The translations under genes were made by a program, and so were the position numbers. A DNA stretch of 63,694 nt, counting the filler, from Catajapyx aquilonaris (Eukaryota), in the NCBI GenBank assembly GCA_000934665.2. It is 3 parts of 3 records of this genome, joined end to end, with 100 filler letters (N's around TTAATTAATTAA, not from the genome) between each part and the next. Parts side by side here need not be neighbours in the genome. Positions count along the whole stretch, not along the records: positions 1 to 21,153 come from JYFJ02006124.1; positions 21,254 to 42,402 come from JYFJ02006126.1; positions 42,503 to 63,694 come from JYFJ02006127.1. One strand, given 5' to 3'. Below are positions 1-63,694 of this stretch, piece after piece. Each line of letters opens with the position of its first letter. Positions within the stretch are counted from its first letter, which is position 1. The notes under the pieces were generated by a model. The model was not told the DNA's origin. It searched no databases and was given only the letters and a program-made list of their open reading frames with translations.

Positions 1-160
1 CCTGAAAGTTTCAGCAAAAAGTAGCTTCCCACAATTATTAGGTTTGGAGTTAATTTCTGAGGATTCTGGGAATTTTACAGAGGTTTGGACTATGCCAAAG
101 TGATCCTGAAGCTAGTCTTAATCATTCCTGAAAGTTTCAGCAAAAAGTAGATCCCCACAC
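1..160. repeat. Tandem repeat, ~126-bp period (truncated by window start)
   Basis: CCTGAAAGTTTCAGCAAAAAGTAG occurs at 1 and again at 127. Confidence 0.6.
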
Positions 161-217
161 CTAGGAGGTTTGCTTGTCAGTTAAAAAATAGTAAGCATAT
201 CTACAAGACAACACACA

Positions 218-808
218 ATGGGGACGGTTGTAACAGCTTCCTTGGGGGCAGTTGTAACATGGCAAAATCATAGGAGAAAGGTCAAGTCTGTGTACAGATG
301 TTACAGCTACACATCTCACATATCTCACAGGATATTGAGAGTAGAAATAGTTATTATTTGTGCAATAAAGCCTCTTACAACCAGTTTGTCAAAAATACGA
401 GTATAGGAATTAAAAATCTATTCTCTTGCAATACTATTCTGCGGATTAAATTCCAGTGTATCGAGAGATAAAGGGCAATCTATGTTGATCAAGTAGGCCG
501 TAAAGACAATTGCCAAGAAGATGAGTGGGTGTAAACTGTTCTTCCATATTACACTTATCATTTAAGACATAGTGTTACTCTGTTACAATCGATCCCATCC
601 TCTGTTACAACCGCCTCCTGCCTCTGCCTTGCCTTGGAAAAATATTTATAAACCGATCAATTTTTAATCTGAAGATTTTATAACGTTAATTTTACAAAGA
701 GGAATGTTGCCTTATTTCCACCGTGTCATAAACCTGTGCCTAAATGCATATGTAAATGAATTTAAAAATCCAGACTAAAAAGTGCGACAACCGACCCCGA
801 TCTCCCTC
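218..808. mobile_element. pogo/Tigger-like non-autonomous element remnant
   Basis: Repeated GGGGxCGGTTGTAACA motifs (220-260) and inverted TGTTACAA motifs (580-612), ending in a CAACCGACCCCGATCTCCC terminus. Confidence 0.4.
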
Positions 809-812
809 ATAC

Positions 813-1097
813 GCAACATGGGTCTCCGATGCATAGTTACCGAGATAGTTAGCATTAAATAAAAAGTGCATTATCCCAGCTTATAGGTTTCGGATACTGC
901 TTACGACACTTCCATTGCCTAGGGCATTCCCTGTTACACCTAACACGATTGTAAATTAAAATTAAATAACATGGTAACACCTTAAATTTAAATGAAAAAG
1001 GTAAGGTCTCTGGAGGGACGCATACCTGCCAGAATATTTCATACCTTGTGCTTGAAGCACATTATCTTGGTAACTATGCGTCGGAGACTCGTGTTGC
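813..1097. repeat. 35-bp inverted repeat pair in a DNA transposon remnant
   Basis: GCAACATGGGTCTCCGATGCATAGTTACCGAGATA (813-847) is an imperfect reverse complement of 1063-1097. Confidence 0.6.
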
Positions 1098-1240
1098 AAA
1101 TGCTGAAAGTGATCGCCTAGAACCCATATATCATTTCCCAAAGCGACTGTCAGTTAAATTGCCGAACCCTGTATAGTCGATTCTTTGGGGGACTGCCTAG
1201 TGAAACACATAAATTGCCCAACAGATACTTGTTCTGCAGT

Positions 1241-2015
1241 AGAGGAGACCGGGGCACGATGGCTACAGGAGTATGATGGCAGTCAAATTTTCAAAGAGGC
1301 CATTAGGTTCACGGACCTGATGCTTATGTGGTAGGTGCAGATCGACATGCTCCACATTACATCCTATTTTAAATTCAATCGCAAAAGACTGTCGGCGGCA
1401 GTACCGATTTTTTTGAATTCTTGACCATTTGAGCAAATTTACAATTTTCATTCGTTATTCTTTTTTCTTCCAATGAAAGTGGTAGATCACTGAGCCCAAT
1501 AATGCGTTTGCAAGGCAGAATATCTGCCTACAAAATGACAGCATAAATGGCCATTTAATATTTGTCACTCAAGAGCAGGAGGACTCTAAACTCTAAAGGT
1601 TTAAAAATGCCTACGGGGCATGATGGCACATTTTGCATGAGGCACATCGGCACATGTCCCTACCCACCTTGACGGACCATGGAGACCATGACAGACCCTG
1701 GGAGACCATGATAGCCTCTAGTGTCTCTGCCCTGTCACTTATTAGGCCAGGGCCATGCACTTTTCCCAGTTTCCAGCTATTTGCTCCTTAGCAGTTAGCT
1801 GGAGGGCAAGCTATGTTATCCTGCAGGCAAAAAGTTCCAAATATCTTTGTAACATCTTTGTAATCTCTTGTAACTATATGGATATGAATTGATAATGTGT
1901 GTGGAAGTAATTTTCATATTATTTCATAAGCCCTACCTTAGCCTTACATTACTGTGCCAATGTGCCCCATGCCTGGTGCCATCGTGCCCTGGGCAAGGGG
2001 CACGATGGCACACGT
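1241..2015. mobile_element. pogo-like MITE remnant
   Basis: Starts TA-GAGGAGACCGGGGCACGATGG, and the GGGGCACGATGGCACA motif recurs in both orientations (1615-1655, 1954-2012). Right end not found. Confidence 0.4.
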
Positions 2016-2104
2016 GCAGAGGCTTTTTAAATAATTTCCAGTGGATAGCATATTATCTAAAATGCAACCATGCAAAAATATCACACAAGGTAAGTGTACC
2101 TGGT

Positions 2105-2211
2105 GTCCAACAAGAATTGTCGCAGCGGCAGCGCACGAACTACAGTATCTCGTGTCCCTGTGCTCGTAGATTGTAGTTCGTGCGCTGCCGCTACGACAAT
2201 TCTTGTTGGAC
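2105..2211. repeat. Palindromic MITE-like hairpin (~40-bp arms)
   Basis: GTCCAACAAGAATTGTCGCAGCGGCAGCGCACGAACTACA pairs with TGTAGTTCGTGCGCTGCCGCTACGACAATTCTTGTTGGAC (1 mismatch). Confidence 0.8.
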
Positions 2212-4585
2212 TGATAGTACTAGTGATCGCCATGTTAAGGAAAAAAATTCATGTCGGACACTCTTTCCAGGGGAATAATTTAAGAAATCTTCGACTTAAA
2301 AATATTGTTTGAATCGTTGAAACTTGCTCTTTCAGCCAATGCATATTCGTTCCACATCAGAGAGGAAAATATTGCGTTAAAAATTGTTATATGCAAGTGT
2401 GTAAATGCTTCCATATTCCCCACCCAAAATGATGACTGTTCTAGTATTTTCGTTGAAAGATAACATGTACATGTAGGACCTCGTCACAAATTAGTTGCGT
2501 AGCCCTGATGCACATATTTCATGTGAGAGTGACAGAATTACTTGGCATGTTGCGAATTCTTCATCTACTGTATTATACTATGTAAGAGCGACATAATGTA
2601 CTGTAATTACTTACTACTGTATGCATTTGCATGTTTAGTTACCCGTAGGGTCATTACGTGTCACGTCCATGCGGAATCACCGTCTTAATGAGTTCAAAAG
2701 AGAGCAAATCCGAGCTTAGTATATGAAATTCCCTATTCCCGCAGTTGCTTTATGCCACAAGTGTCATGGCCACCAAGTATCCACGATTATTTCCATCGTC
2801 CACAATGGGGAGGGCCAATCTAGGTATGTAATAGTATTCCGATATCTACGGTTATACCAATGATTTTTAAAGATAATATATAACGTTACATTATAATATA
2901 ATTATCATGGCCATGGTAGACGTATATGTATCATGAAAACATTCATAAGTGTTAATTTGCAATGCTTCTTTTCATCTGCAAGTGCTTTACCCTTCCTTCT
3001 TAGGTAAGCTGTCCATGCTGACTTTGAGGTCAAAATTTTTGACCTTTTCGTGCACTGCAGAAATTGTTTGGATTTTGGTGAATTACTTAGCTGCCTCTAT
3101 TATGGTGCCAAGTTTCATTCAACAAATCCATTTACATGTCCTGACCTTGCCTTGTAGGATGAGGTAATGAGAAACTAAGTTGGCTTATTGTTTTCAATTA
3201 CTAATTGATGGCTCATAGGGCCAGTTTTAAGGATATCAAGTGTATGGATGAAGTAGGCCCTTTATATAGAGAAATATATTAAAGTGTATTTCATTAACAC
3301 ACCACAACACACTCAGGCAATGCTGTGTTACTTGCTAGTTATTTCCAACTCATTTCAAGTCTTTCAAGTTGCTCGCATCAATGTAGAAGACAGGTGCCCA
3401 TCCGAGAGTCCACGAAGTGTCTTGCGACTCCCAAGCTGCTTACCAACATGGACCGAGTAACACAACCTGGGTTGATCAACAAGCTGTCACACTCTGCACC
3501 TGTAAATAAAGCAAGATAAGTCCAACCTGCACAAATTAATAATAATGCTAATGCTAATTACCACTCCACCTCATTAAAATTCCACTCTTTCTGGATGGGC
3601 GGGTGGGAGGAGAACTTTTCGGGTTTGCCCCTGACCCTCTGGCTGACCCGTGGGCTGACCCCAGCCTGTCCAGCTGCGTCCTGCGGCCCAGAGTAGTTGT
3701 GAAGACATGTGGCATTGTAAGGGGGTAGGTGCAAGGTGGGTATCAGCGCCATCCCTCCCAATCGCGGTGGCGGTGGAGGGGAGAAGCACGCAGGGAGCGC
3801 GAGAGTGAGACTGGGTGTACCAAAAACCACCATCGAATATTAAGAATCATTCTGAAGAATAAGCGGAAAAAAGAGGTTATTGATGTTACCAAGAGCTAAT
3901 GAGGTTACCCTATACGTTTTGCGGTCACTGCTTCATATTTTGAGGCTCTTATGAAACCAAGACCTACAGGGTGTACCAAAAAAAGGATAGATTTTAATAA
4001 TCTGCAGAATAAGCGGTACAAGCAGGTGTAACTTATGTTTCCCCTGTTTTTACGGTCGCTGATTTCGATTTTTAGGTTATTTTGAAGCTATACCTACAGG
4101 GTGCATTAAAATCTCACTATATGGAGTCTACGAACGTGTATAATAAGCATTAGTTGAAAATAACATTTACCGATGTTTTCGAGGTTCTAATTTTTATTTT
4201 TTAGGTTCATTTTGTACCAGGACATACAGGGTGTACCATAGAAAGACCATCGAATTCAAGAACTTGTGGAATCTACATTATAAGTACGGATATGTGAGAT
4301 GAGATGAGATATGTGAATTCACCTTAACGCATCGCGATTTTCTGAGGTATTTTATGCCTCAAACCACAGGGTTCCCTTGGGACTAATAATTTATGTCCCA
4401 AGGTAGCATTTACTGAAGTGGGGTCGCACCGTAATACCTATACTGAAGTAATTCAGTGCAAAAAGAATAAGTGGCCCCTGAAAGTGAATATCGTAGAATA
4501 TTTCCTTCAGCTGCGGCTCGCCGCAGCTGATAATTACTTGGATAGTTTCCCAATTATCCTCAGGTCAACTTAAATCCAATTTCAT

Positions 4586-4913
4586 AGGGGAGGCGAAGTG
4601 GCGCTGCGGTAACGTATGCGCCCGCGGATGTTAAGGTCCCGGGTTCGATCCCAACCCGGGGTTCCCCCCTTCATCTCGCGCAGAGTGAGACCGTCTCTGG
4701 CTTCGTTTCGGGTGGCGATCCTTTCACATATGCCACCCGGGGGAGTTCACAAAACGGCACATCAACGACATTGCACACGCACTTTGCACATCCCCTCCTA
4801 CCTACCCTTGGAACACACTAAATACTATCTTAGTATACCGGTTCCACCCAAATGGTGGTATTCCACCCCCCTAAAGGAAATGTAACTCCCAATGGGGTAA
4901 TGCAAAAAAAAAA
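4586..4913 (+). mobile_element. tRNA-derived SINE, head A + tail T1
   Basis: A box TGGCGCTGCGGT, B box GGTTCGATCCC, poly(A) tail, 14-bp TSD AAATCCAATTTCAT (4572-4585/4914-4927). Confidence 0.93.
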
Positions 4914-5243
4914 AAATCCAATTTCATCACTGACTCGTACCAAGATCTGCTCGTACTGACTCCGTTTTGTATGCCTAATTGAACTTCAAAATTTGTGAAA
5001 ATTTGTGGAATGTTACCAGTTGAAATTTCTCGGATTTCCAAGAAACAAATATACCCATTATAGATATTCTGTTAACAGTCCCAAATCCATGCTCTATGAG
5101 ACCAAGTACCGGTACTTATTTTTCTTAACATTCAGTTTTTAATCTTTTTATCATTATGCAATCATGTCAAAAGCAGGCGCGTTCCGATGAATCAGAAGAA
5201 TGCTGAATGTTTGAACAGCGTATTTTGTATATTATTTTCTGTT

Positions 5244-5548
5244 GACCGAAGCAGGTTGGCATAGTGGATAAGGCGTCCGACTGCTAATCGGAAGGTCCTG
5301 GGTTCGAATCCCGGTGCCGGCAACTCTAACCGTGGTTTTCTGTGGTTTCCCACGGTTTCTCCAGGAGAATTCCGGAGTTGTTTCCTAATAAACAGGCCAC
5401 AGCCGCCCCCTTCCTTTCCTATCCTCTCCCAAAGAGCAATAAGTAAAAATGCAAGCAAAGAGTTCCAGACAAAACAAAAATTCCCCCCTAAAGAGCCGCC
5501 GGCTGATAACGGGGTATGAATTATTATAATTATTATAATTATTATTAT
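5244..5548 (+). mobile_element. tRNA-derived SINE, head B + tail T1
   Basis: tRNA-like head TGGCATAGTGGATAAGGCGTCCGACTGCTAATCGGAAGGTCCTGGGTTCGAATCCC, (ATT)n tail, 16-bp TSD TATATTATTTTCTGTT. Confidence 0.93.
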
Positions 5549-6696
5549 TATATTATTTTCTGTTACATTTGGAGTGTTTATGGTGTTTATGATACAATAT
5601 GTTAGTCTGGGTTGGAAGTTTCCTCAAAATTTAAATCAGCGACAGTAAAAACTGGGGAAACATTACTTTCACCTACAAGAGGCCTATTTATTAAATTCTA
5701 TCGTGTTATCGGTACTTTATTCCAAGACATCTCAAATTTGACGGGGTATTTGATACAGGCTCTTGGTCAGGGTTCAGTGTAGCCTAAAAATCACAATAAT
5801 TGTCCATCAACATACGGTAAAATATCATTTTCACTTATCCGTACTTATAATGTAGATTCCACAAGTTCTTGAATTCAATGGTATTTTTATGGTACACCCT
5901 GTATGTCCTGGTACAAAATAACCTAGAAAATCAAAATTAGGACCGCGAAAACATCGGGAAATGTTATTTTCACCTACTTGTAATGCTTATTATTATACAC
6001 GTTCGCAGATTCCATACTGTGTTTTTAGTACACCCTGTAGGTGTAGCTTCAAAATAACCTAAAAATCGAAATCAGCAGCCACGAAAACATGGGGAGAAGT
6101 GTTTTTTACGTACTTATACGATTTAGTTGAGGAACTATCATTTTCTTTCGTTTGTTTTTCCTGATATTGGCCACTGTGCGGCGTAGCCAGGGTAAGGGGG
6201 GGGGGTTATGTGAGGGTAGAACGAAGAGGCCCGCCGCAGGCGATTTTTTTTTGCTGTTCAAGCTCACATAAAGCTACAATATTTGCGCATATGCGTTTTA
6301 ACACCTTAAAATTGCGGATTGGAANGGGTTACAACCCCCCCTGCCTACAAGTCACTTCACTGGATGATTCTCTCAGCACTGTTCCCACAACGTTCCCACC
6401 AACGCAGATCTCAAATCGCGTCTCGCCAGAGTCGAGAGTCACAAGTCCAGGTTCACCACAATTTCAGTAGCACGTACTGTACCATTCCATCTGAATCTCT
6501 GCTCATCACGCGAATCGAAATGTTATGCTTCCAAGCATTTCTCCCGTGGAGTATACGGAAGAAACTATCGCCACAGGCTTCACAGACGTCACAATAATAG
6601 TCATCTGTAGTTTTACCTCGTCCAACCTGGTTCCTGATTTCACTAGGTAGTCCCCCCAAAGAATCGACTATATTTTTCTTCCTATACTCTATATAT

Positions 6697-7810
6697 GGGT
6701 GGTTCTCCAAAAACTTACCAATACCATGTCCCAGCATAATAACTCAAAAATGGCTTGACTGAGAGAGTTGATTTTTTAAACATTTGGAGAAGCAGTTGAC
6801 ACCTAGCCATCCCCATGAAAACAAAGAAAAATATTAAATTAAGTTTTACTGCAAAAAATGTCAAAGGGCCTAAAATCACTATTCTTGGCATGTCCCGATC
6901 TCATTTTAAAGCATGCAATATTTTCTTACAGTTTTATTATTAACATTAGACAAGTTTCAATACTATAATTAAATTGTACATAGTTGCAGGTATAAAACAA
7001 CATTTTTAAAACGATTTATTCATTTGACATGACCTTGCTGCATCACTCCAAAGTGTGTCCCGAGTTTTCCCAGAAATAAAAAGTTCACACTCCTGGCTCA
7101 TTTTTCTATGTCACAAAATAGCTTAAATATTTTGAAATAACTGTGATTCCATGGCATGAAGGGTCTTCTTGAACCCACAGAAATTTCCTGAGTCAACGTT
7201 TGTTCTGGACCGTGATATTATAATCCTAATGCATCCAAAGGCCATTCTTCTGGCTCCCAAACTCCCGGACATAAAAAGTTCACACTCCTGGCTCATTTTT
7301 CTATGTCACAAAATAGTTTAAATGTTTTGAAATGACTCTGATTCCATGGCATGAAGGGTCTTCTTGAACCCACAGAAATGTCCAGAGTCAACGTTCGTTC
7401 TTGACCGTGATATTAATCCTAATGCATCCAAAGGTCATTTTTCTCCCGGAAATTAAAAGTTCACACTCCTGGCTCATTTTTCTATGTCACATCATAATAG
7501 CTTAAATGTTTTGAAATAACTGTGATTCCATGGAATGAAGGGTCTTCTTGAACCCACCGAAATCTCCATAGACAACGTTTGTTCTGGACCGTGATATTAA
7601 TCCTATTGCTTGCATAGGTCATTCTTCTGGCTCCCGAACTCCTGAAAATATTCACTTTCCTGGCATTAGAATATCAGAATTAGTTCTCCATATTTTTCCC
7701 TGATTTGTGACCTCATATAGAGTAAGTGAGAATTTTTCCAGATTTTTAAAACAAGTTTTGAAATTCATTAATTCTTGCTTTGAAAATGGTAAATTTTTGG
7801 AGAATCACCC
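6697..7810. mobile_element. Non-autonomous TIR element, Sola2-like ends, with internal ~190-bp tandem array
   Basis: TIR GGGTGGTTCTCCAAAAACTTACCA / TGGTAAATTTTTGGAGAATCACCC, flanked by ATAT. Internal units start AAGTTCACACTCCTGG at 7081, 7276 and 7457, with a partial unit near 7650. Confidence 0.8.
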
Positions 7811-7826
7811 ATATACGTACTCTACG

Positions 7827-7932
7827 TATATCGCTCAAAAACATATAGAGACGATTTTGCATTTGATTCAAGTGCAGGCAGCACTTGAGTCAAATGCAAA
7901 ATCGTCTCTATATGTTTTTGAGCGATATAGTA
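7827..7932. mobile_element. ~105-bp palindromic MITE (TACTATATCGCTC family)
   Basis: Near-perfect palindrome. Other copies at 25874-25980 and 47469-47574, half copy at 8674-8738. Confidence 0.85.
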
Positions 7933-8072
7933 CCTACTCGTGATGTTTGGTTTAACACTTACCTTAGTTCATGGGAATAATGTAGCACCATTTCTAATAA
8001 ATGCTGGGATTTACCTTCAACAACCTCCACACGCACTTGAAAGCGACTGATCGACTCGACGCTCCTTATTAT

Positions 8073-8323
8073 CAGTGGCGTAGGCAGGGGGGGGGGCCCG
8101 GGGGGGCCGGGCCCCCCCCGAAATGTTAAGAAAAAGCAATAAATGCATTACATTATGTAACAGTAAAGAAAATTTTCGCGGTTTATGAAATCCTCCCCCT
8201 CCCCTCTCCGACTCGAATACTGTTATGATACGTCAAAAAAGTCTTACAATAGGTTACAATATTATGAAACGGACCGATCGGCCATGGGCCCCCCCCCGAA
8301 AAAAATTTCTGCCTACGCCACTG
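8073..8323. mobile_element. hAT-like MITE
   Basis: TIR CAGTGGCGTAGGCAG / CTGCCTACGCCACTG, G/C-run subterminal tracts, TTATTAT duplicated on both flanks. Confidence 0.85.
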
Positions 8324-8673
8324 TTATTATTATCGAAGATCCTCCACAGCATATCCTCATAAATGGTCAGGATTGTTGCACCAAGTATTTTGGCCAATAC
8401 AGTGGTAGTACATGACCTCCTTTAGAGGAATTTTTTAAAAATTGAAAAAGTGAAGCACAGGCTGCCCACATCACTGACCGAAAATGTCACCACGATTTTG
8501 TCACAAGAAGCCTGATACCCTAGAAGAGCCGCGCGAATGGGGGATATTTGAAGAGTTGTGCTTACAATAGTGAGCCTCGAGGTTAGAAGACTTGGAAAGC
8601 AGCATAAAATGCAGCAATCAGGACCATTTATGAGGATATGCTGCGGAGGATCTTCGATAATAAGGAGCACCCG

Positions 8674-8738
8674 CTCAAGTGCAGCCTGCACTTGAATCAA
8701 ATGCAAAATCGTCTCTATGTTTTTGAGCGATATAGTAC
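8674..8738. mobile_element. Half copy of TACTATATCGCTC palindromic MITE
   Basis: Matches the centre and one arm of 7827-7932. Confidence 0.75.
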
Positions 8739-9198
8739 AGTACAACACTCTTAAGAGCAACTATTTGTACAGTACTTATAAAGAATGACATTTTCTCAAG
8801 ACATATAGTCTACTTATGGTCAAAAAAGCAACGTTGGACAGAAACAAAATGCTTTCTTACTGGATGAAACTGACTTATTGTAAAACAAAAAACCGCAACA
8901 GAAAAATTTTAAGGACCAAATGAAACCAAAACCAAAAAACATTACAGATCCTGTAGTCACAGAGTAATAACTTGCATAATAATGAAAACAAATCGCAAGC
9001 TCACACGCAGCAGAATGTATGTAAAATGACCAGGTAAATCAAAGAAATTAACAAATACCATCTAGGCAAAGGTCATATTTTCAGATCCATAGCATGAAAG
9101 AACTCTTAAATGCCTCCGCTCTTAATAAATCAGGTTACTCAAGAAACTTGTTGCAGAGGTGGTACTCAATGAATAAGTGGGAGAAGCACAGGATATCC

Positions 9199-9353
9199 CA
9201 AGGGGTTAACCACTTCGGTATCCCGGTGTACACCTGCAGTGGTACTCCCAGGTACTCCTTAGGACTTAGGTACTTTACTCTTAGGTACTCCTTGGTACTC
9301 CTTGAATTTTGGTTCTCCAGTGTACACTTTACAGTCAAGTGGTTAACCCCTTG
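9199..9353 (+). mobile_element. MITE with CAAGGGG termini and 8-bp TSD (P-element-like)
   Basis: TIR CAAGGGGTTAACCACT / AGTGGTTAACCCCTTG, TSD GGATATCC/GGAGATCC, internal GGTACTCC repeats. Confidence 0.85.
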
Positions 9354-9496
9354 GGAGATCCTTACACCAACTGCATTTTAGAAAGGCATAAAATGCACAC
9401 TAGTCATCTTTATCTAATTTGAAGCAAAACTGAACAGGTGTCTGAAATTATGCAAGCTTGTCCTCCATGTATATCTTTATGAGATTGTTACACGTG

Positions 9497-9849
9497 GGGG
9501 AAGGACGGTGTGGTGGTCGAGATGGTAACGTCTTGGCTTGCTGAGTGAAAGGTCCCAGGTTCGATCCCCGCCTGGGAGTTCCCTTTCACCTGCGTCGGGA
9601 GGGTCTCTGCGCTACACCTATGGAGGTGTCTGACAACCTAACCTCCTAGAAGGGGGATTGCACATGGCCCAACCTTGAGACATTGCACTTGTACCCATTT
9701 CCCCTCCCCCAAAAAATCCATATCCTCTCCCATTGTCCTGTTTCCTTGCACCGGAGATTGAAGAAGAAAAGTACAAGAAAATTGATTGTGGTGTACCACC
9801 CCCGAAAAGGCCTATGTAAACCTATCACGGGGTAAAATAAATAAATAAA
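9497..9849 (+). mobile_element. tRNA-derived SINE, head C + tail T1
   Basis: A box TGGTCGAGATGG, B box GGTTCGATCCC, (TAAA)n tail, 15-bp TSD AGATTGTT(A/C)CACGTG. Confidence 0.92.
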
Positions 9850-10970
9850 AGATTGTTCCACGTGTGCAGTACACAATCAACATAAAATAAGACGACACTG
9901 TCTGACAGTTTTCACAAAAACTTTCGTCGGTCTAAAAAAATTAACATTTAGGGGGCTATGCCCTCCTCAAAAAGGGGGTCACAGGGTCATTTTGAGCAGG
10001 TAACTTTAGGGGCGTTTTTCACCCTTTGGGGTGGGCTACCAATTCACCGAATTTCAATAAAATCGGGGAGTGACACTTGGATAGTGTCCCTTTCAGCTGA
10101 TAAATGGCTCAGACGAACAAAATAAAAAGGGTCGGCTCCAGCTGACGACATGACTGTGTGGAATAAACTGCTCAACAAACTTATCCTGCGAAAGGAGTCA
10201 TTAGTACCTTTGCAAAATGTAATACACCTTTATACTTCCTGTATACTGATATGATCAGATAGTACTTCAGTAGCGTACACAATCCACGATCGCAAGACTA
10301 ATCCAGATATAGACTTTTTACAGATAATACGGAAAAATCATTGATGTAAAGAGTAACACTCGTAACTTCCGACGTACTTAAACTGATGTTCGTACTTAGA
10401 ACAAACAGAACGTCAAGTGCACGGACTGGTCAAGTGTATAACCAAAAATAAATATAAATAAAAGTTTTGGAGCGTCCGAAAGGACGGCCAAACCACCACG
10501 CAAGTCCTCAAATAATTATTATCACAGCTGTGCTGCAAAAGAAAACACTAAGGTAGAAAAAAAGGAAAGATATGGTGTATACAAAAGTAAAAATAGATCC
10601 AAATAATATGCTACGGAGGTCCGTGTGGGATAGCCATGTTACACGTGCTTAGATATACAGTAGTAGGTTATAGGCTGCAAATTGCACAGTCATATATTCT
10701 ATGTCGATCAAAATACAGGTGGACCGTTTCATCGATTGCCTGATTTTACGTATATAGACTACCATTTACTACACTGGCTCCGGTGATGTCATAAGTGAAG
10801 GCACAGAAAACAATAGGATATCCTGAATAGGATGAATGAATCCTTAATGGGGACGAAACTTTCTGATTGGACAGACGGTATGAGGCAGCTGCAGATATAG
10901 AGAAAAGCTGCGATAGTGATAACGAACAGGTAGATGGTAATGTAGGTGACATATGTAGTGAGGTCACAGG

Positions 10971-11088
10971 ATGGCATGTTGTTGCTCTGGAGTAGAGCGA
11001 GAAAGGAAGAAAATCAACCAGCAAATTGAACAGCAGCTCTACAAGGACAAACGAGATTCTAAAAAGGAGATTAAGCTTCTTTTACTTG
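10971..11088 (+). CDS. Galphaq: G protein alpha-q subunit-like, first coding exon
   Basis: Hand translation [40 protein letters not shown], the Gq-type N-terminus with Cys cluster and KLLLLG. Phase-1 donor GTAAGT. Not in the ORF track. Confidence 0.92.
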
Positions 11089-11588
11089 GTAAGTATGTTA
11101 TTATCTGCGGTACAGTATAATGTGCTGTGCAGTTAGAAGGAAACTGAGGATCTCCCACATGTAATCCGCCTATATTATAATATTGTACACTATGATACTT
11201 TTATTATGGAAGGTCTTTTTCACAGGCCCTTGCATTTTAGCATGTACAGTTTCAATTTTTAAAAGTCAGAAGGTGATCTTTTTCAGCACTATACCTATTG
11301 CAGCATTGAATTTCAGCGCACCGAAATCAGTCTTGACTCTATATAGAACAGCTTTGAGGGAACCGTCAGGTACTGAACAGGTTTGCGGCGAATACTGTAG
11401 TATCAGAGAAATTAATACCAAATTCTTCGCCGAAACGTGATTTTTCTCCTAAAGGACGGGTTTCCACTGAACATGATGTTGTTCTGAATAATTATAATCA
11501 GCAAATCACACACTATACACCATTTTTGGGGGAGATCACCAGATCATTGACTCGTACACCTGCAGTTTTTGCCTATAGGGAGCAGGAT

Positions 11589-11736
11589 CAAGGGGGTAAC
11601 CACTGGACTGAAAAGTGTACACTGGAGTACCTAATTCAAGGAGTACCAAGGAGTACCAAAGAAAGTACCTAAGGAGTACTACCTGGGAGTACCACTTGCA
11701 GGTGTACACCGGAGTACCGAAGTGATTACCCCCTTG
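11589..11736 (-). mobile_element. CAAGGGG-terminus MITE (P-like)
   Basis: Same family as 9199, inverted. Perfect 8-bp TSD AGCAGGAT. Confidence 0.88.
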
Positions 11737-11817
11737 AGCAGGATATGGGCATGATATTGATAAGCACTAGTGCCAACGCGGCGACCTCGTAAAATCCAAT
11801 CAGTAGGCCTATTATTT

Positions 11818-12532
11818 GAGGCGCTCCCAAGCAAAAGCAGCGAACTCAATAATAAGAAACTGTACAGGAGAGGAGAAAACCCTGTCATTTGGAAACGGTT
11901 GCAAACTGAAAGTAGCTGATAAGGGGAGTCATGAGACGGCATTTTTATGCATTTTTAAATGTAAATTTTGAAAATCGTGGATTGGTAGTTTAGCCACAAA
12001 TTTGGAGGTCGGTTTGGAGTTAGCTCGTTTGCTTCGAATCCTCTGGAGTTAGCGGGTTTTGCTTGAAAAAGTCTTTTTTTCCGCAGAAATTATAATTTAA
12101 CAATAATGTGGAGAATGTTAAAATCGTGCTGATTCCACCACTCCCGAGACAGTCACATGTATACTCGTATATGTTTCATAGAGATACGGAAAAAATTTAA
12201 CGCATTTAACATTATGTGTGACGGAATTATTGTACCGACGTTATTGGCCATTAAAGCAAAGCGTAACGAGGCAGTCTGTGTTCTGATTATGCAATCGGCA
12301 TAGAAGGTAACCTTTGACCTCGGAGGTCACATATGGAAAAATTATCACATTGGAGCTGGCTTGTTATGCACACAAACGTGGAGTTAGTTGCTTTTGCTTG
12401 ATACAAACGTATTTCTTGGCTTGGACTTAGCTGGTTTTGCTTAGGACACGCATATTTGGGGCCACTTCACACCCATTTCTCATTCATTTTCCCCCTCTAT
12501 TGGAGTTAGCTGCTTTTGCTTGGAAGCTCCTC
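11818..12532. mobile_element. Non-autonomous TIR element, Sola2-like
   Basis: GAGGCGCTCCCAAGCAAAAGCAGCGAACTC pairs imperfectly with GAGTTAGCTGCTTTTGCTTGGAAGCTCCTC. 4-bp TSD ATTT. GGAGTTAGCxGxTTTTGCTT is repeated internally. Confidence 0.75.
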
Positions 12533-13153
12533 ATTTATTATTACCCTAATGATGATCACCTTCGTATCCAGCTCTGTATAGGCAACCATTGCAGTTGTCT
12601 GGATCAATCTACCAGGCGATCTGCCCCCCCAAAAAGGTGTCATGTGTGTGGTTGCCTGTAGAAGTAGGCTGATATATGCTCGTCGTCCTCTACATTGTCA
12701 GCGGTGGTCCCTCGACATTTCTCACCCCTACATTTTAAACTTTTTAGGACCTATTATTGCACTGGCAAATTACACTATGTATAGACACTTAATGTTCAGA
12801 AGTAGGCCTATACATTTTCTCGAATTCTTTTCTCATGGCTGTTTTTGGAAAACACGGAAGCAAAAAATTTGGGCCTCTTTGGGTCCAAAAAACTGGAAAA
12901 ATTGTCAGTGTGATGGCTGCTTCATAACGGTATAACGGCAAAAGCTGAAATAATTAACTTGTCTGTAATAATTGTTCATAATTGTGCGTGGTGAATAAGA
13001 CAGTAGCTAGTCATGAAGTTACAAAACTTAAAATATCCCTTCTTCTCCTGCTGGTTCCTTTAAGGTTTAAGCTCTACTGGAAACTTTTTTTTTCGGCCAA
13101 TGGCCGTTTTCGGTGTTTGAGACTAACATAATATATTATACTGTAGGTCCTAC

Positions 13154-13499
13154 GGGGAGGTGTGGTGGCCGTGATGGTAACGTCACGGCTTGCTGAGTGA
13201 AAGGCCCCAGGTTCGATCCCCGCCTGGGGAACTTCCCTTTCACCTGCGTCAGGAGGGTCTCTGACCTGCACCAAGGAGGTGTCTGGCCACCTAACCTCCT
13301 GGGGAACAGCACATGACCCCTTTACAGACATTGCACTTGCACCAATGTTCCCTCCCCAAAATCCCTACCCCTACCCTACATCCTAGACTCCTTGCACCGG
13401 TGTATGAAGTTAAACGGAGAGAAAATGGTGGTATCCCACCCCCCTAAAAAGGCTAAGCCTTATCACGGGGTAACGTAAATAAATAAATAAAATAAATAA
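13154..13499 (+). mobile_element. tRNA-derived SINE, head C + tail T1
   Basis: A/B boxes, (TAAA)n tail, 16-bp TSD ATACTGTAGGTCCTAC. Confidence 0.93.
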
Positions 13500-13865
13500 A
13501 TACTGTAGGTCCTACACCGCTGCAGAAATGGTGATTAGTGCTTGTTACTCTGATAATTTATACACATCATATTCCAATTATTCTGCTATACGTTTTGCTG
13601 TTCCATTCATGTTTTGGTATAAATAACGGCAGATTCTGACTTTTGGCGTCACCTCACACACAAAAAAACATGAATGATCTTCGTTTCAACAACACTTACG
13701 TATTGTTGCTTATAAGTTAGAGCCATGTCCACTTTTTTGTTCACACATTATCTATCTCAGGACGGGCAAATTGGACTCGCAAGCAGATGGTATACCGTAC
13801 CATTGGTTTAAAAATGGTTCCATAAACAGTGACAGTTTGACATTCACATTCTTTAATATGGATAA

Positions 13866-15343
13866 CACAGCGCAACAAAAAAAAACTTTCGGAGTGTTAT
13901 TCGGAAACCACTATGCACATCATGTTAGTAGGACCCAAAGTAGCTGGGAAACGCCCGGGATTTCTCTCCCAAAATGTGCAGTGGGTCAGGGTGACCAAAA
14001 ATCGGAAAAAATCAAAATATTGATGTTTTTTGGCCTATTTCCAGGTCTGGCAACCACTGTAAGTTTCGGATTTTGTTTTTGCTGGCATTAGGTGTTGCCT
14101 GGGTCTAGTCTGAAGCCACTATGGTGTTTAAAGTCAATCTTTTATAGAAACTGTGGTTTTCCAGAGTCGTTTTTATGGAAAAAAAATCCGTTTTTTGGTA
14201 CTTTTTCGTCAATTTTTGGGGAACAGTGTATGGACTTTTTTTTTTAAAAAATGTGTAGCGTAATGTGCTCTTTAGTGACCCTACAATCAAGGAATAATAG
14301 TAGAACTTTCCTATGCAACCCTAGTACGCGTGTGCAAAAGCCCAATCTTTGGTAAAATCGCGTTTTTTCGAATTTTTGGTGATTCGACTTTTTTCAACAT
14401 TTAAAACCAAATATTCCTCGGCTTTAAAATATATGAACTCTTCTTAGGGCCAGTTGCACCGACCTCAGTATATCTTAGAACCTCGGGTATATCAAGAATT
14501 GCCATAGCAACCATTGTTGACCAACAATGATTGCTATGGCAATTCTTGATATACCCGAGGTTCTAAGATATACTGAGGTCGGTGCAACTGGCCCTTAGTC
14601 TAACAAACTGTCAGGGACCCCCATAGTATGGAAAAAGACTGCGATTTCCATAAGCAACCCATGTACGCGCACGCGTACAAAAAAAAAACACGCGTACATG
14701 GGTTGCTTATGGAAATGGTAGTCTTTTTCCATACTATGGGGTCCCTGACAGTTTGTTAGACTAAGAAGAGTTCATATATTTTAAAGCCGAGAAATATTTG
14801 GTTTTAAATGTTGAAAAAAGTCGAATCACCAAAAATTCGAAAAAACGCGATTTTACCAAAGATTGGGCTTTTGCACACGCGTACTAGGGTTGCATAGGAA
14901 AGTTCTACTATTATTCCTTGATTGTAGGGTCTCTAAAGAGCCCATTACGCTACACTTTTTTTTAAAAAAAAGTCCATACACTGTTCCCCAAAAATTGACG
15001 AAAAAGTACCAAAAAACGGATTTTTTCCATAAAAAGGACCCTGGAAAACCTACGGTTTCTATAAAAGATTGACTTTAAACACCATAGTGGCTTCAGACTA
15101 GACCCAGGTAACACCTAATGCCAGCAAAAGCAAAATCCGAAACTTACAGTGGTTGCCAGACCTGGAAATAGGCCAAAAAACGTCAATATTTTGATTTTTT
15201 TTTCCGATTTTTGATCACCCTGACCCACTGCAGATTTTGGGAGAGAAATCCCGGGCGTTTCCCAGCTACTTTGGGTCCTACTAACATGATGTGCATAGTG
15301 GTTTCCGAATAACACGCCGAAAGTTTTTTTTTGTTGCGCTGTG
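13866..15343. mobile_element. Giant palindromic non-autonomous DNA transposon, Chapaev3-like ends
   Basis: CACAGCGCAACAAAA...TTTTGTTGCGCTGTG termini, TAA on both flanks, ~650-bp arms meeting near 14680. Confidence 0.85.
14447..14594. mobile_element. 148-bp palindromic PIF/Harbinger-type MITE
   Basis: GGGCCAGTTGCACCGACC...GGTCGGTGCAACTGGCCC with TTA TSD. The empty site is visible in the opposite arm (~14755-14770). Confidence 0.92.
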
Positions 15344-15464
15344 TAATGCTTCGAGGCCGTTACAGGATCCAGCCTTTACAGACAGTCATATTTCCAGCGT
15401 TTGCCTATACCTACAACGTTGTATCTGGGCATTTTTGCAATAGAGCGGACACGCAGCGACGATT

Positions 15465-15805
15465 ATTTTGACGTGGATACGTCTTTAAAATCGGATCAGG
15501 GGGCATGCAGGCAAACTCGAGCGTTACAGAAAAGCGATACAGTCAGCAGGGCCCCCGCCAGGCTCCATGGCAGGGCTAAAATCGAATCCGCATAGGGGGG
15601 CAGGCACACTCAAGCGTTACAGAAAAGCGTTACAGTCTAGTACAAGAGTCTATTATAACCGACAGTATGTTACCTGCTCATTACGTTACGCCCGGATGCC
15701 CCCGCCATTATAGTCGAGAAAGGTGAAACATAATGTAGGTTGAGCGCGCAAAAGCTGCAGCTTGTGTCCCCCAGTCCCCGACACAACCTAATGTAATTTT
15801 TTTTC
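15465..15805 (+). repeat. Dispersed repeat shared with 54785-55215
   Basis: Shared blocks GGGGCATGCAGGCAAACTCGAGC..TACAGAAAAGCG and AAAAGCTGCRGCTTGTGT..CCCGACACAACCTAATGT. Confidence 0.7.
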
Positions 15806-15929
15806 GTTGAATCCCGCGTTTTATCACACCAATCGGATGCTCAACATCTCTATACTAATAAGCAATGCCAACCTGACTGTTATTTGGCACCAGTGCTCAG
15901 GCCATCAACTTTGCGCGCCAAAGGCCTTT

Positions 15930-16096
15930 CTGCCGTCAGATGTAAGAAGACCGTAACTCAAAAACTAATACGGGCGAAAGTCGCATGCATGCCGTGCACT
16001 AATCCACCCTGGCTCAGAGGGGTTTAGTGCAGGGCGTGCATGCGACTTTCGCCCTTACTAGTTTTTGAGTTACGGTCTTCTTACATCTGACGGCAG
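15930..16096. repeat. ~75-bp-arm hairpin / palindromic MITE
   Basis: CTGCCGTCAGATGTAAGAAGACCGTAACTCAAAAACTA... pairs with ...TAGTTTTTGAGTTACGGTCTTCTTACATCTGACGGCAG. Confidence 0.8.
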
Positions 16097-18680
16097 CTTT
16101 GGAGTCTGGGGACACGCGCGGCTTTTGGCGCCTCTGTGAGCATTGTCATTTATTCGGCCACTTCCCAGTCGTGTTTGTTGGATGCAGCTTGATGCCCTCT
16201 TTCGATTGATGTGCGTAAATTGTCGGAGAGTGATCTCTGTATGCGTCATTTTCAGTAACGAACCTGAGACATCCGCAATCGTTGCGTTGGTTCGTTACCG
16301 AAAATAACAAAAAGTTCCCGTACGCACCCTATACCAATGATTTGGAGCGTCAAACTTGCAGACCTCCGTGGGAGTCGTGAAAATAATAAAGCAGTGAGCA
16401 GAGATTCAGCCGAATACAATAACTTCATGTACCGTAACTTATTTTTATTTGGACGGTAACGAACCAACGCATCCACCTTCCGCCGAGAGAGCTCCCTCCG
16501 ATCTCGGCTTCCAGCTAACGACAGCGACATACACACCAGTCCCGAATCGTGAAAACGCGTTCGAAAGTAATAGAGTCATAATTAAACTGCTTCAGTACAT
16601 TATGTAAGAATGGTGTTTGGAATGTTTTTTGTGTCCCTGATTTATATTATTTTTGAGGCTATACTTTTAACCCAGGACTATACAAAATGTATCGAAAGCT
16701 TTGATTCTCATTGGGGAGGTGTAAGAAAAGCTCAAGAGGCAAGAAACAGGGACATTAGTTGGTACCGGGAAGGCGAGAACACACCACACTTGTAAACGTT
16801 CCCATGTACAGGAAAATGAAGAGTTCTTGCGACAACTCCTGATCAGCTAGCTCTAATCCGAAACTTAGTGCCTTCGATGAGAGACACCACAAAATAGCGC
16901 GAGAAGTTCAACGAAGATGTAACATTATTTATTTATCAAGGACACAGATACTGACTCCGATGAATCGGAAAAATTCTGAGTGTTTCAACCAGGTTTCAAC
17001 AGCATTTTACATTTTCGATACATTTTTGGACGATTGTGTCACCAAATCGGTGGACATCAATAACAAAAGGGATCTTTTACGACTCTGGTTTATTGTTCAT
17101 AGCCAACTGACACAAGACAAAGAACGGACTCAAGGATAATAGAAATGGGTATAGGATGGAGCTGAGGAGGGACCAGTTACCGGGGGCAGGGTCACCTACA
17201 TGAGTGCCACCCCCACCTAGACAGGGTATTGTCTCTCCGCCATATTGGAACTAAATCAGATAGGAAAATTGCATAGGAAAAAAAACAATTGAAAAAAACA
17301 AAAACGAATCGCTTGCCAATTCCCTATCCTGCAGCATGGGGCGGCCATATTGGAACTAGATTGCATAAGGACTACGTGGAGACAATACCCTGGTTAGGGT
17401 GGGGGAGGCAACCATGTAGGGGACCCTGACCGGGGGTAAAGGTCCCCCGGCAAAAGGCCTCTTACATAGGTGGTCAGGGACTTTTATACTGTTCAGGTTG
17501 GTGCAAAGCATGATGGGTTTGGAGGAATAGATCAGATATGTACACACTTGTCATCACTTGCGTCATAGGTAGGCTACATCCAGACTCTACAGGTTCCATA
17601 ACTCCAAGAAGGAGAATGGGGCAGATGAGTTGACTAGAGTTGTTATTCATTTAGTTATCACATGCCAGTAAAATTGGGATACAACCCGACTCATGCCCAT
17701 GACCTCAATTAGGTCACAATTGCATCAGGGCACGTTGGATGGAAATACATTATAATTTTGCCTGTTTGGCTTCTTGGTCTGAAAAATAATGATTTTGAAA
17801 GCCTTATTGTGCGATTAAAACCAAACGCAGCAGATTTGGACCGAGCACTTCAAAACTAATATACACACCTATACCGAAGAGTCATTTGAAACATTTCCAT
17901 TGTTGCAGTGCTAATCTCCAATTGAAAAACTTATGCAATTATTATCATTGCTTTGCTTGAACAATTCAATAGGGTGGTTCCATTTCAGATCAGCCAGTGA
18001 GTGAAAAAAGGTGTCAGGTCATAGTCATCGATTTTTTGGATTAAAAAAAAAAAGTGAAACCCACAACCAATTGAACTCTTATGGAGCAATCAGTTTTACA
18101 AGCTTTTTTACTTATCGAGATATTAATATTTCTTTTAAGGGGTACCAAAATCACAATTACGGGAAGATGCACTTTTTCCATTGATGCTTTCAATGAGTAA
18201 AATTATTTCGGGAACTGGTCTGAAAACCAATATGACATTTTAAACTCATGCTCCGGTTACGGTAAACGTGACGGTTGTGCTGATTATATTTTGTGATATA
18301 CTTGGTGACCCCCTACACGCTACACTACTTCGGTTATATTTCGGATATAGCCTACTCGTAGTTCATTATGACTTTAGAAGTAACTGCAAGGATGTTGAAA
18401 GACACTAAATGAAAGCAAAAAATACCAGCACTTTTCCTAAATTTGCATCTCATTTATCAAGAATATATACCAGGTTTTGATAGAACCTGTCTTTCCTTTA
18501 TGAAGATAATATAAAAGAATATTGCATATTTAAAATGGGGTTTTCCAGATATTAATTTTTGAAATGTGCATGTTGTTGCGGCATAAAAACAAAAATCACC
18601 GCTCAGTAATAAATTCGTATCTCACTGAATACAAATATATACCGAATTTTCATATAATTTAAATTTATATCTCACGTATA

Positions 18681-18682
18681 TT

Positions 18683-18713
<31 letters not shown>

Positions 18714-18960
18714 TCATACCCCGTGCTAGAGCCTTTGGCTCCCTTAGGGGGGTGGATTACCACCATTGGATGGGACCAGGGATAGGGAAGGAAGGAAGCG
18801 GCTGTGGCCTATTTTTACGGAACCGACCCCGGAATTGTCCTGGTGGGGACCATGGAAAACCACAGAAAACCATGGTCTGGGTCGCCGGCCCCGGAATTCG
18901 AACCCAGGACCTCCCGATTAGCAGGCCGGCTCCTTATCCCCTACACCAACCTGCTTCGGT
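18681..18960 (-). mobile_element. tRNA-derived SINE, head B + tail T1
   Basis: Homologous to 5244, (TAAA)n tail, TSD TATATCTCACGTATA. Confidence 0.92.
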
Positions 18961-19506
18961 TATATCTCACGTATAAAAACCGGGTTTTGACACTACGTAA
19001 TTTTATAACAAGTCTGTCTTTGTAAAATAAAAAATAAAATTTTAAATTTTAAAATGGCTTCTTCGAGAAAATATTTATTGGAAGTGTGCACATTGTATAG
19101 CACAATGTCGAAAGTTGTCACCTTACCAAATTTTGTATCTCACTCATAAAAAATATATACTGGGTTTTGACACTACGTAATTTTATACCATGTCTTTCCT
19201 TGTAAAATAATTAAAAAAATATTTAAAATTGCATTTTTGAGAAAATAATTTTTGAAATATGCATGTTTTCGCTTGTTGCCATATTTTCACCTCGCATATC
19301 TCAACTACACACGGAGCTAACGAAGGTTTTATTTCATAGCCTGGAGGGGGTCACCGAGTATATCAAAAAATATAATCAGCACAACCGTCACGTTTACCAT
19401 AACGGTGTATTAAATTGCGAAATATGCGCATTTTGACCAAAATATGCCAGATCGGAGATTATTTTTTAGGTGACTGTACCATTAAATACGGTAAATGTAT
19501 GCATTA

Positions 19507-19840
19507 ATATCCGGGGTAGTGCTGACCTCATCAGAGGTATGTAGCACGGACCTTTATTTATTTTTGTCGTGTACATTGGAGCCTTTATACGTAACGCCCT
19601 GGCCCACGGGCAGGAGGACAGGAGGGGATGTGCAAGGTGCAGTGCAATGTCTTAAACATGGCCATTTTTAGTGAACTCCCCCGGGTGGTTTAGTCTGTGG
19701 AAATACCACCCGAGACGAAGCCAGAGGTGACCCTGAACTCTGCACGAGATGAAGGGGGCGTCCCCGGGTTGGGATCGAACCCGGGACCTTAACATCCGTG
19801 GGCGCGTACGTTACCGCAGCACCACTTCGCCTCCCCTGAA
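19507..19840 (-). mobile_element. tRNA-derived SINE, head A + tail T2
   Basis: Head homologous to 4586 but a different 3' end. TSD AAATGTATGCATTA. Confidence 0.92.
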
Positions 19841-20557
19841 AAATGTATGCATTACATAACAGTGTGTTATTCCAAAAGCATGAGTTTAAAATTTTATATT
19901 GGTTTTCAGACCAGTTCCCGAAATAATTATACTCATTGAAAGCAATGGAAAAAGTGCACCTTCCCGTGATTGCGATTTTGGTACCCCTTAAAAGAAATAT
20001 TAATATCTCGATAAGTAAAAAACTTGTAAAACTGATTGCTCCATAAGAGTTCAATAATATTGAAAAAGGTGATATTGAAAAAGGTGTCAAGTCATAGTCA
20101 TCGATTTTTTTGAAAAAAAATCGATGACTATGACTTGACACCTTTTTCACTCACTGGCTGATCTGAAATGGAACCACCCAATAATATAATTTATCACTAT
20201 TAGTTGACGTTCTTGAGTATTTTGTGCATCGTGGACAAGGTCTTTAAAAACTAATGCATAGAATGTACCGTATCTACGAGTATTTTATTTATACTATTTA
20301 ACTTTATTTTTAAGGCTGAAACTATTGGATATAATATAGGGTATCATATCATCAACACAATGATGGCAAGAAAATTGTTAGGCAGAAAAGTCAGCTACCC
20401 TGAGCCGCTGTCCTTGTCGTCCTCAAACGAATAGGCAACTGACAATAGAATGCCACATGTGACTTTCGCCATCCCTCTTAACACGACATGACAATGCTAC
20501 TGTTATGTTTCTGTATGCAGTATATCATATTAACGCTGGAACGCTATGCCCTTGCAG

Positions 20558-20742
20558 GTACAGGCGAATCTGGAAAATCCACTTTCATCAAACAGATGAA
20601 GATTATTCACGGAAGCGGCTTCACAGACGAGGACAGGAAAATGTACATCAACATGGTGTACGAGAATATCTTCATGGCGATCCAGAACATGATTTATGCC
20701 ATGGACCGTCTGAAAATTCCTTATGCAGATCCAGCTAACTAT
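20558..20742 (+). CDS. Galphaq: G protein alpha-q subunit-like, second coding exon (P-loop)
   Basis: (G)[61 protein letters not shown]. Acceptor CTTGCAG is in phase with exon 1. Homology ends at GCAAGT. Confidence 0.92.
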
Positions 20743-21153
20743 GCAAGTCATTGCCCTATGATCCTCTTCTCACTTTACTCGTTATCTCCAGTGTGGAGTC
20801 ATCGCATAATATTGAGTTGCACATACTTCATGGGCATTGGGCAAGAAGTCAAAAAATCTTATGAATTCACATATCATTTTTTCACTTTTATGTAGAATTA
20901 AGGTGATTATTTTCTGGCTTTACAATATGGCTACCACAGTCATGTGGCAATAATATCACAATGTTTATACACTACTATGATCTTTGAGCTACAGTAGCCA
21001 AATGGTATGCCTGTACGTAGGGTGTAGCGTCATTGGACGAATTTTTTCGGATCAAAAGGCACATTTCAGGTTTTGTTAAGTGGACCTCCCAAACTTCAAA
21101 TATGAAAAGAAATTTTTTTCCCGACAAGTGTAACACCCCCTTTTTTGACCTTG

Positions 21154-21253
21154 NNNNNNNNNNNNNNNNNNNNNNNNNNNNNNNNNNNNNNNNNNNNTTA
21201 ATTAATTAANNNNNNNNNNNNNNNNNNNNNNNNNNNNNNNNNNNNNNNNNNNN
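21154..21253. other. Assembly gap with artificial six-frame-stop linker
   Basis: N44-TTAATTAATTAA-N44, identical to 42403-42502. Confidence 0.97.
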
Positions 21254-21521
21254 TCATTTGCTTATCATTTTTTTGTGGACTATTGAAAATTCTGCCATAA
21301 GGGCCTATGTTAAATCGCGAACTTCTGAGCCCTCTAGTTCGCTAATTTGCACGGTGACGTGTATTTTTCTTTGCACCATTGATAAGAGGACACAAAACTG
21401 CGTAACATATGTTTTTTTCATAAAATTCTCATTGAGTGACTCTAGCTTCATTTCCACCTTAATTAAATGGCCTCTGCTTGCTCGCGTCTGGGGGTCTGGC
21501 CCCGGGGCAGATCCTGTTGAC

Positions 21522-21858
21522 ATGGAGACCATGCCCCGTATGTCAGGCACCACGTCAGTCTCGTAATTTGTCCCCAAAGACGTCATATCTCAAATGGCTT
21601 CCGCTGTTCCGCATATACGAGTAGGCCTACGTGTAGTTCGAGTCATATTCGCGCCAGGAAGAGATACACGACTAACGCTTGTTGCAGGTGTTCCTATTAT
21701 TGTGTCCAACCCCTGTACGTGTCATGTTAGTCGTGCGTCTCTTCCTGGCGCGAATATGACGTCACGTACATGCGGAAGCCATTTTGAGATGTGACGTCTT
21801 TGGGGACAAATTACGAGACTGACGTGGTGCCTGACATACGGGCGGGCATGTTCTCCAT
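21522..21858. repeat. Palindromic element (~130-bp interrupted arms)
   Basis: CCCGTATGTCAGGCACCACGTCAGTCTCGTAATTTGTCCCCAAAGACGTCA and GTCATATTCGCGCCAGGAAGAGA each have reverse complements in 21728-21858. Confidence 0.8.
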
Positions 21859-22409
21859 TCGTCTTAGAGGTGTCGAAGTACACGGAAAAGACACAAAAAC
21901 CAAAAGAATCCGTCAGTTGATGCACTTTGAATTAGCACACCCCTGATCTTAATCATTGACACTCCCTCCTCAGGGGTGGAATATATTATTTTCGTGTGCT
22001 GTGGACGAAGACCTTTCTTTGAGTCCAGGGATAATATTTTCCCAACATGGTTTGCTTCTAACATCATTATTTTCCCGTTTTCTCCTGCGTATCCCTGCAG
22101 ATACTGTGTAAGCAGGCAGAAGAGACCCGTCGCTGGGTCGTCCGCGTCACTCCCTCGATTTGTAAACAGTGGCAACAATCGAAGCACTCTCCATGGGCTA
22201 GTTCAGACGGAACCAGTTTGCCGGGGCCAGGCCCCTCACTAGCCCTGGCCCCGGCTCCAGCCCCGGCAGGTTGAAGCCCTGGCGGGTTCACACGAGAGAG
22301 CCAAGGCCGGCCAAACAAACAAACAAGTAACGATCAGTATCCGCCATTGGCGCCATATCGCCACCTTAGCTGACCTTAGAGCATATACGTATACCATATA
22401 TATACCATA

Positions 22410-22586
22410 TATTATTACTATTATTGTTGTTGCTATTATTATTACTATTATTGTTGTTGCTATTATTATTACTATTATTATTATTATTACTATTATTATT
22501 ACTTCTATTATTATTATTATTGCTATTATTATTATTATTACTATTATTATTACTTCTATTATTATTATTACTATTATTATTACTTC

Positions 22587-22628
<42 letters not shown>

Positions 22629-22714
22629 TATTATTATTATTACTATTATTATTACTACTACTACTACTATTACCTTGCTATTACTATTACTACTACTACT
22701 AATAATAATAATAC

Positions 22715-22770
<56 letters not shown>
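22410..22770. repeat. Compound (TAT/TAC)n microsatellite
   Basis: ~360 bp of trinucleotide repeats. Confidence 0.97.
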
Positions 22771-22821
22771 GTTTTGTACAGACTTTGGTCCATCAGTACC
22801 TAACTCAAGCTGCTCTAAGTT

Positions 22822-23175
22822 TTTTTTTTTTTTTTCTCGGGTTAGTGCACCGCCCTAATTGGGCATCTGGCACGGTACCTTTATTTGCTTAAGATGTACA
22901 AGCTTTTACAAGTGGTCCTTTTCCGTAACGCCCGGGTACCGCGAGCGAAGGGGGAATGAATGGGAGGGGATGTGCAAAGTGCAAGTGCAATGTCGTTGCT
23001 TGGTCATTTTGTGAACTCCCCCGGGTGGCTTAGTCTGTCGGAAATTGCCACCTGAAATGAAGCCAGAGATGGCCCAACTCCGCACGGATAAAGGTGGGAA
23101 CCCCGGGTGGGGATTGAACCCGGGACCTTAATATCCGTGGGCGCGCGCATTACCGCGGCGCCACTTCATCTCCCT
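22822..23175 (-). mobile_element. tRNA-derived SINE, head A + tail T2
   Basis: Poly(A) tail and 15-bp TSD AAGCTGCTCTAAGTT (22807-22821/23176-23190). Confidence 0.92.
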
Positions 23176-23822
23176 AAGCTGCTCTAAGTTCCGATATCAC
23201 TCATATGCTCACTTTTTTATTTTCGAATCATTAAAACAACCTCGATAATCGGCCCCGAGTTGGTGAAATATGCAGAGGAAGATTGTCTTTACGACATTAA
23301 AATTTGGAACATTTTAATGTGGTTGTTTGAGTGGTGTAGTTACACAAACTGCACTTACGGAGACAAACAATGACAAAGCGTAGGATTTTCTATGTCCTTC
23401 CCCGCTCAACCTCTCGGATGGAGATGTATGGAATGAGACGGGTCATGAGTGGAGCTATCATTTGGTACCCATTGCATATTTCTAGTCCCAATAGGCGCCT
23501 CGCAGTGACGGCGCAAAGATAGTCGGAATCCCCATAAGGCGCCATGTTAATTTCGTCTTCCCGCCTCCCTTTTGCCAGGGCCCGGTGCCGGGGCTGTTGT
23601 CACCCACTTCCCCAAAGTGGGTCGCTTTCAGCCCACTGTGGGGTCTGTTGGGGCCGCGGCTCTGTCATCTGAACCCCACTAGCCCCGACCGGCTCTGGAT
23701 TTGCCCGGGCCTGGCCCTGGCAAACTGGTCCCGTCTGGACGACCCCCATGTGCCGATGTTTGAATTGGCCCGCCGGACGGGGTTGCCAGGTAACGCAGCG
23801 TCGGTACCGACGGAAAAAAAAC

Positions 23823-24332
23823 ATCCCACCAAAAACCTTTCTGTAAAAAAAGGCCAAGTTCTCCTGACTGCTTGGCCGTAAAAAGTGGTGAGATCTGAAG
23901 TACGGCCAAGTTCAACGTCGTTGTCAATTACTGGCATTCTCAACTTCTTCAACCTAAACCACTAACTTGGTTTTTCCAGGTCGACCTTAAGTTTAATCAT
24001 CAAAAAATTTTAATGGAATTTCTCTTGATGTAACTTCTCTTGATGTAACTTGGCCATTGCTCATGTCCGAGGTATTGTTGAATTCTACAACTGTTTCAAT
24101 GTTTTAAGAGCAATGGCCAAGTTACATCAAGAGAAATTCCATTAAAATTTTTTGATGATTAAACTTAAGGTCGACCTGGAAAAACAAAGTTAGTGGTTTA
24201 GGTTGAAGAAGTTGAGAATGCCAGTAATTGACAATGACGTTGAACTTGGCCGTATTTCAGATCTCACCACTTTTTACGGCCAAGCAGTCAGGAGAACTTG
24301 GCCTTTTTTTACAGAAAGGTTTTTGGTGGGAT
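23823..24332. mobile_element. Near-perfect palindromic element (~230-bp arms, ~45-bp spacer)
   Basis: ATCCCACCAAAAACCTTTCTGTAAAAAAAGGCCAAG...CTTGGCCTTTTTTTACAGAAAGGTTTTTGGTGGGAT. The left arm carries a small tandem duplication (TCTCTTGATGTAACT x2). Confidence 0.85.
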
Positions 24333-24492
24333 CTCACCTCTTTTTGTAGGCAGGAGTGTAGGATAATTATAAGGAAGCTCGGGGTGCCCCCTAAGGTTGG
24401 GCGTGGAAGCAATGGTCCGTTAAATATTCTAAATAAGGTAATGAATAACTTAGAGCAAAATGTGTAGGTTATATACGAAAGTATGTAAAACT

Positions 24493-24955
24493 CTATCTTT
24501 TCCTCTGATTAGGTATGATTTTCTTCTGCTTTCTCATATTACGCTTCCTTTTTTTCTGTTCTGGTAGTGCGAATTGGACATCTGCTACACCTGATCGCGT
24601 AGCCCATTCGCGATCCTTAACCACTTCTGTGGATGCCTTATTAGCCCTTTTGAGTATGGATAAGTCTGGTCGGTAAATAGATCTCAATCTATCGTACTCC
24701 AGAATAGCTGACTCTTGAGCCTTGATGTTAGTAAAGGAGGCATTGATGAGATGCACTCCATTGATACTTTGAACTCTGGAAAAAGCCACGTAGGCTTGAC
24801 CGCACGAGAAGACAGAGGAACCCATATCGATGAGTGCATTAGTGAGACTCAGGCCTTGGCTCTGTCCTCTGTATGGTAATGCCATACGCCACCGAAATTG
24901 GGAATATATTGTTCCCTGTACACATAGGCTGTTGATGACCTCGAATTTTGTATTT
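24493..24955 (-). pseudogene. PIF1-type SF1B helicase C-terminal fragment (Helitron/Helentron remnant)
   Basis: SQGLSLTNALIDMGSSVFSCGQAYVAFSRV (helicase motifs V/VI). The upstream motif is frameshifted and the 5' end is truncated. Confidence 0.85.
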
Positions 24956-25059
24956 GTATTATTTTGTATTTTAGGTATTTAGGTATTTGTAGTTGTATTT
25001 GTATGAAATATTTGTATTTGTATGAAATGCAATCGCAGCTTCAGTCAGATAGCTAGCGG

Positions 25060-25290
25060 AAGTGACGTAGCCAGAAATCCAGTTCGGGGGCGGGGAGGTC
25101 CGCCGCAGGAGAAATTTTTCGGGTTCAAGGTCACACGAGCTTAGGTGAATATGGGAGATTTGAATGGGTGTGTATTAGATGTAATTGGTAGCACTTTTCC
25201 CCCCAAGAAATCATGAATTATAGTAATTTCCTTGACATGATTTTTTTAATCCACAAGATTCCGGGGGGGGGGGGGGGNGCTACGTCGTTG
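25060..25290. mobile_element. hAT-like MITE
   Basis: Degenerate TIR AGTGACGTAGCC / GCTACGTCGTTG and perfect 8-bp TSD GCTAGCGG. Confidence 0.8.
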
Positions 25291-25873
25291 GCTAGCGGTA
25301 TGCAGGAGGGGGGGGGGGAAGGGAGGGGGTGAGGAGATGAGAACTTGGGGAAGGCAGGAGGAGCGCCAGCATAACTGATGGAAATTCAAAGTAAAAAGTA
25401 ATCCGTGGTAAAAATGCCGCATCTGGTCAGCAGCAGCAGACTTCGTGAAAATAAATTTTTTTGCGCATTTTGAATCAAAAAAGTGCCGTTTTCAGATTTA
25501 TTCTGGTGTTTGTTTGACAAGCTCTACCAGCATACCAAATTTCAGCATCCTAGGACCACTGGAAGTGCCGTATAATTTTGATGATCAGTGAGTGAGTGAG
25601 TGTCATATTTTGGCCGTTTCGGGAGTTTTTAGGATTTTTTAAGTCGGAAATGAAAAGAGATATGAACATGGAAGTAAGGGGGCATTATTTTTAAGCGATT
25701 TTTATCTACCCAAATAAAAATTTTGAAGCCACGTATGTTCACCAGTGCGAAGATTCGAGGGGGTCAAAATGACGTGAGTTGTGTCAGGTAAAGGTGGTCC
25801 GGCAGTGCGGCGAGAACTTGGCGGGGGCACTGCCGTGCCCCCTAATTCAGCGATGGCTAATTTGTCCAGCACT

Positions 25874-25980
25874 GTACTATATCGCTCAAAAACATAGGGA
25901 CGATTTTGCATTTGATTCAAGTGCAGGCTGCACGTGAGTCAAATGCAAAATTGTCTCTATGTTTTTGAGCGATATAGTAC
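25874..25980. mobile_element. TACTATATCGCTC palindromic MITE
   Basis: Copy of 7827-7932. Confidence 0.85.
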
Positions 25981-26215
25981 ATTCTATCATTCATACTACA
26001 GTCAACACTGACCAACCGAACCATTGGTTAACCAAATGTTTTCGGATCGGCAAAAAAACAAAAAAAAGATGCTATGTGGTTCTGCTACTGGCCGCTAGTG
26101 CTGTGGCGCTGCAAGATTTAGCTGCCAAAAAACGAGCCTCGGCTCTCAGGCAAAAGAAATTGGCTTTTTTTTCTCTCTCTAAACTGTATGATTACTTCAT
26201 GTAAGGACAGTAAGG

Positions 26216-26693
26216 CAAGGGGGTAGTCACTCCTCAAAAAAGTGTACACCGGCTCTCTTGAGTTGTGGCTCTCCTCGGCTCTCTGCGGCTCTCCCCCGGC
26301 TCACCAGCAGGCTCACCCATGGTCTTATGGGCTCACCGATGCCTCGGAGAGCCGCAGAGAGCCGCAGAGAGCCGCAGAGAGCCGAGGAGAGCCGAGGAGA
26401 GCCGCAGAGAGACGCAGAGAGCCGAGGAGAGTCGCAGAGAGTCGCAGAGAGCCGCAGAGAGCCGAAGAAAAACTACGTCATATTGACGTCATATAATTAC
26501 GGCATATGATGAGGACAAGATGAGGAGCAAATGCGCATTTGCTCCTCATCTTGTCTTCATCATATGACGTCAATATGACGTAGTTTTTCTTCGGCTCTCT
26601 GCGGCTCTCCTCGGCTCTCTTCGGCTCTCTTGCGGCTCTCCTCGGCTCACCAGTGAGGGTGTACACCGGCTCTCCGAAGTGACTACCCCCTTG
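26216..26693. mobile_element. CAAGGGG-terminus MITE (P-like), long variant with 10-bp tandem arrays
   Basis: TIR CAAGGGGGTAGTCACT, 8-bp TSD CAGTAAGG, GAGCCGCAGA 10-mers in both orientations, central palindrome at 26503-26566. Confidence 0.88.
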
Positions 26694-27019
26694 CAGTAAG
26701 GTATATGTACAGTATTTTTAACACATGCCTGTGACAGAAAATAAAGAGTTTTTTGGTTAATATCACTGTTTCTTAGTTTCATATTGCTCCTATTACACCG
26801 GTACAATTTCATTCCGTAAATGATCGGTTATCCGAACAATCAGTTATCCGAACACTCCCTGGGCAGACTCTGTTCAGATAATCGATGCTCCACTGTATTT
26901 AAATTACATTATTCATATTACATACATATCATATTATTTTATATTACATTATTCATGTATTACATTATTTCCCCCAAAAAGGTTGCCTCGGTCCACAATG
27001 GGGTAACTGAAATAAAACA

Positions 27020-27130
27020 TATATTACATTATTTATAGCTATTATTTATGATATTTACATTATTTATATCTATTATTTATGATATTTACATTATTTATAT
27101 CTATTATTTATGTTTGTAACATTATTTATG
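27020..27130. repeat. AT-rich ~30-bp minisatellite
   Basis: TTACATTATTTATATCTATTATTTATGATAT repeated ~3.5 times. Confidence 0.7.
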
Positions 27131-27180
27131 AACAAATGAGCATTCTTATTATTTATTTATCATCATCGTTGTTGTTATTA

Positions 27181-27570
27181 CAAGGAGCGTTCAAATATGA
27201 GCAGCAATTTGCTAATTACTGAAGCAAAAAAGATAAAGTGACTAAGTATGCTGTTCGTTCTCAATGAGTTCTGGTCCCTTTTTGAAGTCCTTACTGCAAG
27301 TATAAATTCTTCTTCCTGACAACATGTCTTCACCATACTGTGCCTTAAGTCTGGTGCAAATATCAGACGGTTTCAATCCTCCCCTGGTCAGAACTATGAT
27401 GATAATGCATTGTTCCAAGCGCAGATGAACTTCCACTGCACCCTCATGGCTCAAAGATAGCTAAAAGGTTGTACACATTCCGGAGCATCACCTGATGGGT
27501 ACAGCTTCCGCACATGCACCGTTGTTTGTGCGAGGAATTTAAATTGCTGTTCATATTTGAACACTCCTTG
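27181..27570 (-). mobile_element. Internally deleted mariner element
   Basis: 30-bp TIR CAAGGAGCGTTCAAATATGAGCAGCAATTT and TA TSD. ORF 27242-27454 resembles the mariner N-terminal HTH (GLKPSDICTRLKAQYGEDMLS). Confidence 0.88.
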
Positions 27571-28678
27571 TATAAACTGAGGCGAATAAATTCTATTCAA
27601 GCTTTCCAATAAAAAAATAGAATATGTGCCCTGTCAATACAAACCATCCAGAAATTCGTCCACGCTCGGTTCCATGATAACAGAGGCGGCGCGGCGCGGC
27701 GTTCAGAATCCTTCAGGCGGAACTGAACTTCCAGCTAGCACCAATTCCAGACCAAAATGATCAGAAAATGATCTCAAGTCATCATAAAAGACCTCTTGGA
27801 ACTAGTGAACGGCATGGACCAAGAAAAAGATCGTCGCCATGTTGGACGATACCATCGATATTCCCGATTCTACCGGTATCATCAATAACTGAAAATTGGC
27901 GGGAAGAAACAAAAGTGTCGTGTATCGATTCATTATTTGCTTGTCAGTTTGTCCAGCAGCCGTGTTTGTTTGTTGGTTTGTCCAGTTGTTTGTTTGCGAT
28001 GGACTCGAGACGACTGGTGGTCACCAGCACCTTCAAGCTGCGTGGGTTCAAATCCACGGAAATGCCACATTTGCGACAAAGAGTTTGAGCAGAAAAGGTC
28101 CTTGACGAGGCATTTACAACATGCTGTGCACAAGCAGGACGTGCAGGCACCATCCCTGCAACACAGCAAAATAAGCAATAGCGGTGGGATTCGCTGCTGC
28201 CATGCAATCTGTGAGGCATCTTTTGCTACTGCAGATGGCTATTGGCATCACGTAGAAATAACGGTGCACAAAGTAGTTTCTGCACAAGGCACGGAGCTGG
28301 AATTTGATTCATTAGCAGGTAAGACAGTATGTTATAACGTGTTAGTCTATTCATTAGGACTTGATTTACATGTCATTACAATTCCAAGCATCCTACTGTC
28401 AATAAACGTTTTCCACATTGCCACACTATATATGATGATTACACTATAAAGGTTGAATACAGAATTTAAGCCATTGTTGTGCAAGTATATACAATACAGA
28501 CCACATGATTATTTTCTACACTATCTACAGAATTTCAAATCTGGCTACAAGAAGAGGAGAAAAACACCCAGGCAAAATTTGTACGCAGGAGAGGACCAAA
28601 GAAATCAGAAAAAAAACAGGAGTGATGACTTATCACTATCATTGTCATCGTAGTGGCCAATACCAGTCAACAGGACAA

Positions 28679-28909
28679 CTTTAATTGATATTTAAGGAGG
28701 TTGGCCCAGCATTTGCCATTCAACCTCCAAGGATAGGGAAGGAAGAAAGCGGCTGTGGCCTATTATACGGTAGCGACCCCGGAATTATCCTAGAAAGACC
28801 GTGGAAAACCACAGAAAACCACGGTCAAGGTTGCCGGCCCCGGGATTCGAACCCAGGACCTCCCGATTAGCAGTCGGACGCCTTATCCACTATGCCAACC
28901 TGCTTCGGT
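28679..28909 (-). mobile_element. tRNA-derived SINE, head B + tail T3, inserted in MULE coding region
   Basis: 14-bp TSD AGTCAACAGGACAA (28665-28678/28910-28923). Confidence 0.9.
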
Positions 28910-30530
28910 AGTCAACAGGACAAGGTGTCCGTCACTTAAAGATTATTGGGTCTTGCAAGCTGGGATATACCTAGCTGTCCTGCTGCAATATTAAACTGCC
29001 AATAAGACCATTGATGGGAAATATTTTGTCCAGTAGGCCTACTTGGACATTTTTATGGCCACGTGGACAATCGACTTGGACACCTAACCCTGACCATCAC
29101 TTCCCAACGTCAAGATATTGCAGGTTGGTATTATCAGAAATGAGTATCATTGCTGTATTTTTGTATCCCTGATTGCTAACGCCAATTTAAAATTTGGCAG
29201 CAAAATTGGCAGCAGCTGGGTGGCAGATCGGCGAATAATATCTGACATACGTCAGATGACAGTCAGTGGCGATCTTGAAAGACTCCATTTGATCAAACAC
29301 ACAACATCAAACAACATAAGAGCAGCACATGGCATTCCCTTCGTGGCGAACAATTTGCAAAACCATGCAAATGATGCTGTCAGCGTCGCTACCTGGGTGC
29401 AAGACATGCAATCTCGAGGACTAAATAATCCTGTCCTCTTCTACAAAGGACAGGGTGAACCGAATGAGGGTCAAGAAGGTATTGGGGAAGATGATTTTAT
29501 GTCAATTATTATGTATCCATTACAAAGAGAAATGGTGAGCAAGTACAGACATGACAAGGTGTGTATTGACTCAACAGATGGAGTCACTAGGTACGACTTT
29601 GAACTGACCACCCTGATGCTAATAGAACACAAAACGCAGCAGGAAACCTTTGCTCATGCTCATCTGATGAGCATGAGCAAAGGTTTCCTGCTGCGTTTTG
29701 TGTAAGCTCCAGAGTGAACACCAGTGTTATGACAATATTTTTTTCACCGTATTGAGGCTGTCTGTGGAAAAATACTAGCAGATGTATTTTTGTCTGATGA
29801 TGCACCATTGTTTTTTAATGCTTGGTTGCAAGTAATGGATGTCCCTAAGCACATATGGCTTTGCTCCTGGCATGTTGATCGTGCCTGGCAAGGAAAATTA
29901 TAGCTTCTATAAGATGCCTGAAGAAAAGAAAAGAAGTGTACCAATGTCTGAAGGTGTGTCAGATGACTTTGGATGAGGATAACTTTAATGTCATGTATGC
30001 AAAGCTCCTGGAGCTATTGCAAAAGGATAAAGGTACTTTAGATTTCTACGCATACTTTACTGGATACTATGACAGAAGAAAAGAAAGTTGGGGTTATTGC
30101 TTCAAAAAAGGAGCTCGACGTAATACAAATATGCACGTGATGTCTTACCACCAGAAATTGAAACACAATCATGTACATGCAGGGTAAGAAGTGTAAGTGT
30201 GTGGATAAGTGCATTGCTGTGCTGGAAGAATTATTGATCCTTGATAAAGAATTTGATGCCAAAATTAAATTGGAAATGGGGAAGTTAACTTCCAAAATTG
30301 CAGATTTAAGACGAAAACATAAAGAGCTAGGCCTCTGAGTTGAAGTGTAGCATGAAGAGTAAGGAAATGGGGTGGCAGGTCTCAGAGGAAGGAAGTGGGA
30401 AAATACGCGAAGTGAAGGGAAAAAATGCAGATCATTATTTGTGCACAGGGCTTTCTTGCCCTACGTTGTGTGATAAGTGTAATGTGTGTATCCGTAAGGT
30501 TTCATGCACTTGTTCGGATAATTTGGTTAA

Positions 30531-30957
30531 GGTAGTTCTTGCGCTTGGAAACGGGGGGAAGGGGGAGGAGGGTTGAGCCTATGTTTATACATGGGGCGAG
30601 CTGGCCAATACCAACTTCTGCGATTGTAAGACATTTCTGCTAGTATTTCTCTGAAACAGAGTTTTGAGTACGTGTTTCGCGTCGGATACGTTACGTGAAC
30701 ATTTATTTGGGGGATAATAATTCCCTCGTGCACTTTTGTCCCGGAGAAGAGTAGAAATATGACTGTTCCAAATACCGGAAAAAGTGCGGCAAATCCGGCA
30801 ACGTTGCACACGTTGGCAGCACTTGTCAACAGCGTATCGATGTATCGATATTTCCCCCCAGCGATATATCGAGTACTCGATAGTTAGCCCAACTATCGAT
30901 ATGACAGTATATCGATATTTTAATGAAATTATTGTTATTGTTATTGTTATTAAAATA

Positions 30958-31024
<67 letters not shown>

Positions 31025-31521
31025 GCCCCTTTTAACTCTTGCACATCCCTATATCGTAAAACGAGCCCTATATATTAATTTTATACTCTTAAAACGAGCT
31101 CAGCGCCATGCCTGGGACTTTCAAAACGCGCGCCCCCTATACTATATTGTTGTAGCTGCGTTGCCAAGTCATCGCTGGGAGCCGCGACTACCCAGCAGTT
31201 TTGAAGGGATTGTGGAAGAACGGGCCTGGTTACGTATTGGTTTCTTGTGACAAAATAATTTGGTACGAATGTGGCTACACAGTGATTAGTTTTTTGTGAT
31301 CGTGGCACCATTTTCACGGGATCTACGGGGGGAAATATCGGTTCCTGGATGCCCCTCTCCATAAGCCGCCATGTATAAGACCTCAAGTTCGGAGATGAAT
31401 ATCTCCGAAAGTATTTAGTAGAAGTCTTTTATATTTTACAGGCTCATTAGTCACATAACAGGGAACAACTGGTGTAATTTTAAATTCTCTGCCACCATTT
31501 CGTCTTAGCGCAAGAACTACC
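30531..31521. mobile_element. Kolobok-like non-autonomous element
   Basis: TIR GGTAGTTCTTGCGCT / AGCGCAAGAACTACC with TTAA TSD. Removing it restores the SWIM motif. Confidence 0.88.
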
Positions 31522-32083
31522 TTAAGGGGAACCTGTGCAAGCACATACATTGTGTATTTGGCACAAAACCCCACACTGTCCCAAGCATAATTGGCATTAC
31601 AGTAGACGACACTTTGCAAGAAGAGAGAGAATGTCATGAAGAAATTGTGCAAAAGAGGAAAGTGTTGGGCGAAATGGGTAATGCTAGGGAGTCAGTCAAA
31701 AGAAAACTAGATGTACTTTGCCACGAATTTCAAGATGCTGTAAAAAATTATCAAAAATCAGATGAGTCAGTGGCAAAAGGTGCCACTAATCATGTGCTGG
31801 CAGCATAAAATTGATGAAAGTTGAAAGGAAGCCTATAATGGACTTTGAGCAGAAGGACATGGCAGCACCAAAATTAATGCTAATATACAAAAGCAAAGAG
31901 GTTTTTTTTCTGTGAAGCGTAAGAGGGCCTCCAAAAAAAAACTTAAGAAAGCTGACACGAAGGAGGCACTACTGGAGTTGGAGGATATAATTATTGCAAG
32001 GCAAAACAGACCTTATTGTAAATTCAGCCAGTATATAAGTGCTTTGCCTTGCAATATTTCCTCCATTTCACACCTGATGTAAA

Positions 32084-32461
32084 ATATTATTTTATTTTAT
32101 TTTTTATTTTACGTTACCCTGTGATAGGGCCAGAGGCCCTTATAGGGGGGGGGGGGTGGAATACCACGTACATTTTTCCATCAATTTTTTTTTAATTTTT
32201 CTTCTAACTCCGGTGCAAGGATGAAAGGACATGGGGTAAGGATAGGGATTTTTGGGGAGGGGACACAGGTGCAAGTGCAATGTCGGAAATGGGTCATGTG
32301 CAGTCCCCCAGAACGCTAGGTTGCCAAGACGCCTTCTTAGGCGCGGGCAGAGACCCACCACCCACTGACGCAGGCGGAAGGGAGATTCCGGGCGGGGATC
32401 GAACCCAGGACCTTCCTCTCAGCAAGCCGAGAGTTACCATCTCGGCCACCGTGCCTTCCCC
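32084..32461 (-). mobile_element. tRNA-derived SINE, head C + tail T1
   Basis: Homologous to 9497 and 13154. TSD CACCTGATGTAAA. Confidence 0.9.
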
Positions 32462-32686
32462 CACCTGATGTAAATTTAAGTAAGTTTGATGTTAATAAAT
32501 AAATCTTGTATGACAAAATAGTAAGACGAATCTTTCTTTTACCCACCTCTACCCCCATTCCCATGCCCAACCCGCTCGATAGTGTCTGCCATTTAATATT
32601 TAGAGTTGTGTTAATAGGAGAGTTAACGAAGATATTATTGACTGAATGAAGTGAGGTCTCTCCTTTTCAAGACTGAAGTGGCATTT

Positions 32687-32689
<3 letters not shown>

Positions 32690-32763
<74 letters not shown>

Positions 32764-33052
32764 TTGTACCCCGTGCTAGAGCCATGGGCCCTCTTAGGGG
32801 GGTGGGAAACCACCATATTTTTTATCTGGAACTCTTTGCTTTCGTTTTTACTTCTCGTATATATGGGGATGGGATAGGGACGGAAGGAAGCGGCTGTGGC
32901 CTATAATTACGGACACGACCCCGGAATTTCCTGGTGAGACCATGAGAAACCACAGAAAACCACGGTCAGGGTCGGCGCCCACCGGGATTCGAACCCAGGA
33001 CCTCCCGATTAGCAGTCGGATACCATATCCCCTCCGCTACCACTGCTTCGGT
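32690..33052 (-). mobile_element. tRNA-derived SINE, head B + tail T1
   Basis: Long (ATT)n tail and TSD AAGTGGCATTTTTA. Confidence 0.92.
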
Positions 33053-33103
33053 AAGTGGCATTTTTATTTCCCGCGATAACATGAAAATTGTTCAACAGCC
33101 TGG

Positions 33104-33198
33104 GCACGAGATGAAGGGGGTGTCCCCGGGTTGGGATCGAACCCGGGACCTAAACATCCGTGGGCGCATACGTTGCCGCAGCACCACTCCGCCTCCCC
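33104..33198 (-). mobile_element. SINE head A fragment
   Basis: Only the tRNA-like 5' ~95 nt is present. Confidence 0.8.
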
Positions 33199-34669
33199 GA
33201 TATTCTCCTCCTTTCTCATGGAGTAGCATAGAAGGAGGATGTTCCGAAATGAATTCTTTTTGCACAGCTATATGGGGTAGTGGGAAATCGTCTTCCTGAA
33301 ACGCGATTCATGGTCTAGCAGTCCAAAATGTAATCCTACAAATCCCACTTTCGCAAACTCTGGTCGTGCCAAACTTGACGAGTAAAAAACGATGCTGTAG
33401 AGTTTCCTTAATTATAAGATAACTATTAGCTTATTAGTGGCTCCGAAGTCTGAACTGTTGCCGATAATCGACAGCCTGTCAGATGAGTCTCATTATGCCA
33501 TAGGGTCAGTAACCATGGCGGCAGCTTGACAGGAACCGTCCCCGTCGCTTTTTCTACTGCAGGAATTTGCATTTTGAGCTCACTACACCAGGGAGAGAGG
33601 CATGCATGTTGCAACTAGTGCTTGATGGATGACACTGGGGTTGCACAATACTTGCAGGATGCAAATGAGAAATCGGGACTATGAAAAGCAGCGATTAGAG
33701 AAAAGTCTCCTCCCTTTCACGCCTATAGGGCGTGCCTGATGCCATGGCACCTTTGCTGTGTCAGCGACTGCCTGTCGACTTTACTGGATGTGACCTGCTG
33801 ATTAAGTGCAAAAGTGGGCCTGAGGCCACCATATGGCATTTGCCTCAAATTAGCACACCTGAATGCACGTTTAAAAAAATTGTTTATCGGTCAAGTATAC
33901 CAGCTACCCAGAGATTTACCCAGAGCCACCAACTTTACAAAATATTTACCTCACGCACATATACATCTTACACTGTAACACTGAGTCTTCTGGAGCATAT
34001 TATAGGTAAAGCTGAAGAGAGCAGCCGCTGAATATAGCTCCCTCCTCCTCCTCCTCCTCCTCCCTCTTTCCCGTCTGCATATTATACACAAAAGGCATTG
34101 AAAAAGTGCTTGTAATTGTCACTGGTCGGCTTCAAAGAAGATCCATTTATCCAATTTCCCGAGGCAAAGGCACCCCTCTAAAAGCCACTTCCCGGAAGCG
34201 AGTGATGAAACTACAACGTTTTGGCCTTCGAACCTCACTTAGGAGTGCTATACGAGTAGACACCTTGACAAAATTTTGCTAAGGGCTCATTGCCAGGGAA
34301 TAAATTACATTAATTAGAGGTAATATGTGCGGTCAAGTGACATTACCGGAATGACAGGCTGTACTTGTGGAAGGGGTCAAACCTGGCGGGGATAGTGATA
34401 GTGAAACCCACTACTTTATAATAGCAATACCGTGACTTGATTTAATTATTAGTTAAGCTTACCTGGTAACTTGCAAAAAATGACAATATACCTGCTGCAA
34501 TTTCCATTTCGGTGTGGTTAATCAAGTATCATACATTTCATCAAACAAAGGGGGTCAATACCCCCAAAATTCACACCAAGACGGTTGTTGTATACATACG
34601 AATATTTTTAATTTATGCCCACAGAAGAAGCTCTGAGGGCTACATTCGTCTTTGTTTAACACTCATTTA

Positions 34670-34714
34670 TTAAAATACTTTGTTCTCAATCTGAAGGTGT
34701 CCACTCTTCTGGTC
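34670..34714 (-). other. Candidate short terminal exon
   Basis: Strong acceptor CCCTTTTCTCCTACAG, a short open frame (DQKSGHLQIENKVF* in phase 0) and an overlapping AATAAA. No homology evidence. Confidence 0.25.
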
Positions 34715-37543
34715 CTGTAGGAGAAAAGGGTCAGTCGAAAGTATAGAGACTGGCTGGAAATTCCCTACGTTTATTTTCAACACTTAAAGAAACGTTGTTT
34801 TTTTGACTAGAGAAGACCTCAACCTCCTGCACAAAAATACATGAGAATCATACATCATACAATTGAACTCACTGCAGTACAACTACTGTGTACGTGGCGA
34901 ATGAAACACCAAATAGGAAGCTGTCCATGGGGGGCGGGGTGAAGGAGAAGGGAGAAAGGGAAACTCGCCACACCTACAGTACACTTGTTGGCATAAACTT
35001 CTTCCTGGGCGTTAGCAGTCCACTTTTGGGAGAGAAATGATAACCCATACCAAACTTAGCAAAGGTCCGCTTTCCTTCTGGAGGAACATTGCCGAGACTA
35101 AGTTTGAGGCCTCCTCTTTGCTCGGGAGGAATCTGGCCCCGTCATCTCCCACAGCATTACATCCAGAGGCCAAGGTGCCTTAACAACAACAAAGGGATAA
35201 AAGAACACTTTTTAACAACTCAGCAGGCCATTCGATCAACTGCCCCTGATTCAGCCCTTAGTGTATAGTGCCGTATCGTACCGTCAAAGGCATCGTTAGC
35301 CGGCAGGGCTCTCCTCTTTTTGGGGAGGAACTTGGCCCGGACACGGTCAACATGTTCCAGCCCAGAGCAACGGTCAATCAACAATGAAAAATAACGGTCA
35401 GAAGGAAAGGTGACAAAACAATTACTATGAAAAGGCCTGTCACTCACGGAAACATGACTACAATCTAAAATGGAGAACATCGTTAACTGTATTTTACATT
35501 AATAGTAATACAGTATGTAATTGGTGTTGAGAAAAGAAGGAAAAAAAGAGACAACTTCACTAATCAACTTTGGATATACAGAGACTCTCACGACGGACCC
35601 GTATTTGGAGTACTTGACCTAATATTAGTTTACATGCAGAATGTTCTTATAATAATAATAATCATAATATTACAATGATACCATTAGATTTACTATTATC
35701 ATAGTATGTATTATGTATCTATATTTTATATGTACTCTATAATATATATGAAAGAATGATATATATTATGGAGTATATCTGATGGATGGTGTTGCTTGAG
35801 AGTCGACCTAAACCCGCATTTTTATAGGAAACCAATGCTGATGTCCAAAGGGAGTTTGATGCGGTTGAGCGTGCTTGTCTACGCATACCTGCGGGCTCGG
35901 CAGCCGCATTGTACATTCCCAACACAACCAAGCTTCGGCCATGGGTCTACTATAGATGCAGCGCACACTAGTTATTGGTTTTCTCCGAATTTTCCCTCGC
36001 AAACACTGGCCCTGCGCTTGACTTGTGCTGAGATCATGCAGGAACCTCCTTAGGGTGGCATTCTCGTGGAATATTTAAGTTACAACTCCCCCGGTATCTG
36101 ACTTATTGAGAGTGCGTGCTCCCCCTGTATCCTACTGGAAGAAGAAGCTACCGTGCGTTAGTCCATTGCATTGTAATAATAATAATCTCATTAATTTTTT
36201 TTAACGAGTTAAAATATTACACCCTGTTAACTACAGGGTATTAAATGGCTATAGCGCTCGGGCCAATCTGGAATATTCTGCAGTATTTCAAAGTAGCAGA
36301 TTAGATTTTGTCTTTTACCAGGGATAAAAAGCAGCAGAGTCTGGAAGATATTAGTGACCCGGCCTTTTGGAGCAAACCACTCGCAACATAAATCCACAAG
36401 AATTCCATCCCGTAGCCAAGCACTGAAGGAAGATGACCCAGTCAGCCTTGGATCATAACTGAGCAGAATGAAGTCACTCAGAAGTTACACGAGACAATTG
36501 TCTAGTCCAGTTGTTTGCACAGCAGAAGTGCATTTCAATCCTGACCTATTCCATGTTTACACTCATAGTCGGGTCACAACGCTTCAATCGTCATTTCATA
36601 GTGCCAGAATATTGTTTGACACCTGGTACTATACGCTACAGGTAAAAAAAAAGAAAGCAAATCCCAACAAAACTGAAACATGAGAGTTTTTCAGGCAATA
36701 TACATTATTTACAGCTCCCCGCCGACTCAAATATCCATGTAATATTTTTCTATATATATTCTACAATAAATTGTTTAAAAAATAAGAAGGATTTTTGCAG
36801 TCAGGCGGGAAATGTTTACAGTTATTATTCTTATTAATATCGATCATGTGTACAGTACTTCTAGTTTTGCCTGAAATTATGGGCTATACACGTGCAGGGG
36901 CACCAGGCACACTTATTTTCCGTTTCTGATAGTTGGCATACTGAATTAACCATGCTTTATCACGTGCTCTTCATTATTCCAGGGTTAAAAACGTACATTT
37001 AAAAAATCATAATACAAATCTTGATGTCGATTAAAGTATTTTTTTCAAATCTAGTATAAAATTTGTTTTGTTATTTTGATTGAACCTAATTCGACAACTA
37101 GCACGATTGCACCTGATTCGCTGTTTGAATTCCCTTGGGCGTGCTGCTGGGTTCCAAGGCGACCAACCCAATCTCCTATGCTGCGACTGGGAAAATAGCA
37201 ACATTTAAATATATTATTGCCATATTTTCGTTTTGTACGGGGCCTTAAATTTTGGGCCCATCGTCGCAGTAGCCAAACGCATACTCTCCAAAGCCATTAG
37301 AAAACGGGTTTTCCATATACAGAGAGATCTCTAATGCCACCAAAACTGCCAGTCGATTGGCTGTCTACAAGAGAACATGGTTGACATTACTCATGTACAC
37401 TTAGTAGAGGGTGTACAGTACATTATAATGCAGCACAATACCCCATGGTATCATCCCTTTTCTTCTACAGCCCATCAAAAAGAAGAGTCCACAAAATTAC
37501 GCAGAAAGTTCGAAATTATAACAAAATTTGTGCCTAAGAATGT

Positions 37544-37544
<1 letters not shown>

Positions 37545-37616
<72 letters not shown>
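37545..37616. repeat. (TAT)n microsatellite
   Basis: Pure trinucleotide run. Similar runs at 30959-31024, 42595-42661 and 55607-55690. Confidence 0.95.
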
Positions 37617-37969
37617 TAAATTCGTAGCATTTTTGTGCTCGTAGCTTATGGAAAAATAGGCTGTCGTCTCAATGTTTTCATATTTATGTATAATTTTGTG
37701 GACTCATCCCTTTTAGAGTCTTGTATTTCGGAGAGAATGCAACTACTTCATGTTGAATTCGATTTTATTGGATAAACATCTGACGAGGAACAAAATGCTG
37801 ATTTCCTAATCGTTCATATTACGGACAAACTTTCCTTGAATCGGGTATATTACTCAAGCAATTTGGTGCATAGATCATGTTTCACAGATATAAAAATTTA
37901 ATTTCAGTAGCCTTCCTAGCTGACAATTGCAATTTGTAAGAGGGGTTCCTCGTTCCTGTATGGTGGTGT

Positions 37970-38117
37970 CAAGGGGGTAATCACTTCGGTACTCCGGTGT
38001 ACACCTGCAAGTGGTACTCCCAGGTACTCCTTAGGTACTTTACTCTTTGGTACTCCTTGGTACTCCTTGAATTAGGTACTCCAGTGTACACTTTTCAGTC
38101 CAGTGGTTACCCCCTTG
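37970..38117 (+). mobile_element. CAAGGGG-terminus MITE (P-like)
   Basis: Near-identical to the reverse complement of 11589-11736. 8-bp TSD GGTGGTGT. Confidence 0.88.
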
Positions 38118-40273
38118 GGTGGTGTACTGCATGGTTCCTCCAAGCTTCGTCATCAAGAAATATTCTGATCCTTGAACCGAAACTACCATCAGAAGGCCTA
38201 TTCTATACCCAGTTCATCTCACATGGTCTGGTGCCGCTGGATGAGATTCCTCAGATTTCCTCATCCCTGACACCATATGTCGAAGGAATTCAGATCGTAA
38301 AAGTAAAAACGACTCAAGGCGAAAATAGCCAGAAGACATGTATGTCACGCACCTGCACCACAAACCGTCAATGCAATTTGAGACCTGGAATTCTGGCCAC
38401 GTGCGGTAATACAGAAGACAAATGAAGAAAGTTAAGTGCCAGTTTCATGGAAATAAAATCAGTGAGCAGCTCTAGTCAAAGTCCCAGGATTGATCTCAGT
38501 GACGTAAAATCTCAAAATCTGCTCAGTCACCAGAATATGAGATTAAGTTAAGCCAAGAGGCGTCTGGTTCAGAACATGTTCACAATATATTTTCTTAAAT
38601 ATGATATATTATTTACCCTTTTAATACCCTTTTAGGTTTTCGGGGATGTATTTATTAAATATTATGGCACCATGTGATGATTAAAATGGCTGGAAATAAG
38701 TTCGAAACGTTTACCGGCAATTTCAGAGTTGGTAATTTTGACTCCAGAAGACCCGGGATGGTGGGTATAGAATTTTGTTCCCCGTCAATGACGTGTTAAC
38801 AAATTCAATACTCATCTTTGTCTGGCTGTCTTGTCCGCAGAATAATTGTTGTGGGCAAGGGCAGAATTGGATTACGAATTAACTTCGGCGACCTAATCTT
38901 ATTCTTAAATGAGACGGCTCAGTTATGAATAATAATCAGGCAAGCGATAGACCTAGAAATACTGCAAAGCCCCCTCAGACACATTTGGAAAATGTGTGCC
39001 AATTACTTGCAAGGAGCTGTCCATAAATTATGAAACATTCTTAGGGGATGAGGAAGAAAGGAGAGAGGGGGGGGATTACCAGAAGTCTCCAACAGCAGCG
39101 TTTCGCAATTTATGAACAGGCCCCCCCTCTCTCTGACCAGTTCTCACAAATCAAATATCTCATCTCTTACTATGCTCAAGTAACATCATTTCCACGCACG
39201 CCCTTTATGCTGGATACCGAAGTGGAAAAATATTCGTCTGCAACAATATTGTGGTACAAAAATGTAACACTACAGTCGGTCGTTAGAAAGTTCTGAAAGT
39301 TTTAAAACTCTAATTCAAACACAACTAATGCAGTATTATGAGTGTCTGTTGACAGAGATTTCGGTCCCGTGATGTGCAATAAAGCCACATTATTGTAAAA
39401 TTCGCACTGGGGATTTTATGAATGTAATGCAAGTCGTGTCATCATACATTCCATGGAAGCGTTCCATTACATTCAAGTTATGTGGACCACACGTGGTCTT
39501 GTTTTTGCAGATTATCGGAGGAGAAAAAATATGTAAAAATGATGGTGTGTACATATTTCCCGTTGTGGTCCGGTCAGTTATTTTTAAACATGAATTACCT
39601 TCGCAACTGGAGCGGCCGTCATGTATACCTGCCAAGTTGTCAAAGGAATCCAATTCCACGCATGCCAGCATCACTGGTAGACAGCAATACGTTCTCTATA
39701 AATAAATCTAGTGCGAGCACAAGAGTATATACCTTCTCACCCTTCAAAAGCGATTCCGACATCCGTTTCCATGCCTGTACACCTTCTTATTTGACGTATA
39801 ATCACTAGCGAAATTTTTTCCAATATATTTGGAATTACCTCGGAGGTATTTCCAGGACAACATTTCCGACTCCAAAAAGAAACTACTGAAGTTCTGTCCT
39901 GGAAACAAACTTAAAAGAGCAGTCCGTCCCCAAAAACGGACTAGAACGCTTAAAAACGCGTTTCTGATCCTATACAACACACAGCACAGAGTGATTGTCG
40001 AGTTGGGAGTAGTAAGACTAGTAGGGAGAAAGTAGCGTCAAGTTTTTAGCCCCCATTAAAAAAGAACAACCAAGTGTCACACAAACTGGAACATTTCTCT
40101 CTTCCTATTTTCCACGCACCTCTTTTGTTTGTAGGTCACTGACGTTATCACTTTTTTTTAACAATTTCCGCCTCATTCCAAAAGAAAAATCTTCGTCGCT
40201 TCCATTGATATGCGACCTTTTGACCCAGGTCCCGACTGGGGTCGTGCGAGGAAGGTTGAAAGGATATGCCCCA

Positions 40274-40408
40274 CTACTCCTGAGTACCAACTTCCAGCAT
40301 CTCTCCGTTGCTAAGGGTCACCGGCGAGGTTAAGGAGGCGTTGCTGGCCACCAGCGTGGAGCCGTCGTCAGCTGTCGTCAACATCGACAATTCGTCCGTT
40401 TGATCTTG
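40274..40408 (-). CDS. Terminal coding exon of unidentified gene
   Basis: Acceptor TTCTCTCTTGCAG, then QDQTDELSMLTTADDGSTLVASNASLTSPVTLSNGEMLEVGTQE*, in phase with the 41240-41500 exon. GC-rich relative to flanks. Confidence 0.65.
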   Translation of the reverse strand, partial: QDQTDELSMLTTADDGSTLVASNASLTSPVTLSNGEMLEVGTQE

Positions 40409-41239
40409 CTGCAAGAGAGAAGGAGTCCATTTCACTCAATCGATCTTCATTATGCAAGGCTGGTCATTAAGTTACGCTCCGTGCTCTTCTAATTACCATA
40501 CCAATTTGTTTTAAGTGATTTCACTTATAGGAGGTGTTGGCGTGAACGCGTGGAGGAGTTTCCGAGTTACAGGGTGATCTAACAGTTGATTACAGGGCTA
40601 TTACAGGGAATTTTATAATGATTCAGACAAACTTCTAAGCTTCTGAACTCCTTGGGCACCAGAGGATTTATGTGGTGATGTCATTTTCATTTCCGCATCC
40701 TCCTTACTGGGAATTCAAGAGCGAATTATACCATCCACAGATCAAGAAATACGGGAAAATTTTATCGCAATGTCAACTCAAATTGCATGCCAACTCCTTG
40801 TGAGATCTGGGTGCCTAGGTCATCTCTCCAGACCACGAGGGGTCACTCAGGGTCGTGATCCAATTATACATTATGTATTAGAACCAGCCTCTAGCGAGGC
40901 TGCTTCACGACTCCTTACAACTCTCTCCTATCAGTCGAATGCCACTAGCGCATCCACACCATCTCTTGGTCCTTACTGCCAACTCGCAACTAACCCCATC
41001 TTGTGGCTGCTGAGTGTCACAACCTATACATTTTAAATAGGAACGTACACTTGCCTGGATATTTCATACCGCGATCTGTTCACCTCATCAACTTCATCTA
41101 GTTTTCATACCTGCAACGATGATGCATAAGATCTAATGCCAGTTCACTTTATAAGTTCGGCTGAATCATTTTGAAACACCCTGTGCTTCGTCACTGGTAG
41201 TGCGTTTGAAAATATCGTCGGATTAAGCTGTCCACTTAC

Positions 41240-41500
41240 CTCGTCTCTGAGGCCGTTGTGCGTGGCGAGCAGAGGCTGGTGGATGCAGGCCTCAATTTTG
41301 TCGCCATTGTCTTTTTTGTCGGTCTCGTCTTTCTTTTCCACGTCGATGGAGGTCGAAGACTCGGCGGAATCGCTTCCGGACAAGGAAAGGCCCAATCCGA
41401 GACCCAGTCGATCGGACATGGAGTCTCCCTTCAGGCTGCTACCGCTCTCCAGTTCCATCTCTCCTTCCATCTCGTCCACCATTTTGACTTCTTTCTCATC
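41240..41500 (-). CDS. Internal coding exon (acidic/Ser-rich) of unidentified gene
   Basis: Acceptor TTCTCAG, donor GAG|GTAAGT, 261 nt phase 0-0, translating DEKEVKMVDE...THNGLRDE. Confidence 0.72.
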
Positions 41501-42402
41501 CTGAGAATGAAATGCCATATCAGAACCAGACTTTTCCAGATGTCATGGCGATACAAGCACACAATCTACCATCCACAGGGGGGCTACTAGGACCGACCGT
41601 TTATCCTGAAATATGCACCTCCCAGCACACAGTATCGATACTTTGGTTGCCCTGAATAGTCAGGATGAAGCATAAATATTGTTCCCAGTTTTTCTGGAAT
41701 CACTCCCAAAATAACACCTGTTTCTCGTGATTCTGGTACACACCCTTTACAATTTCGGATAATACTCTTCCGATTTTGACATTGAATGAAAAGAATAACT
41801 AGGTGTAAAAAGTTGATATATTTGACCCACCTTTCTCTCTTTTTTTCCCACTGCCTATGAGTTTAATAACGTTTCAACCATCGTGACAAAAGTTTTTTCA
41901 TCATGTGACGTCTACATTTGCTCCGTGAGAATTGAACTGTCGTACTTCGCTCCATTGTATTTCATACAATGACGTGTCTCACGAGGCGCGTAGAACACCG
42001 TGGAGCAGATGTTGAATTATTACTGCGCCTCTTGCTGACACGCCACACTTAAAGAGTGACAGCAAAGTTTTTTTTAAAACTCACATCCTTGGATTGTTCT
42101 AAATCACTCTTCCAGTCTCCATCCGAAATGAGAGAGATCTGAAGAATTTTAATTAACAAGAAAATATGCTTAAGTGACATGGACACATTTCACGATTTTA
42201 TTACAGTTTGTTCAGGAACGACAGTCCTGACAGTCTTTTCGTAATATTAATATATAAGGTATATTATATTATATATAATATTTAATAATAATCAATAGAG
42301 GTGTGATTTGAAAAACTACCCAGCACAGGAGGCGTATACTCATCCAGGTCACTCGCAATCGACAAAGTCGATTGACGTCAAAATGACGTCGCCAATTCTC
42401 CT

Positions 42403-42502
42403 NNNNNNNNNNNNNNNNNNNNNNNNNNNNNNNNNNNNNNNNNNNNTTAATTAATTAANNNNNNNNNNNNNNNNNNNNNNNNNNNNNNNNNNNNNNNNNN
42501 NN
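42403..42502. other. Assembly gap with artificial linker
   Basis: N44-TTAATTAATTAA-N44. Confidence 0.97.
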
Positions 42503-42592
42503 TTTATTAGTTCATATGTTGGGTTAGCTTGCGTCTCCCTTCATCGCTGACTACCCCTCATAGGGAAATGTCGTGATGTTGTTGTTGTTGTT

Positions 42593-42663
<71 letters not shown>

Positions 42664-42732
42664 CAGCACACTTATCTTGAGGGGCTAACAACAAGAGTGG
42701 TTCAAGTGACAAAAAAAACGAGAAAAGTTATA

Positions 42733-43074
42733 ATAATAATAATTCGGGTAGTGCCTGACCCTCTTGGGGTATGCGGCACGGACCTTTATTGTATCTTTAT
42801 TGTACATACACTGGAACCTGATTTTTGAAGCGCCCGGGCCCACGGGCAGGCTGACAGGAGGGGATGTGCAAGGTGCAGTGCAATGTCTTAATGTGGCCAT
42901 TTTTAGTGAACTCCCCCGGGTGGTTTAGTCTGCGGAAATACCACCCGAGACGAAGCCAGAGGTGACCCTGAACTCTGCACAAGATGAAGGGGGTGTCCCC
43001 GGGTTGGGATCGAGCCCGGGACTTTAACATCCGTGGGCGCATACGTTACCGCAGCACCACTCCGCCTCCCCTCA
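42733..43074 (-). mobile_element. tRNA-derived SINE, head A + tail T2
   Basis: TSD AGAAAAGTTATA. The paralogous empty site is at 51417-51428. Confidence 0.93.
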
Positions 43075-43097
43075 AGAAAAGTTATATAATATACCAT

Positions 43098-43797
43098 GAT
43101 TGGCATCGTCCCAATGCCATCGATTCCAAGAGAGCTGAAGCAGCCCAAAATTTCAACCGCATTATTACAGAGACAGTGGTGCGACGTCTTCTGGTCAGGC
43201 TAATCGAAGTGTATGATGTTCGGAACTGATGGAATAGCCTATACGTTCATCGTCCCAACTGTGACCAGTTCTATCTCAAGCACTAGATGCTGACCGACAG
43301 ACAAGGCGGAGGATTCATGATATAGTCTGGGGCTGCTTCAGCTCTCTTGGAATCGATCTCCTGCACCGAATTGTAGGTATCTTGACCAAGTAGGTGTGCA
43401 TGGATATCCTCCAAGAAGTCATGTGGCCATATGCAAGGAGTGCTTTTGGCCAATCTGTACTGTACCAACATGACAAACAGACAAAGACTGAAAGACCCAA
43501 AGCACTCCTCCGCGCTCGTCCGCCCTTGGATGCATCGGATGCACCAGAGGAGGGTGGCCATAATGGACTGGCCAAGCTGAGCTCCGGGCCCCAATCCGAT
43601 CGAGCACTTATGGGAGGATCTGGGATGTCATCTGAAGAACAAAAGAGCATCCAGGACCACCAATAAGTACAAGCATCTGGTGGTAGAGTGGAAGAAGGTC
43701 CCAAAATCCGTGTTGAAGAAGTTGGTCGCCTCAATGCCCCGCAGATGTACGTAAAACTGTCATCGACGCCAATGGTTACCAAACCAAGTACAATGTG
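43098..43797 (+). pseudogene. Tc1-family transposase C-terminal remnant (copy 1)
   Basis: Frameshifted DWP..S...NPIEHLWED and RRC..VIDANGYQTKY motifs. Confidence 0.75.
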
Positions 43798-44676
43798 TGT
43801 GATTAGTTTGTCAAGTTTTGTGGCATTTGGTTGAGTTTTCATAATGTTATAGCTATGGTTGTTTGAAGATTGTGTTTAATTTTAAAGTACATGAAAAAAT
43901 AAACAAAAAAACATTGCCTTATTTTTCTTCTACAACTCAGAAATTCTTCAAATCTTACACACTCTCTTTAAATACCATTGTGCATAGACTAACATCTTCT
44001 TTCAGCTCCATCGAATCACCCTGAAAAAAGCTACGCCAAAAATAACAAAAAGTCAAAAAAATTATGTCCACTATTGTAGCCCTATGTATTTCGTAAAAAG
44101 TATGGGACTTTTTAAAGACTGATAGGCCTACATGTCTCAATCAGGGAGCATATACTACATAATATGCTCCCTGTCTCAATAATGTACTGTTACCCCAGGT
44201 TTCGGGAGCTGGGTAACGGGTTCGTTTGTACTCAAATTACGGACAGACCTTTTAGTAGTTTAATTGCAAAACGAATGTATATTTACAAAAATGAAGTTAC
44301 AGTTGCCAATACTAACGTCAACGACGTTATCTCAGCTTTCTGGGGCCGGGCTTAGAGCCTGTCTTACGGGTATTTACGAAAGACTACTGTACTGCACATG
44401 TGGCCAATGTGAGTCACCTAGCCGTACTGAGGGACTGCCTTTGATTTGAGCATCGTGGATTTAATAATGTAATACCAGGCAATAGCCAATTTGGCCCTAC
44501 AGCCCCTCCTTTCCCCATTTATTCATAAAATAATAACACTATACAAATAACTGCAAAATATATACGTAACAATTTCAACCCTGACGTCATCATCCACGGT
44601 AACTGCACGTGCGGCCTATCGCAATAGGGGCTTGCCGGGTCTTGCTGTGTCTCATGCATAGTAGGCTACATAATAT

Positions 44677-45516
44677 TATCAGATTGTTGTTAATTTACCA
44701 ACAAAAAGGGGGTACGTAACTCAACAGCTTTGAATTGTACCAGAAATCCAGTCGAGATCAGTCAATCGAAGCAGGTAATACAAATCAGTGCACTAACATC
44801 AGTTCCAACGCCTCCAAGAGTTGTTTATTCAGTAACAGGGACACCGAACAGGTTCTCATACTTCAGTTAGAGAAAAGACGAACAAGTTGGATAGCTAGTT
44901 CAACAGGATGGAACAAGGCACTAATACTCACCCCCAAACTGGGTTGTGCATCTCACCCTCAGTACTGATAATTGGCAGGCAGGCAGCTGGTTCCCTTTAT
45001 CAGCGTGGTGCAAAACGTGACGATAGTTGTAACCAGATAGACCTCGAGTCTATCTCACATTAGCCTTTTATACCAGCCTTTTGACGTCTTTCGGAAAAGT
45101 CATTGCACCATAGGTTACCTTGATTAGGTGAAATTAGCGTGAATTCTATTGCCCAACATGAGTCGAAATCCAGATGTGGCCAGGCAGGCTTGCGTCTCTG
45201 CCTCCGTATGACGTATTTGTATTGAGGTGAACCGGATCCTCGGTCACCTGAAAGCTCGACATAAATTGCCGCAATTCCCCCTTAAGGTGAATTGGTAGCT
45301 GAGATCACACATAGTCAGGGAAAGTGGCCGTACTATCGTGCAACACTTCCTTTGCCTGATCAAGTGGTTAATCCAAGTACCTTTGGGAGTCATCTCTGAC
45401 ACGTATGGCAGTTCCCACGTATGGTGTATGATCTCATGGCTATCCGTCATTTATTTAGGCAATTATCCACGCAGCTCCCGGTTTATGAGACCTTATTTAG
45501 GGTCATTTATCTGACA
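44677..45516 (-). mobile_element. Solo LTR (840 bp)
   Basis: Inverted termini TATCAGAT...ATCTGACA and 4-bp TSD ATAT. Absent from the paralogous site (~52934). Minus-strand TATAAAAG (~45065-45072) is followed by AATAAA (~44824). Confidence 0.7.
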
Positions 45517-45540
45517 ATATAATATTATGTATGCTATACA

Positions 45541-45647
45541 TGTGCGGCCTATCGCAATAGGGGCTTGCAACATCTGCTTGCAACAGTGTATAATACATAT
45601 ACTGTTGAAAGCAGATGTTGCAAGCCCCTGTTGCGATAGGCCGCACA
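45541..45647. repeat. Hairpin upstream of IR gene 1 (paralogue at ~52957-53055)
   Basis: TGTGCGGCCTATCGCAATAGGGGCTTGCAACATCTGCTT pairs with AAGCAGATGTTGCAAGCCCCTGTTGCGATAGGCCGCACA. Confidence 0.8.
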
Positions 45648-46101
45648 CATCAAAACCCGGAAAAAATGGCACAAGGTGCGCAAGGTTACAAATATTGATG
45701 TTTGCTTTGATTTGTATAGGTTGCATTACGTACGTATATACGCTAAACCTCTCGGTAATCATACGTCATTAATCATTGCGATATTTAACAGAGCGAAAAA
45801 TTCTGAAAAATCAATCAAAAATATACTATGTGGCTGCTATAGCAATCACATTACAAAGAATTCAAACTGTGCCGAATCGCACATTACAAAGGGAGAGGGA
45901 GAGGCGCGCCATGCTCCGAGTGACGCCATGCGGAGGTGGGGCTTGTTTACGTCTTGCGCAATGGCTGACATGGTAGACGTAATCTTGACTCAATTATTGG
46001 AGGAACAGTTTGGGTACTTTCGGGATATGAATTTGGTATAGACTATAATATTGCATAATGACATATCGAAAGGCCTACGACGCGACGTGTACTTCATCAA
46101 A

Positions 46102-47327
46102 ATGTTGCCTGGAGCTGTCTTTGACACACGTCGCGACATGATGCTGGCCATTCTTCAACTGCTGTTGGGCATACCACTGTTGACAACTGGATTGCCGATT
46201 GTCACTAATCGGGCCAATGACGAGGCGACTGGACTGGTGTCATCCCTGGTGAAGCAAATCCATGGCGAGAAGGACTGCCTCCTTGTGCTGGGCCACGACT
46301 ACGAGAAGCTGCCCTGGGAGATGAGGTCACTGTTGCAGCAAGTGTCCGACCAGGGAGGGGCCTCCGCGTCCATCCGGTGGACACGGGACACTCCTGCCCC
46401 GAAACCCAACACTGGAGGACAGGAAGGAGGCTTCGAGTACTGGTTCTCCTGGCTGGAGAGACCAACGTCCAGGTTCATCAGCACCTGCTCTCTCTTCCTC
46501 TTCGCCTACCACCAACCCAATCTGATGCCCCTGGTCAAATACGTCGCCAGCTTGGTCCGGATGAACCCCAGGTATGACCGGTTCGTCTTCTTCAGCCCTG
46601 ATTCAGACGTTGACGATGCACTGACCAACACTGACTTGGACTTTCGCTTCAAGATGGGGCTCGCCTACGACCCAGCCTCGCAATACCTGGCCATCAAAAA
46701 CCTGTGCCAGTTTTGCGACAAGGGGAAAGCCAAAGTCATGGCACGAGGGAGGTACCCTGGTCATGGGGTGCCGGAGGAGTTTTTCCCTGACTACACCAAA
46801 GATCTGCATGGTATACATCTGAACATTTCGTTGCCAATGATCGAGGCAACCAGGGAAGACATCAGGTTCATGGTTCAGAAAGGCCAAGCAGTTATTCCAT
46901 TCATGAGTATGTTTTTGGCAATCAGCGACGTCCTCAACTACGACTGGCACTTTGAAAATTACCCTGAACCAGAAGGCACGCCCATGATTCAACCGGACGG
47001 CAACTACACCGGCTTGGTCGGACCTTTGCAGAGGAAGGAGATAATGATTGGTTGTTTGTACTGCTCAAGCGAGATAGTAAATGTGCTGGACTTTGCGACC
47101 TGCTTTTACATGGCCGTCAACACTTACGCCATCCGAACCCCGAGACACCAGTTCTCCTGGACAGCCGTCTTCAAGCCGTACACCACGGGGATGTGGGCCG
47201 CCCTCTTCGTCACGGGCCTTGTGGTCAGCCTGGGTTTCTATCTGTTGCTGAAGGGATCCCGAGCCATTGGAAATCCTTTTCCTGATGGCCAACGACACCC
47301 TACGCATCTCAGCCTGTATTCATTGAG
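46102..47327 (+). CDS. Divergent ionotropic receptor (IR) gene 1, exon 1
   Basis: Signal-peptide-like N-terminus, FFPDYTKDLHG, DGNYTGLVGPLQRKE (S1), FKPYT..MW (M1). Phase-2 donor AG|GTAC. The start could instead be 46138. Confidence 0.9.
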
Positions 47328-47380
47328 GTACTTGATTTCCTTCCATTTCTTTATTTGCCTTTATCTTTATCAGTATTATT

Positions 47381-47458
47381 ACTAGCAGGTTACCCGGCAC
47401 CACAACACATACCCGGGCAACGCCGCGGCGTTGCCCGGGTATATGTTGTGGTGCCAGT
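47381..47458 (-). repeat. Helitron-3'-end-like terminus expanded into a 60-bp palindrome
   Basis: ACTAG followed by CCCGGC and GGCGTTGCCCGGG hairpin motifs. 47396-47455 is palindromic. Confidence 0.5.
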
Positions 47459-47468
47459 AAAGGTAGAG

Positions 47469-47574
47469 GTACTATATCGCTCAAAAAGATAGAGACGATT
47501 GGCATTTGATTCAAGTGCAAGTTGCACTTGAGTCAAATGCAAAATCGTCTCTATCTTTTTGGGCGATATAGTAC
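47469..47574. mobile_element. TACTATATCGCTC palindromic MITE
   Basis: Copy of 7827-7932. Confidence 0.85.
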
Positions 47575-48489
47575 ATGAATATATATTAGGAAGTTTGTTC
47601 GTTTGTAAAATTTGCGTTTCATACACTCGAAAGTCGATATGCCTTAAAACAGGCATTATAAATTTACAATAAGCCAAAGTTTGTCACTATCTGCAACAGA
47701 TTACCTACTTCGGTTATAGAGTATAGTCGACGCAGATATATGCTGATTGGATGTGTAACAAGAGGAATGCGGATAGAGTTGGCCCAGGAAAAGACTGCAC
47801 AGCCATGTGTTTTTCCCCTGACATTTTGACCCCTTCATCTCGCACCCACACCTTGAGCCATAATTATGTTTGCCCTGAAGAAGTTTAGAAATGTATACGT
47901 ACAGCTGCCTTGTGAGAAATTTTGTTTCCAACACTGGTAATTTTTGTAAATATTTTTGTACCTATTTGTGTCTGGAAGTCTACTTTCAAATCCCACAATA
48001 TCCAGGAATGACCATACGATATGAACTCACGTGAGGTGGCCAATTAGTGTTATATGGAGGATGCGTTGATTTACGGCGATGAGGCGTGTAAAAAAGAGAG
48101 GCGTAAGATATATAGATGCAATTCTGGGTGGCAGGAAATCGATTTGGCAAATGGGAGACCCCTGATTTAATTTGGTGGGTATACCTAGCTTCATGAAAGT
48201 GCTGCTGACATTCTCCCCCACTTTCTCAATGAGCACGAGAATGGCGAAGCAGAAAATCCCATGCCCCCAAAAATCATGGCTGTTGCCACACCGCTCCCTC
48301 GCTGATTCTAATATTCGAACTACTTGGTTGTCCGCGAAACAGAGAACCGTAGATATACACAGGAACAATCACGTTCACAACATTGCATTCAGACGCAACT
48401 ATGGTAAACACTCTTCTGATGATGGCCACTTTCTGGTTTCTGCCCCAAAAACATAATCTGACCTTCTTTCTTCTCTAGTGTCTCGCTTC

Positions 48490-49060
48490 TCACCAGACGG
48501 AAGTGTCGCCTTTACGGCGGACGACGAACCCATCATGAGTTTCCTCATGTCGCCTCCGCAATGAAGCAGCTTCACTCTGCTTCAAAACCAGCGGGGTAAT
48601 AGGCTCACAAGCCGTCCCCAATGCTTGGCTTACTGTTGCATAGGTATCTACCTCTGTATTGGTTAATTGTTTATACCATTGAAACGCGTTTCCTTCCAAA
48701 AATAGAGGGAGCCTAGCCAACTTCTTTCCATCGTCCCACTCCATTGCAGTGGAATACAGATCAAACAGATCCTTCCAGTCATGGTAGCATTGGTAGGACC
48801 CAATACCAGCATACTTAGGTATCGGAGGGACACCCCCTGATGCCATGCTTTACTCTCAGATGCCAAACAAAATACCTCCAAAACCGGAGCGGTTTGCTCC
48901 ACACAATTAGAGCGGTCTGCTCAAGGAAAAACACGAAGCGAGTGCTCCACAGGCGGACTGGAGGGGGGTGCCACACGTCTCACCTACATAGGAAGACGCG
49001 CACCGGACCCTCTCGTGTAGACTTTGTTACCCGTACCTTCCAACACGCCACTATACTACA
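48490..49060 (-). mobile_element. Ty3/Gypsy-like remnant (gag N-terminus, candidate PBS) in IR1 intron
   Basis: ORF 48490-48846 with W..LFDLYSTAMEWDDGKKLARLPLFLEGNAFQWY, a gag-like pattern. TGGCG PBS-like site at ~49035-49050. Confidence 0.7.
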
Positions 49061-49469
49061 CAGTATAATATATACTCAAATCACACTCGTAAGCATACGT
49101 GGGAATGAGCAAGGGTATGGCTGTGTGTACGTAGGAATAGGTATCCATAGGATGAGCACACATGAGCAGGTGCACCCCTAAGGTTAGGTAACCGCAGGGC
49201 AGGAACTCGTAGGTGAGGAACTCGTAGGTATTGATTACCAGATTTACCAGATATTGCATACTAGAATGGTATTCGCAAACCAAAGTAGTAGCAACCAGAG
49301 AACTCGCAATTATCTCGGTCATGCGGCGGCACAGGCCTATGATTCCGATACTGTAAATGATCATCTGCTGACTATTACGCCATTGGCATATGGCTTATGG
49401 TAGAGTTTTGATACACCCTGTATAGATTATTACGATTATTTATTGGTGTTGTTGTATGTCCTACATCAG

Positions 49470-50235
49470 GTTCGCCTTTTCTGCTCTGATCGAAGAGAAT
49501 CCCAACCTCATCCCGACGGCCACTCCTGTTCGCGTGCTGATATGTGTCTGGGCCCTGGTGTGTGACATCCTGGTTTGCGGATACGAGGCCAAGTTTTTTA
49601 CCTTTCTGGTGTCCCCAGAAGAGGAGAAGCTGCCAATGAGCATGCAGGAGCTGGCTAAGACTCCGGGATGGGAATGGGGGGTCATGGATATCACAAATGA
49701 GTTTCTCACCTGGACGCTCTCTCTGTCAGAAGTCGGCTACCACAGCGACATAAATGCGGGGATGCAGAAGGGCGCTGGGATGATCGAGTGTGTCCAGAGG
49801 GCGATGCAAGAGAACTTTGCCTGCTTCTCTGTTGATGTCCTACTGAGTGCCATGAGTGTTCAGGAAATGGATCTGGACGGAATAATACCTGTCCAAATCA
49901 TACATGACATGTCCCTGACATGCTTTGGTGGTTTCGCCACCGTCAAGTATTCAGTCCTGGAGCACTCCTTTAAAAGATTAGAGTACAATTTTGATAAGGC
50001 TGGGTTGTACCAACATTACTTCCCTCTTTTTGAGTATTACTTGCAGTTGCTCTCCCTGAGATCGGCCCGAAAGAAAAACCTGTCTTACAAGACCTCGATG
50101 GCTCTGAATATAAGTCAGTTCGAGACTCCTTTGGTGGCACATTGTGCCATCATGGCCTTTTCTCTCGTAGTTTTCATTTACGAGTTGTTGAAATTCAGAT
50201 ACGGCAAGGAAGCAGTAAATACCTCATCAGAATGA
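49470..50235 (+). CDS. Divergent IR gene 1, exon 2
   Basis: Acceptor CATCAG in phase. RVLICVW..ILVCGYEAKFFTFLVSP (M3-type), S2 lobe, LNISQF and the final TM helix. Spliced product ~663 aa. Confidence 0.9.
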
Positions 50236-51432
50236 AAACAGGGCCTGATACTGTATAGGCTACTTCGAAAGCTACTTCATATGCATTTCGTTATGCACCA
50301 TATCAGATAACAAAATAGTAAGTAATGTCACAATTATTTTTTAAATGTACAGTGCTAGCTGGTCATTCAAAAAGGATGGCCTAGGCGACATACACCTAAA
50401 TAAGTTCAGAATCAATGCACGTTGGAAACATAGTCCTAGCTGCACAACTGCTTTTAGATTATTTTGACTGTGGGAGGAAACGTCACAGTCTATGTTAATT
50501 TGCGCTGATTTTTACGCAATTTATTTGATGGAATTATTATAATTAACAGTGAACGTAGGGCCCGGGTAGTATACTTGGAACAATGTTTCAGTGTCAAACT
50601 AAGTGCATTTTAGAAAAGGGTGGCGCAGTAAGTGAAATAATTGATATAAGCCATGACGACGTAACAAGCAGAACTAGGCCTATAGCAGAGCAAAATTTGG
50701 TGGAAAGTGAGTCACAGCCATTGTGTAATATAATCCATAATTAATCCAGTTTTCTGGCACGGCAATATTATACCGTACAGTCGCGGAATGTTTGAAAACA
50801 TCACACACACGGCCCAATGTAATATCAAGAGCTGGTAATATTAGGAGACTTCAAGCCTCGATTTGATACAGCTGATCAGATTGGATCAAGATCGATCTCA
50901 TTCGTCGGGGAACCCACTTATTTTTAAAGTGCCATTCAGTTTATGAGTATAATGTTTATTTCGCTGGCATACCATGATTGAAAGCACCGTACGGGTATAC
51001 CAGTCCTGTTTTAAATTTTCCATCACCATATATGAATATTGCATCTTACTCTAATTAAAATATATTATAGTTAAGTAAATAAACACGTCTGAATTTATTT
51101 CTGCTATTATTGCTATTATTGGCTGGGAACCACTGATGAGTAAAGGGGGGATATACGGTATGTAGGGATATAATTATACTCTACATGTATATAGGCTCCA
51201 AAAATGTTCTAAATTTTTCAATAGGCAGTACGAATATTGCTGCTTTTAATGCTGAATATTTGAAACATTTATTACACATATTTAATGGGAGGGCCCAGGT
51301 TGAGTATCATCGGGTTCTGAGCGCTCCTTTTCCTTCTATGGCCAGAACTATATGTATACATCACACTTATCTAGAGGGGCTAAAAACAAGAGGGGTTCAA
51401 GTGACAAAAAATAACGAGAAAAGTTATATAAG

Positions 51433-52111
51433 TTGGCGTCGTCCCAATGCCATCGATTCCAAGAGAGCTGAAGCAGCCCAATTGCAACTGGATACGGAGA
51501 CAGTGGTGCGACGTCTTCTGGTCAGGCGAATCGAAGTGTCTGATGTTCGGAACTGATGGAATGGCCTATATACGTTCATCGCCCCAACTGTGACCAGTTC
51601 TATCTCAAGCACTAGATGCTGACCGACAGGCAAGGCGGAGGATTCATGATATAGTCTGGGGCTGCTTCAGCTCTCTTGGAATCGATCTCCTGCACCGAAT
51701 TGTAGGTGTCTTGACCAAGTAGGTGTGCAGGGATATCCTCCAAGAAGTCATGTGGCCATATGCAAGGAGTGCTTTTGGCCAATCTGTACTGTACCAACAT
51801 GACAAAGACTGAGAGCATTCCTCCGCTCTCGTCCGCCCTTGGATGCATCGGATGCACCAGAGGAGGGTGGCCATAATGGACTGGCCAAGCTAATCTCCGG
51901 GCCCCAATCCGATCGAGCACTTTTATGGGAGGATCTGGTATGTCATCTGAAGAACAAAAGAGCATCCAGTACCACCGATAGGTACAAGCAACTGGTGGTA
52001 GAGTGGAAGAAGGTCCCACGATCGGTGTTGGACAAGTTGGTCGCCTCAATGCCTCGCAGATGTCAAACTGTCATCGACGCCAATGGTTACCAAACCAAGT
52101 ACAAGATGTGA
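51433..52111 (+). pseudogene. Tc1-family transposase C-terminal remnant (copy 2)
   Basis: LVVEWKKVPRSVLDKLVASMPRRCQTVIDANGYQTKY, a typical Tc1 C-terminus. Confidence 0.82.
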
Positions 52112-52334
52112 GTGATTAGTTTGTCTAGTTTTGTGGCATTTGGTTGAGTTTTCATAATGTTATATGGTTGTTTGAAGATTGTGTTTAATTTTAAAGTACA
52201 TGAAAAAATAAACAAAAAACATTGCTTATTTTTCTTCTATACTACAACGCAGAATTCTTCAAATCTTACACAATGCTGGTTTCGGGAGCTGGGTAACGGG
52301 TTCGTGTGTACTCAAATTACGGACAGACCTTTTA

Positions 52335-52482
52335 GGGCCAGTTGCACCGACCTCAGTATAACTTAGAACCTCGGGTATATCAAGAATTGCCATAGCAATC
52401 ATTGTTGGTCAACAATGATTGCTATGGCAATTCTTGATATACCCGAGTTTCTAAGTTATACTGAGGTCGGTGCAACTGGCCC
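52335..52482. mobile_element. 148-bp palindromic PIF/Harbinger-type MITE
   Basis: Near-identical to 14447-14594, with TTA TSD. Empty paralogous site at ~44250. Confidence 0.92.
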
Positions 52483-53510
52483 TTAGTTGTTTAAATGCAA
52501 AACGAATGTATTTACAAGAATGAAGTTACAGTTGCCAATACTAACAGATATTAACGTCGACTACGTTATCTCAGCTTTCTGGGGCCGGGCATATAGAGCC
52601 AGCCTTACGGGTATTTACGAAAGACTACTGTACAGTGCATGTGGCCAGTGTGAGTCACCTATCCCGTACGGCCGTACTAATAAAAGGGACTGCCTTTGAT
52701 TTGAGCATCGTGGATTTACTGTAGACCTATAATGGAAGTACTGTACCAGGCTGGCTAGCCAATTTGTCTCTACAGCCCCTCCATTCCCCATTTATTCATA
52801 TAAATAACACTTTTCATAACTGCAAAATATACGAAACAATTTCAACCCTGACGTCATCATCCACTGTAACTACACGTGCGGCCTATCGCAATAGGGGCTT
52901 GCCGGGTCTTGATGTGTCTCATGCATAGTACATAATATAGTGTTATGTATGCTACATGTGCGGCCTACCGCAATAGGGGGTTGCAACATTTGCTTGGAAC
53001 AGGATAATATACTGTTGCAAGCAGATGTTGCAAGCCCTTATTGCGATAGGCCGCCCGCATCAAGTCCCGGCAAAAGTGGCACAAGGTGCACAGGGCTACA
53101 AAAATATTGATGTTTGCTTTGATTTGTAGGTTGGATTACGTAGCCTATATACGTTAAACTTCTCGGTAATCACATGCCATTAATCATTGCGACATTTAAC
53201 AGATAGAAAAATGCTGAAAAATCAATCAAAAATATATATGTGGCTGCTACAGAATCACATTCCAAAGAATTCAAACTGTGCCGAATCGCATATTACAAAG
53301 GGAGAGGGAGAGGCGCGCCATGCTCCGAGTGACGCCATGCGGAGGTGGGGCTTGTTTACGTCTTGCGCAATGGCTGACATGGTAGACGTCATCTTGACTC
53401 AATTATTGGAGGCACAATTTGGGGACTTTCGGGATATGAATTTGGTATAGACTATAATATTGCATAATGACATATCGAAAGGCCTACGACGCGACGTGTA
53501 CTTCATCAAA

Positions 53511-54739
53511 ATGTTGCCTGGAGCTGTCTTTGACACACGTCGCGACATGATGCTGGCCATTCTTCAACTGCTGTTGGGCATACCACTGTTGGCAACTGGA
53601 TTGTCGATTGTCACTATAAATCGGGCCAGTGATGAGGCGACTGGACTGGTGTCATCCCTGGTGAAGCAAATCCATGGCGAAAAGAAGGACTGCCTCCTTG
53701 TGCTGGGCCACGACTACGAGAAGCTGCCCTGGGAGATGAGGTCTCTGTTGCAGCAAGTGTCCGACCAGGGAGGGGCCTCCGCGTCCATCCGGTGGACACG
53801 GGACACTCCTGCCCCGAAACCCAACACTGGAGGACAGGAAGGAGGCTTCGAGTACTGGTTCTCCTGGCTGGAGAGACCAACGTCCAGGTTCATCAGCACC
53901 TGCTCTCTCTTCCTCTTCGCCTACCACCAACCCAATCTGATGCCCCTGGTCAAATACGTCGCCAGCTTGGTCCGGATGAACCCCAGGTATGACCGGTTCG
54001 TCTTCTTCAGCCCTGATTCAGACGTGGACGATGCACTGACCAACACTGACTTGGACTTTCGCTTCAAGATGGGGCTCGCCTACGACCCAGCCTCGCAATA
54101 CCTGGCCATCAAAAACCTGTGCCAGTTTTGCGACAAGGGGAAAGCCAAAGTCATGGCACGAGGGAGGTACCCTGGTCATGGGGTGCCGGAGGAGTTTTTC
54201 CCTGACTACACCAAAGACCTGCATGGTATGCATATGAACATTTCTTTCTCACTGGAGGCAACCAAGGAAGACGTCGTGTTCATGGTTCAGGATGGCCAAC
54301 CTGTTATTCCATTCTTTCGTGCCTTTTTGTTAAGCAGCGACGTCCTCAACTACGACTGGCACATGGATAACTACCCTGAACCAGAAGGCACCCCCATGAT
54401 TCAACCGGACGGCAGCTACACCGGCTTGATCGGACCCCTGCAAAGGAAGGAGATAATGTTTAGTGCTATGTTCTGCTCAAGCGCGGCAGTCAAGGTGCTG
54501 GACTTCCCTACCTGCATGTACCTGGCCATCAACACCTACGCCATCCGAACCCCGAGACACCAGTTCTCCTGGACAGCCGTCTTCAAGCCGTACACCATGG
54601 GGATGTGGGCCTCCATCTTCGTCTCAGCCCTAGTGGTCAGCCTGGGTTTCTACCTGATGCTGAAGGTATCTCGATCCATTGGCAATCCTTTTCCTGGTGG
54701 CCAACGACACCCTGCGCATCTCAGCCTGTATTCATTGAG
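53511..54739 (+). CDS. Divergent IR gene 2, exon 1
   Basis: Paralogue of 46102-47327. Phase-2 donor AG|GTAGG. Confidence 0.9.
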
Positions 54740-54784
54740 GTAGGCTGAGTCATAATAATTACGCTTGGTGTTCTTCATTTAACG

Positions 54785-55215
54785 TTTTGACGTAAATACA
54801 TCTTTAAAATCCGGGTCTGTTATAGAAAAGCGTCACTGGCAGGGCCCCATGGCAGGGCTAAATTCGGATCCGCATAGGGGGCATGCAGGCAAACTCGAGC
54901 TTTACAGAAAAGCGTTGCAGTCTACTTTATCCGAGTCTGCTATATCCGAAGGGGCGTGTGAGTGTTACAGTCAGGACCCTCCCAGGGAGCCCCGCCAGGG
55001 GGCCCACGGCGGGGGCATGGAGGGAAATCATTATGAGGGTATAGATGAATGTGCCCAGATCAGTCCAGACTTTACCATGTATGCTGTGTCCAGACTTCAA
55101 TACTGATAATAAGCAATCAATTATTCACTCCCCCGATATACTGATCCGATTTTAAAGACTTATTCACGTCAAAAGCTGCGGCTTGTGTTCCCGACACAAC
55201 CTAATGTGATTTTTC
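54785..55215 (+). repeat. Dispersed repeat shared with 15465-15805
   Basis: Shared motifs plus an imperfect inverted pair TTTTGACGT..TCTTTAAAATC / GATTTTAAAGA..ACGTCAAAA. Confidence 0.7.
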
Positions 55216-55373
55216 TGTTTTTGTTTTGGTCGTATATATTCAGGAGAATAGCCACGAAATACCTCTGAAATTGTAGCCGGGGCCTGCACTAAGGAGCGGG
55301 GGTATACACTTGGAACAACATCGGGGCGACACTGCCCAACGCATGTCGGAGTTTTCTGAAAACCTCCGGAGAT

Positions 55374-55590
55374 TCTGAATATAAGTCAGTTCAAGACTCC
55401 TTTCGTGGCACATTGCGCCATCGTGCCCTTTGCTTGGGCCTTTGCTCTCGTGGTTTTCAATTGCGAGCTGTTGAAATTCAGATAGCCTAACAAAAAGAGA
55501 GATGAAGTCTTGAAGACCTCATCGAAATGAATAAGACAGCTGAAATAATAATTCGAAAGCTCAGTACTTCATATGAATAATATTAACACA
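55374..55590 (+). pseudogene. Remnant of an IR 3' end inside the IR2 intron
   Basis: TCTGAATATAAGTCAGTTCAAGACTCCTT...GACCTCATCGAAATGAATAAGACAGCTGAAAT aligns to the last ~45 codons and 3' UTR of both IRs, with indels. Confidence 0.85.
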
Positions 55591-55605
55591 ACTTAGCACA
55601 TTAGA

Positions 55606-55690
<85 letters not shown>

Positions 55691-55751
55691 GATGTTAATA
55701 TTAATGTTTTAATGTGATACCAATGTTCATTGTTATTAACGCCCTTTGTAG

Positions 55752-56526
55752 ATTCACCTTCTCTGCTCTGATCGAAGAGAATCCCAACCTCATTCCGACG
55801 GCCACTCCTGTTCGCGTATTGATATGCGTCTGGGCCCTGGTGTGTGACATCCTGGTTTGCGGATACGAGGCCAAGTTCTTTGCCTTTCTGGTGTCCCCTG
55901 AAGAGGAGAAGCTGCCAATGAGCATGAAGGAGCTGGCTTCGACTCCGGGATGGGAATGGGGGGTCATGGATATCGCAAGTGAGTACATCTCCACGACGCT
56001 CTCTCTGTCAGAAGTTGGCTACCACAGCGACATAAATGCGGGGATGCAGAAGGGCGCTGGGATGATCGAGTGTATCCAGAGAGCGATCCAAGAGAACTTT
56101 GCCTGCTTCTCTGTTGATGTCCTTCTGAATGCCATGAGTGTTCAGGAAATGGATCTGGATGGAATAATACCTGCCCAAACCATCCTTGACATGTCTCTGA
56201 CATGCTCTGGAGGTTACGCCACGATCAAGTATTCAGTCCTGGAGCACTCCTTTAAACGATTCGAGTATAATTTTGATAAGTCTGGGTTGTACCATCATTA
56301 TTACTTCTCTCTTTTTGAGTATTACTTGAAGTTGCTCTCCCTGAGATCGTCCCGAAAGAAAAACCTGTCTTACAAGACCTCGATGGCTCTGAATATAAGT
56401 CAGTTCAAAATGCCTTTGGTGGCCCATAGCACTATCATGACCTTTGCTCTCGTGGTCTTCATTTGCGAGCTGTTGAATTTCAGATACAACAAGAGAAATG
56501 AAGTCTTGAATACCTCATCGACATGA
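55752..56526 (+). CDS. Divergent IR gene 2, exon 2
   Basis: Acceptor TTTGTAG in phase. Paralogue of 49470-50235. Spliced product ~667 aa. Confidence 0.9.
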
Positions 56527-56666
56527 ATAAGACAGCTGAAATTCGACAGCTACTTCATATGCATATTAACACGCCTGAACACATTAGACCAGGGGTTCTT
56601 AAACTGTGGGGTACACCTCCCCGGGGGAGGTAGTGTGGACAGACTCCATGGAGTCTGTCCACACTT

Positions 56667-57934
56667 GGGCAATTCTACGTGAACGTGATCACCTTTTGCA
56701 CGAAAAAATTTGCCCGTCGATGAGTGTGAGATATGTTTAGGTCCAGGTCACGTTCGGACCTTTCCCACAAGGATTTGGTCCGCTGATGCGTTGTTGCCTC
56801 TCTACAGGCGCAAATTATTGTACTTTGATCACATTTACACGACAATGTAAATACTTGATGTGATACAAGTTTCATGTGTGAAATTGTCTCCTCTTTTCGA
56901 CAAAAATGCTAACTTCCTGACACATGTGCAAATTCGTGGCAAAAAGCGAGAATTTGCAAACAAATGGAATTTTCAAAACGAGAGCCAAAGTTAAATGCCA
57001 TCAGTCATCACATTGATATATAAAAAATTCCTCATAGTGTCCTCTATCAGCCATATACAAACGGAATTTTGGCATACGCAAGGGTTACGGAGTTATAATC
57101 ACTGACGTGGAGGGGTGCAGTAGTGCAATATATATTCCATTATAGTGAAAGCAAGGGGCCCGTATGGAGCCGCAAGGAATTCCGTACATGTCTCAACAGT
57201 GAACATTCATTTGGACTGTGACTAGGAACGAATAGAGGAATGAACATAAAAATAAAAAGTAGGCTACATGTTTCTCTATTCTAAATAATCAAGCACATTT
57301 TAACACACACTTGACACTTGTGAAAATTGAAACTTGGTTGAACATGACAAGGGAATTTTCATTTATTCTTACTATTATATGGTAAAATTTTTTGGAACTA
57401 TATTATTAAGTGAATTAAACACAAAGGACAAGCGTACACTACCTGAGACATGAAGACGGACCTATAGGTGGGCCGCTCCTTTTCATTCTGCGGGCATGGC
57501 CACTAGCGCAGCGCTCCAGGTCAGTACCTAGAGCTCCGTAACCATTTCGTATTCCAAAATTCCGTTTGTATCACTGGTAGAGGACACTGTGAGGTGTATT
57601 TTGATATCAATGTGATGACATTTGACTTTGGCTCTTTTTTGAAAATGTCATTTGTTTGCAAAAATGTCGCATTTTGACACGAATTTGCACAGCTATCGTA
57701 AAGTGACTATTTTTGTCGGAAAGAGGAGACAATTTCGGACATGAATGTAATAGGGGGGCGCCTCTAACTGCGATCCAAGTGTAATTAGCGCCTGTAGATA
57801 GGCAACCACGCATCGGCGGACCAAATCCTTGTGGGAAAGGTCCTAACGTGACCTGGACCTAAACATATCTTACACTCATCGACGGGCAAATTTTTTCGTG
57901 CAAAAGCGGTGATCACGTTCACGTGGAATTGCCC
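56667..57934. mobile_element. Non-autonomous element with ~400-bp TIRs (Sola2-like ends)
   Basis: GGGCAATTCTACGTGAACGTGATCACC / GGTGATCACGTTCACGTGGAATTGCCC, flanks ACTT/ACCT. Arm similarity extends to ~57095/57535. Confidence 0.82.
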
Positions 57935-58035
57935 ACCTGGGAGATTTGAATGTGTAGGCCTATTTGATGAAATTGGTAGCACTTTTTTCATGAAAGTGGA
58001 ATCTATCCCCCTATAAGAATTGCCTTATTTTTTGT

Positions 58036-58190
58036 GAGAGGAAACGGGAGAACCCCCGAGAAAACCCACGCGAACACGGAGAGAACCCATCGAAACTCTA
58101 TCCACATAAGCATACTCTGTCCGATCCGGCGATCGAACTCGGGACCTTACAGGTGGAAAGCTGCGGCGCTAACCACTCCGCCACCGTGAT
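58036..58190 (-). mobile_element. tRNA-derived SINE with V-domain-like body
   Basis: A box GGTGGCGGAGTGGTTAGCG, B box GAGTTCGATCGCC. The body GGAAACGGGAGAACCCCCGAGAAAACCCACGCGAACACGGAGAGAAC resembles the V-SINE domain. Confidence 0.75.
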
Positions 58191-58384
58191 GTCGCCCAAC
58201 AGATGACAGTATTGTTGCGGTACCATAAAGCCATACAGCATCACCTACACAAAGGGCAACTCCATCCCTCATGTTTCCGCGTCACTCAAATATGTCCACG
58301 TCAGCTACGGTATTATCAGCTATTATTATTAGCCTTAATGAATCATAGCATGCTGGATCCGCCTCATTGACATAATGTCATCCG

Positions 58385-58612
58385 GCAGCCTATGCCATGA
58401 CGATCAACAACTCGCAGGGCCAGATCAGCGCGTTAGCGTTTCCCTAGATGAACCTGTCGTCTCACCGCAATCATGGCCAGCTGTATGTGGCACTGTCCCG
58501 GTCTCGCAACCCAAGTCAGGTCAAAGTGTTCACTACTCCTACTGCTGAACGCGGAACATTGCTCTCCAACAACAGAGTGTTTACACACAATGATTGTATA
58601 TTGCGAGGTTTT
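58385..58612 (+). pseudogene. Helitron helicase C-terminal fragment
   Basis: AYAMTINNSQGQ and HGQLYVALSRSRNP motifs, frameshifted. Confidence 0.8.
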
Positions 58613-59139
58613 ATGAAAACTTTTCTCATGTCCGATTCAGGACGTGTAGCCTACAGTATGTCCATTAGGGCGGCTCGAAAAACACTTTTTTTCGAAAGTT
58701 GTAGTCGCTAGTGAAAAAAAGTTGTGTTGGGCGATCCTTTTAACAGGTAAAAAATCTGAGTCATGTGGGTTAATATCCTACGTCTCCGCCAGGGGCGTAA
58801 GTGACGCAACTTCCGGTTTTTAGTTTTTTGGTCTGCGAGTACACTTACCCGGCCTAAACATGAAAAGTTGCGGCCCGATGGGGGTGAAATGTCGTTATTT
58901 CTGCGATATCTTGCACCGTTGACGAGATATTGACAAAATCCCCAGGTTCAAAAATTACACCGTTCTGCAAAAAAAACACCCTCTTTCGCTCTTTTGAAAA
59001 CGTTTATGTGCTTTTTATGTATTTTGGGGTGCTGAATCCGAATCCGGCAACAGATTTGCTCTATCACGTACAGTTTTTGAGATATATCGTTTTAAAACTT
59101 TGGACGGTTTACTAGGGGTCTTTCCGAATCAAGTGGGCC

Positions 59140-60140
59140 TAAATGTTGCTAGACCGCCTTGGATCTTGGTGAAAATAATCAAAGATGTACTCATCTATTC
59201 CTTAACGCTGCCTATAAAAATTCAGCCATATTGCTCAATACTATGATGAGGGGGAAAATCGCAAACATCTGGAAATGACTAAGAATGAGGCCTTTTTTGG
59301 AAAAAAAAAAAAAAAACATTTTCGGTTAGTGCAAGTGATCAAACCCCAATGAACATATATATCAAAAGAAAGGGAAACACCAGGACAATGCGCCTATGGA
59401 ATTAGTATTCCACAAAAATGTAAAAATAAATTTTTATAGCATTTCATTTGTCACTTGCACAGTCACATGCCCAAGAATATATTGTGACCTCAACATGTTC
59501 TGCAGAAATATCCTATTTTGGATAAAGGTAGATGCACTATATAGATTAAGGTGTACTGAATCCAGATCTGAAGTCAGAATGGCTCTATCACGTACATATT
59601 TTGAGAAAACGCAAATTTTGGGAGATACGACACTTAAATCAAGAATTGTTGTTTTTCACAGTTGTCGCAGTGTATATCCAGGACTGCGTAAGGGTTTTCC
59701 CCGCAAGACTGCCCGAACCAGTGATATACGTTTTTGTATAAGTGTAAAAGGTACGAGAGGGAGTCGGCCAAGGACAGTCGATTATAATATTGTTGAGGTC
59801 ACAATATATTCTTGGGCATGTGACTGTGCAAGTGACAAATGAAATGCTATAAAAATTTATTTTTACATTTTAGTGGAATACTAATTCCATAGGCGCATTG
59901 TCCTGGTGTTTCCCTTTCTTTTGATATATATGTTCATTGGGGTTTGATCACTTGCACTAACCGAAAAAATGTTTTTTTCCAAAAAAGGCCTCATTCTTAG
60001 TCATTTCCAGATGTTTGCGATTTTACCCCTCATCATAGTATTGAGCAATATGGCTGAATTTTTATAGGCAGCGTTAAGGAATAGATGAGTACATCTGCGA
60101 TTATTTTCACCAAGATCCAAGGCGGTCTAGCAACATTTTT
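59140..60140. mobile_element. Long inverted repeat (~350-bp arms) in a non-autonomous DNA element
   Basis: 59140-59495 is a near-exact reverse complement of 59790-60140. Confidence 0.85.
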
Positions 60141-60502
60141 AGGCCCGTATTCATAATGGGCATTCTCAACCCGGGGTTGAGTAACCCCGGGTTGAGAGCG
60201 GGTTGGGGTTAACCCCGGGGTTGAGCCCGATCCGTATGCATAATGTCGAACATCCGCGGGGTTGAGTCGACTCCGCGTTCCAACCCCAGGGCTTACCAGG
60301 CTTGGAAACAGGCTTCCATATAGTGACGTCACACTGCCCAATACGGTACCGTATCGGACGCGACGCTAGCACTCTCACGCGGACGGGTCGCGAAACGGCC
60401 CTGTGCTTGGCAAATGAGTGAAAATAACTGGTGACTAACTTACTATTTAATTTCGAACGGTGGAATTTTCGTCATACTACTAGTTACAAGTAACTATAGT
60501 AA

Positions 60503-60750
60503 GGGAGACGGAGTGGCGCCGCGGTAACGCGTGCGCTCACGGAAGTTAAGGTCCCGGGTTCAATCCCCACCCGGGGTTCCCACCTTCTTTCGTGCAGAGT
60601 TGGGCCATCTCTGGCTTCGTTTCGGGTGGGAATTTCCGCTAGACTAACCCACCCGGGGGAGTTCACAAAATGAGCAATATACGACATTGCACTTGCACAT
60701 TGCACATCCCCTCCTAATTTATTACCCTTGGAGCAATCTAATACATATTT
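60503..60750 (+). mobile_element. tRNA-derived SINE head A, 3'-truncated
   Basis: Homologous to 4586 up to ACCCTTGGA, then replaced by (CTGT)n-starting sequence. Confidence 0.88.
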
Positions 60751-60757
60751 CAAGACC

Positions 60758-63694
60758 TATATCTGTCTGTCTGTCTGTGACCTAAACAGATCCATACGGA
60801 GGCCTCCACATATGCCCCAGGGGTATCACCAGGGGTAGTTTTTTACCGGGAATAACATAGGCACATTGGAATTGACCTCCGAGGTCCTCCTTGGCCACAG
60901 GAGGCGAAAAGAACTTTGGGAAGTTGGCATCCTGTGTTCTAATAATGCGCCTTTTCGTATCAACAAACCCCCTGTTCCGTTTCCATGGGAGCGGCCCTTC
61001 CCTCCTGTCAAGGCCGGAGGGGTCAACATCGCCCCTCCGGCCCTCCCCCTCCCCGTCCCCCCCTCACCATCACCTGCTCCATCCGCCCGCCCCCTCCTGA
61101 TGCCCTCCTGTCGCATGCCCCCCACCCACCCTCTTACCCTCCCTCCCACCATCCCCCCCACCCCTTCATTACACTTTCGACATTCCATTTCATACAAACA
61201 CAATTAAAAAAAAAAAAAAACGTCGCCTAGGCAACAAGGTTCGATCGNCAAATGGGGAAGGGGATTGGGGGGGGGGGGGAGGGGAGGTTGCCTAGACAAC
61301 AGGCCCCCCTTCCAAGTCAACAACCTGTTCCATTTTCTATCAGTCTATCTGCAACTTTCAGAGCGATCGGGTGGGAGGTTAGGCCTCTCCCTTAGAACAG
61401 AGCGGTACGGCTGTACGGGTGCAGGTCTCTGCCCGGATTGGGGTCGACTGATGTCACCTGTCCATAGACGCCCCCCACACGCTCTTCCTCCACCCCTCCC
61501 GCTCCTTATTGCCCCCTCACTTTGGTCGGGCCTTGGTCGGTGGTCGATTGCTATTTGATCCGAGGATTGTTACAAATTTCCATTGTTTCGTTGGTTTACG
61601 TTGTTCTCAAAATTCATTCTCTGGTGGGTTTTGTTCGATTGCTATTATTCTGTACAGGTTATTGTTAACAGTGTTCAAAGTTTCGTGGTGTTCCATTTCC
61701 ATTTGTCCATTGTACTGTTCACTTATCACATTATTCACATTTCTGTCTGTGTTCCATTGCCATTTTCTCATTGAATTGTTCAAATTATGCATTTCCTGGT
61801 TGGTGTTCGAATTGATACTATTTAGTTTACATTATTGTTAAGAGTGCTCACAATTTGGTTTGTGTTCGATTACTATTTTCCCATTGCATTGTTCATAGTA
61901 TTAAGAGTTTTCTTGGTTTTCCATTGCTATTTATTGTTCTGCCTATGGTGCAGAGTTTTGGAAGGGTCTGGTCCGATTTTGGTCGTACTTTAGAGTACGC
62001 AACTATTGCTCTCTCCTCCCCCCACCCCCTCCCCCTCCTCCACTCAATCTACTCCACACTCCACACACATAGTTAGAGGTTTGCTTGGACTTTCTCCTGC
62101 TTGAAACTCCTTGCCACTTGCTGCACAGTTTCGTGCCGCATCCTTCGTGTTTCGTGATGGATCCTCCTCAAAGTCTTATTATGGTGTAAGGTGCGATATC
62201 ATGACTGTGTATTATGGTATAATGCTATAATGTGTATAACGGTATCACGTGTATAAGATCTGGTATATGTACTGTGCATATAGTTATCGTAGTTTCCAAA
62301 TGTGTTGCATTTTGTTGTTTTTTAACTATGTAACGTTTGCATCTCTACATTATCAATGCATTTTCACATAACTTAACTACTGTTCACTACTGCATTCCGT
62401 CCCTGCACACAACCGGTGTACATTATCAAGTTCAACACCCCACCCACTTCAACATGGGCCCAAAAAAACGCAGTAGCATTGGCAGAAGCTCATCGGATGC
62501 ACGTAGAGTTCGGCAGAGGAGGGAACGAGAGACTGAGGAAGAACACCAGGCCCGTCTGAGTGCTCAAGCTTCCAGCTATTCGAGAAAAAGAGAGCAGGAG
62601 AGTGAGGTGGAACGTCAGGCCCGTCTCAGTGCCGATGCCGCCAGACACTCCGCCAGCATACAAAATGAGTCTGCTGAAGAAAACCAAGCCAGACTCCACT
62701 CTTTGAGAAAGGCGGACATCAGGCGGAGATTAGCTCCATTTTCATCTACCCATCTCCTAAATGGCGCTTTCCACTACTCAGCAGACTTTGACTATTCTTC
62801 TGTCGATGTTGTAGCAATTGGTCCCATGTCAGAGGTATGCCAACACTGTCAGGCAAAGAAGTGGAAGGGTGAAACAAAATCCATCTGTTGCTCCAATGGA
62901 AAGGTTAGCCTTCCTCTCCTGGCTGAGCCTCCACAGCCACTTAAAATGCTCCTCTCAGGTACATCACCCAATTCAAAACATTTCCTGAAGACCATCAGAA
63001 ATTACAATTCGGCCTTCCAGATGACATCTTTTGGGGCCAACGTTGTTAGAGAGGGGAACTTCATGCCTACATTCAAAGTGCAAGGCCAAATTTACCATCT
63101 CATGGGATCACTCCTTCCTTCAGAAAATCAGAGTCCGCGGTTTCTGCAGCTTTACTTCGTGGGGAACATGCAACAGCAGGCGGAATACCGTTGCACCTAC
63201 TTAAACGGCACACGCCTCGACATCATACTGCAACTTCAGGAGATGATCCATTCCACCCACACTTATGTCAAGAGCTTCAAGCTTGCACTTGAGAGTCCTC
63301 CTCCTCTCGAATTTGACTTGGTCATAGATGCAGACAAGCGACCACAAGGCGAGCATCGTGGTCGATTCAATCAACCTTCCTGCAACGAGATTGCTGTCAT
63401 CATCAGTGGTCAGGAGCAGGGTAAGAGGGATATTGTGTTGAAGCTTCGCGACAACAGTCTCCACAGAATATCGGAGACACACAGATCTTATGACGCCCTG
63501 CAGTATCCACTTATCTGTGTGCATGGAGAGGATGGCTACCACTTTCAAATTTCGAAGGCGCGAGGTACAAAAACTGTGTCGTGCATGGACTTTTACTCTT
63601 TCATTTTCATGGTTCGGAATGACTATTTCAACCATTTGCATCGCTCTCAAGATCTTTTCCATCAGTATGCTGTTGACATGTATGCCAAGGTGGA
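60758..63694 (+). mobile_element. Helitron (5' part; left boundary approximate)
   Basis: CTATATCTGTCTGTCTGTCTGT start typical of Helitron 5' regions, followed by the Rep ORF. Confidence 0.65.
62454..63694 (+). CDS. Helitron RepHel transposase, N-terminal 413 codons (open at window end)
   Basis: Hand translation: MGPKKRS, three 23-aa ExExExQARL repeats, CQHCQAKKWKGE..ICCSNGKV, IRNYNSAFQMTSFGA, FKVQGQIYH, HRSYDALQYPL, LFHQYAVDMYAKV. No stop seen. Missing from the ORF track. Confidence 0.95.
   Translation, partial: MGPKKRSSIGRSSSDARRVRQRRERETEEEHQARLSAQASSYSRKREQESEVERQARLSADAARHSASIQNESAEENQARLHSLRKADIRRRLAPFSSTHLLNGAFHYSADFDYSSVDVVAIGPMSEVCQHCQAKKWKGETKSICCSNGKVSLPLLAEPPQPLKMLLSGTSPNSKHFLKTIRNYNSAFQMTSFGANVVREGNFMPTFKVQGQIYHLMGSLLPSENQSPRFLQLYFVGNMQQQAEYRCTYLNGTRLDIILQLQEMIHSTHTYVKSFKLALESPPPLEFDLVIDADKRPQGEHRGRFNQPSCNEIAVIISGQEQGKRDIVLKLRDNSLHRISETHRSYDALQYPLICVHGEDGYHFQISKARGTKTVSCMDFYSFIFMVRNDYFNHLHRSQDLFHQYAVDMYAKV

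What the first reader, a model, noticed from the sequence alone, without database searches (positions are those of the whole stretch)
4586..43074. Mix-and-match SINE system: three tRNA-like heads combined with three different 3' tails
Seen: eleven TSD-bounded SINEs use three unrelated heads. Head A is at 4586, 19507, 22822 and 42733; head B at 5244, 18681, 28679 and 32690; head C at 9497, 13154 and 32084. Tail T1 (CCCC...GGGGTA stem, usually preceded by a GTGG-N4/5-CCAC hairpin) occurs on A, B and C copies. Tail T2 (GTGC..stem..GCAC-TACCCG) occurs on three A copies, and tail T3 on one B copy. A and C also share a GACATTGCAC body block. Each combination has its own 12-16-bp TSD, so each retrotransposed as a unit. 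Established: SINE 3' ends mimic partner LINE 3' ends. Inference: modules are exchanged repeatedly, letting heads switch between LINE partners.
Basis: partly seen in the sequence, partly recalled or inferred. Interest (0 to 1): 0.7.

Follow-up and report, generated by a model that had tools for sequence, protein, structure and literature searches.

The report
SINE families swapping LINE-derived hairpin tails
Several very common short jumping elements (SINEs) in this animal genome have traded the small RNA hairpin at their tail end, the handle that a partner LINE enzyme grabs; this is a clear but already well-described way in which SINEs evolve.

Summary
The eleven SINEs are real: ten have exact 12-16-bp target-site duplications, one has 15 bp with one mismatch. 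Every head-tail combination seen in the window recurs elsewhere in the genome. Two corrections apply. Heads A and C are not unrelated: they align over about 215 nt, so their shared block is inherited. The system is hub-and-spoke, not 3x3: T1 sits on five heads, while B+T2 and A/C+T3 gave zero genome-wide matches. T1 matches the 3' stem-loop of one large, radiating APE-RT LINE clade. A fourth tail on head A (T4) matches another family of that clade. No LINE partner was found for T2, and only a non-significant one for T3. T1, T2 and T3 fold into one two-tier hairpin with a variable upper stem. Swaps are few but real: near-identical 5' halves carry different 3' halves. Two T1 elements sit nested at the T2 border, and bare-tail insertions exist, which hints at a DNA-level route. 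Mosaic SINE evolution with tail exchange is published. The scan had already noted the shared hairpin and tail swapping on other pieces of this genome. Verdict: new families of a known kind, low interest.

The parts
4586..4913 (+). SINE, head A (subfamily A2) + T1 tail + poly(A); TSD 4572-4585 / 4914-4927
   Evidence: near-identical copies
5244..5548 (+). SINE, head B + T1 tail without the GTGG hairpin + (ATT)n; TSD 5228-5243 / 5549-5564
   Evidence: ARAGORN calls the head tRNA-Ser(GCT)-like
9497..9849 (+). SINE, head C + T1; TSD 9482-9496 / 9850-9864 with one mismatch
13154..13499 (+). SINE, head C + T1; TSD 13138-13153 / 13500-13515
18681..18959 (-). SINE, head B + GTGG hairpin + T1; TSD 18960-18975 / 18665-18680
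19507..19840 (-). SINE, head A (subfamily A1) + T2; TSD 19841-19854 / 19493-19506
22822..23175 (-). SINE, head A (subfamily A3) + T2 variant + poly(A); TSD 23176-23190 / 22807-22821
28679..28909 (-). SINE, head B + T3; TSD 28910-28923 / 28665-28678
32084..32461 (-). SINE, head C + T1 variant; TSD 32462-32474 / 32071-32083
32690..33052 (-). SINE, head B + GTGG hairpin + T1 + (ATT)n; TSD 33053-33066 / 32676-32689
42733..43074 (-). SINE, head A (A1) + T2 + (ATT)n; TSD 43075-43086 / 42721-42732
26971..27021 (+). Bare T1-type end with no head, starting at the first base of the C-run; 13-bp flanking repeat 26958-26970 / 27022-27034. It lies in AT-rich repetitive DNA, so the TSD is weaker evidence, and its predicted fold differs from the usual T1 fold.
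33104..33200 (-). Head-A fragment (tRNA-like part only), about 50 bp upstream of B32690; no TSD found
60503..60741 (+). Twelfth copy: head A (A3) + body; no clear tail or TSD
58020..58196 (-). Head-D SINE piece with a Vhc-like body; this family carries T1 elsewhere in the genome, but this copy shows no tail

Best explanation
These are tRNA-derived SINEs of two lineages (A/C and B) that borrow the reverse transcriptase of LINEs through a 3' two-tier stem-loop: a lower stem, an A-rich internal loop, a variable upper hairpin, then TA and a short repeat. The dominant partner is one LINE clade that has radiated into many families in this genome. Its ends are T1 and related stems such as T4 (shown by sequence). 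Tails were exchanged a few times, and each new combination then amplified as its own subfamily (shown by trees and copy counts). The GTGG-hairpin+T1 module probably moved between SINE lineages rather than being captured afresh from LINEs each time (inferred). T2 and T3 are probably read by the same or a sister LINE clade through their shape, or derive from families that are extinct or unsampled (inferred, not shown). The swap mechanism is most likely template switching by the RT, or nested insertion of a 5'-truncated end at A-rich junctions (inferred).
For: LINE ends: 27 of the 102 RT-anchored loci end in a T1-pattern stem within 1.6-2.0 kb of the RT start. T1, T4 and six other stem types fall in one 54-row clade of a quick RT tree (SH-aLRT 97). 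Six of 7 window T1 tails align to LINE ends better than all 40 shuffles, and so does T4 with L150/L151. Multi-copy: T2 867 matches, T3 396, T4-type 125 (SINE, LINE and bare forms together), B+T1-type 1785, each with 0 in the reversed control. Shape: six window SINE tails (three T1, two T2, one T3) and one LINE end fold as two-tier hairpins. Inner segments fold better than shuffles: mean z -2.3 for T2 (n=29), -1.9 for SINE T1 (n=19), -3.1 for LINE T1 (n=20). Swaps. The GTGG-CCAC hairpin occurs on A (22 of 26), C (10 of 13) and B (2 of 10) T1 copies but on 0 of 27 LINE T1 ends. TSD lengths overlap for T1, T2 and T3. Precedent: PMC4758252, PMC4824008, PMC5786205, PMC11481361.
Against: No LINE ends in T2. 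The only hit among 93 regions is a SINE remnant in L070, and 15 atypical T2 copies fetched were head-A SINEs (12, one degenerate) or orphans (3). T3's best LINE match (L251/L116, sister group) is reached by 8 of 40 shuffles, and A4586's T1 by 4 of 40. Only 150 of 929 RT candidates were scored. The AU test is borderline (p = 0.047), and one T1 label in it (L058_674) is doubtful. Whole-tail folding z-scores are modest (-0.95 to -2.4). Tail type changes only 4 times on the head-A tree (shuffles: minimum 17), so head and tail are mostly congruent.
Confidence: 0.8

Rival explanations
1. One reading: three unrelated heads, bodies and tails recombine freely, and each tail selects a different LINE clade.
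For: T1 is on heads A, B, C, D and E. Head A carries T1, T2 and T4, and head B carries T1 and T3. The genome holds other LINE groups: RTE-like, RNase-H-bearing, R1-like, R2-like (names from recall). T2 matches none of the T1-clade ends, so a different clade remains possible for it.
Against: A and C are homologous along the 5' 215 nt. B+T2 = 0 and A/C+T3 = 0 genome-wide. C+T2 = 0 of 18 sampled C copies (not tested genome-wide). T1 and T4 map to one clade. The sampled 3' ends of the other groups resemble neither T2 nor T3 significantly.
Confidence: 0.1
2. No SINE-to-SINE exchange: each SINE lineage captured LINE ends independently, and the tails then drifted under selection for shape only.
For: Different SINE T1 tails best match different LINE families (L124, L137, L085, L156, L119). 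For 41 of 47 distinct T1 tails the nearest tail is on the same head, and at least three of the six exceptions are artefacts of overlapping or mislabelled copies. The upper hairpin is hypervariable.
Against: The GTGG-CCAC hairpin is shared by A, B and C and absent from 27 LINE ends. One A2 subfamily joins a T2-type linker to a T1 junction that matches B18681 over more than 20 nt.
Confidence: 0.25
3. The odd combinations are one-off genomic accidents (nesting, gene conversion, assembly chimeras), not retrotransposing units.
For: Nesting is common: LINE inside SINE at C4241, SINE inside SINE in L038, tail-to-tail pairs.
Against: Each window element has its own TSD around head and tail. Each of the five combinations recurs in other loci, with hundreds of pattern matches for T2, T3 and B+T1.
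Confidence: 0.03

Closest known systems
Mosaic HCD tRNA-SINEs of molluscs (Matetovici 2016 PMC4758252; Nishihara 2016 PMC4824008; PMC11481361; passages read)
   Same: Different heads and bodies share homologous LINE-derived tails. One superfamily carries several tails. Tails form stem-loops with compensatory changes. Template switching is the proposed mechanism.
   Different: There the partners are different clades (CR1, CR1-Zenon, L2, Nimb) and comparisons run mostly across species. Here the two assigned tails (T1, T4) come from families of one clade inside one genome, and T2/T3 have no partner yet.
Tail exchange / tail replacement in RTE-related SINEs, e.g. WALLSI2, IdioSINE2 (Kojima 2018 PMC5786205; parts 1 and 3 of 5 and passages read)
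   Same: Recombinant SINE families made by replacing the 3' part with another LINE's end.
   Different: I did not test whether the A/C or B bodies derive from a LINE 5' UTR. The sampled RTE-like ends (L148, L164) do not match T1-T4.
Vhc-domain SINEs of arthropods (PMC4758252, supplementary file 4, passage seen)
   Same: The head-D family body matches the printed Thermobia Vhc stretch by eye, with one 12-letter motif found exactly.
   Different: This concerns head D only. Three motifs from the A/C and B bodies were not found in the 4 files searched (file 1 could not be searched).
RTEX-clade LINEs (RTE superfamily), candidate identity of the T1 partner
   Same: ORF1 + APE-RT ORF2 with a C-terminal Cys/His motif. 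The likeness to RTEX is recalled, not tested. In the quick tree the RTE-like rows lie beside the clade.
   Different: No reference sequences were available, and homologue names gave no clade. Daphne or another CR1-group clade is not excluded.

Membership tests
tRNA-derived SINE (SINE2) | tRNA-like 5' head with A and B boxes | tested here: met
   ARAGORN calls two B heads tRNA-Ser(GCT). The B-box motif is conserved in A and C. A boxes were judged by eye only.
tRNA-derived SINE (SINE2) | Short, non-coding, high copy, flanked by TSDs, simple-repeat 3' end | tested here: met
   231-378 bp; TSDs; 2650 and 3392 first-look candidates for head A.
tRNA-derived SINE (SINE2) | Transcribed by RNA polymerase III | not tested
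   No reads were laid.
Stringent-type SINE/LINE pair | SINE tail homologous to a LINE 3' end in the same genome (T1, T4) | tested here: met
Stringent-type SINE/LINE pair | SINE tail homologous to a LINE 3' end in the same genome (T2, T3) | tested here: inconclusive
   T2: none among 93 regions. T3: best match reached by 8 of 40 shuffles. Only 150 of 929 RT candidates were scored.
Stringent-type SINE/LINE pair | Conserved 3' stem-loop with compensatory change | tested here: met
   In the 100 T2 matches listed (counted by eye) the outer pair is G-C 81, A-T 13, A-C 5, G-T 1. In distinct local copies it is 21, 2, 4 and 3, which is weaker.
Stringent-type SINE/LINE pair | Mobilisation in trans by the partner ORF2 | not testable with these tools
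   Needs a retrotransposition assay.
Mosaic (module-exchanging) SINEs | Same 5' part with different tails, and same tail on different 5' parts, each multi-copy | tested here: met
   counts.
Named SINE superfamilies (CORE, V, Deu/Nin, Meta, Inv, MESC, Snail) for the A/C and B bodies | Similarity to the conserved central domain | tested here: inconclusive
   Exact-motif look-ups in supplements of PMC4758252 and PMC9191728 found no A/C or B motif (one file unsearchable in each). No Repbase, Dfam or SINEBase library was available.
RTEX LINE clade (T1 partner) | RT phylogeny with reference RTEX sequences | not testable with these tools
   The tree lacks named references, and homologues are unnamed.

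The most novel reading that the evidence does not exclude
Tail turnover here is driven inside one radiating LINE clade that reads a hairpin shape rather than a sequence, and it runs partly at DNA level. RT often stops at the base of the stem and leaves 30-60-bp bare tails with their own TSD (L255, L242, window 26971). The AATAAAGG border of T2 is a recurrent landing site for T1 elements (C4241, L038), and T4 joins head A at that same border, starting at its stem base. New SINE subfamilies would then arise when a bare tail lands in an old SINE, and T2 would be a SINE-evolved tail with no LINE ancestor left.
Probability: 0.2. Interest if true: 0.5.

Novelty: new member of a known kind. Interest (0 to 1): 0.25.

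Why it matters
As a principle it adds little: module shuffling and tail exchange in SINEs are established. The genome is still a good test bed. It holds hundreds of natural variants of each tail, many LINE families with family-specific hairpins, and recent swaps between nearly identical heads. These could be used to ask how much a LINE reads shape versus sequence, and whether tails are swapped by template switching or by nested insertion. That mechanism is still only proposed in the papers read.

Tried and rejected
1) I first read C4241 as a LINE and a T2 end primed in one event under one 16-bp TSD. Searches refuted this: the outer TSD belongs to a head-A/T2 SINE, and the LINE is nested inside it with its own 17-bp TSD (one mismatch). 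2) The search for a T2 partner failed: atypical T2 pattern, 49 matches against 46 in the control, 15 fetched; orphan scan; alignment to 93 LINE 3' regions. 3) T3 partner: a protein search with L093 and four fetched ends (of which L253 held no LINE end) gave only a non-significant likeness. 4) T1-then-T2 double tails: 6 matches, no subfamily. 5) Bare T1 tails with a TSD: 0 in the 480-kb systematic sample, 1 in the window (control 17 of 1500 random sites), so they are not shown to be frequent. 6) Naming the LINE clade from homologues or papers failed. 7) The careful RT tree did not finish; the quick tree is reported. 9) Nearest-neighbour test of T1 tails across heads: 6 of 47 cross, at least half of them artefacts. 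10) A planned fourth block of the systematic sample and several further LINE ends were not obtained, so rare combinations and partners may be missed.
Full report
Observation. All eleven elements are present at the stated places. Ten have exact TSDs of 12-16 bp, against 11 of 1500 random position pairs reaching 12 bp. C9497 has 15 bp with one mismatch. The window also holds a twelfth head-A copy (60503), a head-A fragment (33104-33200), a head-D piece (58196) and a bare T1-type end (26971).

Heads. A and C are not unrelated. BLAST aligns them at 61-66% over about 200 nt, and the multiple alignment shows conserved columns from the first G-run through the GACATTGCAC block to the CCCTCC end of the body. 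The shared block is therefore inherited. B shares only tRNA-level likeness with them, and ARAGORN reads two B heads as tRNA-Ser(GCT). The window thus shows two lineages and 5 of 9 combinations.

Setting. The window lies in G000 (285.6 Mb, 20,583 contigs). Ionotropic-receptor-like and G-alpha-like frames in the window (names from recall) point to an invertebrate animal. Head-A queries gave 2650 and 3392 first-look candidates. I worked on about 1 Mb: 60 loci of best head-A hits, 30 RT loci, 80 fetched RT-to-3' regions, 60 systematic 8-kb stretches and the window. This sample over-represents two young A subfamilies.

Head x tail matrix. An automatic table of 129 headed copies gives A: T1 28, T2 33, T4 1, none or cut 14; B: T1 10, T3 4, none 4; C: T1 13, none 5; D: T1 8, none 3; E: T1 1, none 3; F and G one each with none (a few labels are wrong where elements are nested). 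Genome-wide exact patterns gave T2 867, T3 396, T4-type 125 and B-body+T1-type 1785, all with 0 in the reversed control. B-body+T2 gave 0 and A/C-body+T3 gave 0. All 4 T3 places fetched were head B. C+T2 was not tested genome-wide. T1 is the hub, and the other tails look private to one head.

LINE partners. The RT search scored 150 of 929 candidates. Of 102 loci followed past the RT, 27 end in a T1-pattern stem followed by an A-rich repeat; many others are cut or interrupted before their end. On a quick RT tree of 64 rows, T1 ends, the T4 end and six other stem types lie in one clade of 54 rows (SH-aLRT 97), with RTE-like rows and the L093 group beside it (88). A full-length member has an ORF1 frame and an APE-RT ORF2. 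The clade name is not established; RTEX is a recalled guess. Against 93 LINE 3' regions, 6 of 7 window T1 tails and T4 scored above all 40 shuffles. T2 hit only a SINE remnant. T3's best match, in the L093 sister group, was reached by 8 of 40 shuffles.

Structure. Three T1, two T2 and one T3 tail from the window and one LINE end fold into the same two-tier hairpin, with modest whole-tail z-scores of -0.95 to -2.4. The inner segments differ widely in sequence yet fold better than shuffles (mean z -2.3, -1.9 and -3.1 for T2, SINE T1 and LINE T1). This fits recognition by shape, as reported for other stringent pairs (PMC3747384 and PMC4824008, passages).

Incongruence. A tree was built from the 5' ~215 nt of 72 head-A copies; 14 headed copies were skipped as unclassifiable, and one row was relabelled from T1 to T4. 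Tail type changes 4 times (shuffles: minimum 17, mean 23.5), so tails mostly follow subfamilies. T1 monophyly is rejected only narrowly (AU p = 0.047). Direct pairs are clearer: L056 and L058 are 99.5% identical over 200 nt but have different linkers and T1 variants; A22822 (T2) and L003 (T1) are 93.5% identical. The GTGG-CCAC hairpin is on A, C and some B copies but on 0 of 27 LINE ends, which favours SINE-to-SINE transfer of that module. The A copies carrying it are mostly one subfamily.

Mechanism. Shown: units bounded by TSDs, LINE-derived T1 and T4, a shared fold, and a few swaps. Inferred: the route. Two independent T1 elements, a full LINE and an A2 SINE, sit nested at the 5' border of T2 with TSDs covering it. 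T4 joins head A at the same border and starts at its stem base. Bare ends with flanking repeats exist (L255, window 26971), but none was found in the 480-kb systematic sample. Template switching and nested insertion both fit these observations.

Comparison with what is known. Module exchange between SINEs and LINEs, shared tails across superfamilies and several partners per superfamily are stated in PMC4758252 (passages; 4 supplementary files searched, file 1 not), PMC4824008 (passages), PMC11481361 (passages) and PMC5786205 (parts 1 and 3 of 5, passages). PMC9191728 (passages; supplements searched, file 2 not), PMC11203168 and PMC5753468 (passages) added no match. Searches showed no description of these particular families in their listings. 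Repbase, Dfam and SINEBase could not be checked, and the unsearched supplements may hold matching bodies. Earlier notes of this scan report the shared hairpin and tail swapping on other pieces of this genome; they agree but are not independent support.

Verdict. The feature is real and partly as described. These are new families of a known kind, with interest 0.25. The open points are the missing partners of T2 and T3 and the possible landing site at the T2 border.

Noticed in passing
G000:C4241:6314-11600 approx. (L250, L070): A full-length T1-type LINE is nested in a head-A/T2 SINE, with its own 17-bp TSD (one mismatch) covering the 5' border of T2; the SINE's 16-bp TSD encloses both.
   Followed up: yes
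L038: An A2/T1 SINE is nested in an A1 SINE at the same T2 border, with a TSD of about 11-13 bp.
   Followed up: partly
L255, L256, L242, L239, L241; window 26971-27021: Bare tail-only insertions of 30-60 bp (T4, T2 and T1 types) that begin at or just before the stem; L255 has a clean 16-bp TSD.
   Followed up: partly
L052, L221; LINE L150/L151 (C298, C7248): A fourth tail (T4) on head A matches the end of a long-branch family of the T1 clade.
   Followed up: yes
L003, L014, L015, L052, L057, L114, L133: SINEs and LINEs often sit tail-to-tail or head-to-tail in each other's (ATT)n or A-rich tails.
   Followed up: no
L248 (G000:C109:77940-78550): Tandem dimer of B-T3 with the layout TSD-SINE-TSD-SINE-TSD.
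   Followed up: no
L205, L010 (head E); L225 (head F); L181 (head G): Further tRNA-like heads; E carries a T1-type tail, while F and G were seen once each.
   Followed up: partly
window 46042-50235 and 53451-56526 (+): Tandem duplicate of an ionotropic-receptor-like gene in two long frames each (name from recall, no family scan run).
   Followed up: no
window 20482-20895 (+): Exon-like frame resembling a heterotrimeric G-protein alpha subunit (from recall).
   Followed up: no
window 13862-15347, 23823-24332, 56693-57906, 59141-60138, 4192-5936, 18104-20022: MITE-like long inverted repeats; the last two enclose SINEs of this finding.
   Followed up: no
window 7839, 8646, 25888, 47482; also inside the SINE in L018: A ~79-bp palindromic repeat family.
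   Followed up: no
window 24493-24978 (-): Frame resembling the C-terminal part of a PIF1/Helitron-type helicase (from recall).
   Followed up: no
window 21146-21270 and 42395-42519: A 100-bp stretch that is identical at both places, in direct and in inverted comparison, with 8-bp periodicity; the second lies at the join of two contigs and may be an assembly gap feature. Not read.
   Followed up: no
window 26321-26660: A 10-bp tandem array followed by its inverted copy around a short palindromic core.
   Followed up: no
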